Assembly (NCBI GenBank): GCA_040220235.1 | Contig: JAVJTO010000006.1 | Direction: 5' to 3' (one strand) | Source: Coleofasciculus sp. B1-GNL1-01 | GTDB taxonomy: Bacteria; Cyanobacteriota; Cyanobacteriia; Cyanobacteriales; Coleofasciculaceae | DNA: 64,000 nucleotides | Shown: piece by piece, positions 1-64,000 of the stretch | How the letters are laid out: each line of letters begins with the position of its first letter | How positions within the stretch are numbered: the stretch's first letter is position 1 | Made by a program: the position numbers and the translations under genes | Notes under the pieces: generated by a model | Database searches by the model: none | Seen by the model: only the letters and a program-made list of their open reading frames with translations | What the model was told of the DNA's origin: nothing

Positions 1-588
1 CAGCGTTGCACTCACCGAAACGCCCAAACGTTCACAGGCTTGCAGAAATAACGCTGGATCAGGTTTACTAAGGTCTGTATCAACCCCTTGTTGTAATTGA
101 ATATAAGGCTCTAACTGGTGACGTTTGACAAAGGCTTGCACTCCTGCTGTGGAAGCCGCCGACAGAATTCCTAATTTTAAACCCGCTTCAGACAGGGATT
201 TGAGGACATCTAAACTCCCTGCAAATAACGGAGAAGTTCCCGCTGCATCCTTGAGATATTGCTCCGCTTCCGCAAAGGCATTACGGGCAATCTCTAGGGA
301 TTCTAACCAACCGCGCCCCGTTTCCGCAATATAAGCCGCTGCTGCGATTTCACTTTCTCGACGGCTACCCACCGCCATCAATCCTGTCGGATCAAGGCTA
401 TCATCCTGAATCCCAAACGCCATCAGCAAGGGTTCACCCACACCAGGAATTTGAGCATCAATCAAGCGCGATCGCTTATAGGCTAATTCTCGCAAAAAGG
501 CTTGTGAGTCTTCTAACGTTCCATCTTTATCAAAAATGATCGCTTCTATATTCGGGAAAGTCACCTCCCGACAGCGAATAGTTACCAA
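1..588 (-). CDS. HAD-family hydrolase (5' part; runs off the left edge)
   Basis: Not in the ORF track. Manual minus-strand translation from TTG at 588 gives (M)VTIRCREVTFPNIEAIIFDKDGTLEDSQ, containing HAD motif I (DxDGT). An AGGAG RBS lies just upstream. Confidence 0.85.
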   Translation of the reverse strand, partial: MVTIRCREVTFPNIEAIIFDKDGTLEDSQAFLRELAYKRSRLIDAQIPGVGEPLLMAFGIQDDSLDPTGLMAVGSRRESEIAAAAYIAETGRGWLESLEIARNAFAEAEQYLKDAAGTSPLFAGSLDVLKSLSEAGLKLGILSAASTAGVQAFVKRHQLEPYIQLQQGVDTDLSKPDPALFLQACERLGVSVSATL

Positions 589-679
589 GGGTTACACTCC
601 TAGAACACGGCGCATCAGCTATTAGAGATTATCTTCCCATGTTGCTGATCATTCGTACAGGAGTGCAGGGAGTACAGGT

Positions 680-741
680 GTAGGGGCGGGTTTTACCGAT
701 AACATTTTGCCACAAACCAATAACGTGACTAAACCCGCCCT
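680..741. repeat. REP/MITE-like element, GTAGGGGCGGGTTT...AAACCCGCCC family
   Basis: Terminal inverted repeats around a ~35-nt spacer. Other copies at 1021-1084, 22878-23036 (two in tandem), 25847-25905, 26563-26626, 30893-30953, 52870-52933 and 55411-55474. Confidence 0.85.
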
Positions 742-789
742 TGGGAAAACATGGGGAGTTACAGCGCTTTGCACTTTAATAAAGTACGG

Positions 790-983
790 TAGATCAAAGT
801 CCCCCTTCAGATCCCCCTCCCGTCCCCCTTTTCGATCCCCCTCCCGTCCCCCTTCAAAAGGGGGAAGCCAAAGGATGCTTCGCTTTTTGTTCCATGGGGA
901 AGCCAAAGGATGCTTCGCTTTTTGTTCCATGGGGAAGCCAGAGGATGCTTCGCTTTTTTTGCTTATGGGATTTAGGGGGATCT
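790..983. repeat. MITE-like element with three tandem 35-bp units
   Basis: GGGGAAGCCAAAGGATGCTTCGCTTTTTGTTCCAT at 861-895 and 896-930, with a degenerate third copy at 931-965. Bounded by AGATCCCCCT...AGGGGGATCT. A related single-unit copy lies at ~56520-56600. Confidence 0.75.
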
Positions 984-1020
984 GACAATGTACCGCATAG
1001 CAGAGCAAACTGCTGTAGTC

Positions 1021-1084
1021 AGGGCGGGTTTTGCACAAACGTTACCATCAATAGTGACAAGAAAATCCCTAAACCCGCCCCTAC
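1021..1084. repeat. REP/MITE-like GGGCGGGTTT...AAACCCGCCCCTAC element
   Basis: Inverted termini; 57/64 identical (manual count) to the copy inside cheA. Confidence 0.85.
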
Positions 1085-1353
1085 AAACCAGGACTCTTGA
1101 GCCAAGCAAAGAGTCTTCCCAGATGTTTAATAGAACATGAAACTGTTTAAGTCTGTCGCAGGCGTTTCTTGATTCACTTGGACGGCTGGAGACATTGAGG
1201 ATGTCGGCGTTAAAATTGCTGTGCCTAATAAAGTTAAAAACCCCACAAATCCTACTAATAATAGTTTAGTGGCTTTGGCGTTCGATGTTCCTTTAGGTGA
1301 TTTTGCTCATGACGCCCAAACCTTTACTGTTGCCTTGCTTACTCCCTTCTGCC

Positions 1354-1932
1354 TTATGCCGTCTTGTACCCCCCAGCATAAGTAATGACACACATATTTT
1401 GATACTGAATATGATAGCCAAAGGCTACACCTGCAACTTGAAAGGCTGAATTAAAGATATTGTTTCGATGACCGCGATCGCGCACCCCATCATCGATAAT
1501 TAATTGCATGATAATGTCATCCGCCCGCGCCACGCCGTAAGTAATATTTTCACCCGCCGTGATCTGCCAACGCCCATACCGATTCAGACGGATAAAAGGA
1601 GTGCTGCGATCGCCACCAATATGCCCAATGTTTCCCGTTTCTCCTTGATCACGAACATGATCCCTCGCTGCTTGTGACATCCCCAGCGATAGTTTTAACG
1701 GCGATAAGGGACGAGTGGATTGGAGAAAATCAATCGCCTCATCAACCGCATTGACACCTTCAATGGTACGTAAAAACACTTGTTGAGAAAGTTTGACTTG
1801 GTTCCCCGAAAACCGCTGTTTCCAGTTATCTAAAAGCGGAATATAAGACATGGGCTGAGTTCGCACTTTATTCGTTTCCTCAATCACTCTCAATTCCAAT
1901 GGCGAGAGAATAATTATCTGTGCTGAATTCAT
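1354..1932 (-). CDS. CAP (SCP/PR-1) domain protein
   Basis: Motifs [22 protein letters not shown] and [17 protein letters not shown] at 1932 preferred over the track start at 2001. Confidence 0.85.
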
Positions 1933-2078
1933 GATTGATCCTTGGGTGTGGGATATCACATAATTACAATAGACGTATTGGGTTCTGGAAAAACGGCTCA
2001 CGGAAGCTACCCTATCCCTGCTGTCGCCCAGAACATTGATATGTACTCGCCCATTACCAATTTCTCAGGAACAACGCC

Positions 2079-4046
2079 GTGCAAATTCCGCGACTGCACC
2101 CAGACACCATCGCCCAAGTCAAAGAACGAGTAGACATTGTGGATGTCGTCTCGGAGCAAGTTGTGCTGCGAAAGCGGGGTAAAGAGTATGTGGGCTTGTG
2201 TCCCTTCCATGGCGAAAAGACACCCAGTTTTACCGTCAGTCCCAACAAACAAATGTACTACTGCTTCGGCTGTGGTACGGGTGGAACTGCGATTAAATTC
2301 CTCATGGAAGCGGGAAAACAGTCCTTCAGTGAGGTGGTTCTCGATTTAGCTCGGCGCTATCAAATCCGAGTGAAAACCCTGGAACCTGAACAACGTCAGG
2401 AATTACAGCGTCAGCTATCCTTACAGGAGCAACTGTATGAGATTTTGGCACTCGCCGCCTCATTTTATCAGCACGCACTCCGACAACCCCAAGGACAGCA
2501 GGCGCTAGAGTATTTACAATCTCAGCGACATCTGGGTGAGGAAACCCTGCAACAGTTTCAGTTAGGGTATGCGCCGGCGACGTGGGAAACCCTGTACCGT
2601 TATCTGGTGGAACAAAAAGGCAAACCCGTACAACTGGTTAAAGATGCGGGATTAATTTTGCCACGCAAATCAGGAGACGGCTATTATGATCGGTTTCGCG
2701 ATCGCATCATGATTCCGATTCATGATCGTCACGGGCGAGTGATTGGGTTTGGCGGGAGAGCATTGGGGGATGAACTCCCTAAATATCTTAATTCTCCCGA
2801 AACGCCGCTATTTAATAAAGGGAAAACCTTATTTGCTTTAGACAAAGCCTACAACGCGATCGCGGATCAGGATCAAGCCGTAGTTGTGGAAGGTTATTTC
2901 GATGCGATCGCGTTGCATCGGGTAGGGATTCACAACGTCGTCGCCTCCTTGGGGACAGCCTTAAGTCTGGATCAAATGCGCCTACTGCTGCGTTACACCG
3001 AATCCAACCAAATCATCCTCAACTTTGACGCCGACAAAGCCGGAACCACCGCCGCCGAACGCGCGATCGGAGAAATTGCCGACTTAGCCTACAAAGGACA
3101 AGTCCAACTGCGGATACTTAACCTCCCGGATGGTAAAGACGCCGACGAATTCCTCACCCATACCCCCGATGGGACAGAACAATACCAACAGCTACTCCAA
3201 AACGCGCCCTTATGGTTACATTGGCAGATTGATCAACTGATAATTGGAAAAGATCTCAAGCAAGCCCACCAATTTAAACAAGTTGCTCAGAAAATCGTCA
3301 AATTGCTGTACAAATTAGAGGACGTTAATCAACAAAGTTATTACATCAACTACTGTGCCGAAAAACTGAGTCTAGGAGAAAGCCAAATGATTCCTCGACT
3401 CGTCCAAGCGTTACAGACGCAACTGAATAAATTACGCATCACTCCAATCAAAAAAGATGACAAGTCTAATCTAAAGCAGCAAAACTTACCCATTTCGATT
3501 GACTTATCCATTAGTCAAGAACACAGTCTACTCGAAGAAGCGGAAGCCTTACTCTTACGAATTTATTTGCATCGTCCCGAATATCGCCAGACCATTATCG
3601 ACATTTTAGAGGCAAAGGATTTGTTGTTTAGTCTTGCTCCTCACCGATTTTTGTGGCAGCAAATCTTAGACGTGCAATCTGTCGCGCAATCTATCCTATT
3701 ACAGCATCCTGAAAAGCTAATTTCCCTGTTACAAGACCGCAGTATCCAGTTTCCAGAGGAAATGGTTCTGGTGGAACATTTATTCCACTTAAATGAGAAG
3801 CGTAGTCAAGATCTTACTCGCACTCCCTTAGCCATTCGCACCGCTGCTGCTTGTTTAGAAGTCGTGACGTGGAACAAACACAAGCGATATTGTATAGAAC
3901 AATGGCAAAAGCTAAATTTCGCTACTGACCCAAAACGTAAGGAATACTATTCTCAAGGAATTCGGGAAGCCTATAAACGCTTGCAAGAGTTACAGAAAAT
4001 CCGTCAAACTAATATCTTAGACATCCATCAATTTGCCCCCATATAG
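2079..4046 (+). CDS. dnaG: DNA primase
   Basis: Zinc finger CPFH...CFGC, KYLNSPET, and TOPRIM motifs VEGYFD and FDADKAG. Confidence 0.97.
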   Translation: MQIPRLHPDTIAQVKERVDIVDVVSEQVVLRKRGKEYVGLCPFHGEKTPSFTVSPNKQMYYCFGCGTGGTAIKFLMEAGKQSFSEVVLDLARRYQIRVKTLEPEQRQELQRQLSLQEQLYEILALAASFYQHALRQPQGQQALEYLQSQRHLGEETLQQFQLGYAPATWETLYRYLVEQKGKPVQLVKDAGLILPRKSGDGYYDRFRDRIMIPIHDRHGRVIGFGGRALGDELPKYLNSPETPLFNKGKTLFALDKAYNAIADQDQAVVVEGYFDAIALHRVGIHNVVASLGTALSLDQMRLLLRYTESNQIILNFDADKAGTTAAERAIGEIADLAYKGQVQLRILNLPDGKDADEFLTHTPDGTEQYQQLLQNAPLWLHWQIDQLIIGKDLKQAHQFKQVAQKIVKLLYKLEDVNQQSYYINYCAEKLSLGESQMIPRLVQALQTQLNKLRITPIKKDDKSNLKQQNLPISIDLSISQEHSLLEEAEALLLRIYLHRPEYRQTIIDILEAKDLLFSLAPHRFLWQQILDVQSVAQSILLQHPEKLISLLQDRSIQFPEEMVLVEHLFHLNEKRSQDLTRTPLAIRTAAACLEVVTWNKHKRYCIEQWQKLNFATDPKRKEYYSQGIREAYKRLQELQKIRQTNILDIHQFAPI

Positions 4047-4080
4047 TTAGGGCTTGCTGAATAAGTTGTGGTTGTGGGTG

Positions 4081-4147
4081 GAGCTGGGGGAGCAGGGGAA
4101 GCTGGGGAAGCTGGGGAAGCTGGGGAAGCTGGGGGAGCTGGGGGAGC
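4081..4147. repeat. 9-bp tandem repeat (GCTGGGGAA/GCTGGGGGA)
   Basis: About 7 units. Same family as 16885-17160, 31139-31181, 54207-54311 and 57478-57520. Confidence 0.9.
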
Positions 4148-4262
4148 AATGGTACATTTTTTCTGATTCCAATCGCCACAAACACCGAATTGGATGAATT
4201 AACCTTACCCCCAGAATCCGTAGGGGCGCAAAGCTTTGCGCCCAATTTATAGTGCTACGCGC

Positions 4263-4292
4263 CAGGCAATAGGCAATAGGCAATAGGCAATA
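4263..4292. repeat. STRR heptamer (AGGCAAT)n
   Basis: Four tandem units; the motif recurs near 4417 and 6905. Confidence 0.85.
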
Positions 4293-4537
4293 AGCTGTTC
4301 GGCATTTAAACCTTAATGTCAATAATGGCGAAATCCTTGCCGTAGTGCGAGCATCTTGCTCGCTACATTGAGCATCTTGCTCGCTACCCATTCCCAATTT
4401 AAATGCATAACAGCTTAGGCAATAGGCAATAGTAAATAAAAACGCTTACCTGACAAGGGATTGAGCGATTTTAATTTTTCTTGATATGTCCTAACTAGAG
4501 TGCGTAGTGCTATAATGCTAAGCTCTAGTCTTAACAG

Positions 4538-5035
4538 TTAAAAACAGAACAAAGTATCGCGAGTTTGCCGACCTGTGGTAGGGTTTTTGCCGATAGCAAT
4601 TTGACACAATTGTTCTTCGGCTTTGGGATCAAGAAAAGCATCGGTAAAATCAGCCCCTTCAATTATCGCGCCATCAAACTGAGCATTGAAAGCGTAGGCA
4701 CTTTCAAGCACAGCATTCTTCAAATTAGCACCATTCAAACGCGCTTTGTCTAACGTTGAGTAACTGAGATTTGCCCCTTCCAAATTCGCCAATTTCAGAT
4801 TTGCCCCAAAAAAACTAACTCCCTGCAAATCCGCATGGCTAAAATTACTTTCCCGCAAATCCGCCTGGTTAAAACTGGCATCAGTCAGCACGCGATCGGA
4901 AAAATCTGAATTAACCAAATATTCTTTGTTATAATCCACAGCCAAAGCCGGGGCAGCGTGAAGCATCGCTAGGGTAAAAGGACTACCGATAAAAATTAAG
5001 AAGCTAGCTATCCCAACTAAAATGAATCTGAACAT
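4538..5035 (-). CDS. Pentapeptide-repeat protein with signal peptide
   Basis: A(D/N)LXX repeats, hydrophobic N-terminus, and C-terminal C...NPTTGRQTRDTLFC typical of cyanobacterial lumenal pentapeptide proteins. Confidence 0.9.
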   Translation of the reverse strand: MFRFILVGIASFLIFIGSPFTLAMLHAAPALAVDYNKEYLVNSDFSDRVLTDASFNQADLRESNFSHADLQGVSFFGANLKLANLEGANLSYSTLDKARLNGANLKNAVLESAYAFNAQFDGAIIEGADFTDAFLDPKAEEQLCQIAIGKNPTTGRQTRDTLFCF

Positions 5036-5279
5036 AATTTGTAAAATCTGTAGATGTTTCTGACCAATTATATAAGGAGTCGTACTTTCATTAAAGTTAA
5101 CGATTGAGATTAGGCAACAGGCAACAGTAAGGGTTTGAGGGTTGTTAACATTTCTTAGTAAAGGGTACAGAATTTATGTCCTGGCACTTAATCATCCTAC
5201 CATTGACAGTTTCTCGATGAGTGAGTATGACAAATGACAAATGACGTAGCTTGCTTCTCGATAAAAGCGAGTATGACAA

Positions 5280-5813
5280 ATGACAAATGCAAAAGGACAA
5301 CTAGGAGAACAACTCGTTGCCACCTGGTTACAAGCCCAAGGTTGGACTATTTTACATCACCGATGGCACTGTCGCTGGGGAGAAATCGACCTGATTGCCT
5401 ATCGGGATGGAGAAGTCAAGGAAAATCCTGTCTCCAATCTGGATATAAACTTCCAATTTCATCCCTCTACCCCCTTGCCAGCAAACGCGGAGTCACCTAT
5501 CTTAGCCTTTGTCGAGGTGAAAACTCGCAGTCGAGGGAATTGGGATGCTGATGGTCAATTGGCGATTACATCCTCTAAGCAAGCCAAAATTTGGCGAACA
5601 GCCGAACTATTTTTAGCAGAAAATCCCGATTTAAGTGATCTTCCTTGTCGGTTTGATGTTGCCCTTGTTCGCTATCACCGTATCTGTAAAAACCCACGCC
5701 CTGTTAATACTAGGAATGTTTTGCCGACTTCAGCCCCTCAATTTGGTGAACCGTTTATTCTTGGAGGATATGAGCTTATCCTACAAAACTATATCGAATC
5801 CGCTTTCTGTTGA
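5280..5813 (+). CDS. yraN: YraN/UPF0102 family PD-(D/E)XK nuclease-like protein
   Basis: Motifs G.LGE, GEIDLI, FVEVKTR and RFDV. Confidence 0.9.
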   Translation: MTNAKGQLGEQLVATWLQAQGWTILHHRWHCRWGEIDLIAYRDGEVKENPVSNLDINFQFHPSTPLPANAESPILAFVEVKTRSRGNWDADGQLAITSSKQAKIWRTAELFLAENPDLSDLPCRFDVALVRYHRICKNPRPVNTRNVLPTSAPQFGEPFILGGYELILQNYIESAFC

Positions 5814-5985
5814 CGAAGGGCAGGTTTTGTTGTAGCGAAGTTCGAGTTCCCTCCCCTTGTCAAGGGGAGGGTTAGGGAGGGGTCAAATCAAGCGATTGAA
5901 GATGTTTGAGCTTAAATTGACCTGGTAATTAAGGAAGAGGTAATTGGTGATTAGGAAGTAGGAAATTCTCCCCCATCCCAATGCA

Positions 5986-6774
5986 TCACGCCGATTTCAT
6001 CGTTGTCATCGGTTCGGGTAAGGTTAGAATCTCTACCCCATCTGACGTAACTGCTATAGTATGCTCAAACTGAGCCGAAAGCTTACGATCCTTTGTCAGC
6101 GCTGTCCACTTATCCGCCATAATTTCCACTTCCCACGTTCCTTCATTAATCATGGGTTCAATGGTGAACACCATCCCGGAACGCAGACGCTTTCCTTTAC
6201 CGCGAGTACCATAGTGAGGCACCTGGGGAGCCGTATGAAAGATTCGATTAACGCCGTGTCCGACAAAATCCCGCACCACAGAAAAACCATTAGCTTCGGC
6301 GTATTCCTGAATAGCCGCCCCAATATCACCAATGCGGTTTCCCGGTTTCACGGCGGCGATTCCCCGCATCATACAGTCGTAGGTGACTTCAACCAGTTTT
6401 TTGGCGGTGGGTGAAGGTGTACCGACAAAAAAGGTTCGGGACGTATCCCCGTGAAATCCATCCACAATCGGGGTTACATCAATATTGATAATGTCCCCAT
6501 CCTTGAGAATTTGTTTAGCATTGGGGATACCGTGACAGACGACTTCATTAATACTGGTACAAATTGACTTAGGAAAGTCATGATAACCGAGGGGAGCGCT
6601 TTTGGCTCCATGTTCCTGAGTCCAGCGCTCGGCTTCATCATTGAGTTCCAAGGTACTGACTCCTGGCTGAATCATGGGTTCAAGGTGATCCAGGAGCTTG
6701 GCGGCTAAACGTCCAGCTTGACGCATTTTCTCAATTTCTCGGCTCGATAGGAGAACGATTCTTTCTGGTGCCAT
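5986..6774 (-). CDS. map: Type I methionine aminopeptidase
   Basis: Motifs SINEVVCHGIP, GDTSRT, GHG, TIEPM and SAQFEHT. Confidence 0.97.
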   Translation of the reverse strand: MAPERIVLLSSREIEKMRQAGRLAAKLLDHLEPMIQPGVSTLELNDEAERWTQEHGAKSAPLGYHDFPKSICTSINEVVCHGIPNAKQILKDGDIINIDVTPIVDGFHGDTSRTFFVGTPSPTAKKLVEVTYDCMMRGIAAVKPGNRIGDIGAAIQEYAEANGFSVVRDFVGHGVNRIFHTAPQVPHYGTRGKGKRLRSGMVFTIEPMINEGTWEVEIMADKWTALTKDRKLSAQFEHTIAVTSDGVEILTLPEPMTTMKSA

Positions 6775-7726
6775 GACTATTTATGCGGTTATTTCCCTAA
6801 TCAACGAGGGTGTATCTATGTGAGTCTTTCTTCACTTTACTGCGAACTCTTGCCTCTTCCCCACTGCTGTTGAATTTCGTTATTGGTTATAGCGCTACGC
6901 GCTCGGCAATAGGCAATAGGCAACACCTCAACCCTTCGACAGGCTCAGGGCATCGCTTACCTCGATGGTCAGTGAGCCTGGTCGAACTGCGCTCGGTAAC
7001 ACGCTCGGTGTGGAATATGCAATAGGTTAATGGGTTATAGAAATTTTGTCTCCCCTGCTCCCCCTGCTCCCAGACGTAGCATGCTACGTCTCTACATTGC
7101 TCCCCTGCTTCCAGACGCGCCATGGCACGTCTCTACATTGCTCCCCTTCTGCCTTCTTCATCAACTCTTTACATGAGAATTCAGAAATTTCCCAATTCTT
7201 TAGTGAAGTGTGGCTTAAAATAATAAATAGGTCGTTATACTCATTCAAATCAATCAAAATGACAATCTGGGTAAATGTCGGAGAACGCTCAAACTAAGCC
7301 AAATTAGCTTTATGAAAAAGTTAATTTTATTCTCAATACTACTATCAGTGAGTTCTCGTAATTTCCCATTAATCCTAATATAAAGTTACAGTGTTTTTGA
7401 AGTCATTTTATCTGGTAGGGTGGGGGAATGCTCGGCTAAGACACATTTAAATTAACTATTGCCTGTTCTTTGTATCCCTTTACTAAAATCTGGGTAGGTC
7501 GTTTAAATCCACAGCCGCTCAGTAACATCAACAGTCTCTTACTATATCTGTTGAATAAAGATTAAATGCCAATCAATTTCTAAAGTGTAATTTGTCGCTT
7601 TGGAGGCAAAATCGAGTAGGTTCAAGGTCTGCTCTGGTTAACAACGTCGCAATTTCAACAAAATATTATTCCTTAACTATCTACCACTAATCATCAGAGA
7701 TAATAGCCCGGTTTTTTTGAGGTGCC

Positions 7727-8230
7727 ATGACAGAGCTAGCCCTAATCCGCAAACCCATTATTCAACCCACTGAAATCCTGAGTCAGTTACAGACAGGACA
7801 ACTCCTCAGGGTGAATAGTACTCGTGGTAATGCATTAATCATAATGCACCGTCATCATGCAGAACTAGCGGGTTCTGGTGCTGCCGTTGGTGGGCTTTTT
7901 GATGCGGATTGTACGCGAGTTGTTCCCATTGGTTCGCTTTCGTTAGTCTATCCTGAATCACGGTACGAACGCCAGAAAGCGTATCAATTACGGCAGCGCT
8001 GGATCTTGTTTACCCAACATGCCATGACCACTTATGTGCCACTACACCGTGCCAGAATCTTATTACGTTTACTCTATCAATATTTCGACGCCCAGCTTAT
8101 TGATGAACTCTCTGATGACGTGATTGCTCAGTTAGTTGGAGTTTTGCCAAAAACAATTAGTATAGTTCGTCGATCGCGAATGTCACCGACTCACCAGAAA
8201 CCCCAGACGAGGAAATCCGTAGGGGTTTGA
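7727..8230 (+). CDS. Cyanobacterial hypothetical protein, possible degenerate Crp-like HTH regulator
   Basis: C-terminal IAQLVGVLPKTI resembles a Crp-type HTH; GAGGT RBS upstream of the ATG. Confidence 0.6.
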   Translation: MTELALIRKPIIQPTEILSQLQTGQLLRVNSTRGNALIIMHRHHAELAGSGAAVGGLFDADCTRVVPIGSLSLVYPESRYERQKAYQLRQRWILFTQHAMTTYVPLHRARILLRLLYQYFDAQLIDELSDDVIAQLVGVLPKTISIVRRSRMSPTHQKPQTRKSVGV

Positions 8231-8365
8231 CTCAATGAACAGTCATTAGGTTACTAGGGGCGATAATCAACTTGCCGCCCTTAGTGCTTCTTAGGGTAAA
8301 AGGTTCTCTAAATCCCATAAAACTGGTATAGTTTAAAATAATCTTTTAAAATCTGTCCGTTAATT

Positions 8366-9748
8366 ATGAAATCCGTTAACGAGTTAAAAACTCCTGGTTT
8401 CTGGCAAAAGCTACGATGGGTTTTTGATCCGGTAGGTTATCTGGAGAGTGCTGCCCAGCGTCATCCTGACCTGTTCACGGCTCGGATTAGCTCGGAAGCC
8501 TCCTTTATTTTTGTCTACCATCCCCAAGCCTTACAGCAAATTTTAATCAATGATAGAAAGAAGTTAACGGCTCCCGGTCATTTGAATACATTAATACAAC
8601 CTTTAGTCGGTCAATACTCTCTACTTCTGTTAGACGGGGAAAGCCACAAACGAGAGCGAAAACTTTTGATGCCTTCATTTCATGGCGATCGCATGCATGT
8701 TTATGGAACGTTAATTGATCAACTCACAGAGCAAGTGATCAATCAACTTCCCCTGAATCAACCCTTTAAAGCCCTTGATGTTACCCAAATGATCACCATA
8801 AAGGTAATTATACAAGTGGTATTTGGACTCTATGACGGAGAACGCTGTGAACAGATTATCCAAAAATCTCGGAGTTTACTCAATTTCCTGAATTCTCCCT
8901 TAACTGCCAGTTTGCTATTTTTTTCATCCCTGCAAAAAGATTGGGGGGTATGGAGTCCTTGGGGATACTTTTTATACTTGCGAAAGCAACTGGATGATTT
9001 GCTTTATGCTGAAATTAGCGAACGTCGTCAAAACCCTGATCCAAATCGAACGGATATCCTTTCCCTACTCATATCGGTTCGAGATGAAGCGGGTCAAGGC
9101 ATGACGGATCAAGAGTTGCGCGATGAATTGCTGACATTTTTGTTAGCGGGTCATGATACAACAGCACTGGCAATGGCTTGGGGATTGTATTGGATTCATC
9201 GTTACCCTGAAGTTCGAGAAAAACTAATTCAGGAGTTGAATAGCTTAGGCGATACACCTGATCCTCTAAGGATTTTCCGACTCCCTTATTTGACGGCTGT
9301 GTGTAATGAAACGCTACGGATTCATTCCATTGCGATGTTAAGTTTTCCCAGGGTAGTACAAGAACCGATTGAGTTATTCGGACATCAGTTAGATACAGGG
9401 ACAATACTTATGGGTTGTTTTTATCTTACCCATCAGCGTGAGGATCTCTATCCCCAACCGAAAACCTTTAAGCCAGAACGATTTCTAGAACGCCAGTTTT
9501 CTTCCTCTGAATTTATCCCCTTTGGTAGTGGAACCCGTCGTTGTATGGGTGAGGCGTTAGCCCAGTTTGAACTCAAGTTAGCGTTAGCCAAAATTGTGTC
9601 ATCCTACGAATTGGAATTAGCGGAAAATCGACCCGTAAAACCCCAACGTCGAGGTGTTGTATTGGCACCTAAAGGGGGTGTAAAAATGATCCTCAAGGGT
9701 AAACGTGCTTCTCAAAATGAGAAGAACGCTTCCTTGAGTTTTGCATAA
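8366..9748 (+). CDS. Cytochrome P450 (CYP110-like)
   Basis: I-helix AGHDTT, ExxR (ETLR), PERF and heme motif FGSGTRRCMG. Confidence 0.95.
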   Translation: MKSVNELKTPGFWQKLRWVFDPVGYLESAAQRHPDLFTARISSEASFIFVYHPQALQQILINDRKKLTAPGHLNTLIQPLVGQYSLLLLDGESHKRERKLLMPSFHGDRMHVYGTLIDQLTEQVINQLPLNQPFKALDVTQMITIKVIIQVVFGLYDGERCEQIIQKSRSLLNFLNSPLTASLLFFSSLQKDWGVWSPWGYFLYLRKQLDDLLYAEISERRQNPDPNRTDILSLLISVRDEAGQGMTDQELRDELLTFLLAGHDTTALAMAWGLYWIHRYPEVREKLIQELNSLGDTPDPLRIFRLPYLTAVCNETLRIHSIAMLSFPRVVQEPIELFGHQLDTGTILMGCFYLTHQREDLYPQPKTFKPERFLERQFSSSEFIPFGSGTRRCMGEALAQFELKLALAKIVSSYELELAENRPVKPQRRGVVLAPKGGVKMILKGKRASQNEKNASLSFA

Positions 9749-9832
9749 ATGCCACTGAATTAAGGCTAATGGGTAGTGCCTACCCTAGGATATATAGCAG
9801 ATTTCAGGTTGATGAGGTACAGTCTCTAAGCA

Positions 9833-9865
9833 AGATCCCCGACTTCTTCAAGAAGTCGGGGATCT
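9833..9865. repeat. 33-bp palindrome AGATCCCCGACTTCTT-C-AAGAAGTCGGGGATCT; likely bidirectional terminator or REP
   Basis: Perfect 16-bp arms between convergent genes; near-identical copy at 15134-15166. Confidence 0.8.
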
Positions 9866-9873
9866 GTCTATGC

Positions 9874-11715
9874 TTATTTGAGTTGATAAAGGGCAATGGG
9901 TTGTTCACTGTCCTCAAATTGCCACTGTCCCATCGGTTGCGGTGGCTGGGGCAAATGGTTCGCGATCGCCTCATAAACGCTATGAGATATACAAATCCCG
10001 CCAGGAGGGGCTTCTGCGGTAAGATGATGGGCAATGTTGACGCCGGGTCCACTCACACCCGTGTAACAAAAAATAACATCTTCCCAATGGATACCAATCC
10101 GATAACAGAGTCCCGGCGTTAAGTCCCGTTGAACGGCGGATTGAAGCGTTAATTGAATCTCTTGGGCAAAGTTAATCGCCTGGAGGCAACTGGGAAATAC
10201 AATTAACATTCCTTGGTCAATGGATTTGATAATTTTTCCGTCAAATTCTTGAGCAAGCTGGACAAACAATTGTAGGTCTTTGTAGAGTTGATTAAACGTC
10301 GGTTCTGGATGAGCCAGTAGGTTAGCAGTTAAGTTGACCCCCTCAATCACCACCATGCTAGCTTGGCGGGTTTCGGGGGGAAATTTTAAGCCGAGGGGTT
10401 TGAGGCGATCGCGAAAATAGTGGTGATATAATTGGCAACGCAGTTTAACCTTGCCCTGAGCCACCTGTACCAGTCCTAGATTTTGCAAGCGACGGGTAAG
10501 AATTGGCTCAAACTCTACAGGCGTTGATGAATTGGCAAGTTGAATCAAGGCATTCATGAGTGCTGAATCCTGGTGGAGATGTTCTAAGCACTGGTGCAAA
10601 TGCTCTCGATAAATGTCAGCTTCTGCGGTAACAGTTGCCAAAAATTGGTCAATCGGAATTTTTTCGGTTTTAATCGCATTTAACGTTAGCTGGAGCAGAT
10701 ACGGATGACCCCCTATCAACTGATACAATTGCGTAACCTGTTGCGGTTGCCAACTGAATCCATGGCGAATCACTAACTCTTGGACGTGTTCCCTAGTAAA
10801 CTCGGGTAACTGGAGCGATAATTCTGCTGTAAATTCCATAGACTTACCTCCAGACATGGCGTAAACGTCAGTCGAATTTACAATCACGAGGCGCAATTTT
10901 TGCCAAAGTTGACTACATCTATCCCCATAACTGGCTTTTTCGCCCCAGGTTTGCAGCAAACTAAAAAAATCTCTAGCAATTTCTGGATAGTTAAATAGTA
11001 TATCAGCATCGTCTAATGCCAAAACTAAAGGATTATCAAGTTGCGGTAAGAGATAGGTTTCAAAATAATAGGTGGTATTAGCATTTCCGCCATAGATATC
11101 ATCCCAATAGGTTGGCACTTGATGCGGTAAACCCAAGCCTCGTGTCACCACCGCACAGAACCATTGCAGGAATCGCTGTAAGTCACGAACTATGGCAAAT
11201 TCTGCCAGTTGCAGGTTTAAGGGGATGGTATGAAAGCCTTCCTCCCTAGCCTGCTGCAAGATTCGCGTCATCAGAGAGGTTTTTCCCATTTGCTTAGGCG
11301 CAACAATTTGGATGGAACTTCCCGGTTTGATCAGAGTTTCGTGACAAAGGGATTCAAGGGGTAAACGTTCAATATAAAAAGGAGAATCAAGAGGAACTGG
11401 ACTTTTGAGCGGAACTTGATCATAATGAGATGAGTTGGTATCTGCTTTGGTATAGTCGTTAAGATTAAGTGTCAGATCAAAGGCGCTGAAATAGGACATC
11501 AAGGTTTTGCGATCGACAGGTATCGTCCGCCGTCGTACTTTGATCAGGGTGTTTGGGCTTAAATGAGTACGTTCGCTTAATTGTTCTAGGGTGTAGGGTT
11601 TTCCCCGATTATCTTGAAACGCTAATTTGCGCTGCGCCGCTTTTAGGCGTTGCCAACCTTGAACGGAAAGAATAACTCCCCGTTGACGTTTGGAAGGCTG
11701 ATGTTTTGGTGACAT
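9874..11715 (-). CDS. HTH-like N-terminus + AAA-like (AAA_35) NTPase + degenerate class III cyclase-like domain
   Basis: RGVILSVQGWQRL N-terminus, SPFYIER, Walker A APKQMGKTS, Walker B LALDDAD, GGHPYL, and C-terminal RIGIH...G.GVNIA. Confidence 0.85.
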   Translation of the reverse strand: MSPKHQPSKRQRGVILSVQGWQRLKAAQRKLAFQDNRGKPYTLEQLSERTHLSPNTLIKVRRRTIPVDRKTLMSYFSAFDLTLNLNDYTKADTNSSHYDQVPLKSPVPLDSPFYIERLPLESLCHETLIKPGSSIQIVAPKQMGKTSLMTRILQQAREEGFHTIPLNLQLAEFAIVRDLQRFLQWFCAVVTRGLGLPHQVPTYWDDIYGGNANTTYYFETYLLPQLDNPLVLALDDADILFNYPEIARDFFSLLQTWGEKASYGDRCSQLWQKLRLVIVNSTDVYAMSGGKSMEFTAELSLQLPEFTREHVQELVIRHGFSWQPQQVTQLYQLIGGHPYLLQLTLNAIKTEKIPIDQFLATVTAEADIYREHLHQCLEHLHQDSALMNALIQLANSSTPVEFEPILTRRLQNLGLVQVAQGKVKLRCQLYHHYFRDRLKPLGLKFPPETRQASMVVIEGVNLTANLLAHPEPTFNQLYKDLQLFVQLAQEFDGKIIKSIDQGMLIVFPSCLQAINFAQEIQLTLQSAVQRDLTPGLCYRIGIHWEDVIFCYTGVSGPGVNIAHHLTAEAPPGGICISHSVYEAIANHLPQPPQPMGQWQFEDSEQPIALYQLK

Positions 11716-11841
11716 TCAGGTTAAGAGTCGCTTAAGTGTCAGAATGGGTTCAAACCGTTCATTTTAAGCGAAAACTGTGAAAAAACGGTGAATGCCTTGC
11801 CTGAACCCGCCGACTTTTCCATCCGCATTACCCCGTCGGTG

Positions 11842-11866
11842 GTTAAGTTGTGAACTTAACTTGTGA
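11842..11866. promoter_or_regulatory. Candidate operator: inverted repeat GTTAAGTT-gtg-AACTTAAC overlapping direct repeat TTAA(G/C)TTGTGA x2
   Basis: Seen in the intergenic region between the divergent AAA-like and DUF4388 genes. Confidence 0.4.
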
Positions 11867-11942
11867 TCTTGCGTTGTATTATTTGAGAACTAACGGCAAA
11901 CTGCAATAACAAGTTGATAGGGCAAGTGTCTTAGTAATTACA

Positions 11943-12656
11943 ATGATGGGTATTATCGGTACTTTAAGCGACGTATCATTACCAGAGATTTTTCAGTTAC
12001 TTGAAAAGGGCAAAAGGACGGGCTTGTTGACTGTTCGGGCGTTTCCTCCAGCTACTGGAACCTACTACTTATGGGTTAAACAGGGTCACATTATCGCGGC
12101 GGCGAATCGGCGAGATGGACAAGGTTTAATCTCATTGATTAGCAAATGTAAATTGGTTAGCGATCGCGTGTTAACTAAACTGGTTCAATGGTGTTGTCCC
12201 GTTAATCAGCCATTAGGCGTTTGTTTAAAACAACAAGGGGTTTTAACGCGCTTAAACTTAGAACAGCTATTTCAAATTCAACTGTTGCAGCAATTGTCTG
12301 TGCTGTTTCAACTAGAAGATGGTCAATTTCGATTTAATTCTGTGGCTGTAATTCCCACCCCAGAAATGACCGGGTTAAGTATTCCGGCGACAGAAGCAAC
12401 CTTAATGGGATTGCGGGTTTTAGCCAATTGGGATAATTTGGCGGCTAAATTACCTGATCCGAATCAGAATTTACTCAGTACAATCGCCGATTATCCTTCC
12501 TATCAGCTAGATACATTAGAATGGCAAATTTGGCAGTATAGTAAAGGGGCGGAATCGCTTCATACCATTGCCCAACATCTCAAATTTCCTGTAGAACAGG
12601 TTCAACATATTGCCTTTAGGTTAATTAGTATAGGGTTAGCTGAAGCCATCCCTTAA
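11943..12656 (+). CDS. DUF4388 (PATAN-related) domain protein
   Basis: N-terminus GTLSDVSLPEIFQLLEKGKRTGLL; G.F.F motif; C-terminal wHTH-like IAQHL...AFRL...GL. Confidence 0.85.
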   Translation: MMGIIGTLSDVSLPEIFQLLEKGKRTGLLTVRAFPPATGTYYLWVKQGHIIAAANRRDGQGLISLISKCKLVSDRVLTKLVQWCCPVNQPLGVCLKQQGVLTRLNLEQLFQIQLLQQLSVLFQLEDGQFRFNSVAVIPTPEMTGLSIPATEATLMGLRVLANWDNLAAKLPDPNQNLLSTIADYPSYQLDTLEWQIWQYSKGAESLHTIAQHLKFPVEQVQHIAFRLISIGLAEAIP

Positions 12657-12664
12657 ACTTCGTT

Positions 12665-12705
12665 TGTCATTGGTCATTGGTCATTGGTCATTGGTCATTT
12701 GTCTT
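12665..12705. repeat. STRR heptamer (GGTCATT)n
   Basis: Tandem units overlapping the stop codon of the HxlR-family gene. Confidence 0.85.
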
Positions 12706-13036
12706 GTGTAAGGGTCAAATGTTTTATCCCCCATTCATGCATCGCTTCCAGAATCGGTTGAAGACTCTCACCTAATGGGGTTAAAGAATACTCAACCTTT
12801 GGCGGAACTTGCAGATAAACCTCCCGATGAACAATACCATCCGCTTCCAGTTCTCGTAACTGTTGCGTCAGCATTTTCTGGGTAATACCATGTAAAGCCC
12901 GATGTAACTGACCAAAACGCTTCACCCCTGCCAATAATTCCCGCAGAATCAAGACTTTCCAGCGACCGCCAATAACCTCTAATGTACGTTCTACCGGACA
13001 ATTGGCGCGTTCACTCTCGGCGCGTTTAGTTGCCAT
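12695..13036 (-). CDS. HxlR-family winged-helix transcriptional regulator
   Basis: Motifs [29 protein letters not shown] and [10 protein letters not shown]; divergent from a pirin gene. Confidence 0.95.
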
Positions 13037-13321
13037 AGTATCGTTTTGGTAACTAGCTTACTTTCAAGTGCATACTTCCCATAATAGTGGTATGGGTTTT
13101 ATAGTTGAACTATCAGGACTTACGCAGCCACACCATATATATTGGTTAAGGTGCGTTACGCTACGCTAACACACCCTACTGGCGTGGCACACCTAATTTG
13201 ATAGATTAGCTTGGGTTCGTAGTAAGGGCTTTAGCCCTATATTTTGTTGGGATGCTTCCTGTGAATACCTAACCCAGTCCGATGGTTATAGGGATAACAA
13301 AGGACAAAGGACGAATGACAA

Positions 13322-14020
13322 ATGATTAAACTTCGCAAATCTCAAGACAGAGGACATGCTAATTACGGTTGGTTAGACACCTATCACACCTTTTCATTTG
13401 CTAACTATTACGATGCAAACGCGATGGGATTTCGTACCCTGCGCGTGATTAATCAGGATCGGGTTAGTCCGGGTGCGGGATTCGGTACTCACGGACATCG
13501 GGACATGGAAATTATTACTTATGTTTTAAATGGGGCGCTAGAACATAAAGATAATATGGGGAATGGTTCCGTGATTTATCCTGGTGATGTACAACGGATG
13601 AGTGCAGGGACAGGTATCCGTCATAGTGAATTTAATCAGTCACAAACGGAATCGGTTCACTTGTTACAGATTTGGATTTTGCCCGATAAAAATGGACATC
13701 ATCCTAGCTATGAACAGAATAACTTTGGTATCGCCAAGAATCCTGGACAATTCCATTTAATTGCTTCAGGTGATGGCAGAGAAAACTCCCTGACGATTCA
13801 TCAAGATGTAAACGTATATGCAGCCGTCTTGACAAAGCGCGATCGCATCACTCATTCTTTCGCACCTCAACGCTATGGCTGGTTGCAGGTAGCGCGAGGT
13901 ACGATTACGGTGAACGGGTTAACCTTAGAGTCAGGAGACGGTGCAGCGTTGAGTGAGGAAACGGATGTGGCAATAACTGCGACAACCGATGCTGAAATTT
14001 TACTCTTCGATTTGGCATAA
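13322..14020 (+). CDS. Pirin family protein (YhhW-like)
   Basis: Motifs GFGTHGHRDMEI, MSAGTGIRHSE and LQIWI. Confidence 0.95.
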   Translation: MIKLRKSQDRGHANYGWLDTYHTFSFANYYDANAMGFRTLRVINQDRVSPGAGFGTHGHRDMEIITYVLNGALEHKDNMGNGSVIYPGDVQRMSAGTGIRHSEFNQSQTESVHLLQIWILPDKNGHHPSYEQNNFGIAKNPGQFHLIASGDGRENSLTIHQDVNVYAAVLTKRDRITHSFAPQRYGWLQVARGTITVNGLTLESGDGAALSEETDVAITATTDAEILLFDLA

Positions 14021-14071
14021 TCTGAACTCTTGGGGGTGCATTTTATTGTCAGTATTAATTCCATTACGTCA

Positions 14072-14710
14072 CTATTGTCCTATCTGTTGAAACAGTAACG
14101 CGACTTTATCCAAATCTTTATCTCCGGGCGATCGCTCAACGCCACTTGAAAGATCAATCCCATCGGGGTGCAATCGTTTCAACGCTTCGCCAATATTCTC
14201 TGGGGTTAAGCCGCCAGCCAGAAACCACGGTAAAGGGGGATTAAAGTCAGCCAGCTTCTGCCAGTCAAGTGTTTTACCCGTACCCCCTAGCATCTGGGGA
14301 TGGTAAGCATCGAGTAACAGGGTATCGACACAACTGACATAGCGATCGCCTAACTGTAAATCTTCCGGCGTTTTCACCCTCAACGCTTTGATCAATTCAA
14401 TCTCAGGCAGACATTGCCGCAATTGGCTGCAAAATTCGGGGGATTCATTTCCATGAAGTTGAATGCTGTTCAATCTGGCTTGGGCAACCGTGGCGCAGAT
14501 TTCTTCAACACAAGCGTTGGCAAATACGCCGATAGTATCCACCGATATCGTCAATGACTCTACGATCAATCCGATTTGATTGGGGGTGACGTACCGGGGG
14601 GAAGCGGGTACACATACGAATCCCAGGGCGGTTGCACCCTTTTGCGCGATCGCTTGTCCTTGTTCTGGTTTGGTAATGCCACAAATTTTAACCCGCATCG
14701 ATAGCCCCAT
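14072..14710 (-). CDS. trpF: Phosphoribosylanthranilate isomerase
   Basis: Motifs VKICGIT, QLHGNE, GGTG, LAGGL and DLSSGVE. Confidence 0.96.
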
Positions 14711-14822
14711 TCTCGTTTTTTCGTCAAATTGTTAAATATTACAACATTTTATGAATTTTATCCCGATAATTCTTTATTATTTTTTCACTTGTATCTGTTT
14801 ATCAAGACCAGGAGAATATACA

Positions 14823-15101
14823 ATGCTTAACACAACTTTACTCGCGGCGGTGCAATCGTCTGTACCCTCAACCCCTAGCTGGACTCCCACTGTGGGGCTA
14901 GTGATGATTATCTGCAACCTGGTGGTACTGGTTGCAGGGTACTACGCGATTCAAAATCCGGGTGTGGGACCGGATTTACCCCTGCCAAAACCCGCCATCT
15001 TCAAGCGTTTCGGTGTGACCGAACTGTTGGCAACGGCTAGCTTGGGACACCTGGTTGGCGCTGGTGTGATCTTGGGACTGAGTAACGCCGGGGCACTCTA
15101 A
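14823..15101 (+). CDS. psaK: Photosystem I subunit PsaK
   Basis: ELLATASLGHLVGAGVILGL and two TM helices. ATG at 14823 follows AGGAG. Confidence 0.93.
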   Translation: MLNTTLLAAVQSSVPSTPSWTPTVGLVMIICNLVVLVAGYYAIQNPGVGPDLPLPKPAIFKRFGVTELLATASLGHLVGAGVILGLSNAGAL

Positions 15102-15133
15102 GTCGGGATTTTGAGATACCTTCTTCCCTTCTG

Positions 15134-15166
15134 AGATCCCCGACTTCTTGAAGAAGCTGGGGATCT
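15134..15166. terminator. Palindromic repeat downstream of psaK (copy of the 9833 element)
   Basis: AGATCCCCGACTTCTTGAAGAAGCTGGGGATCT. Confidence 0.65.
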
Positions 15167-15240
15167 AAAAGCTAATATCGTAGAATACGAATACTGTCAA
15201 TTACCCCTAGTCCAGGTAAACGTCAAAGGAAGCAAAAACC

Positions 15241-16443
15241 TTGATACAGTCAAATTGGCGAATTGGCTCATTATTCGGAATACCTTTCTTTATTGACCCG
15301 TCGTGGTTTTTTATCTTAGCCTTGGTGACCTTACTCAAGGCGGGGAATTTCGATCCGAGTTTTCAGTCAATTTCCGCCTGGAGTCTGGGGTTGGTGATGG
15401 CGCTATTATTGTTTGCTTCGGTGTTATTGCATGAACTAGGGCATAGTTTAGTGGCGCGATCGCAGGGAATTAAAGTCAATTCGATTACTCTGTTTATCTT
15501 TGGCGGCGTGGCGGCGATTGACCGTGAATCTCAGACTCCCGGTGATGCGTTTCAAGTCGCGATCGCAGGTCCTGGGGTTAGCCTCTGCCTGTTTGGTCTA
15601 TTTTATGGGTTAACTCAGGTACTGCCCACGGAAAATCTGGGATATCTGGTGGCGGCGGATCTGGCAAGAATTAACCTTGTATTAACCCTGTTTAATTTAA
15701 TCCCCGGATTACCCCTCGATGGTGGACAAGTTCTCAAAGCGGCAATCTGGAAGCTGACGGGGAATCGCTTGCAAGGAGTGCGTTGGGCAGCACAGGCGGG
15801 TAAAGTGATTGGCTCTTTAGCGATCGCGGTATCCTTAGGACTGACTTTGTTAACTGGAGTATGGACAATCCTGTGGTTGGCGTTGATCGGCACTTTTGTG
15901 TATCGCAATGCCAATGCTTATGATCGCCTGAGTATCTTACAAGAAGCCTTACTTGAGCTTCAAGCTTCCGACGCCATGACCCGCAATTTTCGTGTCTTGG
16001 ATGCCACCATGAGCTTACGGTCTTTTGCGGATGAGTACATTCTGGCAGATATTCAGACGAATAAGCCGTATTATGCCGCGTCGGAGGGACGTTATCGCGG
16101 TTTAGTTAAGATTCAAGACTTACAAACAATCGAACGCAGCCGCTGGGAAATAGAGTCCCTGGAGAGTCTGGTTCACCCGTTATCGGAAATTGCCACAGTT
16201 GAGGAGAAAACTCCGTTAATAGACGTAATTAAAACTCTGGACACTTGTCAGCTAAAGCATCTAACCGTACTTTCTCCCGCAGGCGCGATCGCGGGTGTTA
16301 TTGACCGAGGCGATATTGTCCAGGCGGTAGCAGGGCGTCTCAATTTACCGATTTCCCAGGAGCAAATCCAGCAGATTAAGGCAGAGGGGAGTTATCCATC
16401 CTGGTTAAAGTTGTCTGCGATCGCTAAAGCTACAACGTCATAG
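15241..16443 (+). CDS. Site-2 protease (peptidase M50) with CBS domains
   Basis: HELGH, FNLIPGLPLDGG, multiple TM segments and a C-terminal CBS pair. Confidence 0.93.
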   Translation: MIQSNWRIGSLFGIPFFIDPSWFFILALVTLLKAGNFDPSFQSISAWSLGLVMALLLFASVLLHELGHSLVARSQGIKVNSITLFIFGGVAAIDRESQTPGDAFQVAIAGPGVSLCLFGLFYGLTQVLPTENLGYLVAADLARINLVLTLFNLIPGLPLDGGQVLKAAIWKLTGNRLQGVRWAAQAGKVIGSLAIAVSLGLTLLTGVWTILWLALIGTFVYRNANAYDRLSILQEALLELQASDAMTRNFRVLDATMSLRSFADEYILADIQTNKPYYAASEGRYRGLVKIQDLQTIERSRWEIESLESLVHPLSEIATVEEKTPLIDVIKTLDTCQLKHLTVLSPAGAIAGVIDRGDIVQAVAGRLNLPISQEQIQQIKAEGSYPSWLKLSAIAKATTS

Positions 16444-16479
16444 TGGTCAGTGGTCAGTTATCAGTGGTCAGTAATTGGC

Positions 16480-16516
16480 TGATAACTGATAACTGATAAC
16501 TGATAACTGATAACTG
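16480..16516. repeat. STRR heptamer (GATAACT)n
   Basis: About 5 tandem units between convergent genes. Confidence 0.85.
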
Positions 16517-16525
16517 GTAAACGAA

Positions 16526-16753
16526 TTACTGGAGTAGGGAATTAAAAAGCGCTAATGAAGTCCGTTTGGCTGTGAGTAAAATAGACCCGACAATGAGCAG
16601 TTTTATCGCGAGTGGCGCTAAAATTAGATTCAACACCAGACAAAGTAACGCAATGATCGTTGCCCCTACTTGCACTAATTCCTCTGCGACATGGGTATGA
16701 ATGTAAACCGCGACGAGAGCGATCGCGAGAATTAGCAGAGACGGTATAATCAT
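16526..16753 (-). CDS. Small hypothetical membrane protein
   Basis: 75 aa with two to three hydrophobic segments; GAGG upstream. Confidence 0.65.
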   Translation of the reverse strand: MIIPSLLILAIALVAVYIHTHVAEELVQVGATIIALLCLVLNLILAPLAIKLLIVGSILLTAKRTSLALFNSLLQ

Positions 16754-16866
16754 CGAACAGTGCCTCTATACAGCTTGTAGTGGTTATTCTGATTATCCAC
16801 TACATCCCCCAGTCAAGACTTCCGTAAAATTTCTTAATAGAACTACGCCGATTGACTGAATCGCTA

Positions 16867-17166
<300 letters not shown>

Positions 17167-17219
17167 TCACCTGACTCTCCATTGAGTTAGCCTTGATTTA
17201 TTGGGATAGGAGCGCCGCC

Positions 17220-17951
17220 ATGATACAGTACAACCCATTGCAATATCTTCCCACTGCTGAAGAACTGCCCGACTCAGACGATACTCCTGTGGATAATGAA
17301 CTGCAAAACCTGATTCCAAATCTGCTACGAGCAATTCTGGCTTGGCTATGGGTAGAGCGCATGGACTGGTTTTTGGGCATCAATATGGGGGTCTATTACT
17401 CTCCAGGAGTTGACGCAATTGTACCCGATGGTTTTCTCAGTCTAGGAGTAGAGCGATTCAAAGCAGGTGGTAAGCTCCGACTGAGCTATGTCCTTTGGCA
17501 AGAGAAGGACATTGTTCCTCAGTGGGTGTTAGAGGTGGTCTCGAAAACGCCGGGTGATGAGTACGACGGGAAAATGACCAAGTATGCCGAGATGGGGGTG
17601 CTGTACTACACTATCTACAATCCTGACTACTGGAAACGCGATAAGCATGACCCGTTTGAGGTTTATCGCCTGATGAATGGGGTCTATGTACGTCAACAGG
17701 GAACGAAAGTGTGGATGCCTGAAATTGGGCTAGGAATTGGTTGTGAACAGGGTACTCATGAAGGATACACCAGGGAGTGGCTCTACTGGTATGACCAGGA
17801 GGGAAACCGCTTGCCCGCTCCCGCGAATGTCATTGAACAGGAGCGACAGCGAGCTGAACAGGAGCGACAGCGAGCTGAACAACTAGAACGGCAGCTATTT
17901 GACTTGCGTACCAAGTTACGAGAACAGGGAATTGACCCAGATCTTCTTTAA
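17220..17951 (+). CDS. Uma2-family (DUF820) endonuclease
   Basis: LPDSDDTPVDNELQ, VPDGFL, LEVVS, and an EQERQRA repeat tail; AGGAG before ATG 17220. Confidence 0.92.
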   Translation: MIQYNPLQYLPTAEELPDSDDTPVDNELQNLIPNLLRAILAWLWVERMDWFLGINMGVYYSPGVDAIVPDGFLSLGVERFKAGGKLRLSYVLWQEKDIVPQWVLEVVSKTPGDEYDGKMTKYAEMGVLYYTIYNPDYWKRDKHDPFEVYRLMNGVYVRQQGTKVWMPEIGLGIGCEQGTHEGYTREWLYWYDQEGNRLPAPANVIEQERQRAEQERQRAEQLERQLFDLRTKLREQGIDPDLL

Positions 17952-18121
17952 GTATCTTCCAATTTTGGGGTCTATTTTGTTGGGTTTCCTTGCGTTTTCC
18001 CAACCTACTGGACTGACACAGCTAAAATTGTGGAATAGATTTATCGTTAAATCGGGCGCACGTCGGTGCGCCCCTACAATGCTAATCCACCAATTAAGGT
18101 GTGCCACGCCAATACAATGGG

Positions 18122-21100
18122 TTATAACTTATAATTTATCGCCTCTTGCTTAACTCGTTGGTACTCCGATTCAATTTGGGCAACGAGTTCACATAAGCCT
18201 GTGGTCACTTGAGACTTGCTTAAATTTTCTAAGTCTTGACAAAGCTGGGAGAATTTAATTGCCCCTAATGCCGCACTGGATGATTTTAATGTATGAGCCG
18301 TGTGTTGCAAAGTGGGTAAATTATTCTCTTGCAGGGCTATTTGCAGAGTTTCCAACATGACAGGAGTATCTTCTAAATAAATATCAATTAATTGACGCAG
18401 CATTTCAGTCGCACTCTCGCCCATCATGTCGTGAAAGGTTTGTAAGACTTGGGGGTCAAGGGCTGACTCAGTTTGGGGTGCGGGTTCTGGGGGTTCCTCT
18501 GTCGGCTGACTCTGAGACAGAACCCGAACTAATTCATTGACGCGGATCGGTTTGCTGATATAGTCATCCATTCCTACCTCCAAACATTTTTCGCGATCGC
18601 CTTGCATGGCGTTGGCTGTCATGGCAATAATTCGCGGGCGGTTTGTCAGTAACCCTTGTTGGCAGATATGGCGGGTGGCGTCTAAGCCATCCATTTCCGG
18701 CATTTGGACATCCATGAATACGACATCATAAGGCTGACGGCGCAGGGCTTCAATGACTTCTAATCCATTCCCAGCGACATCGGCGCGATATCCCATGCGC
18801 TGCAATAACTGTAGGGCTAATTGTTGATTCACTTTATTGTCTTCCGCCACTAAGATTCGCAGGGGGATTCGTTGCGCCAAAGTGGGATCAAGGGAGGGTG
18901 AACCTACAGGCGATCGCTTGATTTTTGTGGGTTGTCCACTCAGGATTTGTGTTAATACGTTGTAGAGTTGCGATTGCTTAATTGGCTTACTTAAAAAGGC
19001 GGCAAAATTCGCTTCCACGACTCCAGAGGCAATCTCTGGTTTACCCATGGACGATAAGATTAATAGAGGGAATTCTTTATCCTTAAACTGGTGACGGATT
19101 TGTTCGCCCAAGGTAATCCCGTCCATTCCTGGCATCTGCATATCCAGAATGGCAATATCATATTGTTCACCTTGAGACAGCCATGCTAACGCCTCTTGAC
19201 CCGATTCTGTAGCTTGTGACTGCATCCCCCAAGACTGGGCTTGTCGGATTAAAATTTGGCAGTTTGTCGTATTATCATCGACAATTAATAGCCGTTTTCC
19301 AGCTAGGTGAGTGTCACAGATGGGTTGTTCGACTACGGCTGAATCGGGGATGAATTCAGACAGAATTGTGAAGTAAAAGGTTGAACCTCCCGAACTCTCT
19401 TCTCCGCTATCAGTGGCTATCCATCCCGCAGGCGGATTTCCGGCGACTGATCCGCCACTTTCTACCCACATTTGACCTCCCATCATTTCGCACAGGCGTT
19501 TACAAATCGCTAATCCTAATCCTGTTCCCCCATATTGGCGAGAGGTAGAAGAATCAACCTGGCTAAAGGATTTAAACAGGCGATAAATCCGATCAGGGGG
19601 AATGCCAATTCCTGTATCTTTGACCGCAAATTGTAACTGATAGCGATCTCCCCTATCTTCCTCATCCCTCTCATCCGCCAAAATCTGGGCGGTTACGGAA
19701 ACCAAAACCTCTCCGGTTGGCGTAAATTTAACTGCATTACTAATTAAATTCACTAAAATTTGACGCAACCGCGTCACATCTCCGGCAATCCAATTGGGGG
19801 TTTGGGAGTCAATTAAATAGGCTAATTCCAGATTTTTCTCGGCGGCTTTGGTGGTAAGCAGATCCAGGGCTTCTTCAATGCAGGTGCGGAGTTCAAAGGG
19901 TTGTTCCTCTAACTCCATTTTCCCCGATTCAATTTTTGAGAAATCTAGAATATCGTTAATAATCGTCAGCAGTGCATCTCCACTATTACGAATAGTTTCG
20001 GCAAAATAGCGTTGATCTGAGGTCAAGTCAGTATCCAGAAGTAACCCGGTCATGCCAATCACCGCATTCATTGGCGTGCGAATTTCATGACTCATCGTTG
20101 CCAAGAATTCACTTTTCGCTTGGGTGGCGGCTTCGGCGGTTTGTCGGGCTTTTTCTAAGGCTACATTTTGTTCGGTTAACTGTTGACGTTGGCGGGTTTC
20201 CTGTTCCCACAAATGCGCCTGGGCGATCGCAATCCCGACTTGATCGGCAACGGCTTCGAGTAATTCAATTTCATGACTTGACCAATGGCGATAGGAATCA
20301 CACTGATGCAAGCCAATAATCCCATTCGGTTCCCCTTGATAGGAGGTGCGAATTGCCAGCATTGATTTTAATCCAATCTGACAACATATTTGGGTACAGC
20401 ATAACAACAATGGATCGGCATAGACATCTGGTGAAGAGATTGCCTTATCTTGTTTTAATAACTGTTGAACATGATAATTTCCCCGAATAGGAACCTCTAA
20501 CTGAAGAATAGATTCATATCCTGTTTCTAAATATTCTGCCACAAAGGGAATCGCTGGTGTCGGTTCCGTCAGGTAAGTATGAATCACACAACGATTGACG
20601 CCAAAAGCCCGACCAATTTGGGTAGCGGTGGTTTGAAAGATTTCTTTGGTGTTTAAACTGCGGCGAATTTCTTGGGTAATTTGCTTTAGCAGTACCGTTC
20701 GCATTAATTGTTGCTGAAGTGCAATCTCGGCTTGCTTGCGATCGCTAATATCAATGGATACCCCTAAGACAGCGGGAACATCGGAGTCAGCGACACAAAA
20801 GGGTATTTTTGTAGTTTGCAGAATTCGAGTTTCGCCTTGGGCATTGGTAATCGTTTCTTCGGGAATATAAAGGGTTTCGCCACTGTTAATAACGTGCAGA
20901 TCAGCTTTTCGGTATTGATGGGCATCGTCTACTGATGGGGCAACCTCTGTTTCTGCCCGATCCAGTAAGGCTTCGACGGTGGTTCCGTAAGTATCAGCCA
21001 CGGCTTGATTGACTAAAATAAACTGACCGTCTTTATTTTTGGCAAAGATTAAATGGGGAACTAAATCAATGACTTGGCGAAGTTTTTGTTCGCTGGCTTT

Positions 21101-22837
21101 GAGTTGTGCATCTGCCCATTTGTAGTGAGTAATATCCCGGAGTGTGCCAGAGGTTCCGGTGATGGTATTATCGGGGGCAAAGGTTAATTGGGCATGAACT
21201 TCAATCCAGCGATATCCGCCATCTTTGGTCAGATATCTAACTTCATGCTGACAATAGTCTTTTTTTCGTTCCAGTAAGGGTTGAAATAACTCTACGTTAT
21301 GTTGGCGATCATCGGGATGAATATACTCTAAGAAATTTGTGCCAATGCTTTCCCCTAAGGTAAAGCCAGTAATCTCTGTCCAAGCCGGATTCAGAAATGT
21401 CCATACCCCAGTTGCATCGGTTTGGAAAATGACTTCTTTAACGCTTTCAATCACTGAACGATAATTCTCTTCACTCTCCCGCAGTCGTTCTTCCACCTGC
21501 TTGCGGTCAGTAATATCAATACAGGAACCCGTATAGCCAGCAAAATGACCATTGGATGTAAACCGAGGCACTCCTGTATCTAAAATCCAGCGATAGTTGC
21601 CATCATGTCGGCGTAAACGGTATTCCATGCGAAACCGTTTTTGGGCTTTAAAGGCGTTGGAATAGGTTTCTATACAATAGTGATAATCATCAGGATGAAT
21701 TCCTTCTGTCCAGGCATTACCTATTTCTTGATCTAAGGTGCGTCCGGTAAATTCTAACCAGGTTTTATTGAAAAAGTAACAGCGACTATCGGTTCCGGCT
21801 AACCAGATTAAGACGGGGGCGGTGTCGGCTAGCAGGCGAAAGCGTTCTTCACTTTCTCGCAGGCGTTCTTCGGCGAGTTTACTTTCGGTAATGTCTTCAA
21901 TTGACCCTTCATAATACAGAATAGTTCCAGAGTTGTCGCTAACCACACGGGCATTTTTACGAATCCATATTTTTCGTCCATCTTTGCGATAAACCTGGAT
22001 TTCAAATTTAGATACGGCTTTTTTTTGTTGAATTAATTTCGTTAAACGTCGATGGTCATCCGGATTAACATAAAATTGTTGTTCAATATTTTTTATAGAG
22101 TTTAAAAAATGGCTGGGTGAAGCATAGCCGAGTATCTGGGCAAAGGCTGGGTTAACACTGATATAGATACCATCAGGGGTACGTTGAAATATGCCCTCAA
22201 CGGCATTTTCAAAGATACTACGATAATTAGCTTGACTCAGGCTTAATTGTTCATTAGCTGTCTGGAGTGCAGCGGTTCGTTCTTCAACCAGTTCTTCTAA
22301 ATGGTTACGATAGTCGGCTAATTCTTCTTCGGTGCGTTGGCGTTCTTTAATTTCCGCGATCGCCCGATCTCTCATGGTGCGATAGTTATGAACTTGTTGG
22401 GTGAGTTCGGTAACATCTTGAATCGATAATAAAGCATAATACTCGCCATTGTTTTCACTAGGAACGGCGGTAACGGTGGTATGTTGAATCCGTAATGATC
22501 CGTCGGCTAAAGGTGCAGGAATCAGGTGGATGTGAAGTTGGGAGGAAAAGACGGTGGGTGGTCCTCCAGTAAAAATTTGTTGCAGACGGGTGGTATATTT
22601 GGGATGATTCAGGTGGGGAAAATGATCGGTAATTTTTTCACCGAGGATTTGCTGTTTGGAGAGATGCGTCCAGTTTTCTAAGCAACGATTCCAATATAAA
22701 ACCACTAAATCCGATCGCAGAACACAGTTGCCTATAGGGACTTGATCCAGGACATGAAATTGATGCGCCGCTGTTTGGATTTCAGTCGCGATCGCGGTTT
22801 TATTTCCAGGGTGATTTACGTGAGATGATAACACCAT
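18122..22837 (-). CDS. Hybrid sensor kinase: multi-PAS-GAF-HisKA-HATPase-REC-REC-Hpt
   Basis: H-box [34 protein letters not shown], two receiver domains (LDMQMP, MDVQMP) and Hpt AHTLKSSS. Confidence 0.95.
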
Positions 22838-22877
22838 GTTTATTAACAAATGCAATAGAGTAGGTAATCAATCAATT

Positions 22878-23036
22878 GTAGGGGCGGGTTTAGGGACTAA
22901 ATTAACCTATTCACCGATAACTGAACAGCAAAACCCGCCCTTCCCCACCGATAACTCTGTAGGGGCGGGTTTAGGGACTCAATTCGGCTATTTACCGATA
23001 ACTGAACAGCAAAACCCGCCCTTCCCCACCGACAAC
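22878..23036. repeat. Two tandem 81-bp copies of the GTAGGGGCGGGTTT element
   Basis: Units start at 22878 and 22959 and are nearly identical. Confidence 0.9.
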
Positions 23037-23068
23037 TAATTCATTATTTTATAGATAAATTATTCAAT

Positions 23069-24607
23069 CTATACCGATAAAGGCAATGTAACCGTAAACA
23101 TGGTTCCTTCTCCCACTTGACTATTTACCATAATCTCACCCCCTTGTAAATCAACCGCCCGTTTAACAATCGCCAACCCCAATCCCGTTCCCGAAATATT
23201 CCCCACATTTTGCGCCCGATGAAACGCCTCAAAGAGTTTTTCTTGATCAGCGAAGGGAATTCCAATCCCTTGGTCTTTAATTTGGAAAATAGCGGATGAA
23301 TCCTGACAGACGAGGTTCAAGGTAACGATTCCAGAATCGGGAGAATACTTAATCGCATTTGAGATTAAATTCGTCAGAATATGCCGCAACAGCTTCTCAT
23401 CCATGCAGACGTTCAGGTTAGAACATTGATGCGTAAAGACCAGAGAATGGTGCTGTCCTAAACTCAACTGTAACTCCTCAATCAAGCCGTGGCAAAATTC
23501 AACTAAATCCAGAGGGACTGGATGCAACTGAAGTTTTCCGGCTTCGGCTTTGCCAATCAGAGTCACATCTTCTAAAACTTGGACTAAATGTTTAACCGTT
23601 CCTTGAATACGATGGATATGAGTAAGTTTTTTATCCGGTGTCCACTTATGACCATAATGTTCCAGTAATTCCGCCGAACTTAAAATAGTAGTTAGGGGGG
23701 TGCGAAACTCATGGGAAGTCATAGTAACAAAACGAGATTTTAGTTCACTGAGTTCTTTTTCTTTAGCTAAAGCTTTGCGAATCTCCTCTTCCGCTTGTTT
23801 GCGATCGGTAATATCAATTCCCACCGAAACCGCTGCATGTCCTTGTTGGTATTTTTGGGCAACAATTAAGTAACTCCGGGTGGTATCCTTGACGTAAGCT
23901 TCAATCACTTGGCTAGCGGCTGGTTCGGGACTAGCAATAAATTGACGCATAAAGTCAGCAAAGCCGGGACTCGCTTTCATAAAGCCGACATCTTGACCAA
24001 TAAAATGATCGACAGTCAAGTTAAAGGTATCAGCTAGATGACGATTAACCCCCAGATATCGCAAATCCGAATTTACCCAGGAGACGAAACCAGGAACCGC
24101 ATCAAAAACCGCTTGTAACTGTTCTTCTTGAGACCGTAAAGCGGCTTCAGCGCGTTGTCGTTCTTGGACTTCTGCTAAAGCGCGATCGCGCATTTTTCGA
24201 TAGTCTTGAACTTGTTGACTAAGTTCAGTAACATCTTGAATGGATAAAATGGCGTAATAGTCTCCCTCAGTTAAGCCGGGTATAGCGGTGACAGTGGTTC
24301 GCTGAATTCGCCGTTGTCCATTGGGTAAATGGGCGGGAATAAAATGAGGATGGAGTTGGGCGGAAAAAATGGTTGGGGGTCCCCCGGAAAAGATGGACTT
24401 TAGCCGCTTTTCATAGCGGGGATGGTTTAAATCAGCGAAATAGTCACTGATTTTTTGACCTAAGAGTTGATCTTTGGATAGGTGTGTCCAATCTTCCAAA
24501 CAGCGATTCCAGAATAAGACCACGAAATCGGATCGGAGAATACAGACACCCAAAGGCATTTGGTCAAGAACACCAAATTTTTCAGCGGCAATTTCTATCT
24601 CATGCAT
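23069..24607 (-). CDS. PAS-PAS sensor histidine kinase
   Basis: Motifs SHEFRTPL, NLISNAIKYS and GTGLGL. Confidence 0.95.
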   Translation of the reverse strand: MHEIEIAAEKFGVLDQMPLGVCILRSDFVVLFWNRCLEDWTHLSKDQLLGQKISDYFADLNHPRYEKRLKSIFSGGPPTIFSAQLHPHFIPAHLPNGQRRIQRTTVTAIPGLTEGDYYAILSIQDVTELSQQVQDYRKMRDRALAEVQERQRAEAALRSQEEQLQAVFDAVPGFVSWVNSDLRYLGVNRHLADTFNLTVDHFIGQDVGFMKASPGFADFMRQFIASPEPAASQVIEAYVKDTTRSYLIVAQKYQQGHAAVSVGIDITDRKQAEEEIRKALAKEKELSELKSRFVTMTSHEFRTPLTTILSSAELLEHYGHKWTPDKKLTHIHRIQGTVKHLVQVLEDVTLIGKAEAGKLQLHPVPLDLVEFCHGLIEELQLSLGQHHSLVFTHQCSNLNVCMDEKLLRHILTNLISNAIKYSPDSGIVTLNLVCQDSSAIFQIKDQGIGIPFADQEKLFEAFHRAQNVGNISGTGLGLAIVKRAVDLQGGEIMVNSQVGEGTMFTVTLPLSV

Positions 24608-24752
24608 GGACGGATTAAGGGGTCATTGGTCAAAACACTGATTTCACAGATTTATTGTCCAGATGCGGGTAGAGGATAAAAGCTTAGTTACACTGATTAC
24701 ACAGAAAGCCTCGTTCTCTATCATTGGTCATTGCTCAAAAAAATGAATCAGA

Positions 24753-25358
24753 TTACACAGTGGTTAGCATGGCGATCGCGTCCAGTAATACGTCGAAGGA
24801 ACCGACTTCAAAGACGAGGATAATATCGCCGCGAATCTGAAGTTGTTCGATAAAAAATTGGGTTTGGGCTAACAGGATAGTATTATCCTGCTGATTGTCG
24901 CCGACGTTGATTAAGTTTTCGACAGTATCCTCGATGTAGCTGGGAATGGCATAGTCAAGGCGTTGATTGAGGACGTTACTAATTGACCCAATCACGCTGT
25001 TGATTAAGATATTGCCAATCTCACTTAACGTACCAATGCGAACGGCGTCTAAATCCGGTGTTCCTAATTCTTCACCCGTGAGAACAGCGGCGAGAATCGA
25101 AGCACTATCGGTGGGAAAAACTAACTCCGCTAAACCCGAAAAAGATCCAGAGAAGTCTTGGCGAACTGCTGCAACTTGTTCCCCACCGAGGCGAGTTTCC
25201 ATTTCAGATTGAAAATCCAGAGGCGACCCAATTTTAATATAGGGAACTTGGAGGCGAATCGGGGCTTCCAGCATTTCATTCAGGACGCTAGCCGCCCGAC
25301 CGACACCAATATTAACGATTTCTTGGATCGCATCAATTTGATCGGGAGTTAAGTTCAT
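24753..25358 (-). CDS. cheC: CheC-like phosphatase
   Basis: Two ExxN motifs (EIVN, EIGN). Start MNLTPDQ overlaps the cheY stop (ATGA). Confidence 0.88.
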   Translation of the reverse strand: MNLTPDQIDAIQEIVNIGVGRAASVLNEMLEAPIRLQVPYIKIGSPLDFQSEMETRLGGEQVAAVRQDFSGSFSGLAELVFPTDSASILAAVLTGEELGTPDLDAVRIGTLSEIGNILINSVIGSISNVLNQRLDYAIPSYIEDTVENLINVGDNQQDNTILLAQTQFFIEQLQIRGDIILVFEVGSFDVLLDAIAMLTTV

Positions 25359-25729
25359 ACAGTCTCCTGAGGACAAGCTAAGATTTCACCCATAACGCGA
25401 CGTAATTCGGCTTCTTTGGGGGGTTTATTAATAAAGCCTGATCCACCTAACTCGCGACAACGCTGGCGCACATTTTCTTGAATATCGGCTGTGATCACAA
25501 TGACGGGGGTATTAATTTGGCGATCGCGCAAGGCGGTAAGGAGTTGAAAGCCATCCATAACGGGCATGAGCATATCGGTTAAGATACAGTCGGGTTGATG
25601 TGCGATCGCCATATCCAGTCCTTCTTGTCCGTTGGTGGCTTCTAAGGTTCCATGTCCGTCAGCAACAAGAGTTTTTCTGATCATCCGTCGGGTAAAGGCG
25701 GCGTCATCAACGATTAGAATTAGTGCCAT
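25355..25729 (-). CDS. Single-domain response regulator (CheY-like)
   Basis: Motifs VDD, TDMLMP, ITAD and KP. Confidence 0.93.
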   Translation of the reverse strand: MALILIVDDAAFTRRMIRKTLVADGHGTLEATNGQEGLDMAIAHQPDCILTDMLMPVMDGFQLLTALRDRQINTPVIVITADIQENVRQRCRELGGSGFINKPPKEAELRRVMGEILACPQETV

Positions 25730-26174
25730 GAGTTTCCTCTATTTGGGTTACAGTTCTTTCAAGTCAAACAGTTGATTGAATGAAGTTAGCAAGTAGGTTG
25801 GGTTGAGGTACGAAACCCAACTCTCAACGAATCTGTACAGTTTATCAGGGCGGGTTTAGTAACATAAGGATGAAAAAACACGATAATAGTGAAACTCGCC
25901 CCTACTCATCAAAACCGTTTCATCCTTGTCTTTTATTGTCTAGGGAATGTCCGAGAATGTCATTCGGTGAAATCACGGATCTTTCTCATCCAGCCTTCTC
26001 AAGTTGGGTGGGATCACCGATAGCAGCGTTCCCTGCGCCAAGATAGACTCGGTTTAGTGGCGAAACTCAGTGAAATTGAATCCCAATGACTTCCGCCGTA
26101 TTTTTCTTGAAATAATTCCTGTCAGCTTTAACCATTAACGTCCCAGACTACATGTAAGCCATTACTTAACTATC

Positions 26175-28370
26175 ATGGATGAAGATATCAAAGCCTTTTT
26201 GGTAGAAAGCTACGAGAATATTAGCCAGATTGAGACGGATCTAGTCACGTTAGAGAAAAATCCAACTAATCAAGATTTACTCGAAGGAATTTATCGTTCC
26301 TTACATACAATTAAAGGAAACTGCGGCTTCATGGCGTTTCCCACTCTAGAAGCCCTTACCCACAGTGGTGAAAACTTACTCAGTTGTCTGCGAGATGGAC
26401 AATTGCAGCTAAATGCAGAGATTACCAGCAGCTTGCTACAACTCTTAGACGCCATGCAGCAAATCTGCGCCCAGATAGACGCGATCGGACAAGAAGGCGA
26501 TGTTGACTATTCTGGCTTAATTCAGACTTTAAATCAACTGCAATCTAGAGATACGGGAGATGAGGGCGGGTTTTGTACAAACGTTACCATTAATAGCCAA
26601 AAGGAAATCCCTAAACCCGCCCCGACAAATCCTGAAGGGTCAAAACTTCCCTGCGATCGCGAGGAGTTGATGTCGGCGTTGACAACCCCAAATACCGTTA
26701 AGTCAATCCGAGTCGATATTAATCTTTTGGATAAGTTGATGAATTTGGTGGGAGAATTGGTGTTAGTTCGCAATCAGATTCAACAATTCTCCACGCTGCA
26801 AGATGAAACCGCCTTTGTTACCACCTCCCAGCAATTAAACCGACTGACAACAGAGTTGCAAGAAGGGGTCATGAAAACCCGAATGCAGCCGATTAGTACA
26901 ATTACGCGCAAGTTTCCCAGGGTAGTTCGGGATGTGGCGATCGCGACAGAAAAACAAGTGCAATTGGAGATAGAGGGAGAAGAGACGGAACTAGATAAAA
27001 CGATTATTGAAGCGATTAAAGATCCCTTAACGCATCTACTCCGTAATTGTGTGGATCATGGGATTGAATCCCCAGAGGTACGTCAAACTCAGGGGAAACC
27101 CGCCACAGGGCGATTACGTCTGCAAGCCTTCCATGAAAGTGGGTATGTAACCATTGAAATTTCCGATGATGGGGCGGGAATTGATTCAGAACGCTTGAAA
27201 CAAAAAGCGTTAAGTTTAGGCTTAATTACGCCGAATCAAGCCAATCGCTTAAGTGATACCGACGCCCTCAATTTAATCTTTCTTCCTGGCTTTTCCACCG
27301 CTAATCGCGTGACGCGCTTATCGGGGCGGGGAGTGGGAATGGATGTAGTCAAAACCGATGTAGAAAAAGTTGGCGGTACAGTAGACGTTCACACTCAACT
27401 TGGGTTAGGAACGACATTTAAACTAAAAATTCCCTTAACCTTGGCAATTATTCCCGCCTTAATTGTCACCAGTGGCGGCGATCGTTATGCGATTCCTCAA
27501 ACCAGTCTTTTAGAATTAGTCCGTTTGCAGGGAGAACAAGCGGATCACGGGATCGAATATGTCCACAAAGCCCCTGTATATCGGTTGCGGGGTAAATTAT
27601 TACCCCTGGTGTATTTAAATCGAGAACTTGAACTCACAGAATGGAACCCGGAAACAGTCAACCCTCAAGCCGAAACCATGCTGAATATCGTGGTTCTGCA
27701 AGTCGATAATTTCACGTTTGGCTTAGTGGTTGATGCGATTAATGACACTCAAGAAATTGTCGTCAAACCCTTAGGAAAACTGCTCAAAGAAACCCCTTGT
27801 TTTGCCGGAGCCACAATTTTAGGGGATGGAAAAGTGGCATTAATTTTAGATGTATTTAGTTTAGCATCACGGGCTGGAGTGCTTTCAGACGAACAAACAA
27901 ACGCCTTAATTCAACAGGAAATGTCCTCTCAATCCAATATCGAAACCGTACAAATGTTACTGTTATTTGAAGCCTTAGATAACAGCCGCATGGCGATTCC
28001 CTTGTCGCGGGTAGTGCGCTTAGAAGAATTTCCCAAAACCGCGATCGAACAAGTGGGCGATCGCCAGGTGATTCAGTATCGCGACCAAATTCTATACCTG
28101 GTTAATTTTGCCAATGTCTTTGACTCTTTTGTTAGTAGTCAGCGCTTTAGCGCTGCTAACTTCAAAACAGCCGTATTAGACGCTGATCCGCTGCAAGTTG
28201 TCGTCGTTGCTTGTCAAAGTGGACGCCAAATTGGATTAGTGGTGCAACGCATGGTGGATATCGTCATGGAAGACCTTTGTATCACGGGTGAATCCACTCG
28301 TCCAGGGGTGCAGGCGATCGCGGTTATTCAGGGTCAAGTTACCGAAATTTTGGACATTGAAGCGATTTAA
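26175..28370 (+). CDS. cheA: Chemotaxis kinase CheA (Hpt-dimerisation-HATPase-CheW-CheW; no receiver)
   Basis: Motifs HTIKG, LMNLVGELV, HLLRNCVDHGIE, SGRGVGMDVV and PLTLAI. Confidence 0.96.
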   Translation: MDEDIKAFLVESYENISQIETDLVTLEKNPTNQDLLEGIYRSLHTIKGNCGFMAFPTLEALTHSGENLLSCLRDGQLQLNAEITSSLLQLLDAMQQICAQIDAIGQEGDVDYSGLIQTLNQLQSRDTGDEGGFCTNVTINSQKEIPKPAPTNPEGSKLPCDREELMSALTTPNTVKSIRVDINLLDKLMNLVGELVLVRNQIQQFSTLQDETAFVTTSQQLNRLTTELQEGVMKTRMQPISTITRKFPRVVRDVAIATEKQVQLEIEGEETELDKTIIEAIKDPLTHLLRNCVDHGIESPEVRQTQGKPATGRLRLQAFHESGYVTIEISDDGAGIDSERLKQKALSLGLITPNQANRLSDTDALNLIFLPGFSTANRVTRLSGRGVGMDVVKTDVEKVGGTVDVHTQLGLGTTFKLKIPLTLAIIPALIVTSGGDRYAIPQTSLLELVRLQGEQADHGIEYVHKAPVYRLRGKLLPLVYLNRELELTEWNPETVNPQAETMLNIVVLQVDNFTFGLVVDAINDTQEIVVKPLGKLLKETPCFAGATILGDGKVALILDVFSLASRAGVLSDEQTNALIQQEMSSQSNIETVQMLLLFEALDNSRMAIPLSRVVRLEEFPKTAIEQVGDRQVIQYRDQILYLVNFANVFDSFVSSQRFSAANFKTAVLDADPLQVVVVACQSGRQIGLVVQRMVDIVMEDLCITGESTRPGVQAIAVIQGQVTEILDIEAI

Positions 28371-28440
28371 TGTCATTTGTCATTTGTCATTCGTCATTTG
28401 TCATTGGTCATTCGTCATTCGTCATTTGTCATTCGTCATA
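28371..28440. repeat. STRR heptamer (TGTCATT/CGTCATT)n
   Basis: About 10 units starting immediately after the cheA stop. Confidence 0.9.
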
Positions 28441-28496
28441 CTCGCTCCCTTGAGAAGCAAGCTACGTCTTATGTCATTATAAACACTTCCCTAATC

Positions 28497-28985
28497 ATGG
28501 CTAAATCTCATCAATTTTGTACCTTTTTTCTCGACCATTTCTTCTTAGGGCTAGAAGTGGAAAACGTGCAAGAAGTTATTCGCTATCAGTCGATTACCCG
28601 CGTTCCCTTAGCACCGCCAGCCGTGCGGGGATTAATTAACCTACGGAGTCAAATTGTTCCGGCTGTAGATTTACGTCAGTTTCTGGAGTTAGATCAAGAT
28701 GTCCCTAATATACCCGTTGAAACCCAAGTGGATGAAGATAGCGAACATCTCCCTCTTAATGTTGTTGTGCGAACGGCTGATGAGGTAATTAGTTTGCTAG
28801 TCGATGATGTGGGAGAAGTGTTAGAAATTTCCGATAATTGCTTTGAAAAATCCCCAGAAACCTTACGAGGAAACGCACAGCAATTAATTCGTGGTGCGTA
28901 TAAGCTTGCCAATCAGCTTCTGCTAATTCTCGATACAGAAAAAGTGGTTGAACTTACCATTTTAAAGCCGACTTTACGGAATTAA
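28497..28985 (+). CDS. cheW: CheW coupling protein
   Basis: VQEVIR, TRVPLAP, GLINLR and LLVDDV. The track's upstream extension is translated STRR. Confidence 0.93.
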   Translation: MAKSHQFCTFFLDHFFLGLEVENVQEVIRYQSITRVPLAPPAVRGLINLRSQIVPAVDLRQFLELDQDVPNIPVETQVDEDSEHLPLNVVVRTADEVISLLVDDVGEVLEISDNCFEKSPETLRGNAQQLIRGAYKLANQLLLILDTEKVVELTILKPTLRN

Positions 28986-29135
28986 TGTGTATGTCAGCCA
29001 GCAAAGGGCTAAAGAATACAGAAAGGTCAAACTCATTCCTTAACGAATGACTAATGACGAGTGACTAATGACCAATAAGGACAAAAAATAATGAACCTCG
29101 ACCATCTCAAAGGAATTCACAAATTAGGAGAAGCC

Positions 29136-30884
29136 ATGAACCTCGATAAACTCAGCAAACCCGGACGCTTAGTCTTTTTCCAAAATCAAGAGACCAATGG
29201 AAGCAATGAACATCATCATAGTGAAACCATGGTATCTGAACCTAAACACACGCCGACAGCTTCGCAGCCAAGCCATGAAATTGAGGGAATTCTCTTATCC
29301 CCAGAAAACTTTAATGAACTCCTCCAAGCCCTAAAAAGTGCCAGAGATGGTAACTTTAATGCCCGACTCACTGAGGAAAACGGCTGGGGCGAAATTGCTC
29401 AAGTGTTTAATGAATGGATGGGTGTTAACCAAACCGTTATCCATGAAATTGTCCGAGTTAGTAAACAGGTTGCTCAAGAAGGGAAACTCACAGAACGACT
29501 GGGACGCCAACAGCAAACAACTGTATTAAAGGATTGGGAAAGCCATGCGGGACGCTGGTTATATGGGGCTGAACCTGTATCTCCACCCCCCTATTTAAAA
29601 GGAGGATGGGCAACAACAACCACCGCGATTAATACCATCATCCACAACCTCGCCCAACCCACCCTCGCCGCCCAGGATGTACTGAAGGCGATCGCGGCGG
29701 GTGATTTATCCTGTAAAATGCCTCTAGAGATTGACAATCAGCCGTTAAAGGGTGATCTCTTAAGCCTGAGTACCACGATTAATACTCTACGGGATAATAT
29801 CGAGGCATATACCAATGAGAAAAACCGCGTCGCCCGTTTAATTAGCGTCGAAGGACACTTGAGTAGTCGCGCTGTTGTGGAAACGGCTACCGGAATCTGG
29901 AAAGACTTAACTGAAAACATTAACCAGATGGCGGCGAATCTCAAGGAAGAAGTCGAAAATATCACCCAATTAACCTCAGCCATTGCTCAAGGTGATCTCT
30001 CCCAAAAGGTTACCGCCAAAACCACAGGTGACTTCAAACAACTGACCGATAATGTCAATCGCATGGCAAGCAATTTAACCGTATCAGTCGGTAAAATTGC
30101 CTCCGTTGCTACGGCTGTTGCTCAAGCGTCAGAAGACATGAATCTGGTGAGTCAACAACTCAATGAAAACGCCGTACACACCTCTGGACAAGCTCAAACG
30201 GCTTCAGCTTATGCCGAAGAAGTCAACCGTAATGCTCAAGTGGTAGCGACTGGGGTAGAAGAAATGAGCGCCAGTATTAAAGAAATTGCCAAAAGTGCAG
30301 CGGATGCAGCGCGAGTCGCGACAACGGCAGTTAATATGACCGAAAGCACTAACCAAACGATTAGCAAATTGGGTCAAAGTAGTGCAGAAATTGGTAATGT
30401 GATTAAGGTAATTACCTCCATTGCTCAACAAACCAATCTGCTTGCGCTTAATGCGACAATTGAAGCCGCCCGCGCCGGGGAAGCGGGGAAAGGATTTGCC
30501 GTTGTTGCCAATGAAGTGAAGGAACTGGCGAAACAAACGGCTAAAGCGACGGAAGACATTAGTCAAAAAATCGAAGCGATTCAAGGCGACACCAAAAGTT
30601 CCGTTGAAGCGATTAGTCAAATTACCACAATTATTAATCAAATCAACGACTTCCAAAACACAATCGCCAGTGCGGTAGAAGAACAAACCGCGACGACGAA
30701 TGAAATGGCACGCAACGTCGCCGAAGCCGCCCAAAGTACCTCACAAATTCCCCAAAATATAAATAGTGTTGCGGACGCGGCTCAAAAAACTACCGCCCTC
30801 GCCAGCAACACGTTGAAATCTGCGGCGGAACTTGCCGAACTCGCGTCGGAATTAGAAGCCTTGGTGAATCAGTTCAAGTATTAA
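29136..30884 (+). CDS. Soluble methyl-accepting chemotaxis protein with poly-HAMP N-terminus
   Basis: Hairpin tip [37 protein letters not shown]; no TM segment; AGGAG before ATG 29136 (alternative start 29091). Confidence 0.92.
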
Positions 30885-31190
30885 TTAAGTTCGTAGGGGC
30901 GGGTTTTACAACTATCGTTTCTTACCTCACCTAAATGTGACTAAACCCGCCCCGCACCTCTTTTAGCCCATTTCTTCTTGTCACAGATAGGGTCAAAGAT
31001 AGGAGTTTGTCTCTGGGGGACCAGCCCCCCAGACCCCCCGATGGGGGACGAGCGCCTCCCCCATACCCCCTGCGCAACGCTTCGCTAATCCCATATCTCA
31101 TCAGGTGCTCTTCATCTGTCAATAAGGATTCATCTACTGCTTCCCCTGCTCCCCCAGCTCCCTCTGCTCCCCCAGCTCCCCTACCCTACA

Positions 31191-32243
31191 ATGCGTAAAA
31201 TTCGCCTGCTAATCGTTGACGACTCAGTAATTGTCCGTCAAAAACTTAGTGAAATCCTCTCTCAAGACCCTTTTTTAGATGTAATTGGAATTGCTGCCAA
31301 TGGTCAAATCGCCCTCTCCAAAATTCCCCACCTGCAACCCGACTTAATCATCCTAGATTTAGAGATGCCAGAACTGGATGGCTTGCAAACATTAACGGCT
31401 ATTCGCCAAACTTATCCGAATTTACCCGTGATTATGTTTAGTGCTTTCACCGAACGCGGCGCATCAGCCACGTTAGAAGCCCTTTCTCTCGGCGCTCAGG
31501 ATTATGTTACTAAACCAACAAAATTGGGAACAGGTGAGGCAGTTTCTGAGTATTTAAAACGCGAATTAATTCCTAAAATTAAAGTCTTTTGTGCCAATAT
31601 CTTAGGCGTATCTGACAATACACCGATCGCGCGATCGCGCCTCCCCAGCCAAACCCCTACCCTCAAACTCGCCAAAGCCCAAGTTGTGGCGATCGGTGTC
31701 TCTACGGGGGGACCGAACGCCTTAGCCACGCTTTTATCCCGATTTCCAGCCGATTTCCCCCTACCCATTGTCATCGTGCAACATATCCCTCCCCTATTTA
31801 GTAAACGTTTAGCCGAACGCTTAACCCATCAATGTCACATCTCTGTCGCCGAGGGCTATGAGGGCGCTGAACTGCGTCCAGGTCATGCTTGGATTACGCC
31901 GGGAGATTTCCATGGAATTGTTGTGCGTCGGGGAAAAACGGTACACCTGAGTTTACACCAAGCCCCGCCCGAACATTCCTGTCGTCCGGCGGTGGATGTG
32001 TTATTTCGATCCGTTGCTAAGACATTTCCAGGGAGTGCGATCGCGGTGGTGTTGACGGGTATGGGACACGATGGTTTGCAAGGCTGTCACCATATCCGCG
32101 ACGCCGGGGGACATATTCTGGTGCAGGATCAAGCCAGTAGTGTGGTGTGGGGAATGCCTAAATCTGTCGCCCAAGCGGGTTTAGCTAATAATATTTTACC
32201 TCTAGACCAAATCGCCGATGAAATCATCCAACTGGTTTGTTGA
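31191..32243 (+). CDS. cheB: Chemotaxis methylesterase CheB (REC + esterase)
   Basis: Motifs GVSTGG, VQH, RPAVDVLF and LTGMGHDG. Confidence 0.96.
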   Translation: MRKIRLLIVDDSVIVRQKLSEILSQDPFLDVIGIAANGQIALSKIPHLQPDLIILDLEMPELDGLQTLTAIRQTYPNLPVIMFSAFTERGASATLEALSLGAQDYVTKPTKLGTGEAVSEYLKRELIPKIKVFCANILGVSDNTPIARSRLPSQTPTLKLAKAQVVAIGVSTGGPNALATLLSRFPADFPLPIVIVQHIPPLFSKRLAERLTHQCHISVAEGYEGAELRPGHAWITPGDFHGIVVRRGKTVHLSLHQAPPEHSCRPAVDVLFRSVAKTFPGSAIAVVLTGMGHDGLQGCHHIRDAGGHILVQDQASSVVWGMPKSVAQAGLANNILPLDQIADEIIQLVC

Positions 32244-32249
32244 AGATTC

Positions 32250-32456
32250 TCGCCCTGAACTAAAGATTAGCCCTGAACTAAAGTACTCGAAGAGAAGCCG
32301 CTCCGCGTCTACGGGCTAAAAGCTTAAACCCGTTAAAACTGGTTCAAAGATCTACTCAGTACAATCTATTGTTAACTGATTAGTTATTTCTGCTGCGCTG
32401 CATTTAGTAAGCTTCAGCTTACTTAAGCTTTAAGCCGGAAATTTATTTCCTGGCTT
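32250..32456. repeat. Composite MITE-like intergenic element
   Basis: Direct repeat GCCCTGAACTAAAG x2, AACCCGTTAAAACTGGTT hairpin, and GCCGGAAATTTATTTCCTGGC palindrome. Confidence 0.5.
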
Positions 32457-32483
32457 CCTACCTAACAAGTAAACCTTAAAACA

Positions 32484-33308
32484 ATGCCAATACATCATCA
32501 AGATTTTAACTATTTACGCCAATTAGTACGCCATCATTCCGCCATGGTTTTGGATGCGGATAAAGCCTATTTAGCCGAGTTACGCTTAACCCCTCTGGCG
32601 ACGCAAATGGGATTTATTTCTCTAGGGGAAATGATTGCCAATCTGCAAACGCAACCCTTTAATCAACGCCATGTCCAGGTGGTTGAAGGAATGCTGTTGA
32701 CGGAAACATCCTTTTTCCGCGATCGCTATCCCTTTGACGCCCTTGCCAACGCCATTCTGCCCGAACTCCTAGCCAAACGGCAAACCCAACGAACCTTGAA
32801 TATTTGGTGTGCCGCTTGTTCGAGTGGTCAAGAACCCTATAGCATTGCCATGCTACTGCATGAAGAGTTTCCCGAACTGCTGAACTGGAAACTCCGATTA
32901 ATTGCCACCGATCTCTCCAATGAGATCCTCAACCGTGCTAAAGCCGGACTCTACAGTCAGCTTGAAGTGACACGGGGACTTCCCCTTTCCTTGTTAAATA
33001 AATACTTTCAAAATAAAGGAAACCAGTGGCAAATTTGTGATAGGATACGCCACCGAATTGAATTTCAGCAACTTAATTTGGTTACTCATTCATTTACCCA
33101 ATTCCATAAATTGGATATTATTTTTTTACGCAACGTTTTAATTTATTTTGATTTAACCAACAAAAAAGCCGTATTAAAAAAAATCAGGACAAGTCTCGCG
33201 CCGGACGGTTATTTATTTTTAGGCGGTGGGGAAACCACCTTAAATTTAGATGACTCCTTTGAACGGGTGCAAGTGGATAAAGCGGTGTGTTATCGTCAGC
33301 GTCGATAG
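32484..33308 (+). CDS. cheR: Chemotaxis methyltransferase CheR
   Basis: Motifs ETSFFRD, IWCAACSSGQEPYS and RNVLIYF. Confidence 0.96.
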   Translation: MPIHHQDFNYLRQLVRHHSAMVLDADKAYLAELRLTPLATQMGFISLGEMIANLQTQPFNQRHVQVVEGMLLTETSFFRDRYPFDALANAILPELLAKRQTQRTLNIWCAACSSGQEPYSIAMLLHEEFPELLNWKLRLIATDLSNEILNRAKAGLYSQLEVTRGLPLSLLNKYFQNKGNQWQICDRIRHRIEFQQLNLVTHSFTQFHKLDIIFLRNVLIYFDLTNKKAVLKKIRTSLAPDGYLFLGGGETTLNLDDSFERVQVDKAVCYRQRR

Positions 33309-33414
33309 CGATTTTCGTGTTCGTAGTAGGCGCTTTAGCGCCCCAACAGCGCGATCGCGGGAGTTAAGGATTAATCCAGATGAACTCGATTAACCTCCTC
33401 CCGCTGCTGTTTTG

Positions 33415-36400
33415 CTAATCAATCCTGACACGGAAGCGGATAAACCCAGTATTCTCAGGAGCAGTATTACGAATGTTCCCTAAATCCACAAACACTGAAC
33501 CATTAGGATTGTTGGAGTTGGGACAGGGAGGAGCATTTACACTGTTGAGAGGAGAGAAAAAGGTTCCCTTATCCTCATCTGGGCTATTGGTTTGTGAGAT
33601 AGTTGATCCGTTCCGCTGTAGGGAAATGCCCCGACTGGCGGCAAAACTGTCAGGGATAAACGTCGTTCCCTCTGGGATGGCATCACAGACTCGGATGTTA
33701 GTCACAGCTTGTCCTCCATCTGAGAGAAAATAAATGGTGTATTCGACTTCATCTCCACTTTGTAAAGATGCTTCTGAACCTATCTGAATCACACCCTGCG
33801 GCTCTCCGTTCGGAAGCTGAGACCATCCAGGTGCATTATCATCATCATTATTGGGATCATCAACAAACGTGTTGAAATTAATCCCGCTAATCGGGGCACC
33901 ATCTCTCGTGACATTGGTAATTCGCTTGACTAAACGTAGATTGGGTTGTGTTGCTAAAGGAATGGTCACACTGGCTTGATCATCTTCATTGGGATCATTG
34001 TTTCTAAATGTGGCATCTGGATCACGTTGGTTAGCCGCACTAATCTCAGCGGTATTCGTGACTGGATCGGTTGTATTTAAGGTAGCAACAATATTTACAG
34101 TGGCAGTTTCCCCACTGGCAAGAGTGCCAACTGACCAAATTCCTGTATTGTTGTCGTAGCTACCTCGACTGGCATTAGCGGAGACAAAGGTTAATCCTGA
34201 AGGGAGTCGTTCTGTGATACCAACACCTGTTGCTGTGGCTGGTCCATCATTCGTCAGAATTAGTGTGTACGTTATATTTTGTCCGGGACTAATAGTTGTT
34301 GAATCAACTGTTTTCAGAAGACTCAAATCCGCCAATTCTTGGGGGAGCGTCACACTCGCTTGATCATCTTCTCCTGGAACGCCATTAGCTGGTATGGAGT
34401 CGGGGTCTAGTTGATCCGAACGACTCACTTGAGCTGTATTCGTCACGGGTTGGTCAGTATTCACCTGAGCCGTAATTTGCAACGTGGCACTTGCCCCATT
34501 GTTGAGGTTACCGACTGACCACTCTCCTGTGTTGCTATCATAGCTGCCTTGGCTGGCTTCAAAAGAAGAGAAGGTCAATCCCTCCGGAACTTGTTCACTC
34601 ACAGCGACATTAGTTGCTGTATCGGGTCCGTCATTCTGTAGGGTGACGGTGTAAGTGAGGCTTTCTCCGACACTGGGGTTAGTATTACTGGCAGTTTTAC
34701 TCAGAGAGAGGTCGGCTACCTGGGTGGGTAGATTGAGGCTAGCTTGATCATCTTCATTGGGTTCATTATTCCCCGGAGTGGAGTCGGGGTCAGGTTGGTC
34801 GGATGCAGTAACTTGAGCGGTATTGGCAATAGGTAGGTTATTCACTGTGCCTGTCACTTGCAAACGGACAGTTGCCCCACTAGCGAGTGTACCCACTGAC
34901 CAAATTCCGGTGTTGCTATCATAGCTGCCTTGGCTGGGGTTGGCAGAGGAGAAGGTCAATCCCTCTGGCACTTGCTCAGTCACTGCCACATTGGTGGCGG
35001 TACTCGGTCCATCATTCCGCAGGGTGACGGTGTAGGTGAGGCTTTCTCCGATACTGGGATCAGTGTTATCGGCAGTTTTGCTCAGGGAGAGGTCAGCTAT
35101 CTGGGTGGGTAAGTTAAGGCTAGCTTGGTCATCTTCCTCAGGTTCGTCGTTCCCCGGAGCGGAGTCAGGGTCAATTTGGTCGGATGCGCTGACTTGAGCT
35201 GTGTTAGTAATGGGTAGATTATTCACTGTTCCGGTTAGCTGCAACGTAGCGTTTGCACCGTTGTTGAGGGTACCCACTGACCAAATTCCGGTGTTGCTAT
35301 CGTAGCTGCCTTGGCTGGGGTTGGCAGAAGAGAAGGTCAATCCCTCTGGCACTTGTTCAGTCACTGCCACATTGGTGGCGGTATTCGGTCCGTCATTCCG
35401 CAGAGTAACGGTATAGGTGAGGCTTTCTCCGATACTGGGGTCAGTGTTATTGGCGGTTTTGCTCAGGGAGAGATCAGCTACCTGGGTGGGTAGGTTGAGG
35501 CTAGCTTGGTCATCTTCATTGGGTTCATTATTCCCCGGCGTGGAGTCGGGGTCAGGTTGGTCAGAGGCGCTAACTTGGGCGGTGTTGGCAATGGGTAGGT
35601 TATTCACTGTTCCGGTTAGCGCCAAAGTAGCGCTGGCACCGTTGTTGAGGTTACCCACTGACCAAATTCCAGTATTGCTATCGTAGCTGCCTTGACTGGG
35701 GTTGGCAGAGGAGAAAGTCAATCCCTCTGGCACTTGCTCAGTTACCGCGACATTAGTGGCGGTATCCGGTCCGTCATTCTGTAGGGTGACGGTGTAGGTG
35801 AGAGTCTCACCAATACTGGGGTCATTGTTATTGGCGGTTTTGCTCAGGGAGAGGTCAGCTATCTGGGGGGGTAAGTTAAGGCGAGCTTGATCATCTTCGT
35901 CTGGTTCATTGTTCCCCGGAGTGGAGTCAGGGTCAATTTGGTCGGATGCGCTGACTTGAGCCGTGTTGGTAATGGGTAGGTTATTCACTGTTCCGGTTAG
36001 CGCCAAGGTAGCGCTGGCACCGTTGTTGAGGTTACCCACTGACCAAATTCCTGTGTTGCTATCATAGTTGCCTTGGCTGGGGTTGGCAGAAGAGAAAGTC
36101 AATCCCGGCGGAACTTGTTCACTCACCTCGACATTGGTGGCAGTATCAGGTCCATCATTCCGCAGTGTGACGGTATAGGTGAGGCTTTCACCGATACTGG
36201 GGTCAGTGTTATTAGCAGTTTTAGTTAGAGATAGGTCGGCTAACTGGGTAGGCAGGTTAAGGCTAGCTTGGTCGTCTTCGTCAGGTTCGTCGTTCCCTGG
36301 TGTGGAGTCAGGATCAGGTTGGTCAGAGGCACTGACTTGAGCCGTGTTAGCGATGGGTAGGTTATTCACTGTTCCGGTTAGCTCTAAGGTAGCGCTTGCG

Positions 36401-37782
36401 CCATTGTTGAGGCTACCAACTGACCACTCTCCTGTGTTGCTATCATAGTCGCCTTGGCTGGGATTGGCAGAAGAGAAGGTAAATCCTGCTGGAATTTGTT
36501 CAGTCACCGCGACATTAGTGGCAGTATCCGGTCCGTCATTCCGCAGAGTGACGATGTAGGTGAGATCTTCACCCACATTAGGATTGGTATTGTTGACTGT
36601 TTTGCTTAGGGATAGGTCGGCACTCGGAGTTGGTGTTATGGTTAAGCTGTTTTGGTCGTCTTCGCTGGGTTGATTGTTCCCTGGAGTGGAATCAGGATCA
36701 AATTCGTTTGATGTATTGACCTGCGCTGTATTTGTGATCGGTTGACTCGTATTAAGTCTAGCCGTAATATCTAGCGTGGCGCTATTACCTTGTTCTATGG
36801 GTGTATTAAGTGTCCAGATAGCTGTCGTCGGATCATAGTCTCCTTGACTAGGATTGTCACTAATATAAGTTAATCCAGAAGGGAGTGATTCGAGGATTGA
36901 GACATCAGTAGCAGGACAGGGACCTTGATTAGTTACTCTTACTCTGTACGTCAGTTCATCGCCGACAATAATTGGATCGCTAAAACTAGCATCTTTTTCT
37001 AATTCTAAATCTGCTTCGGCGTCAAAACTAATGTTAAACAGACCAATAGCTTGTGGATCGGGATCAGGATTAGGGTTGTTTGGAGTTGGTTGAGAGCTAG
37101 GACCATTTTCATAGAAGATTGTAAACTCATCAATAGTAATTTCACCAAAATCAACCTTAACAGTTCCCTGAGCTGTATCATTCCTACCAACGCCTGTACC
37201 TAGAGCGACATTCCCTGTTGATGAGCTAGATGGTAGTAAGTCTGGAAAACCTTGTTCATCCAACTCTTCTTCAGTCGTACTCGTAAGAGTAGGAGCAGGT
37301 ACTTCCACACCATTATTGAAGCCTCTAACGGTCACTTGATCCTGCCAATTGGGAGGATTATCATCCTCATCCACATCAAATATCTGGAAATTGACTAGAG
37401 GTACTGGGCTGTCTAACTCAACGCGTACAGTTACCCCTTGACCTGTTTCGGTTGTATCCATTCTGAGGACTAGCGCTTCTACATTTTCACCTAAACCTCC
37501 GTTAAATATTCCTGAAATATCATCCGGTAATGTTATCCCCCGAAGCTCATCATCAACAAGGATATTCAGAGGATCTTCAATCGTAATAGTAGCATTTACA
37601 TCTTGCTCACAACCCAAGTTTTGAAATGTTTGCGAGGTGTCACCTGTGGGCCACTCAACACCAGGCGCACTCCAATTTAATTCTGGCGTAACTGTTTGTG
37701 CTTTAACAATGGTTTGGTTAAAGAAAGTTCCCAGACTCAGTAAGGTTCCAAGAGTTCTTTTAAAGAAATTAGAATGATTCAT
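33415..37782 (-). CDS. Large acidic secreted protein with 8 DUF11 Ig-like repeats and a conserved C-terminal domain (putative adhesin)
   Basis: Signal-peptide-like N-terminus; eight ~127-aa units ADL.L.KT...TYT....N.GP..AT...DPDSTPGN...EDD. Confidence 0.9.
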   Translation of the reverse strand: MNHSNFFKRTLGTLLSLGTFFNQTIVKAQTVTPELNWSAPGVEWPTGDTSQTFQNLGCEQDVNATITIEDPLNILVDDELRGITLPDDISGIFNGGLGENVEALVLRMDTTETGQGVTVRVELDSPVPLVNFQIFDVDEDDNPPNWQDQVTVRGFNNGVEVPAPTLTSTTEEELDEQGFPDLLPSSSSTGNVALGTGVGRNDTAQGTVKVDFGEITIDEFTIFYENGPSSQPTPNNPNPDPDPQAIGLFNISFDAEADLELEKDASFSDPIIVGDELTYRVRVTNQGPCPATDVSILESLPSGLTYISDNPSQGDYDPTTAIWTLNTPIEQGNSATLDITARLNTSQPITNTAQVNTSNEFDPDSTPGNNQPSEDDQNSLTITPTPSADLSLSKTVNNTNPNVGEDLTYIVTLRNDGPDTATNVAVTEQIPAGFTFSSANPSQGDYDSNTGEWSVGSLNNGASATLELTGTVNNLPIANTAQVSASDQPDPDSTPGNDEPDEDDQASLNLPTQLADLSLTKTANNTDPSIGESLTYTVTLRNDGPDTATNVEVSEQVPPGLTFSSANPSQGNYDSNTGIWSVGNLNNGASATLALTGTVNNLPITNTAQVSASDQIDPDSTPGNNEPDEDDQARLNLPPQIADLSLSKTANNNDPSIGETLTYTVTLQNDGPDTATNVAVTEQVPEGLTFSSANPSQGSYDSNTGIWSVGNLNNGASATLALTGTVNNLPIANTAQVSASDQPDPDSTPGNNEPNEDDQASLNLPTQVADLSLSKTANNTDPSIGESLTYTVTLRNDGPNTATNVAVTEQVPEGLTFSSANPSQGSYDSNTGIWSVGTLNNGANATLQLTGTVNNLPITNTAQVSASDQIDPDSAPGNDEPEEDDQASLNLPTQIADLSLSKTADNTDPSIGESLTYTVTLRNDGPSTATNVAVTEQVPEGLTFSSANPSQGSYDSNTGIWSVGTLASGATVRLQVTGTVNNLPIANTAQVTASDQPDPDSTPGNNEPNEDDQASLNLPTQVADLSLSKTASNTNPSVGESLTYTVTLQNDGPDTATNVAVSEQVPEGLTFSSFEASQGSYDSNTGEWSVGNLNNGASATLQITAQVNTDQPVTNTAQVSRSDQLDPDSIPANGVPGEDDQASVTLPQELADLSLLKTVDSTTISPGQNITYTLILTNDGPATATGVGITERLPSGLTFVSANASRGSYDNNTGIWSVGTLASGETATVNIVATLNTTDPVTNTAEISAANQRDPDATFRNNDPNEDDQASVTIPLATQPNLRLVKRITNVTRDGAPISGINFNTFVDDPNNDDDNAPGWSQLPNGEPQGVIQIGSEASLQSGDEVEYTIYFLSDGGQAVTNIRVCDAIPEGTTFIPDSFAASRGISLQRNGSTISQTNSPDEDKGTFFSPLNSVNAPPCPNSNNPNGSVFVDLGNIRNTAPENTGFIRFRVRID
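34330..37020. repeat. Intragenic ~381-bp tandem repeats encoding DUF11 domains
   Basis: Highly similar units, e.g. 34930 vs 35311 (381-bp period). Confidence 0.9.
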
Positions 37783-37957
37783 AGTTTTAGGAAATTTTCC
37801 AATTCGTTCATTAACTTGACTACCTAGCCATCACAGGAATTATGCCCCAAAAACAAGCTCCGAAAAATCAGCTCGTAAGTTACTGATTAAGTCATCCCGG
37901 AAAACTTATTGTCAGTGACTCATATTTGCTGGAATCTATTGGGACTTTTCCTAACTC

Positions 37958-39025
37958 CTAAAATTCAATTTGCAAGTCCGTTTCTTGGTCTTCAAAAATA
38001 ATCTCTAAGCCTCTGAGATCCTGGAAAATAATTTCCACGCGGCGATCGCGTGCGTAATCCACAACGCTGCTACCTGTTGTCCGGCGCTGGCTTTCGCCGA
38101 AGGATCGAATCGTCATTCGTCCCGGATCGATTCCTTGACGCAATAGATAATTCCGCACCGATAACGCCCGACGTCTAGCTAAGGCTTGGTTGTAGGCGAC
38201 ACTGGCGCGGGGGTCAGTGTGTCCTTGCAGTTCAATGGTAAGGAAGGGATATTCTTTGAGAACCGCCGCCACTTGATCCAGTATCGCTGCACTCTCTGGC
38301 GAGATATCCGAACGATCTAGGGCAAAATGCACATTCCGAGGAACGCGCAGCGTCAAGGGTTGTTGAACGGGTGGAGGTTGAACGGGTGGAGTTGGTTCTG
38401 GGGGAGATGGCGGCGGCGTTTGGCTGAGACATCGGGGAATTACAGGGGGTAGAGGTTCTGGGTTAGCCGGAATTGTACCATCTGAAGACTTCACCACCGC
38501 ATTCAGGGCAGGTTCTGATGTGCCGTCTTGGGGGTGAGTCGCGATCGCACTTATGGTTTCCCCAGGCTGTAACCCCGTCAGCGTAACGCTAAATTGACCC
38601 TCGGCATCGGTTATTGTCGTGCCAATGGGTTCATTTAGTGGACCATAGACACTATCGGCGGCTTCCCTGACTCGATAGAATTCCACCGTTGAACCGGGTT
38701 CAGCTTGACCCAATACTTCTAGCTGATCGCCCAACTGAACCAACTCATCGGAGACAAATTGCGGGGCATTTATCCCATTATTCCCTGTGGTCTGGCGTTG
38801 GTACTTAGTGGTACGGGGGGGATTATGACCATCCCCAACTTGGAAATGAATCGGTTCCACATGTTGCTGGGCATTCAGGTCAATACTCAACCCTTCCAAC
38901 CCTGCAAACCGATTGGTTTCAATCACATTGCCATAGGTATCTGGGTAAGCCGTCAGTACGACACTTGGTCTTGGTTGATAGGTGATTTTATTCCCCATGA
39001 CAATGGTTGACGTATTTTTTGGCAT
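37958..39025 (-). CDS. N-terminally truncated duplicate of the OmpA-domain protein (possible pseudogene)
   Basis: Near-identical to the C-terminal half of 42086-44344. ATG 39025 lies 4 nt after the upstream stop. No signal peptide. Confidence 0.75.
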   Translation of the reverse strand: MPKNTSTIVMGNKITYQPRPSVVLTAYPDTYGNVIETNRFAGLEGLSIDLNAQQHVEPIHFQVGDGHNPPRTTKYQRQTTGNNGINAPQFVSDELVQLGDQLEVLGQAEPGSTVEFYRVREAADSVYGPLNEPIGTTITDAEGQFSVTLTGLQPGETISAIATHPQDGTSEPALNAVVKSSDGTIPANPEPLPPVIPRCLSQTPPPSPPEPTPPVQPPPVQQPLTLRVPRNVHFALDRSDISPESAAILDQVAAVLKEYPFLTIELQGHTDPRASVAYNQALARRRALSVRNYLLRQGIDPGRMTIRSFGESQRRTTGSSVVDYARDRRVEIIFQDLRGLEIIFEDQETDLQIEF

Positions 39026-39029
39026 TGAT

Positions 39030-42000
39030 CTAATCAACCCTGACGCGGAAGCGGACAAACCCCACATTATCCGGAGTTGTAATTGGCACATCACCCAGAT
39101 TAATCAACACTGATCCATTCGGATTGGTGAGGTTTGGACAGGGAGATGTGACAGGACTTAGAGGGGGGAGAAATTCTCCGCGATCGTCTTCTGATTGATT
39201 ACTTTGGTTGGTATTAGTTCCGCCTTGATTCACTAAAATTCCTTGACCTGGATTAAAACTATCCGTGATAAACGTTGTCTCTTCTGGAATAGCGTCGCAG
39301 ATAGTGATACCGTTCGCCGGAGCTGTACCATCGGACAGAAAGTAGATGGTGTATTCTACTTCGTCCCCACTTTGGAGCGATGATTCTGAGGGTAAGGAGG
39401 AAATCCCCACGGGTTGTACTGAGGTTTGACTGAGTATGTTGTCATCTTCATCTTCTGGGTCATCTTCAACTGTGTTGAAGTTAACTCCACTAATTGGTGC
39501 GCCATTTCGGATAATATTCGTAACTCGCTTGACTAAACGCAGGTTGGGGTTACCCAAAGGTTGGACTACGAGCAATGTGGGTTCATCATCCCCAGTTCCT
39601 TCTAAGTTACCCTGGTCAACGCCATCATCTGATATTTGGGGCACATCTCCTGTTTTGGCAAAAGCATCGGTGATAGACTCGTCTACCGTACCCCCATTTG
39701 ATCTGGCGACGGCTTGGTTGCGAATTTCCGCTCCTGCGGCGGCGATTACTTCTGCCTGGTATTGGATCACAACTTGACCCCCGTCCGCACCCAGGGTTCC
39801 TGAGTTATTCAGGTTTGGATCACTGGTGCCGTTATAGGTAGAGTTCGCTGTCACCGTTGTCCCTGCACCACTGGCAGTGAAATTGTAACTACCTTCGACA
39901 AACTGCAAGCTAGTGGTATCGATTTCATCAACGGCTTGGAAGTCGGTGATCGGGATTGAGGGATCGGAGTTGGTGTAGGTAATTGTGTACTCGACAATAT
40001 CACCCTGGGTCAACGAGCCACTGCCATCGGTATCCTGAGAGAGTTCGACGGATTTAATTCCCACCGGTTGAACTGGACTCGGTTCAATCGTGGTGTCTTC
40101 TGGGTCAGTGTTATTGTCCTCATTGGGGTCTAAGGTATCATCGGGTGGGTCAACGGTTGCGGTATTATTCAATGTCCCAGATGCTGTTGGAGAAACGGTA
40201 CCATTTACCGTAATCGTGGCGGTGGCACCGACATTGAGGTCTACAGTCAAATCAATGGTGTTGCCCGTACCACTCGCTGTACCACAAGCCCCTGTATCCG
40301 GAGCTGATGTGATCTCACAATTCCAGGTAACGTTAGTAATATCGTCGGGTATCGTATCGGTGACTGTGGCGCCAGTGACATCTGAGTAGGTTTCTCCCTG
40401 TGGCGGCTGTTCATTGGTTACGGTGAGGGTATAGGTGATCTGTTCCCCAGCCACGATGGGGTCAGGCTGATCGGTTTTAGTAATGGAAAGATCTGCCACC
40501 TGAACCAGGATACCCTCTTGCAGTCCAAGCGGTGTGGAAGGAACGTTAATCCAAGTGTCTATGCCTTTTTCATTACCAAAGTCAGAACTGAATACATGAC
40601 CGCCGCCACTACTATCTTCCCCCTCAGGTAAGACAGTCTCGCCGCCTACTGGTGTATCGTCATAATAGATAATGGTTTCATCTCCAGACGGACCATTGAG
40701 TCGTAGTCGTCTAAGGATAATGCCATTAGGATTGTTTTCAGCATCGATGAAGGGGAAATGCGCTTCACCGGCATTGATTTCTATTGTGGCTTGGTAGGGA
40801 ACACTATTGACGGGAACTGGATTTCCTTGACCATCTAGTCCATCCCAAAATACTTGGTTTGAGCCGGCAACTGTTCGACCGATAAGCTGGCGATCTATAC
40901 CATCATCAAACATACCATTGTTATTCAAGTCAATAATGATGCTATAAGTTCCTGGCACATTGGCGTCAAAATTAAAATTACCACCTAATGTTTGACCTAC
41001 TTGATTAGGAGTCCCGTCAGTCCCGGTAAACGTAAAGTTGCTAACCTCAGGAGTCACCAAGTCCGGTCGCAAGAATGTTTCACCATTGCGAGTCATGGCT
41101 GAGGCAGGCATGTTCATAGCGGGCTGATTCAGGAAAACCTTATGGGTGATATCATTAGTCGCCTCGTTGTCAGATTCACCCGACGGATCGAGTAAAGTGC
41201 TGCCCTCAAGGATCTCATCTTGATTAATAACGATCTCACTTTGATTAATGGATTCAAAACTCGGTTCACCCGTAGTCGAATCCAGAAATCCTTTACTATT
41301 GGCAAAAAAGATAAAGCCAAAGGGGTCGATACCATTCAGGTCGATTTCGTACTGATAACCCTGGTTGGTTTGGATTGTGAGTTGAGAATTGAGACTCCTA
41401 CCGTTGCTTCCCATGTTTAGAGCCAAATAGTTGGCAAAGACTCGACCTGGGATTGGACTGCCTGTACTATCGACTACGGTGACATCCCAGGCGGCTATAA
41501 AACCGACATCTTCTTCTTGTGTCCATTCCTCTCTTGCCCCGATAGGAGCTGGATTCTCGTTACTACCTTCGTTAGGGCTAATAAATTCTATTTCCCAAAT
41601 TCCCGTTTGACCTCCTTGGACAGTAACCTGACAGGGTGTATATGATGCTGGTGGATTTCCCTCACCAATAGCTTCTTCTGTCGCTAGATTGGGAATCAAA
41701 CCTGTTCCGGGATCAGAGCTACTACAAGTATTAGTAGAACCATCGGGTTCGGGTGCAGTATACCTAATATCACCATCACCAATCCCGATCGCACTAGAGC
41801 CAAGATTGATTGTTTCTCCTGCCCGAACGTATACCTGAATAATCGTTCGACGGGGTATGCCTGCGCTATCATCATTACGATACTCTAAGTAAGGGCGATC
41901 GCCTCCATTGTCAATTAAGTCTGCACTCCCTTCAGCGCGGACTCCCTGAGTCCAACCCAACCCCATGAAAAGGGCAAGAAAACCTAGGAACCATCCTTGT

Positions 42001-42086
42001 TTAAACCTTTTGTGTCCTAATTGCATTCGGTTTACCTGTGCCATTAGGGGAGCCTTTTGATCACCATTCATGGGTAAACTAGCCAT
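39030..42086 (-). CDS. Secreted DUF11-domain protein with the shared C-terminal domain
   Basis: Signal peptide ...GVRA-EG, ADLSITKTD DUF11 unit, and C-terminal PNLRLVKR...GFVRFRVRVD. Confidence 0.88.
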   Translation of the reverse strand: MASLPMNGDQKAPLMAQVNRMQLGHKRFKQGWFLGFLALFMGLGWTQGVRAEGSADLIDNGGDRPYLEYRNDDSAGIPRRTIIQVYVRAGETINLGSSAIGIGDGDIRYTAPEPDGSTNTCSSSDPGTGLIPNLATEEAIGEGNPPASYTPCQVTVQGGQTGIWEIEFISPNEGSNENPAPIGAREEWTQEEDVGFIAAWDVTVVDSTGSPIPGRVFANYLALNMGSNGRSLNSQLTIQTNQGYQYEIDLNGIDPFGFIFFANSKGFLDSTTGEPSFESINQSEIVINQDEILEGSTLLDPSGESDNEATNDITHKVFLNQPAMNMPASAMTRNGETFLRPDLVTPEVSNFTFTGTDGTPNQVGQTLGGNFNFDANVPGTYSIIIDLNNNGMFDDGIDRQLIGRTVAGSNQVFWDGLDGQGNPVPVNSVPYQATIEINAGEAHFPFIDAENNPNGIILRRLRLNGPSGDETIIYYDDTPVGGETVLPEGEDSSGGGHVFSSDFGNEKGIDTWINVPSTPLGLQEGILVQVADLSITKTDQPDPIVAGEQITYTLTVTNEQPPQGETYSDVTGATVTDTIPDDITNVTWNCEITSAPDTGACGTASGTGNTIDLTVDLNVGATATITVNGTVSPTASGTLNNTATVDPPDDTLDPNEDNNTDPEDTTIEPSPVQPVGIKSVELSQDTDGSGSLTQGDIVEYTITYTNSDPSIPITDFQAVDEIDTTSLQFVEGSYNFTASGAGTTVTANSTYNGTSDPNLNNSGTLGADGGQVVIQYQAEVIAAAGAEIRNQAVARSNGGTVDESITDAFAKTGDVPQISDDGVDQGNLEGTGDDEPTLLVVQPLGNPNLRLVKRVTNIIRNGAPISGVNFNTVEDDPEDEDDNILSQTSVQPVGISSLPSESSLQSGDEVEYTIYFLSDGTAPANGITICDAIPEETTFITDSFNPGQGILVNQGGTNTNQSNQSEDDRGEFLPPLSPVTSPCPNLTNPNGSVLINLGDVPITTPDNVGFVRFRVRVD

Positions 42087-44344
42087 TACCTATCTCCTCC
42101 CCTAGATTCAATTTGCAAGTCGGTTTCTTGGTCTTCAAAAATAATCTCTAAGCCTCTGAGATCCTGGAAAATAATTTCCACTCGGCGATCGCGTGCGTAA
42201 TCCACAACGCTGCTACCTGTTGTCCGGCGCTGGCTTTCGCCGAAGGATCGAATCGTCATTCGTCCCGGATCGATTCCTTGGCGCAATAGATAATTCCGCA
42301 CCGATAACGCCCGACGTCTAGCTAAGGCTTGGTTATAGGCGACACTGGCGCGGGGGTCAGTGTGTCCTTGCAGTTCAATGGTGAGGAAGGGATATTCTTT
42401 GAGAACCGCCGCCACTTGATCCAGGATCGCTGCACTCTCTGGCGAGATATCGGAACGATCTAGGGCAAAATGCACATTCCGAGGAACGCGCAGCGTCAAG
42501 GGTTGTTGAACCGGTGGAGTGGGTTCTGGGGGGGGTGGAGGTGGCGGGGGCGTTTGGGTGAGACATTGGGGAATCACGGGGGGTAGGGGTTCTGGGTTGG
42601 GCGGAATTGTACCATTTGAGGATTTTACTACCGCATTTAGGGCGGGTTCTGATGTGCCGTACTCCGGATCAGTCGCGATCGCACTTATGGTTTCCCCAGG
42701 CTGTAACCCTGTCAGGGTAACGCTAAATTGACCCTCGGCATCGGTTATTGTCGTGCCAATCGGTTCATTTAGTGGACCATAGACACTATCGGCGGCTTCC
42801 CGTACCCGATAGAGTTCCACCGTGGAACCGGGTTCAGCTTGACCCAATACTTCTAGCTGATCGCCCAACTGAACCAACTCTTCGGAGGCAAATTGAGGGG
42901 CATTTATCCCATTATTCCCTGTGGTCTGGCGTTGGTACTTAGTGGTACGGGGGGGATTATGACCATCCCCAACTTGGAAATGAATCGGTTCCACATGTTG
43001 CTGGGCATTCAGGTCAATACTCAACCCTTCCAACCCGGCAAACCGATTGGTTTCAATCACATTGCGATCGCTATCTGGATACGCCGTTACCACCACACCG
43101 GGTCCCGGCTGATAAGCGATTTGATTCTCCCTAACTTGGTGATTATTTCCCATCAAATACACCGCCGCCCGTCGCAGGCGTCTGCCATTAAAAATAATTT
43201 GGTTTTCGCGAATTTGTACCGCCCCTTCGGGTTTAAATAAATAAACCCCACTGCCATCATTCCCACAAATTAAATTCCCGGTAATTTCGGAATTATCAAT
43301 CACCCCTTCCAAGCGAATCGCATCGGGCATTCCATCAATGCCATTCCCGACAATAATATTTTCGCTCACCTGTAAATTATTGGCTTGTACAGAGGTAATA
43401 ATCGCACTGCCATCATGGTCAGTAATTCGATTGCGGTAAACTCTTGTGCCTAAACTATTAAACACATAAACCCCAAACGCTGACCTGTTTTCTGGCATTT
43501 CCCCATCCGGGGGAATTCCCAACCAATTAAACTCAAGATTCACATCTTGAGGCGGAACATTTTCCGGATAAAAGGGAAACCGATAATTAGGTGGTTCTTG
43601 CTGACTAATATCCGGGGGCGGTGAGGCATGGGCAATAAAAATATCCGCCGGAGGAGTGGCTAAAGTTGTCTCGTTTACGGCTTTAAAGCCATAAATACTC
43701 AAGCCTCGCACCGTTACACCATCCGCCACAATTGTTAATCCCCGCAAAATTGACTGACCGGGTGTCGGAGTAATAGTGACAATGGGTTGAGGAATGGCAA
43801 TTTCCGCCGTGGGTGAGTTTGTCGGATCATACCCCGGTTGGGTAGTCCCATCCACCACGAGTCCTGGACTTGCCAACGGGGGCAATAATTCAGTCAGATA
43901 AATCGTGGTGTCTTGCGGGGGTAAATTAAACTCAATTTGGGGCGATTGTCCAGGACTGGAACTAACCAACGTTCTTTCAATATCACTTAATTGATTAACT
44001 GTCAATTGACCATTTGTTAGTTCAATCGCTTCCCGTAAAGTGAGAAATTCATCGGGCGCGATACTATCCTGAGTGCTATTAACAATCACCCGTAAACTTG
44101 GGGATTGGGCTGTCGCTAACGTTGGCAATGTTAAGACACTGGTTAACGTTAAAGTTTGTAGTAAGCGCTTTAGCGCTTCTGGCACTAAAGTGCCGACTAC
44201 GAACAGGGGGTTTGTAGTAAGCGCTTTAGCGTTTGTAGTAAGCGCTTTAGCGCTTCTGGCACTAAAGTTTGGAGTCAACACTTTAGCATTTCTGGCACTA
44301 AAGTGCCGACTACGAACACGGACATATTTTTGATTGAACACCAT
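42086..44344 (-). CDS. Right-handed beta-helix + Pro linker + OmpA C-terminal peptidoglycan-binding domain protein
   Basis: VHFALD, GHTD, YNQALARRRA, DRRVEI; N.I..N beta-helix repeats; GAGGAG RBS before ATG 44344. Confidence 0.9.
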   Translation of the reverse strand: MVFNQKYVRVRSRHFSARNAKVLTPNFSARSAKALTTNAKALTTNPLFVVGTLVPEALKRLLQTLTLTSVLTLPTLATAQSPSLRVIVNSTQDSIAPDEFLTLREAIELTNGQLTVNQLSDIERTLVSSSPGQSPQIEFNLPPQDTTIYLTELLPPLASPGLVVDGTTQPGYDPTNSPTAEIAIPQPIVTITPTPGQSILRGLTIVADGVTVRGLSIYGFKAVNETTLATPPADIFIAHASPPPDISQQEPPNYRFPFYPENVPPQDVNLEFNWLGIPPDGEMPENRSAFGVYVFNSLGTRVYRNRITDHDGSAIITSVQANNLQVSENIIVGNGIDGMPDAIRLEGVIDNSEITGNLICGNDGSGVYLFKPEGAVQIRENQIIFNGRRLRRAAVYLMGNNHQVRENQIAYQPGPGVVVTAYPDSDRNVIETNRFAGLEGLSIDLNAQQHVEPIHFQVGDGHNPPRTTKYQRQTTGNNGINAPQFASEELVQLGDQLEVLGQAEPGSTVELYRVREAADSVYGPLNEPIGTTITDAEGQFSVTLTGLQPGETISAIATDPEYGTSEPALNAVVKSSNGTIPPNPEPLPPVIPQCLTQTPPPPPPPPEPTPPVQQPLTLRVPRNVHFALDRSDISPESAAILDQVAAVLKEYPFLTIELQGHTDPRASVAYNQALARRRALSVRNYLLRQGIDPGRMTIRSFGESQRRTTGSSVVDYARDRRVEIIFQDLRGLEIIFEDQETDLQIESRGGDR
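44158..44317. repeat. Cluster of GTAGTAAGCGCTTTAGCGC-type palindromic REP-like units inside the 5' end of the OmpA-domain gene
   Basis: Units at ~44158, 44214, 44235 and 44281; related intergenic copies at ~13215 and ~33319. Confidence 0.85.
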
Positions 44345-44347
44345 TTC

Positions 44348-47300
44348 TCACTCCTCACTCGTGGGATTTGCCGCTGGTTCATTATTCGCCACGGGCTGTA
44401 CTTGAGATTCTTCCTGTTGCGGGGGTGGGGCAACTTTTTGCCGTCCAAATCCACCAAAGAGTTCATTCACCTTAAAGGTGACATTTAAATAAGGACCCCC
44501 TTCGGAACGATACCCGGTAAAATCTCGGTCATCGACACTACCGAAGCTATAGCCCACCCCAACTCGTAAATCAGGGGTGACATAGTACCCCGTTTCTAGC
44601 GCCCAACCCCATTCATCAAAATCGACCGAGGGTTGACCAATCCAGCGCCCTTCTACCGCTAAATCCATCCGGTATCCCAAGCGATAGGTGATGCGTGACT
44701 GTCCCAAATAAATGGTGCTACTATTGCTGAAATTGTCAGCTAAATCTGTGGTACTGCGACGTAGGGCAAATTTCCCATAAAATTCCCACCGCCAATTGGG
44801 TGCATAAATCCCTTCACCAGACAAGACATGATCATTGGAACCTGTACCACTCCCAAAGAGTAAGGTATCGGGAATTGTAGACGGATTTTTGCGATATTCG
44901 TATCGAATTAAGGCATTAAAACGGTCATCATAAGGATTGCGGTAGGCTAATCCCAACTTGACCGACAACGTATCGTCTAAGTCTTCTAAAAGTTGACTGG
45001 CTGCACTCGCTTGTTGGTAACGGAACAAAGCGGTTAAGGAAGGAGAAACCTTACCCAGCGCCGCCGCCGAAATTACTGTGTTATCGCCAGCCGAACTATC
45101 CCGATGTTCCAACCGCGCTGAGGCTTTAAAGTCAGGATTGGCAGTATATTCAACCCCGACGCTAAAGGAATCCCGTTCCGTGAGTCCCAACGACGCCGCA
45201 CTTTGACCGACAGCATAAGGTTGAGAAAAGCGATCGCCTGCGGCTGTAGACTCAAACACATCATCGGCAATGCGTTCGTAACCCAAGTTAACGCGCAATC
45301 CTGGCGCTAGCAATATACCATGTTTCAGTCCCAATGCCGCTTGTCCAGTCATCCCATTCATCCCACCGATAACCGAATATCGGGAGGAAATAGATGTATT
45401 TTCCCCTAACTGATATTGGGTAATCGTTTCCAGACTGGTAATCGAATTATCGTCTAAGAGTCCGCCATCGAAAAACTGATGCGCCAATCTCAGCGTTACT
45501 CCCGGTTCCACCGCCCAATCTAAACCCACGGTGGTGCGGTTGGGATAGAGGGGGTCACTATCATCCAAGTTCAATTCGTTTTGCGCCCGGAAGGTGAAAA
45601 CCTCGTTCAGGGGAACATTCAGGCGAGACACCAATTGACTGGTATTCGTATCAAAGGTATCGCCCAAATTGTCTTCTCGGGAACGGTTGACATATTCTAA
45701 ACTCAGGTCAGATGTGCCAATTTGTTGTTGTACACCCGCCCGGAATGTGGTCAAGCTATTATCCACCCGACTACCGGGTAAAGCCTCACTCGCCCGATTA
45801 AAAATATTATCGGGATTGAAGGGGTCAAAAAACTCAACCAAGCTACGGTCTTCGGCTGCGGTACCAAAGTTATCTTCGTGATCAAAACTCACTCGCACAT
45901 TAGTATTTTCACTCAATTGTGCCGCTACGTTTGCGCCATAGCGAGTTTGACCGGGAGTAAAACTGGTGGTGGCGTTATTCGCAAACCCTTCTTCAACGGA
46001 ACGGTAATACGCCCGCCCTTGAATCCTATCTGAAAAGGCACTGACTGCTTCCAACCGATAGGCATTTCCCGTCACCAATCCCATGAAGGGAGACTCATTC
46101 GTGGAATGACCATATTCGCCAACAATCCGTCCTTGCGTCCCCAAGGAAACTAAGAAGTCCGCACCATAGAGTTCAAAGTTTTGTAACCCTTGGTTTTCCC
46201 GTAGATAGGTGGTTCCTATCCAACGTTCTTGTTGAAAATCTTGGGAGAAGTTATATTGCAACCGTCCCCCATAGATATTGGTGTCGTCATCCGCTTCAAA
46301 CTGATACGTCACCACAATTCGCCGCACTAAGGTATTACCAAAGGGGTCAAATTCCGTGGCTCGCATCGGACGCCGAAACAGGAGTGAGCCTCGGTCATAA
46401 TCAATTTCGTAATCGGGACCACGATAGAGGGCTTTGCGTTCGATGACGGTACCGGGGCGATTCAGTTCTTCGGTTTCAATGTAAACGTTTTCACTTCCGG
46501 GAATCAGCAAGCGACGCGAAAGGAAGTAGTACCCACTGGTGCCATCGGGAAGAATGGTATCCCGTTGAAATCCTTCCACATCAGGGCTAAACAGGGCAGT
46601 AACTTGCAGATTTCCCAGGTTATAATTCCCTTTAAATCCGTGTAATGCCCTCGCTGTAGCCGTAAATTCCTGGGAAGCACGGGTAAATTCGGTGGTATTA
46701 TAATCCCCCCACATCGCATAGTCGGGTTCTGCGCCGGGAACCGGAGAGGAACGCTCGAAGCGCAGATATACGCTGTCTTTGGATGGAGTAATATAGTCTA
46801 CTGTGGAACTATCCCCATATACGGGGTATTGGTTCTCACAGAACTGGGGTCCACGAAATAGGCGGGTGATCCCATCACAGGTTTCATTCAATGGGCGATC
46901 GCTATTATATGCCCCGGTGAATAACCATTCCCCAATTCGACCTGTGGCAAAAATAGCACTATCTAGGTCAGCTTCTAGACCATCATCAATCAAATCGGGA
47001 TTGAGAAACTCGCGGCGACTTTCCCAAAAGTTGCTTCCTGCTTCCCCAATCCGCAAATTAATCACCCCAGAGACTAAGGAAGGGCGCAGGTGGGTGACGA
47101 ATTCGATTTGGGTATAGGCTTGGATGGGTTCGGAAAAGGTGGGAATCGCAGCACTCAGCGTACTCTCTTCTAGGGTGATTTGTTCGATGTCGGGGACACC
47201 GAGTCGTTCAATCGCCGCTCGAATCCGAACTTTCTGGGCGTCTAACCCGGATTGCAGTCGGGCGCTAAATTGCCCTTTTTTCGCCAGAACTTGAAAACCG

Positions 47301-48481
47301 AGTTGATCATCGTCATAGTCAGCCCCGACAAATTCCCCGGCTGCTGCGGTGAGGGTGACAACTGCATCTTCTTCAATCAGTTCCCCGCTTTCTCGGGTGA
47401 TACTCCCTTCAATCGTAATCGTCGATCGACCATCAGCGGGAACACGCGGATCACCAACAGGGGCGAGGCTAATTTGAACGTCGGTTTGGTCGGCTATAGG
47501 GTCAACGGTAACCTGGAGACTAACTGGTGTGCCGTTATCTGGGGCAACAGTAATGGTATTGTCACCTTTTTTGAGCGGGACGCCGTACCAGATTTGGGTA
47601 ACAATGGCTTGAGTTTCATCCCGTTCTATTGTCGTCCGGGTTTGAGCAGAAACAGGTTGTTGATTAATCGTCACCTGAACCTGACTATCGGCGTGATACT
47701 GAATCATCAAGTCCGTTGTGCGATCGCCAATTGTACCGGGTTCCGGAGTGAGAATGCGAATATCACCGGGAGCCAATTGCAGCCCGTTATTAATCGTTTG
47801 TTGCGCCGTGCGGCTGAATTCATCTTGGAAGGCTTCAAGTTCCGACTCGGCGGTTTCTGCTTCCCCAGTTTCCTGGGATAGATTATCCGTTAAATCCGCC
47901 CCTAAAGATTGGTTCTGCTGTACCTCATTCCCCTCATCCCGAATCACCTTGGGTAAAGGTGCTAAAGGCGACTCCATCCGCGCAGGTTCAATATTGCCAA
48001 AGTCTTCACTACTCTGGGATTGGGCAATACTTTCGGACAGGGTATTGGCGAAGTTGTCCGATTCAGACGGTACAAGATTAGAGGGAGAAGGCTCTATCGT
48101 TTGTGTTTCACTCAACTGGGATTCTTCCTGAACCCCATCACTGGAAATGGCTAACTCGTGCTGGAGATCAGGTAAGTTCGAGGTGCTGAAAGCATCGATA
48201 TCACTGCCTGGTTGGTGATCCTGTCGAACCACTGCCTTCCCCAGTTGCCAATCCTCGGTTTCTGATTCCGGCGATACCTCATCGGCTTTCGCCACCGGAA
48301 TGATGCCAATAATCCCCACCAGAATCACTAGCAATCCTAAAGACATCGAAGACAACCATCGTTTACCGGGAACACCGTAATCATCGATACCTTTGAGTAA
48401 CGAAAAATAAAGCGTGAATCTCAGTTGTTTGGCTTGACTCGAGTTCTCCCAACGGTTCTGATCCTGAGTATTATTCATCAC
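44348..48481 (-). CDS. Large predicted outer-membrane beta-barrel protein with periplasmic Ig-like N-terminal region
   Basis: Signal peptide (...PVAKA-D), acidic linker, Ig-like PADGRS segment, and a long C-terminal region of amphipathic aromatic-ended beta strands. Confidence 0.75.
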   Translation of the reverse strand: MMNNTQDQNRWENSSQAKQLRFTLYFSLLKGIDDYGVPGKRWLSSMSLGLLVILVGIIGIIPVAKADEVSPESETEDWQLGKAVVRQDHQPGSDIDAFSTSNLPDLQHELAISSDGVQEESQLSETQTIEPSPSNLVPSESDNFANTLSESIAQSQSSEDFGNIEPARMESPLAPLPKVIRDEGNEVQQNQSLGADLTDNLSQETGEAETAESELEAFQDEFSRTAQQTINNGLQLAPGDIRILTPEPGTIGDRTTDLMIQYHADSQVQVTINQQPVSAQTRTTIERDETQAIVTQIWYGVPLKKGDNTITVAPDNGTPVSLQVTVDPIADQTDVQISLAPVGDPRVPADGRSTITIEGSITRESGELIEEDAVVTLTAAAGEFVGADYDDDQLGFQVLAKKGQFSARLQSGLDAQKVRIRAAIERLGVPDIEQITLEESTLSAAIPTFSEPIQAYTQIEFVTHLRPSLVSGVINLRIGEAGSNFWESRREFLNPDLIDDGLEADLDSAIFATGRIGEWLFTGAYNSDRPLNETCDGITRLFRGPQFCENQYPVYGDSSTVDYITPSKDSVYLRFERSSPVPGAEPDYAMWGDYNTTEFTRASQEFTATARALHGFKGNYNLGNLQVTALFSPDVEGFQRDTILPDGTSGYYFLSRRLLIPGSENVYIETEELNRPGTVIERKALYRGPDYEIDYDRGSLLFRRPMRATEFDPFGNTLVRRIVVTYQFEADDDTNIYGGRLQYNFSQDFQQERWIGTTYLRENQGLQNFELYGADFLVSLGTQGRIVGEYGHSTNESPFMGLVTGNAYRLEAVSAFSDRIQGRAYYRSVEEGFANNATTSFTPGQTRYGANVAAQLSENTNVRVSFDHEDNFGTAAEDRSLVEFFDPFNPDNIFNRASEALPGSRVDNSLTTFRAGVQQQIGTSDLSLEYVNRSREDNLGDTFDTNTSQLVSRLNVPLNEVFTFRAQNELNLDDSDPLYPNRTTVGLDWAVEPGVTLRLAHQFFDGGLLDDNSITSLETITQYQLGENTSISSRYSVIGGMNGMTGQAALGLKHGILLAPGLRVNLGYERIADDVFESTAAGDRFSQPYAVGQSAASLGLTERDSFSVGVEYTANPDFKASARLEHRDSSAGDNTVISAAALGKVSPSLTALFRYQQASAASQLLEDLDDTLSVKLGLAYRNPYDDRFNALIRYEYRKNPSTIPDTLLFGSGTGSNDHVLSGEGIYAPNWRWEFYGKFALRRSTTDLADNFSNSSTIYLGQSRITYRLGYRMDLAVEGRWIGQPSVDFDEWGWALETGYYVTPDLRVGVGYSFGSVDDRDFTGYRSEGGPYLNVTFKVNELFGGFGRQKVAPPPQQEESQVQPVANNEPAANPTSEE

Positions 48482-49392
48482 TGATCCTCCCCATAAGCCG
48501 GTGTCACCGCAAAGTTCATCCGCGCCATCCCTCCAGGTGAAAGTCGCACCAAGCGAGATTGGCTATTCCCTTCGATGAAATAGAGATTGGGAGCGAGGCT
48601 GTATCCGGGCAAACTGCTCAAATCCAGCGTTCCACTGCGATTTCCGGCGATAACGTTGGCTAATGAAAACAAACCATCGGTATCCGTGGTAATCCGGTTA
48701 CCATCATCCATGTAAATTACCGCATTCGGGACTCCCGGTTCTCCCGGTTGTTGTTCGCCATCAAAGTTCTTATCCACGAACACTCGCCCCACGATGGTGC
48801 CGCAATCGGATAAAATTCCCGGTCGAATCCGCATCAAAAAGCTGGCGATATTACTGCGCCGTTCCTGGGCAACATTTCGACCATCGCCCCGAACCGCATC
48901 GGGTGTGATCACCGCCGCATAGATAATATTCAGGGTTTGATTGGGTTCTAAACGAGGAAAGGTAAACGCGACATTGCGCCCATCCCGTTCGGCTGACGGT
49001 AATGTTACGGGTTCTGTATTAGTGCCTGTAGTAATCGAACCTTGCAACGACTCCGGCAAAAATCGCACCCCCAAGGGCGATCGATCCGTTACCACAATGT
49101 CACTTGCAGGGGCTTCTCCGGTGTTTCTCAGGGCGAGGCGGTACACCACCGTATCTCCCGGTTCAGCAGCAGCGCGATCGGCTGTTTTAATCAGCTCTAG
49201 AGCCGCCTGACCTGCCACTAGGGAGGTTTCGTTAGAGTTAACAATACCTGTAGGTAAATTAGCACCGGACGCCGACGCTTGATTTTTAATTTCTTGGGCA
49301 GTAGCCGATGAAGTCCCAGTGAAGAATAATGCAGCAATAAGCGTAGTTAGCAGCCGATCATAGACCCCTAACGTTGCCGTTAAAGATTTCAT
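48478..49392 (-). CDS. DUF11 + SdrD-B-like domain secreted protein
   Basis: Signal peptide, LELIKTADR..AEPGDTVVY DUF11 unit, and GRVFVDKNFDGEQQPGEPGVP. Overlaps the next gene by ATGA. Confidence 0.85.
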   Translation of the reverse strand: MKSLTATLGVYDRLLTTLIAALFFTGTSSATAQEIKNQASASGANLPTGIVNSNETSLVAGQAALELIKTADRAAAEPGDTVVYRLALRNTGEAPASDIVVTDRSPLGVRFLPESLQGSITTGTNTEPVTLPSAERDGRNVAFTFPRLEPNQTLNIIYAAVITPDAVRGDGRNVAQERRSNIASFLMRIRPGILSDCGTIVGRVFVDKNFDGEQQPGEPGVPNAVIYMDDGNRITTDTDGLFSLANVIAGNRSGTLDLSSLPGYSLAPNLYFIEGNSQSRLVRLSPGGMARMNFAVTPAYGEDQ

Positions 49393-50356
49393 CAGAAGGT
49401 AGCACCCCAAAATGGAATTGAATAGTTCAACAGTAAGGAAACTTGTTTGTCCATCAATTGACTGACAAACGTTGCTATTGACCGTGAGTTGGATTGACTG
49501 TTTTTGGGATTTTTACGAGAAACTAAGACCTTAAGACACTGTATATTAGCGTAAAATCTGTTTATCCCTTTTTATGTCGCTCCCCTTTAATTGGTTGAAT
49601 TGGTTGAATGTGTGAGTTTCAGTATATTCCCTGATGTGAATGAATGAACTCTAGCGTTAATATCAATAGTCAATTGGAGCAATTAAGTTATCGATTTTGA
49701 CTCAACCTCTAAGCGCTAAAAAGAATCTAGCCGGTTAAGCCTGCTCCAATGGATTGATAGCTAAGACCCGTTAATTTAGGTTCTCGCAGTTCATTATAGT
49801 AGCCTATGACCAATGACCTGACAAGAGGTCGTGTAGATGCCCTGATAATCACGATTATAAACCATTACTCTACTGATAGAGTAAAGCAATGAATGAGTTA
49901 TAACCAATATCACAACCCTGCCAGAGCTTGAAGTCTGGCAATTTTTTGTGACCGGGGTAAACTGCCCGAATTAAGCTATCGTAACCTATGACATCTGACC
50001 TGACAAGTCATTTTCTTGGAAAATTTACTTCATAAAGTTTTGATAAATTTTTGAGCGGTCACTGAACCAGGAACAAGGAACAGGAGCAAGTCAAGTTGTG
50101 AGCGCATCTAGCACTTTCTAACACTGCGTAATAACAGTAGCCATGAGAAATTGCTGTCATCCTCTATCTTTGGGTCTATAGTCGGAAATCCGAAACGGCT
50201 GTAGAGGTCGGTTTTGTTGAGCGATTATCAGTGACAACGCTTGCATTAATGCCTCAAACTCCCCATACCATAAAACGTTTAATTTTTGTAGGGACGTACC
50301 ATAACACGTCTCTTTTGACCATTAACGGTGATTCCTGGTTCAACGCTTTCGGTTTA

Positions 50357-51373
50357 TCAAGACTTAGTGGCAACAACACGCTGGACGCTCACCTCATTAG
50401 GACAAGGGCGACCCGACTCGACATCACTAATGTTAGATAATGTTGTCTGAGCAATATTTTGCAAAGCATCTTCAGTAAAAAAGGCTTGATGACCTGTAAT
50501 CAAAACGTTAGGGAATGTTAGGAGTCGTTGAAAAACATCATCTTCAATCACTTCTGTAGACAAATCTTCAAAGAACAAGTTAGATTCTTGTTCGTAAACA
50601 TCTAAACCTAGATAGCCAATTTTGCGAGATTTGAGTGCATCAATAACGGCTCGCGTATCAATAAGTGCGCCGCGACTGGTGTTAATCAGCATCACGCCTG
50701 ATTTCATTTGCGCCAATGATTGGGCATTGATCAGGTGACGGGTTTGGGGCGTTAACGGACAATGGAGAGAGATAATATCGGAAGTCGCGAAGAGTTCTTG
50801 GAGATCAACATACTTGACCCCCAACGCTTCACAATCAGGATTCGGATACAAATCATACGCCAGTAATTGACAACCAAATCCATGCAGAATCTGGGCAACC
50901 AGGAAACCAATTTTACCCGTACCGACAATTCCTACCGTTCGCCCATGTAAATCAAATCCCATGAATCCATCCAGGGAAAAATTTCCTTCTCGCACCCGGT
51001 TATAAGCGCGATGAATTTTACGGTTAAGGGTTAAAATGAGTCCTACGGTATGTTCAGCGACAGCATAAGGTGAATAGGCGGGAACTCGCACCACAGTTAT
51101 GCCAAACTCAGCCGCTGCATTTAAATCAATATGGTTGAACCCCGCAGAACGTGTAGCAATCAGCTTCGTCCCCTGTGCAGCCAGCACCCGCAAGGTTGTT
51201 TTATCAAGCTGATCATTGATAAACACGCACACCGCCGGAAACCCAACTGCCAAGGCTGTGGTTTCCTGAGTCAGGCGGGGTTCAAAAAAAACCAGGTCAT
51301 GATTATAATTCGCGTTGGCAGTTTCGAGAAAATTCCGGTCGTAGGATTTGGTATTGAAAACAGCGACTTTCAT
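50357..51373 (-). CDS. ldhA: D-lactate dehydrogenase (2-hydroxyacid dehydrogenase)
   Basis: Motifs [31 protein letters not shown] and TGHQAF. Confidence 0.93.
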
Positions 51374-51675
51374 GGTTGTTTATTGTTTGATAGAAAGTAA
51401 AAACAAACAGCAAATAACTGAATGCAAGTCTATATCATATTATAATATGATGAATTATAGTTGGAAAATATTGTGATTTTAAATTATTCGGTAACAAAGG
51501 GGTGAGGGGAGGGTGACGCGATTCAATTAAATGTTAATTTATGCAAACGGATCGCCCCTACAAGAAAACATAAAAAAATCTGACGATATCCACCGTTAAC
51601 TTTTATTGTGCATTGATATGCCGTAGGGTGGGTTTCGACTTCGCTCAACCCACCAGCCTTACATTCAGTACCATT

Positions 51676-52839
51676 TTATTTAGGTTGATAAATTTGGCGC
51701 AGTTCCTCAATTGTGTTTACGGCTGGTAGCGCTGCTAGAATTTCTCGTAACTGTTCCACATCCTGAATTTCCGAGATTTCGGCTAAAATATCTAACGGTT
51801 CGCTGCCAAACTTCAAGCTTAAACATATTTCTATACCTTCTAATAGTCCTTGCCGTATTCCCTCAGTCTTATGCCACAACTGACGCAGTTCCTCTAGAGT
51901 ATTTAGGGTTTTTAGTCCTGTAATAATTGCTCTTAAGTTTTCCACATTCTGAATTAGCAAAATTTCCGGTAATAGGTTTAACCCTTCCCTGCCAAATTTC
52001 AAGCCTAAGCCCAATTCAATTCCTGCCAACAGCCCTTCTCTGACTCCCTCTTGACGACCCTCTTGACGACCTTCTTGACGACCTTTTTGAATTCCAATCC
52101 TTTCCACACTGGTAATATAAGGCATTCTCCTTTCCTCCTCGTACTGACCTAATTCTGTCCAAAATTCCTTTTCCAACTCTTGCGGTAAGCTCATTACCCA
52201 GTCTATAAAATGGAATAACTTGATTATATCTTCTCGCTCATAGCCCCGTTCATACAATCCCCGAATTAGAGCCAGTTTTAATGATTTACGCTGAATTCTA
52301 TTATTTCTGGTTTCTTGGGCTTGTAAATGAGCCATGACGACGGTAGCAAAGGGATTGCGGGAAGTCTCTAGGATTGACCACCTCTGGGAATAGTCTAGCA
52401 ACTTCACCACGGGAAAGTTAAACTGAATCTCACTTGACCATAGCTGATAACCATACTGATTAGGTCTCCAGGTAGATCGTTCATCTCCCAAGATTGCTAA
52501 ACTGGCAACGTTTCGCTTATAACGGTCAAAAATGCGGTAATGGTAAACGAACATCCGTTCAGCAAAGTTCGTTTCTTCCTGGCTTTGAACTTCAATGTGG
52601 ATTAAAACCCACGCTTCTTCACCCGTGAGTAGGTAAACTTTTGCTAGCTTATCAGCTAAACGCCGCCCTAATTCAGCATCGCGCACCACTTGTTGCAGTT
52701 CTTTATCTAAAAATTCGTAACCTCGACTCCAATCAATTTCCGGCTGCGCTTCAGGTAAAAAGAAGGCGATGAAGTCTTCAAAGTAGTTTTCTATGGCGTC
52801 TTTCCAGGGGCTATCGTAATCGGTTGGAGTTGGCGTCAT
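51676..52839 (-). CDS. Rpn/YhgA-like PD-(D/E)XK nuclease (putative transposase family) with duplicated C-terminal domain
   Basis: DYDSPWK, FLDKEL, ADKL, IHIEVQ, ERMFVY and (GRQE)n repeats. Confidence 0.85.
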   Translation of the reverse strand: MTPTPTDYDSPWKDAIENYFEDFIAFFLPEAQPEIDWSRGYEFLDKELQQVVRDAELGRRLADKLAKVYLLTGEEAWVLIHIEVQSQEETNFAERMFVYHYRIFDRYKRNVASLAILGDERSTWRPNQYGYQLWSSEIQFNFPVVKLLDYSQRWSILETSRNPFATVVMAHLQAQETRNNRIQRKSLKLALIRGLYERGYEREDIIKLFHFIDWVMSLPQELEKEFWTELGQYEEERRMPYITSVERIGIQKGRQEGRQEGRQEGVREGLLAGIELGLGLKFGREGLNLLPEILLIQNVENLRAIITGLKTLNTLEELRQLWHKTEGIRQGLLEGIEICLSLKFGSEPLDILAEISEIQDVEQLREILAALPAVNTIEELRQIYQPK

Positions 52840-52934
52840 ACTTACAGCAGTTTTCAAGTTAGTGGCGGGAGGGCGGGTTTTGTTGTTCAGTTAATGGGAA
52901 CAAAGTGAATGAAGTCCCTAAACCCGCCCCTACA

Positions 52935-53026
52935 AATGACAAATGACGAATGACAAATGACGAATGACAAATGTACAAATGACAAATGACAAATGACAAA
53001 TGACAAATGACAAATGACGAATGACA
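52935..53026. repeat. STRR heptamer (AATGACA/AATGACG)n adjoining a GTAG element
   Basis: About 13 tandem units. Confidence 0.9.
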
Positions 53027-53040
53027 ACCTACTTATTTCC

Positions 53041-55185
53041 CTATTCCCTAAAGCAACGAATTAATTCTGCCACAGACCAAGCTTGAGCGATCGCGCCTTG
53101 GGGGAGATGGGGTTCGTCTCCATCGAAAATCTCGGAAATAGACCCAATACAGGCTTGATGCTGAAGGTGATCTAGCAAAGGTTTCCAGTCAAAGGGAAGC
53201 GGTTCTGTAGGGTAAAAACGTTTCCACGCCCGACAAAAGGGTCCAATCAGCCAACTCCAAACCGTTCCTTGGTGGTAAGCACTATCCCGATGCCAGCGAT
53301 CGCCATTATAATAACCAATGTACTCAGGGTCAGCCAGATCAAGGCTTCGCAAACCGTAGGGAGTCAACAAGCGATCGCGTGCTACTTGCAAAGCCTGTCG
53401 CCCTTGATTCTCTGCAAAGCCACAATGATACAGAGACAGCGCCACTACCGCATTGGGGCGAATTTGAGAATTGCGGTGATCATCGGGTTCTATGGTGTCA
53501 TAAAAGTATTTTTTATCGGAATTCCAAAACCGCTGCAACGACGTTTTTACCTGTTGTGCTTGCTGGATATAATGTTGAGCATGGTGCAACAAACGCACCC
53601 GATCCTTAACCGCCCCCGTTGCCATTTTTTCAGTCCATTTACCAATCCAACACAATGCTGAATACCAAAGCGCATTAATTTCAATTACTTTTCCCAGACG
53701 AGGTGTAATCGGTTGACCATCCAGCACCACATCCATCCAGGTAATCGCCACATCCGGCGCGTCCCAAGTTAGCAGTCCATCTACGGCGTCAACTTGAATA
53801 TTGTAACGAGTACCTGCCGTATAAGCTTTGTAGATTTTTCGCACCGTTGGATATTGCTCAATCAAAAAATCCCAATCTTGGGTGATTTCCAAATACAGTC
53901 CTAGAGTTTCCAGCCACCACAAAGACGCATCAATACTGTTATAAATCGGATCAGTCTCTGCATCGGGAAAGGTATTGGGAATTAAACCATCGCGACAATA
54001 ATTGCCAAAGGTTTTGAGTAGTCCCCTGGCTAACGTAAAACGTCCTGTCGCTAATGCCAATCCGGGCAAAGCAATCAGTGTATCTCGTCCCCAATCATTG
54101 AACCAAGGATAACCCGCCATCACCGTTGGGCTATTAATGGAAGCACACCAAGCAATAAACTGATCGCCAGCTTTGAGTAACTGACGCCAAGTCGTCTCCC
54201 ACTCATCTTCCCCAGCTCCCCCAGCTCCCCCAGCTTCCCCAGCTTCCCCAGCTTCCCCAGCTTCCCCAGCTCCCCCAGCTCCCCCAGCTCCCCCAGCTCC
54301 CCCAGCTTCCCTCGCTATAACCACTAACTGATTTTGTCGCTCTTTTTCCCCTTGCACCGCCGCCTCAAACACTTGAGCATTTAACTGGAGTGGTGCTGTA
54401 TCTTGAGGACATCCCACTCGTGCTTCTAACGTAACTGTTGCACCGGGTTCCAGAGAAATAGTAAGATAGCCAGGACTATAGAGATCTTCGCGATCGCCTA
54501 ACCCGCGCTGGTTTTCTTCAGGATAGTAGTAATTCCAATACCACAATTCATCCGGTTGATACTCCCCTACACTCCAACCTAACTGCCAAGGCGTACCCAC
54601 TTGATCCGAGCGCATGGCTTGCAGGTAAAGGCATTGATGTCCAACTAATTGAGAGAATTGTAAATTTTCTTCATCGAATTGCTGGTGATGAAAGTTGCGA
54701 TCGGCAATCAAGGGTCGTAACCTTAAGGTTGCTACCTCACTGCCTTGATAGCGATACTGAATCAGAATCCGATGACAAAATTCCCGTGTTTCCCTAGAGG
54801 CTTCCTCATCCTCAACTAACCCATAAGGCATAACCAGTTGGCGTGTCAATTGCCACTGCTGGTATCCCCAAACCCACTGAGGAACAGGATCAGTGTCAAA
54901 AGAGCGCAAAAATTGATAGCCTACCGGATCAATCGTCTTACCCCCATTCCAGAAATTGGTCGAAAGCGCCCAAATCTTACCCCCGATCTCTAGACTGGTA
55001 TCCAGATGAGAGAATAATAACGTCCGTTGTCGGGGCGGATCGAGGGCAGCAATCAACCAGCCGTGATAGGTACGAGTACGAGCATCACATACCGTACCAC
55101 TGGCAAAACTACCTAATCCATTCGTGAGCAGCCATTCCCGCCGATCCAGATAATGTACCACAACGTATTTCTCCCAACAGAACAC
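53041..55185 (-). CDS. Glycogen debranching enzyme (amylo-alpha-1,6-glucosidase)
   Basis: REWLLTNGLG, AGYPWFNDWGRDT, TWMD, YHQGTVW and QAWSVAE. The true start may be a GTG near 55160. Confidence 0.93.
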   Translation of the reverse strand: MFCWEKYVVVHYLDRREWLLTNGLGSFASGTVCDARTRTYHGWLIAALDPPRQRTLLFSHLDTSLEIGGKIWALSTNFWNGGKTIDPVGYQFLRSFDTDPVPQWVWGYQQWQLTRQLVMPYGLVEDEEASRETREFCHRILIQYRYQGSEVATLRLRPLIADRNFHHQQFDEENLQFSQLVGHQCLYLQAMRSDQVGTPWQLGWSVGEYQPDELWYWNYYYPEENQRGLGDREDLYSPGYLTISLEPGATVTLEARVGCPQDTAPLQLNAQVFEAAVQGEKERQNQLVVIAREAGGAGGAGGAGGAGEAGEAGEAGEAGGAGGAGEDEWETTWRQLLKAGDQFIAWCASINSPTVMAGYPWFNDWGRDTLIALPGLALATGRFTLARGLLKTFGNYCRDGLIPNTFPDAETDPIYNSIDASLWWLETLGLYLEITQDWDFLIEQYPTVRKIYKAYTAGTRYNIQVDAVDGLLTWDAPDVAITWMDVVLDGQPITPRLGKVIEINALWYSALCWIGKWTEKMATGAVKDRVRLLHHAQHYIQQAQQVKTSLQRFWNSDKKYFYDTIEPDDHRNSQIRPNAVVALSLYHCGFAENQGRQALQVARDRLLTPYGLRSLDLADPEYIGYYNGDRWHRDSAYHQGTVWSWLIGPFCRAWKRFYPTEPLPFDWKPLLDHLQHQACIGSISEIFDGDEPHLPQGAIAQAWSVAELIRCFRE

Positions 55186-55283
55186 CGAACCAGTTGTCGC
55201 AGAAGCTTTGGTATTGCTTTTACAGAGCTTCTCAAGCTTAAAAACCCAATACTGTTACTGGAAGTAGTCTAGTTTAGCGAATA

Positions 55284-55382
55284 ATGTGCCAGCCCCGTGT
55301 CTTAGTCGTTACCTCTTGTACTGGACAAAAGCGATTTAAATCTGAAAATCAGTTGACATTAGAGGATTTTAAGGATAAATGA
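55284..55382 (+). pseudogene. 32-codon N-terminal remnant MCQPRVLVVTSCTGQKRFKSENQLTLEDFKDK*
   Basis: Manual translation. Protein-like beta-strand plus SCxxxK motif, which from recall resembles N-termini of cyanobacterial DpdA/TGT-associated proteins. Confidence 0.5.
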
Positions 55383-55910
55383 GACTATCAGGATCTTCAG
55401 GAAGTCAATTGTAGGGGCGGGTTTAGACGCTTAATTTTGGTATATACCGATAACTTCAAAGGCAAAACCCGCCCTTATCGTCAACCGAGGCAATAGCATA
55501 TAACTATTTGAACCACGAGGGAGGAGAAAGAATAATTGCTTTAGATATAAATAGACAGTCGAGTAGGGCTGAATTGTTGGTCGAATAGAAACATAAGCAC
55601 AAAACTTTTAAGGTGCAAACTTTTTGATCATTGGATCAAACACAAAATATATAACGATATTCTCTTTGATACAGGGACAAGTAGCTGATGTTTGCCCGAA
55701 GAGGCGATCGCATAACTGGGATGAGACCTGTTCACGGAAGTTGATGCTGGAACAGCGCATGGGATTAACCAAACCCGTGCGTAAGTCCTAGTCGTTATGA
55801 CTATGGATTATGATATAGTCGTAACAGTTCGTAAACAATCTGTGTTGATTGACTAAAACTGATAAGCTATAGCGAACGCATACACCAAAGCATTCAAGGA
55901 GACTAATACT

Positions 55911-56504
55911 ATGGAAGGATGTCTGCGAGTTGGTCAACCTGCTCCTGACTTCAACGCGACGGCGGTCATCGATCAAGAATTTAAGACCATCAAACTGTCC
56001 GACTACCGGGGTCAATATGTAGTCATATTCTTCTATCCACTAGACTTCACCTTTGTCTGTCCCACAGAGATTACAGCATTTAGCGATCGCTTTAGTGAAT
56101 TTAAAGAAGTTGGGACTCAAGTTCTCGGCATCTCCGTGGACAGTGAATTCTCTCACCTCGCTTGGATTCAAACCGATCGCAAGAGTGGTGGTGTGGGTGA
56201 TCTCAATTATCCTCTAGTTTCTGACATCAAGAAAGAAATCAGTACCGCTTATAACGTTCTTGACCCCGATGCAGGTGTAGCCCTACGGGGATTGTTTATT
56301 ATCGACAAAGATGGTATTATTCAGCATTCAACGATCAATAACCTCTCTTTTGGTCGGAATGTAGATGAAGTGTTGCGGACTCTGAAAGCGATTCAATACG
56401 TTCAAGCGCATCCAGACGAAGTTTGCCCTCAAGGTTGGCAACCCGGTGATAAAACAATGGTTCCCGATCCCGTTAAGTCCAAAGTTTATTTCTCCGCCGT
56501 TTAA
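55911..56504 (+). CDS. 2-Cys peroxiredoxin
   Basis: [13 protein letters not shown] and EVCP motifs; AGGAG RBS. Confidence 0.97.
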
Positions 56505-56864
56505 CCTTTACCTCCCTACCCCCCTCGTTCCCCCCTTTTAGATCCCCCTTCAAAAGGGGGAAGCCTTATGATGCTTCGCTTTTGTTGCACGGGAGGAGGG
56601 GAGGAAGAAAGATGTTATATTCCAGACATAGCCAGCTACATTGTTTAATTAATAATTCCGGTTCCCCTTCTCCCTTGAAGGGAGAAGGGGTTAGGGGATG
56701 AGGGTGAAATGCTTGCCAGTATTGGTTTTCACCTTAAGTTGACACGGATGACCGACGTGCGCCCTTTGCCGTTATAACTGTTGTTGTAAAGGCTAGGACA
56801 GATTAAAAAACCATTTGCCATCTGCCTTTTACTATAAAATAAGTTGTTGGATCAGATTCAGCCA

Positions 56865-57401
56865 ATGCTAACATCAACTGACTTTAGGGGTTTATTCAAC
56901 GAGCGTTTTCTGCGTAATTTTTTTCCCATCCCTGCTACCAATCCGTTGAGATTAGGACAACTGACTCCGGATTTTGAACTACCGGATATTACCAATAATC
57001 GTCAGGTGAGATTATCCAGTTACCGAGAACAACAACCAGTTCTGCTGGCGTTTACCCGCATTTTTACCGAAAAGCAATATTGCCCCCTTTGCTATCCTCA
57101 TATTCAGGAAATGAATGAGAAATACGAGCAATTTACCCAACAGGGGGTAGAAGTATTAATGATCACAAGTACCGATCCTCAGCAAAGCAAAACTGTGGTC
57201 AAGGATTTAGGATTAAAAATGCCCCTGTTGAGTGATTCAAGTTGTCGCACTTTTCAAGCTTATCAAGTCGGTCAAGCACTGGGAGCACCTTTACCTGCTC
57301 AGTTTTTGCTCGATAAACAAGGTAAACTCCGCTTTAAACATTTGTTTTCTTTCTTATCGCCAAATGCTGAGATGGAGAAGCTACTTTCAAACCTTGAGTA
57401 G
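56865..57401 (+). CDS. AhpC/TSA peroxiredoxin-like protein
   Basis: PDFELPD and CPLC thioredoxin-fold motif. Confidence 0.85.
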   Translation: MLTSTDFRGLFNERFLRNFFPIPATNPLRLGQLTPDFELPDITNNRQVRLSSYREQQPVLLAFTRIFTEKQYCPLCYPHIQEMNEKYEQFTQQGVEVLMITSTDPQQSKTVVKDLGLKMPLLSDSSCRTFQAYQVGQALGAPLPAQFLLDKQGKLRFKHLFSFLSPNAEMEKLLSNLE

Positions 57402-57414
57402 TTTGTCTTATGTC

Positions 57415-57520
57415 AGGGAACAGGGAACAGGAAACAGGGAACAGGGAACAGGGAACGTTTTGAGTAAACTCCTCTATCTTCCCCCGCTTCCCCCGCTTCC
57501 CCCGCTTCCCCCGCTTCCCC
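57415..57520. repeat. STRR (AGGGAAC)n and 9-mer (CTTCCCCCG)n arrays
   Basis: Seen directly between convergent genes. Confidence 0.85.
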
Positions 57521-57530
57521 ATCTCTCCTT

Positions 57531-60500
57531 CTATCCTTTCCCCAGATGTTGACGCACTGGAATTTGGAGAACAAACTCGGTTCCCTGTCCTAAATTACTG
57601 CGGCAGAAAAGCTGACCCCCATGTCTTTCAACAACGATTTGATAGCTAATCGATAATCCTAAACCTGTCCCCGTCCCCACAGGTTTAGTTGTAAAGAAGG
57701 GATGGAACAGTTGTTGCTGAACTTCCTCCGTCATTCCGGGACCATTATCAATAATTCGGATCGCTACCTCTTGGTTATCTACAATTTCAGTCTGCACTCG
57801 AATTGTGCTAGGGTTGGCTTTAAGTTCGTCCAATGACCGCTTTTTGTTTTGCTCATCAATGGCATCAATGGCATTGACTAACAAATTCATAAACACTTGG
57901 TTAATCTGTCCGGCGTAACATTCAACCTTCGGCAGTTCACTGTAGGCTTTAATCACTTGAATACCCGGATTCTCGCCTCGTGCTTTGAGTCGGTTTCGCA
58001 GAATCATCAGGGTGCTATTAATCCCCTCATGAATATCTACGGCTTTCATTTCCGCTTCAGCGATACGAGAAAAATTCCGCAGGGAGTAGACAATTTCACA
58101 AATCCGCTCTGCTCCGACTTTCATCGAATCCAGCAGTTTAGGCAAGTCTTCTATCAAAAATTCCAGATCGATCGCGTCCATTTCAGACTGGATTTCGGGT
58201 GTGATCTGGGGATATTGCTGTTGATAGAGTTCGATTAACCCTAAAAGATCGGCAGCATAGTCACTGGCATGGACTAAATTACCATAAATAAAGTTAACTG
58301 GATTATTGATTTCATGGGCAACTCCCGCGACTAACTGCCCTAAGCTGGACATTTTTTCACTTTGCACCAACTGCGCTTGGGTTTTCTGGAGTTTGGCGAC
58401 AGTTTGCTCAAGCTGTTGAGCGTGAGTTAAGGCTTTGGCTTCCGCTTGGCGACTTTGTTCGTAGAGTTCCGCTTGTTGGAGTGCGATCGCTAATTGATCG
58501 GCGATGGTACAAATCAACTCCACCTCGGCGTCTTGCCAATTGTAGGCTCGATTATCCATCATCAGCCCTAGGGTACCCCAAACTGAGTTACCACAATGCA
58601 GAGGAACCAACAACCACGCCCCCGGAAACTGTTGGGCGACGGCTGTATTGGTGGCGTCTACAAAACAGCGGGTATCATTAATCCGCACTACTTCTAAGCG
58701 TTTGATTCGTTCAGTCAGGGGATTATTAGCATCAGGAATTTCCACCCCCAAGGCTTTGGGCAAACAGTCACCCCGACAGGACTCGGCGACATTCACCCAG
58801 AGTTGGCGTTCGGGCTTATGTTGGATAATTTGAGCGCGATCCACTTGCAGCAGGCTCTCAATTTCCTGGGTGGCGGTAGAAAAAATCGTTTGTAAGTCGA
58901 GCGAACAACGAATCCCATGAGTTAGGTGATTGATCGCTTGTTCTCGTTTGAGGTGATACTGAGCCTGATGGTACAGTTGACTTTGACCGATCGCGATCGC
59001 CACTTGGTCGGCAATGGCAGCGATTAATTTCACTTCTGAGTCTTGCCAGGAATCGGGATGACGGGTTTTGCCTAAGGTTAAACTCCCTAATATCTGAGAA
59101 TTAAAGTGTAAAGGAACCCATAACCAAGCTCCTGGAAAGTCTTGAGCTAAACCTTGGTTAAATGTACTCGTATCCTCGATGGGAATAATTTCTAATTGCT
59201 TGAGTCGTTCAGCCAAAGGATGATTTTGATCCGGAATTTCCTGTCCCAGTGTACTGCTATCCTCTCGAGAGCGGCGATATTCTGCCACCGATAACCAAGA
59301 CTGGCGTTCCGGCAAATATTGGACAATTTCCGCCCGATCCACGGGTAAGAGTTCGCCAATCTCTTGGACGGCTGTCTCGAAAACCGTGGTTACATCCAAC
59401 GAACGGCGGATGGCTTGAGTCACTTGATTGATCACTCGCTCTCGCCAGAACAGAGATTTTGCCTGTTCGTAGAGTTGGCTTTGTTGAATCGCGATCGCAA
59501 CCTGAGAGGCTAACCCGTCGAGTAAGTCAATCTCAAAGGATTGCCATTTTCGGGGTGCGCTACAGTGATGGGCAATTAGCAGTCCCCATAAGCGCGTTGG
59601 GCTTTGGCTGGGTGTTTTGACATCGGCTTGGGATTGTGAGGTAGGTAGGGGTTTGTTACTGTGGACAATTGGCACAACCAGGTTAGCCCGTACCTGGAAC
59701 TTGGCGAGTAAGTCAATATAACACTGGCTCAGATTAGCCGTATAGATATCGTCCAGGGTTCTGACTCGACCTTGTTGGTAGAGTGAGAGGTAGGTTTGTT
59801 CAAAACAAGGATCGTAGATGTGGTTGCCTAACATCGAACACCAGCGCGGATCGACGGATTCGACAACCACCTTGCCACTCCAGTCGGGATTGAAGCGTAA
59901 AATAATCACCCGATCAGTTTGCAGAACTTGTCGCACTTCCGCCACGGTGCGTTCGAGAATGTCCTCTAAATTCAGCGATTGACGGATGCGTTGAGTAATC
60001 GCCCTGACTAACTGCTCTCGCTGAACTTGTTGTCGCAGGGTTTCTTCGGCTTGTTGGCGTTGGTGGATTTCGGTTTGGGCTTGCTGATAGAGTTCCGATT
60101 GTTGAATGGCAATGGCGGTATGGGTGGAGAGCGTTTGCAGTAAGTCGATTTCCCAGGGTTGCCATTTTCGGGGGGTTTGGCACTGTTGAGCCACCAGCAA
60201 TCCCCACAAGCGCTCCTCATGAACAATGGGGATAACCAGGTTGGCTCTCACCTGGAATTGAGCTAATAATTCAATATGACAGTCAGTTAACTCAGCGTTA
60301 TAGATATCTTCGACGGATTGGACGCGCCCTTTTTGGTAAAGGTGGATATAGTCTTCGGCAAAGTAGCGATCGTTGATCACGGTTCCGGAAATCGGCTTCC
60401 AGTTCGCGTCAACGGATTCGACTTCCACGACACCACTCCCATCTCCATAGAGGCGAAAGACTAGCACGCGATCGCACATCAAAATTTGCCGCACTTCGGC

Positions 60501-61856
60501 GACGGTGGTGTTGAGAATCTCGTCTAAGTCTAAGGAATAGTGAATCCGTTGGGCGATCGCCCCAATTAACCGCTCCCGCAGATATTGCTGTTGCACGGCT
60601 GTTTCGGTTTGCTTGCGATCGGTAATATCGATGCAAGATCCGATATACCCTAAAAACTGACCACTAGGAGTAAATCGAGGCGTTCCTGTATCTAAAATCC
60701 AGCGATATTCTTGATCGGCTCGTCGCAAGCGATATTCCATACAAAAAGCTTGACGAGCATTAAACGCCTGCTGATACGTCTCTAAACAAGATGATAAGTC
60801 GTCAGAATGTACCCCCTCAGCCCAACCATTACCCAGTTCTTGTTCCAGAGTGCGTCCAGTAAACCGCAACCAGCCCTGATTAAAAAACGTACATAACCCA
60901 TCTGTACCGGACATCCATAACAACACAGGGGCATTATCTGCCATCGTGCGGAATCGGGCTTCACTCTCTTGCAGAATGTCTTGGGTGTATTTGTTATTAC
61001 TTAGTTGTTCCGTTGTTGGATCGGCTAGGCTCGGTGCTAACTGATCAGCCTCGGGTTGCAACTGGCGATTCGTGCTATCACGCAACCGATAAAGTATTGT
61101 TCCTCCCTGGATAGAAACTGGCTTAACATTAACCAATACAGTACGGGGTTTGCCTGTCTTATCGGTAATTTCTACTTCAACATTACGAACATTTCCCGCG
61201 ACAGCTAAAGCTTGCCAATTCCAGGGTAAGTTGCCCAGCAGGTGAGTAATATTACCCAGAGCGCGGACTTCCGACAAAGAATAACCAAAAATAGAGGTTA
61301 TATTAGGACAAATATAGGTAAAATCACCGCTGTCATTGGTGATTAAAACAGCTTCATTATTATTGCTCAGAGGAGTTGGGGGCGACGCTTGTGATTTAGC
61401 CGTCCTCATCTCTTCACAAACTAAGCTGATCACCGAACTTGAGGCAGTTATCGGAATCAAACGAATTCTTGCCTTAAGCCCGATCATCCTGCCATCTTTA
61501 CCAATGAACCGCGTTTCCCAGTGATGAATTTCAGTCGGATACTGGCTTAGATGAGTCAATAGGGCTTGATATCGGTATTGGCTTTCTGGATCAAAAAACC
61601 GATGAATTGGCTTTTGGACTAACTCCCAAAAATCATATCCCAAATAGGCGGCACCGAACTGACTTACATCCAAAATCACCCCATCAAAATTAAGGGTGAA
61701 ATAAATGCAGGGAAGTGTCTCATACAATATCCGCATCCATTTTAGTTGATCCGGACTATTGCCTGTCCATAATAATTTTCCAGGCTGATAATTCTTTTTC
61801 GCAATGTTCATCCATTGGGACTTTTTTAAATCGAATCTTTTCATAAGTTTACTCAT
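57531..61856 (-). CDS. PAS x3 - GAF x4 histidine kinase with two cyanobacteriochrome-type GAFs
   Basis: GAF motifs DRYF...CH and DPCF...CY; H-box AGVAHEINNP; FFTTKPVGTGTGLGL. Confidence 0.92.
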   Translation of the reverse strand: MSKLMKRFDLKKSQWMNIAKKNYQPGKLLWTGNSPDQLKWMRILYETLPCIYFTLNFDGVILDVSQFGAAYLGYDFWELVQKPIHRFFDPESQYRYQALLTHLSQYPTEIHHWETRFIGKDGRMIGLKARIRLIPITASSSVISLVCEEMRTAKSQASPPTPLSNNNEAVLITNDSGDFTYICPNITSIFGYSLSEVRALGNITHLLGNLPWNWQALAVAGNVRNVEVEITDKTGKPRTVLVNVKPVSIQGGTILYRLRDSTNRQLQPEADQLAPSLADPTTEQLSNNKYTQDILQESEARFRTMADNAPVLLWMSGTDGLCTFFNQGWLRFTGRTLEQELGNGWAEGVHSDDLSSCLETYQQAFNARQAFCMEYRLRRADQEYRWILDTGTPRFTPSGQFLGYIGSCIDITDRKQTETAVQQQYLRERLIGAIAQRIHYSLDLDEILNTTVAEVRQILMCDRVLVFRLYGDGSGVVEVESVDANWKPISGTVINDRYFAEDYIHLYQKGRVQSVEDIYNAELTDCHIELLAQFQVRANLVIPIVHEERLWGLLVAQQCQTPRKWQPWEIDLLQTLSTHTAIAIQQSELYQQAQTEIHQRQQAEETLRQQVQREQLVRAITQRIRQSLNLEDILERTVAEVRQVLQTDRVIILRFNPDWSGKVVVESVDPRWCSMLGNHIYDPCFEQTYLSLYQQGRVRTLDDIYTANLSQCYIDLLAKFQVRANLVVPIVHSNKPLPTSQSQADVKTPSQSPTRLWGLLIAHHCSAPRKWQSFEIDLLDGLASQVAIAIQQSQLYEQAKSLFWRERVINQVTQAIRRSLDVTTVFETAVQEIGELLPVDRAEIVQYLPERQSWLSVAEYRRSREDSSTLGQEIPDQNHPLAERLKQLEIIPIEDTSTFNQGLAQDFPGAWLWVPLHFNSQILGSLTLGKTRHPDSWQDSEVKLIAAIADQVAIAIGQSQLYHQAQYHLKREQAINHLTHGIRCSLDLQTIFSTATQEIESLLQVDRAQIIQHKPERQLWVNVAESCRGDCLPKALGVEIPDANNPLTERIKRLEVVRINDTRCFVDATNTAVAQQFPGAWLLVPLHCGNSVWGTLGLMMDNRAYNWQDAEVELICTIADQLAIALQQAELYEQSRQAEAKALTHAQQLEQTVAKLQKTQAQLVQSEKMSSLGQLVAGVAHEINNPVNFIYGNLVHASDYAADLLGLIELYQQQYPQITPEIQSEMDAIDLEFLIEDLPKLLDSMKVGAERICEIVYSLRNFSRIAEAEMKAVDIHEGINSTLMILRNRLKARGENPGIQVIKAYSELPKVECYAGQINQVFMNLLVNAIDAIDEQNKKRSLDELKANPSTIRVQTEIVDNQEVAIRIIDNGPGMTEEVQQQLFHPFFTTKPVGTGTGLGLSISYQIVVERHGGQLFCRSNLGQGTEFVLQIPVRQHLGKG

Positions 61857-62592
61857 GCCAATTCGATGATCAATTGAGGCATTTTCTCGATCATAACCCT
61901 CAAATTATTATTTATTTTTTCACCTTTAGAGGAATGGTTGTAAAAAATATTTAACTTTGACGGGAGATTTAGACAAGAGTTAGCCTCCTTCACCCATGTC
62001 AACTTCTAGACTAGCTCCGAAACCCTTTTCCCCTGTCTTCAGAGAAGCTAAAGCGCAGCGATTGTTCTTACCTGGTTATCGCTCGCCATTCATCTCTACT
62101 TTTTCTTTTTCCCAGACGCACTGATCTTGGTGATTGTATCATGTCAAACTTTGCCAATAAAAAAACACGGCTTGTTTCCGTCTCTCCAGATTCCTGCGTC
62201 CGTTTCTCATTCACAGGTTCAATTAGACATGATATGACAATGCATACAGTTTTTGGGCTATCTAATCATAAGCTAATACAAATTCCCATTACTGTGACGG
62301 AATCCATGAATAAGTTTAAAAAACGTTATAAATCCGTTACGTATTTTGATTTACTCTCCGGTTAAGTTTATTTATCTTTACCAAACCCCAAAGGAATGCA
62401 CCCTACATTCCTGTACTGCAAAGCCTTTTATTATATCATATCTGTCTAAACAGTTAGCCTTGCCTGGGAAAAATCCGGAGATGGGGGAGATGTTCACATT
62501 AGCGAAGCGGGGTGAAGTCCAGGAGTAAACTCACGCGCCATGCCCGACAAGCGAAGCGAGGGGTCAAAATTTACAACTCCCCCCACACCGCT

Positions 62593-63642
62593 CTAAAGAC
62601 GTACCTGAGACAAATAGCTGCGAGGATCGAAATGACGGCTTGCCCGGATTTTTTCATAGTACTCCCGCTCAACTGGCGTGATATCTTTTGGTGTAGCGAT
62701 AACAATCCGCACCAGTTGATCACCGCGTCCACCTTTCGGTTGAGTCCAGCCTTTACCGCGCAATCGTAATGATTGACCTGAGCGAATCCCGGCTGGCACA
62801 TTGACACTCACTTTACCATCAGGAGTCGGCACCTCAATCGTGGCACCCAAGACTGCCTCATCGGGCATCACTGGCACTTCACACAAGAGGTTATCACCCT
62901 CGAACTGGAAAAAGGCATGAGGTTTCAGGTCTACGATTAAGTACAAATCACCCCGTTGCTGGTTGTATGGGCTCACTTGACCCTTACCTCGAACCCGAAT
63001 CCGACTTCCTGGTTTAGCACCGGGCGGAATCCGCACTTCGATGACTTCACTGCCCAAATTAATCCGTTTTTGCGTACCCCGGAAGGCGTCAGACCAACTC
63101 AATGTAATTGTAGCTTCCCGATCAGCTCCTGCTCCTGCTGCTTTGCCACTTTCATAGCCAGCGAAATCATTAAAGCCACCAAAGCCACTGGTAAAGTCAT
63201 TAAAGCCAGCACCCGTTGCACCGCCCGGAGTAGAGCGATAGGTGTACGTCCGACGACTTCCCGTCCCTCCTGAGGTTCCTGTAGCGGCTGTATTAAAGCG
63301 CCCTAGAAGTTCATTAATAAACTCGTCGAAACTACCGTATTGACCAAAATCAAAATTACCGAAATCAACATTAGCACCCCCAGTTCCAGGGTATCCACCA
63401 GCTCCGGCTTGCTTCCAGTACTGACCAAACTGATCGTATTTCTTGCGTTTTTCGGGGTCAGACAAGACTTCGTAGGCTTCGTTAACTTCTTTAAATCGAG
63501 CCTCGGCTTGTTTGTCACCCGGGTTCATGTCTGGGTGGTATTTCCGCGCCAGACGTCGAAAACTCTTTTTAATCTCATCAGCACTAGCCGTCTTGCTCAC
63601 TCCTAGGACGGCATAGTAGTCTTTAAAGTCAGTTGCAGCCAT
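62593..63642 (-). CDS. DnaJ-family (class B/CbpA-like) co-chaperone
   Basis: J domain with HPD, G/F-rich region, C-terminal domain and no zinc finger. Confidence 0.95.
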   Translation of the reverse strand: MAATDFKDYYAVLGVSKTASADEIKKSFRRLARKYHPDMNPGDKQAEARFKEVNEAYEVLSDPEKRKKYDQFGQYWKQAGAGGYPGTGGANVDFGNFDFGQYGSFDEFINELLGRFNTAATGTSGGTGSRRTYTYRSTPGGATGAGFNDFTSGFGGFNDFAGYESGKAAGAGADREATITLSWSDAFRGTQKRINLGSEVIEVRIPPGAKPGSRIRVRGKGQVSPYNQQRGDLYLIVDLKPHAFFQFEGDNLLCEVPVMPDEAVLGATIEVPTPDGKVSVNVPAGIRSGQSLRLRGKGWTQPKGGRGDQLVRIVIATPKDITPVEREYYEKIRASRHFDPRSYLSQVRL

Positions 63643-63824
63643 GAAGGGTTTCTCCTCTACTCCAAGGATTTGATCGATAAACTGGGCTAATAGGTCTCTA
63701 CCTCAAAGCTAGAGTAACAAACCCCAGCATGGGTTTAAGTTCGGATCTTTCTCACTCACGCGATCGCAATATCCACACCTGACGCTTCCAATAGACAAGC
63801 GGCGGTATTCTCCCCATCATCGCT

Positions 63825-63908
63825 TGTCTCGTGAGACCCCGCATTCAGCGAAGCAATGCGGGGAGGGATAGAGGTCAAACCTTACCACTCGATGTGGTAA
63901 GGTTTGAC
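63825..63908. mobile_element. Probable IS200/IS605-type end: paired hairpins
   Basis: CCCCGCATT-n9-AATGCGGGG (63837-63863) and perfect 15-bp arms GTCAAACCTTACCAC/GTGGTAAGGTTTGAC (63874-63908). Confidence 0.55.
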
Positions 63909-64000
63909 AATCCAACTGTTGATACCAATCCGGTATTTCGCTGCAACAACTGGACTTTTTTGGCGGTAAATTGTCCCAACCGTTTCCAGTTAGCATCACT
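63875..64000 (-). CDS. C-terminus of an RRXRR-domain (IscB/IsrB-related) protein, partial
   Basis: The minus frame from 64000 reads SDANWKRLGQFTAKKVQLLQRNTGLVSTVGLSNLTTSSGKV*. From recall, this matches the tail of cyanobacterial RRXRR proteins. Confidence 0.65.
   Translation of the reverse strand, partial: SDANWKRLGQFTAKKVQLLQRNTGLVSTVGLSNLTTSSGKV

Follow-up and report, generated by a model that had tools for sequence, protein, structure and literature searches.

How the cyanobacterium Coleofasciculus sp. B1-GNL1-01 might carry large proteins to its surface and hold them there is the question raised by a cluster of six genes in the 64,000-nucleotide stretch of contig JAVJTO010000006.1 analyzed here (the window). 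An earlier note, made from the sequence alone, had proposed that this cluster is a dedicated export or assembly machine for adhesins or fibers, analogous to T9SS (type 9 secretion system). Our analysis makes it fairly probable that the six genes form a module dedicated to surface display, where cargo ending in a split DUF11 domain would be clipped to an adaptor at a predicted 38-strand barrel; exit of the cargo through that barrel is the route we infer.

Organization of the locus

All six co-directional ORFs were recovered on the minus strand where the earlier note had placed them, and the tight junctions that it reported are present: an overlap at 48478/48481, a 3-nt gap at 44344-44348, an abutment at 42086, and a 4-nt gap at 39025-39030. 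The features are as follows.

48478-49410, minus strand: gene A, adaptor, 310 aa (ORF list; likely start ATG 49392)
49204-49299, minus strand: donor hairpin with Asn43, gene A residues 38-69 (HMM and co-folding interface)
44348-48481, minus strand: gene B, giant predicted outer-membrane barrel protein, 1377 aa (ORF list, AlphaFold2)
44474-47077, minus strand: predicted 38-strand beta-barrel, gene B residues 469-1336 (DSSP string count)
46286-46582, minus strand: 99-residue beta domain between barrel strands 7 and 8 (separate fold and structure search)
42086-44344, minus strand: gene C, beta-helix, Big_6, Pro-rich linker, and OmpA_C, 752 aa (domain search)
39030-42086, minus strand: cargo D, 1018 aa (domain search)
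39033-39557, minus strand: acceptor domain of cargo D, residues 844-1018, Lys853 and Asp931 (alignment)
37958-39094, minus strand: fifth gene, partial gene C duplicate, 378 aa (from ATG 39025, 355 aa at 37958-39025, which gives the 4-nt gap)
33415-37782, minus strand: cargo E, 1455 aa (ORF list, domain search)
33418-33954, minus strand: acceptor domain of cargo E, residues 1277-1455, Lys1286 and Asp1367 (alignment)

Domain searches bore out the assigned domains, namely DUF11 with a sub-cutoff SdrD_B match, beta-helix with Big_6 and OmpA, and DUF11 repeats, and placed the 1377-aa protein in no family above cutoff. The two large proteins are acidic, as described (D+E 13-14% and K+R 3-4% in both), and they share 55% identity across 176 aa of their C-terminal domains but differ at their N termini. 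The adaptor, the barrel protein, cargo D, and cargo E each begin with a signal-like stretch. No energy source or chaperone gene lies in the locus. A scan for promoters and terminators gave chance-level results (28 versus 22.7 ± 5.6 and 16 versus 18.5 ± 4.6). Metatranscriptome contigs of relatives span genes A-D and scarcely gene E; because contigs from RNA libraries may contain DNA, they demonstrate neither transcription nor its absence.

The fifth gene, which the earlier note had counted and left undescribed, is not a new component: positions 37963-38996 are 92.6% identical in nucleotides to 42106-43130 of gene C, the protein is 91% identical in amino acids to gene C residues 404-746 (the 3' half), and no signal-like hydrophobic stretch was detected in it. 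A 93%-identical relative has genes A, B, and C plus one different cargo. The fifth gene is likely the scar of a recombination event by which cargo E was acquired.

Cargo D consists of a signal peptide, a 480-aa head of no known family (an Atlas search with this head returned unnamed clusters only), a DUF11-type stalk, and the acceptor domain. In cargo E, a signal peptide and a head of ~230 aa are followed by eight complete DUF11 repeats with a 381-nt period, each with Lys, acid, and Asn, and by the acceptor domain. The adaptor is laid out as a signal peptide, an N-terminal donor hairpin, one complete DUF11/CLIPPER domain, and a highly conserved SdrD_B-like domain.

Gene B is predicted to form a giant barrel

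Gene B contains a signal peptide, a low-complexity linker, two Ig domains (~residues 236-463), and the barrel. An AlphaFold2 model of residues 236-1350 (pLDDT 80, pTM 0.73) yielded a DSSP string with ~38 barrel strands, in which short turns alternate with long loops; because strand 24 consists of two broken DSSP segments, 38 is our own count rather than a tool output. The proposal of a giant barrel, as opposed to a 22-strand TonB-dependent transporter with an N-terminal plug, agrees with ~38 predicted strands, N-terminal Ig domains, and an internal insertion. Gene B gave no match to the TonB-receptor family, though some databases label its homologs that way. No solved structure matched the model over its full length (best whole-model TMq in the PDB 0.19), and searches with the fold of the entire barrel (by Foldseek against pdb and by VIA against pdb and wide) returned only partial matches to smaller barrels, the best being FimD (Z 14, rmsd 7.7, 307 of 1115 residues); such partial matches do not prove a new fold. 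PDB sequence searches with the barrel or the inserted domain alone gave nothing useful, and an Atlas search with the barrel gave unnamed clusters only. The second Ig domain resembles the Ig domains of intimin/invasin and GH2 proteins (Z 12-13). The inserted 99-residue domain, which has no Pfam or NCBIfam match, folds separately at pLDDT 93 and matches phage neck and tail domains (best Z 10.1) as well as a domain of SprA (6h3i_A; Z 8.5, rmsd 2.1, 75 residues aligned). By strand parity it would lie on the long-loop, outer side of the barrel, where it is a candidate plug or cap.

Adaptor, barrel, and acceptor occur together

Gene-neighborhood conservation and co-occurrence, both expected of a dedicated system, were found, and of the three outcomes that the earlier note named as refuting, none that is open to computation was observed. 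The linkage is not accidental. In 72 of 76 related loci, the gene immediately upstream of the barrel is that of the adaptor (within 400 nt in 71), and the 4 remaining contigs end less than 200 nt before the barrel. An acceptor-bearing cargo lies downstream in 58 of the 63 loci with at least 6 kb of downstream sequence, leaving 5 without a nearby cargo. Among 301 genomes of the phylum, in each of which two barrel candidates were scored, 44 have the barrel and 43 a full-length acceptor (E ≤ 4e-8), all 43 being barrel-positive, although related genomes are not independent samples; acceptor matches in 5 other genomes are weak and partial. All 43 barrel-positive genomes searched for the adaptor contain it.

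In distant homologs, the adaptor is fused N-terminally to the barrel. All 19 long homologs scanned contain DUF11, several with SdrD_B, OmpA, SPOR, or SLH in addition, and the hairpin motif falls within residues 6-75 in 40 of 48 homologs of at least 1500 aa, compared with 21% per random window. One such natural adaptor-barrel fusion is in a cyanobacterium, in which no acceptor match was found, and an Acinetobacter plasmid encodes a fused adaptor-barrel followed by an OmpA gene and then a cargo.

The barrel might serve only as a pedestal, the cargo crossing the outer membrane otherwise, in vesicles or by some general route, and snapping outside onto a surface-exposed adaptor by the same pairing. 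The inserted domain could seal the barrel, and the cyanobacterial outer-membrane step is uncharacterized, with reporters bearing only a signal peptide reaching the exterior, according to PMC13297417. We nonetheless consider a pure pedestal unlikely, given that 38 strands make a barrel far wider than anchoring alone would require, that full acceptors were found only in barrel-positive genomes (43 of 43), and that rod-bearing relatives would need a growth point.

Export with surface display also has to be set against an inward-facing arrangement, in which the barrel would sit in the outer membrane with adaptor and cargo pointing into the periplasm and OmpA on peptidoglycan, as an envelope strut. 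The Ig domains do resemble the periplasmic D00-D0 domains of intimin, and OmpA, SPOR, or SLH domains adjoin SdrD in the fusions; as these peptidoglycan-binding domains stand between SdrD and barrel, the adaptor could be periplasmic. The cargoes, however, have the traits of exposed adhesins: heads vary and some are lectin-like (below cutoff), lengths range from ~450 to 2200 aa, stalks are repeats of a protease-resistant type, and close strains have exchanged one cargo gene for another. We therefore regard the strut as quite unlikely.

The cargo acceptor is predicted to be completed by the adaptor

The common C-terminal domain is a DUF11/CLIPPER isopeptide domain that ends after strand F and is missing its Asn hairpin. 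In cargo D, the stop codon directly follows strand F, and for 73 of the 74 cargo ORFs that the 76 loci provide, the acceptor match runs to within 0-2 residues of the C terminus. K10 and D88 are invariant in 51 of 51 aligned acceptors (chosen out of the 74 available); D88 aligns, in a weak match (E 0.039), with the catalytic-strand Asp of the CLIPPER domain 9IFR. The missing hairpin is located at the mature N terminus of the 310-aa adaptor. Its I4 and N6 are invariant in 26 of 26 short adaptors. Of 72 adaptors, 70 contain its motif; in the other two, the ORF is cut or the regex window missed it. The hairpin HMM, run on the 16,293 ORFs of the source genome, matches gene A alone. Complete repeats have Lys on strand A, an acid on strand C, and Asn on the penultimate strand, and the same triad is present split over two genes, in acceptor and hairpin. 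The description of the common domain as shared and sorting-like was sound, but the earlier note had missed the split isopeptide chemistry that the 310-aa protein would complete.

Co-folding of the cargo C-terminal domain with the 310-aa protein, which the earlier note had suggested, was carried out with the cargo D acceptor and adaptor residues 38-197. The score was 0.88, compared with 0.01 for the best of three controls, and runs shared at least 92% of contacts with a partner pLDDT of at least 90. In the model, the hairpin fills the acceptor gap, with adaptor positions 1-32 placed on acceptor strands A and C. Among solved complexes, 116 of 157 passed the score mark, as did 2 of the 215 mismatched pairs, a calibration that is only rough because our own alignments were used in the co-folding; as the co-fold joins two halves of a known domain, the pass may reflect likeness to solved CLIPPER/CnaA folds. 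The score carries no information on a covalent bond. The hairpin probably clips the cargo onto the adaptor, and the bond is probably covalent. Export and display could proceed as proposed with a non-covalent pairing, so that cargo would be exchangeable or released into the mat matrix; the bond is deduced from residue conservation, some DUF11 domains have no bond (PMC12617251), and one adaptor gene serves three cargoes. We judge this decidedly unlikely, as the triad residues are all invariant despite being split over two genes, and the BsaA fibers of Clostridium perfringens have intermolecular isopeptide bonds after donor-strand exchange (10.1101/2024.11.04.621531).

The locus belongs to a rod-less clade

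All 42 long-adaptor loci encode a rod with both donor and acceptor. Of the 44 barrel-positive genomes, 35 match the rod profile, but not one of the 8 that have only a short adaptor does, among them the source genome and one closed genome. Where the adaptor is short, 0 of 29 cargoes have a hairpin; where it is long, 6 of 40 do. Profile searches could overlook a rod gene that has diverged very far. The barrels of the short-adaptor, rod-less loci (30 plus the studied one) form one clade with a FastTree support of 0.85; the long-adaptor group has no clade support (0.009), and the tree therefore gives no direction for rod loss.

In the source genome, a 172-contig draft, rod, hairpin, and small-protein profiles matched nothing besides gene A. 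It contains one donor and three acceptor cargoes, one of them unlinked; here and in two other genomes, G002 and G093, unlinked cargo genes stand amid unrelated neighbors. Apparent unlinked cargoes of three further genomes (G127, G251, and contig C23 of G261) were dropped, as further adaptor and beta-helix genes adjoin them and the barrel search had scored just two candidates per genome. The only other DUF11 genes of the source genome, on contig C71, were rejected as rods (two candidates), having neither hairpin nor truncated end. Because no rod was found, one donor serves three acceptor cargoes, and rod-less loci form a clade of their own, the locus is likely a one-adhesin-per-adaptor display module rather than a pilus. 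Of the proposed "adhesins or fibers," adhesin display is favored, and a fiber is unlikely here since the rod subunit is absent from the locus. A pilus with an undetected rod gene, or the decayed remnant of one, would suit the rods of long-adaptor loci, the draft state of the genome, and the broken duplicate, but it is very improbable in view of the empty profile searches, the C71 genes, and 30 related loci that share the rod-less layout with intact genes in one clade.

The beta-helix gene is found in 20 of the 301 genomes, all barrel-positive, frequently without OmpA. It accompanies 24 of the 30 rod-less loci (with OmpA in 18) versus 5 of 42 rod-bearing loci. Its presence in only 20 of 44 barrel-positive genomes speaks against the OmpA protein as a core component; gene C is an accessory, likely a periplasmic peptidoglycan tether or helper.

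Comparison with known systems

The T9SS comparison set consists of SprA, PorV, PorE, and the CTD (PMC10994853). The analogy holds for a very large barrel, an OmpA_C protein, and a C-terminal domain common to scattered cargo genes, but failed the family tests for SprA, PorE, and the T9SS CTD. Gene B matches no NCBIfam model, and its best homolog reaches 14 bits on SprA/Sov (TIGR04189; cutoff 200). A 129-row barrel profile found no SprA chain in the PDB at E ≤ 1, the whole model scores TMq 0.15-0.18 against SprA, and the Z of 8.5 for the inserted domain ties with or trails phage tail domains; at that spot, the SprA model is weakly matched by 2 of 32 homologs (E 0.0045 and 0.29). The common cargo domain matches DUF11 only, plus 9IFR, and no T9SS type A or B sorting domain. 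Gene C reaches 72 bits on the PorE model NF052230 (cutoff 600), through its OmpA domain alone, and the locus has no gene for a PorV carrier or a GldLM/PorLM motor. Source-genome searches with SprA_N, TIGR04189, and TIGR04183 were empty, but since the controls were silent too, they weigh nothing. The only fold-level likeness to T9SS seen in these comparisons is in the one inserted domain of gene B. As for sorting, the domain used here is one half of an isopeptide domain, which by prediction would be retained and locked rather than passed to PorV.

In chaperone-usher pili, the N-terminal extension of a neighbor completes an incomplete Ig-like domain (PMC11821415). By sequence and prediction, the same occurs here, with a tip-like protein that has an acceptor only and, as the platform, a barrel of the outer membrane into which a domain is inserted. 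The usher barrel (FimD/PapC) has 24 strands; here there are ~38, the donor has two strands, a covalent lock is predicted, and the locus contains neither a periplasmic chaperone gene nor a polymerizing rod, with no donor-plus-acceptor protein found in the source genome. The usher family PF00577 matched neither gene B nor anything else in the source genome, whereas the E. coli control was positive. Gene B likewise matches no autotransporter or POTRA family and differs from type V systems in that cargo genes are separate, only the adaptor being fused to the barrel in relatives. Engineered split-isopeptide pairs such as SpyTag, SnoopTag, and DogTag are man-made; here a natural tag and catcher would serve sorting and anchoring. 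The Sulfolobus thread is reportedly locked by an intermolecular isopeptide bond after donor-strand exchange; it and BsaA have other folds, monoderm or archaeal hosts, homopolymers, and no outer-membrane barrel.

The CLIPPER (DUF11, PF01345) fibrillar adhesin B9T28_05395 of Acinetobacter silvestris, the source of 9IFR, has the triad Lys715/Asp748/Asn806 (PMC12617251, section 2.4). It shares the domain family, the Lys/Asp/Asn triad, the head-stalk-anchor layout, and an OmpA-like anchor in a diderm, but its bond is intra-chain in a single polypeptide, whereas in this locus cargo and adaptor each contribute part of the last domain and a gene for a giant barrel lies alongside. The main text of that paper mentions no split domain, barrel, secretion, or cyanobacteria; its supplements might list truncated domains. 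A literature search, thin in subscription papers, found nothing on the giant barrel, the split DUF11 domain, or the locus.

Proposed mechanism and significance

In the display module that we favor, all parts would enter the periplasm via Sec, guided by their N-terminal signal-like stretches. The cargo acceptor, which ends after strand F with its Lys and Asp, is predicted to be completed by the Asn hairpin from the adaptor N terminus, and the reunited Lys/Asp/Asn triad would form an inter-chain Lys-Asn isopeptide bond by itself, as in an intact CLIPPER domain. The SdrD-like domain of the adaptor may remain with the barrel, as the gene overlap and the natural fusions suggest. The cargo would travel through the wide barrel and be retained at the cell surface, each adaptor holding one, since no donor-plus-acceptor subunit was found in the source genome as far as searched. 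The beta-helix/OmpA protein, an accessory, may fasten the whole to peptidoglycan. The acceptor domain would thus be both sorting signal and anchor for swappable adhesins, three in this genome.

For a wider reading we see even chances: an undescribed diderm secretion and anchoring system, in which a 38-strand translocon would export any half-isopeptide-ended protein and staple it covalently to a barrel-bound adaptor, the rod-less clade being the display-one-adhesin version of a fiber machine. The translocon would exceed SprA, the largest solved barrel with 36 strands (10.64898/2026.03.07.710327), to which it is perhaps remotely related, and would supply one missing cyanobacterial outer-membrane route, the crossing by Sec-exported proteins being stated as open in PMC13297417. 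If true, secretion would gain a new route, through a widespread 38-strand barrel served by a C-terminal sorting domain of its own, and diderms a new, sortase-free form of covalent protein anchoring, based on an isopeptide domain that is split by nature. The rod-less form is the simplest to test, with three proteins and one peptide-level prediction (Lys853-Asn43). The acceptor domain offers a surface-display tag for cyanobacteria, and the display module could account for adhesion in mat-building Coleofasciculus.

Gene Content of the Barrel Locus

Rereading the sequence gave the same layout as the earlier note, with six minus-strand ORFs separated by tight junctions:

A, minus strand, 310 aa: adaptor with the donor hairpin; DUF11 and a weak SdrD_B match (Pfam)
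B, minus strand, 1377 aa: giant barrel protein; no Pfam family above cutoff
C, minus strand, 752 aa: β-helix, Big_6, and OmpA (Pfam)
D, minus strand, 1018 aa: cargo; DUF11 repeats (Pfam)
C′, minus strand, 355–378 aa: duplicates the 3′ half of gene C at 92.6% identity; no signal-like stretch
E, minus strand, 1455 aa: cargo; DUF11 repeats (Pfam)

The closest named homologs of B, at 98%, come from Coleofasciculus. A 59-nt element, with 27 matches of at least 35 nt across the genome, occurs three times within the 5′ end of C (window 44150–44321) and lengthens its N terminus in frame; C may in fact start downstream of these copies. On the plus strand, a complete chemotaxis-type cluster (window 26175–33308; CheA, CheW, methyl-accepting protein, CheB, and CheR, by translations) is convergent with E and ends 106 nt from its stop, and the same neighborhood flanks the locus of a 93%-identical relative. 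The minus strand also carries a 393-aa ORF (window 51676–52857) with an EGRQ repeat at its C terminus, which we take to resemble Rpn/DUF4351-type transposase-like proteins.

The Cargoes End in Half a Domain Predicted to Be Completed by the Adaptor

Complete repeats of E run in the order Lys-strand, acid-strand, and a closing hairpin beginning I-x-N-x-A. In the C-terminal domain common to D and E (the acceptor), the Lys and Asp strands are kept, the gene ends after strand F, and the absent hairpin is found as the mature N terminus of A. By sequence, the common domain is half a domain, with its triad split between two chains. Across 76 cyanobacterial loci, the acceptor match ends 0–2 residues from the C terminus in 73 of 74 cargo ORFs; its Lys and Asp are invariant (51/51 aligned), as are the hairpin Ile and Asn in short adaptors (26/26). 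PMC12617251 (section 2.4) describes an Asp-catalyzed Lys-Asn bond inside a single DUF11 chain, and the DUF11 structure 9IFR from that paper is matched by both the acceptor profile (E 0.039) and the hairpin-side profile (E 1.5e-5).

Co-folding of D 844–1018 with A 38–197 scored 0.88 (best control, 0.01), passing a mark that is passed by 116 of 157 solved pairs and 2 of 215 mismatched pairs. The runs agreed in at least 92% of contacts, with partner pLDDT of at least 90, and the predicted interface places the adaptor's first 32 residues against acceptor strands A and C. Because the two pieces are halves of a known fold, this pass may reflect likeness. The models predict that the hairpin complements the acceptor.

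Predicted Structure of the Giant Barrel Protein

An AlphaFold2 model of B residues 236–1350, built from an alignment of 68 rows, reached pLDDT 80 and pTM 0.73. Secondary structure places two Ig domains before an amphipathic strand run in which short turns alternate with long loops. The barrel size is predicted to be 38 strands by our own count, in which two broken DSSP segments are taken as one strand. Foldseek and VIA-align returned no full-length fold match to the model (best TMq 0.19), the best barrel match being FimD (Z 14, 307 residues, rmsd 7.7). A 99-residue domain inserted between strands 7 and 8 (pLDDT 93 when folded alone) resembles phage neck and tail domains in the fold search, and SprA (Z 8.5, rmsd 2.1, 75 residues) is the sole cellular membrane protein among its seven matches with Z ≥ 8. 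The SprA model was also weakly matched by 2 of 32 homologs, within this domain. We regard the likeness as a lead for common parts, not for T9SS membership. The family is wide, numbering 2052 representatives (E ≤ 0.001) in a set of 1.84 billion.

Adaptor, Barrel, and Cargo Belong Together

The gene immediately upstream of B is A in 72 of 76 loci; in the remaining 4, the contig breaks off first. In a sample of 301 genomes of the phylum, the barrel is encoded by 44 and a full acceptor by 43, every one of the latter being barrel-positive; 5 further genomes have weak partial acceptor matches only. The barrel-positive genome lacking a full acceptor, G115, gave no acceptor match and has adaptor and barrel joined in one ORF (locus L079, 5657–9562), in which hairpin, DUF11, SdrD, and barrel are fused and the two Ig domains are missing. 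Distant homologs are mostly fusions, comprising hairpin, DUF11, SdrD, sometimes OmpA/SPOR/SLH, Ig, and barrel, and on an Acinetobacter plasmid a fused adaptor-barrel gene is followed by an OmpA gene and a cargo gene, in the order found at this locus. These linkage and co-occurrence values are plain counts, given without p-values because the genomes are related and not independent. Adaptor, barrel, and cargo parts belong together. Plasmids of two tractable hosts, Deinococcus radiodurans (NC_000958.1, 42869–44209) and Thermus thermophilus, encode proteins that resemble the adaptor part (DUF11/SdrD) of a fused homolog.

Two Locus Types, with and without a Rod

Cyanobacterial loci fall into two types, with adaptors of ∼510 aa (n = 42) or, as here, ∼310 aa (n = 30). 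All 42 long-adaptor loci encode, upstream, a 600–900-aa protein that combines the hairpin with the truncated end, a rod that would be able to polymerize, plus a 187-aa acceptor-only protein. Neither was found in any of the 30 short-adaptor loci in the sequence covered (at least 3.5 kb upstream in 24), and none of their 29 cargoes starts with a hairpin. Genome-wide, 35 of the 44 barrel-positive genomes matched the rod profile; the 8 short-adaptor-only genomes and G115 gave no match. Both types coexist in some genomes, and barrels from short-adaptor loci group as a single clade (support 0.85) in a tree of 31 short, 42 long, and 5 outgroup rows that omits 4 adaptor-less loci. The 187-aa protein, located in every case between the rod and long-adaptor genes (locus L019, 6521–7084, and 41 similar loci) and not in rod-less loci, is a candidate cap or chaperone of the fiber form.

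In the genome of this strain, G000, the barrel and the hairpin each occur once and the acceptor three times, in D, in E, and in a 1067-aa gene of contig C39 (13933–17136; locus L002, 7934–11137, minus strand). This third cargo, with a head as in D and a stalk type as in E, is unlinked to the barrel and has unrelated, glycosyltransferase-like neighbors; two other genomes (G002 and G093) also have unlinked cargoes. Contig C71 (109847–117205, minus strand) encodes a pair of large proteins whose repeats are DUF11-like and SdrD-like; the N-terminal module is duplicated, the larger has RTX-like C-terminal repeats, and both are likely type I secreted and unrelated to the barrel system.

The β-helix gene accompanies mainly the short-adaptor type (24/30 loci versus 5/42 long-adaptor loci) and occurs in 20 of 301 genomes, all barrel-positive; it is optional and frequently lacks OmpA. 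Additional copies lie far from any adaptor gene detected in their genomes (G261:C1:373483–375021 and G251:C1:2631282–2632874). A close strain has A, B, and C with a single, different cargo, and cargo genes are therefore exchangeable. A recombination event through C that added E probably left C′ behind as its scar.

Relation to Known Systems and Proposed Mechanism

The earlier note had proposed an analogy to T9SS. The system is like T9SS in logic, with a huge barrel and a common C-terminal domain on scattered cargo genes (PMC10994853), but T9SS family tests failed. Chaperone-usher family tests likewise failed for the locus and genome, although a chaperone-usher tip shares donor complementation at an outer-membrane platform, here predicted. 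BsaA (10.1101/2024.11.04.621531) is alike in the chemistry that we infer here.

Among other readings, export of the cargo by some other route is unlikely, beside a barrel encoded in every sampled genome with a full acceptor, and a periplasmic strut, which might be considered for a locus with an OmpA protein, is marginally less likely again. Hairpin–acceptor pairing that is non-covalent, alongside Lys, Asp, and Asn residues that do not vary, seems improbable. A hidden rod, or a locus that is a remnant, is very improbable beside the genome-wide rod search.

Full-text literature searches found no published description of the barrel system, whose function is putative. The reading that we favor, and hold to be rather probable, is that the parts would be exported by Sec, the adaptor would dock on the barrel, the cargo would travel through the barrel lumen, and an inter-chain bond would join cargo and adaptor, in a system whose putative role is adhesion.
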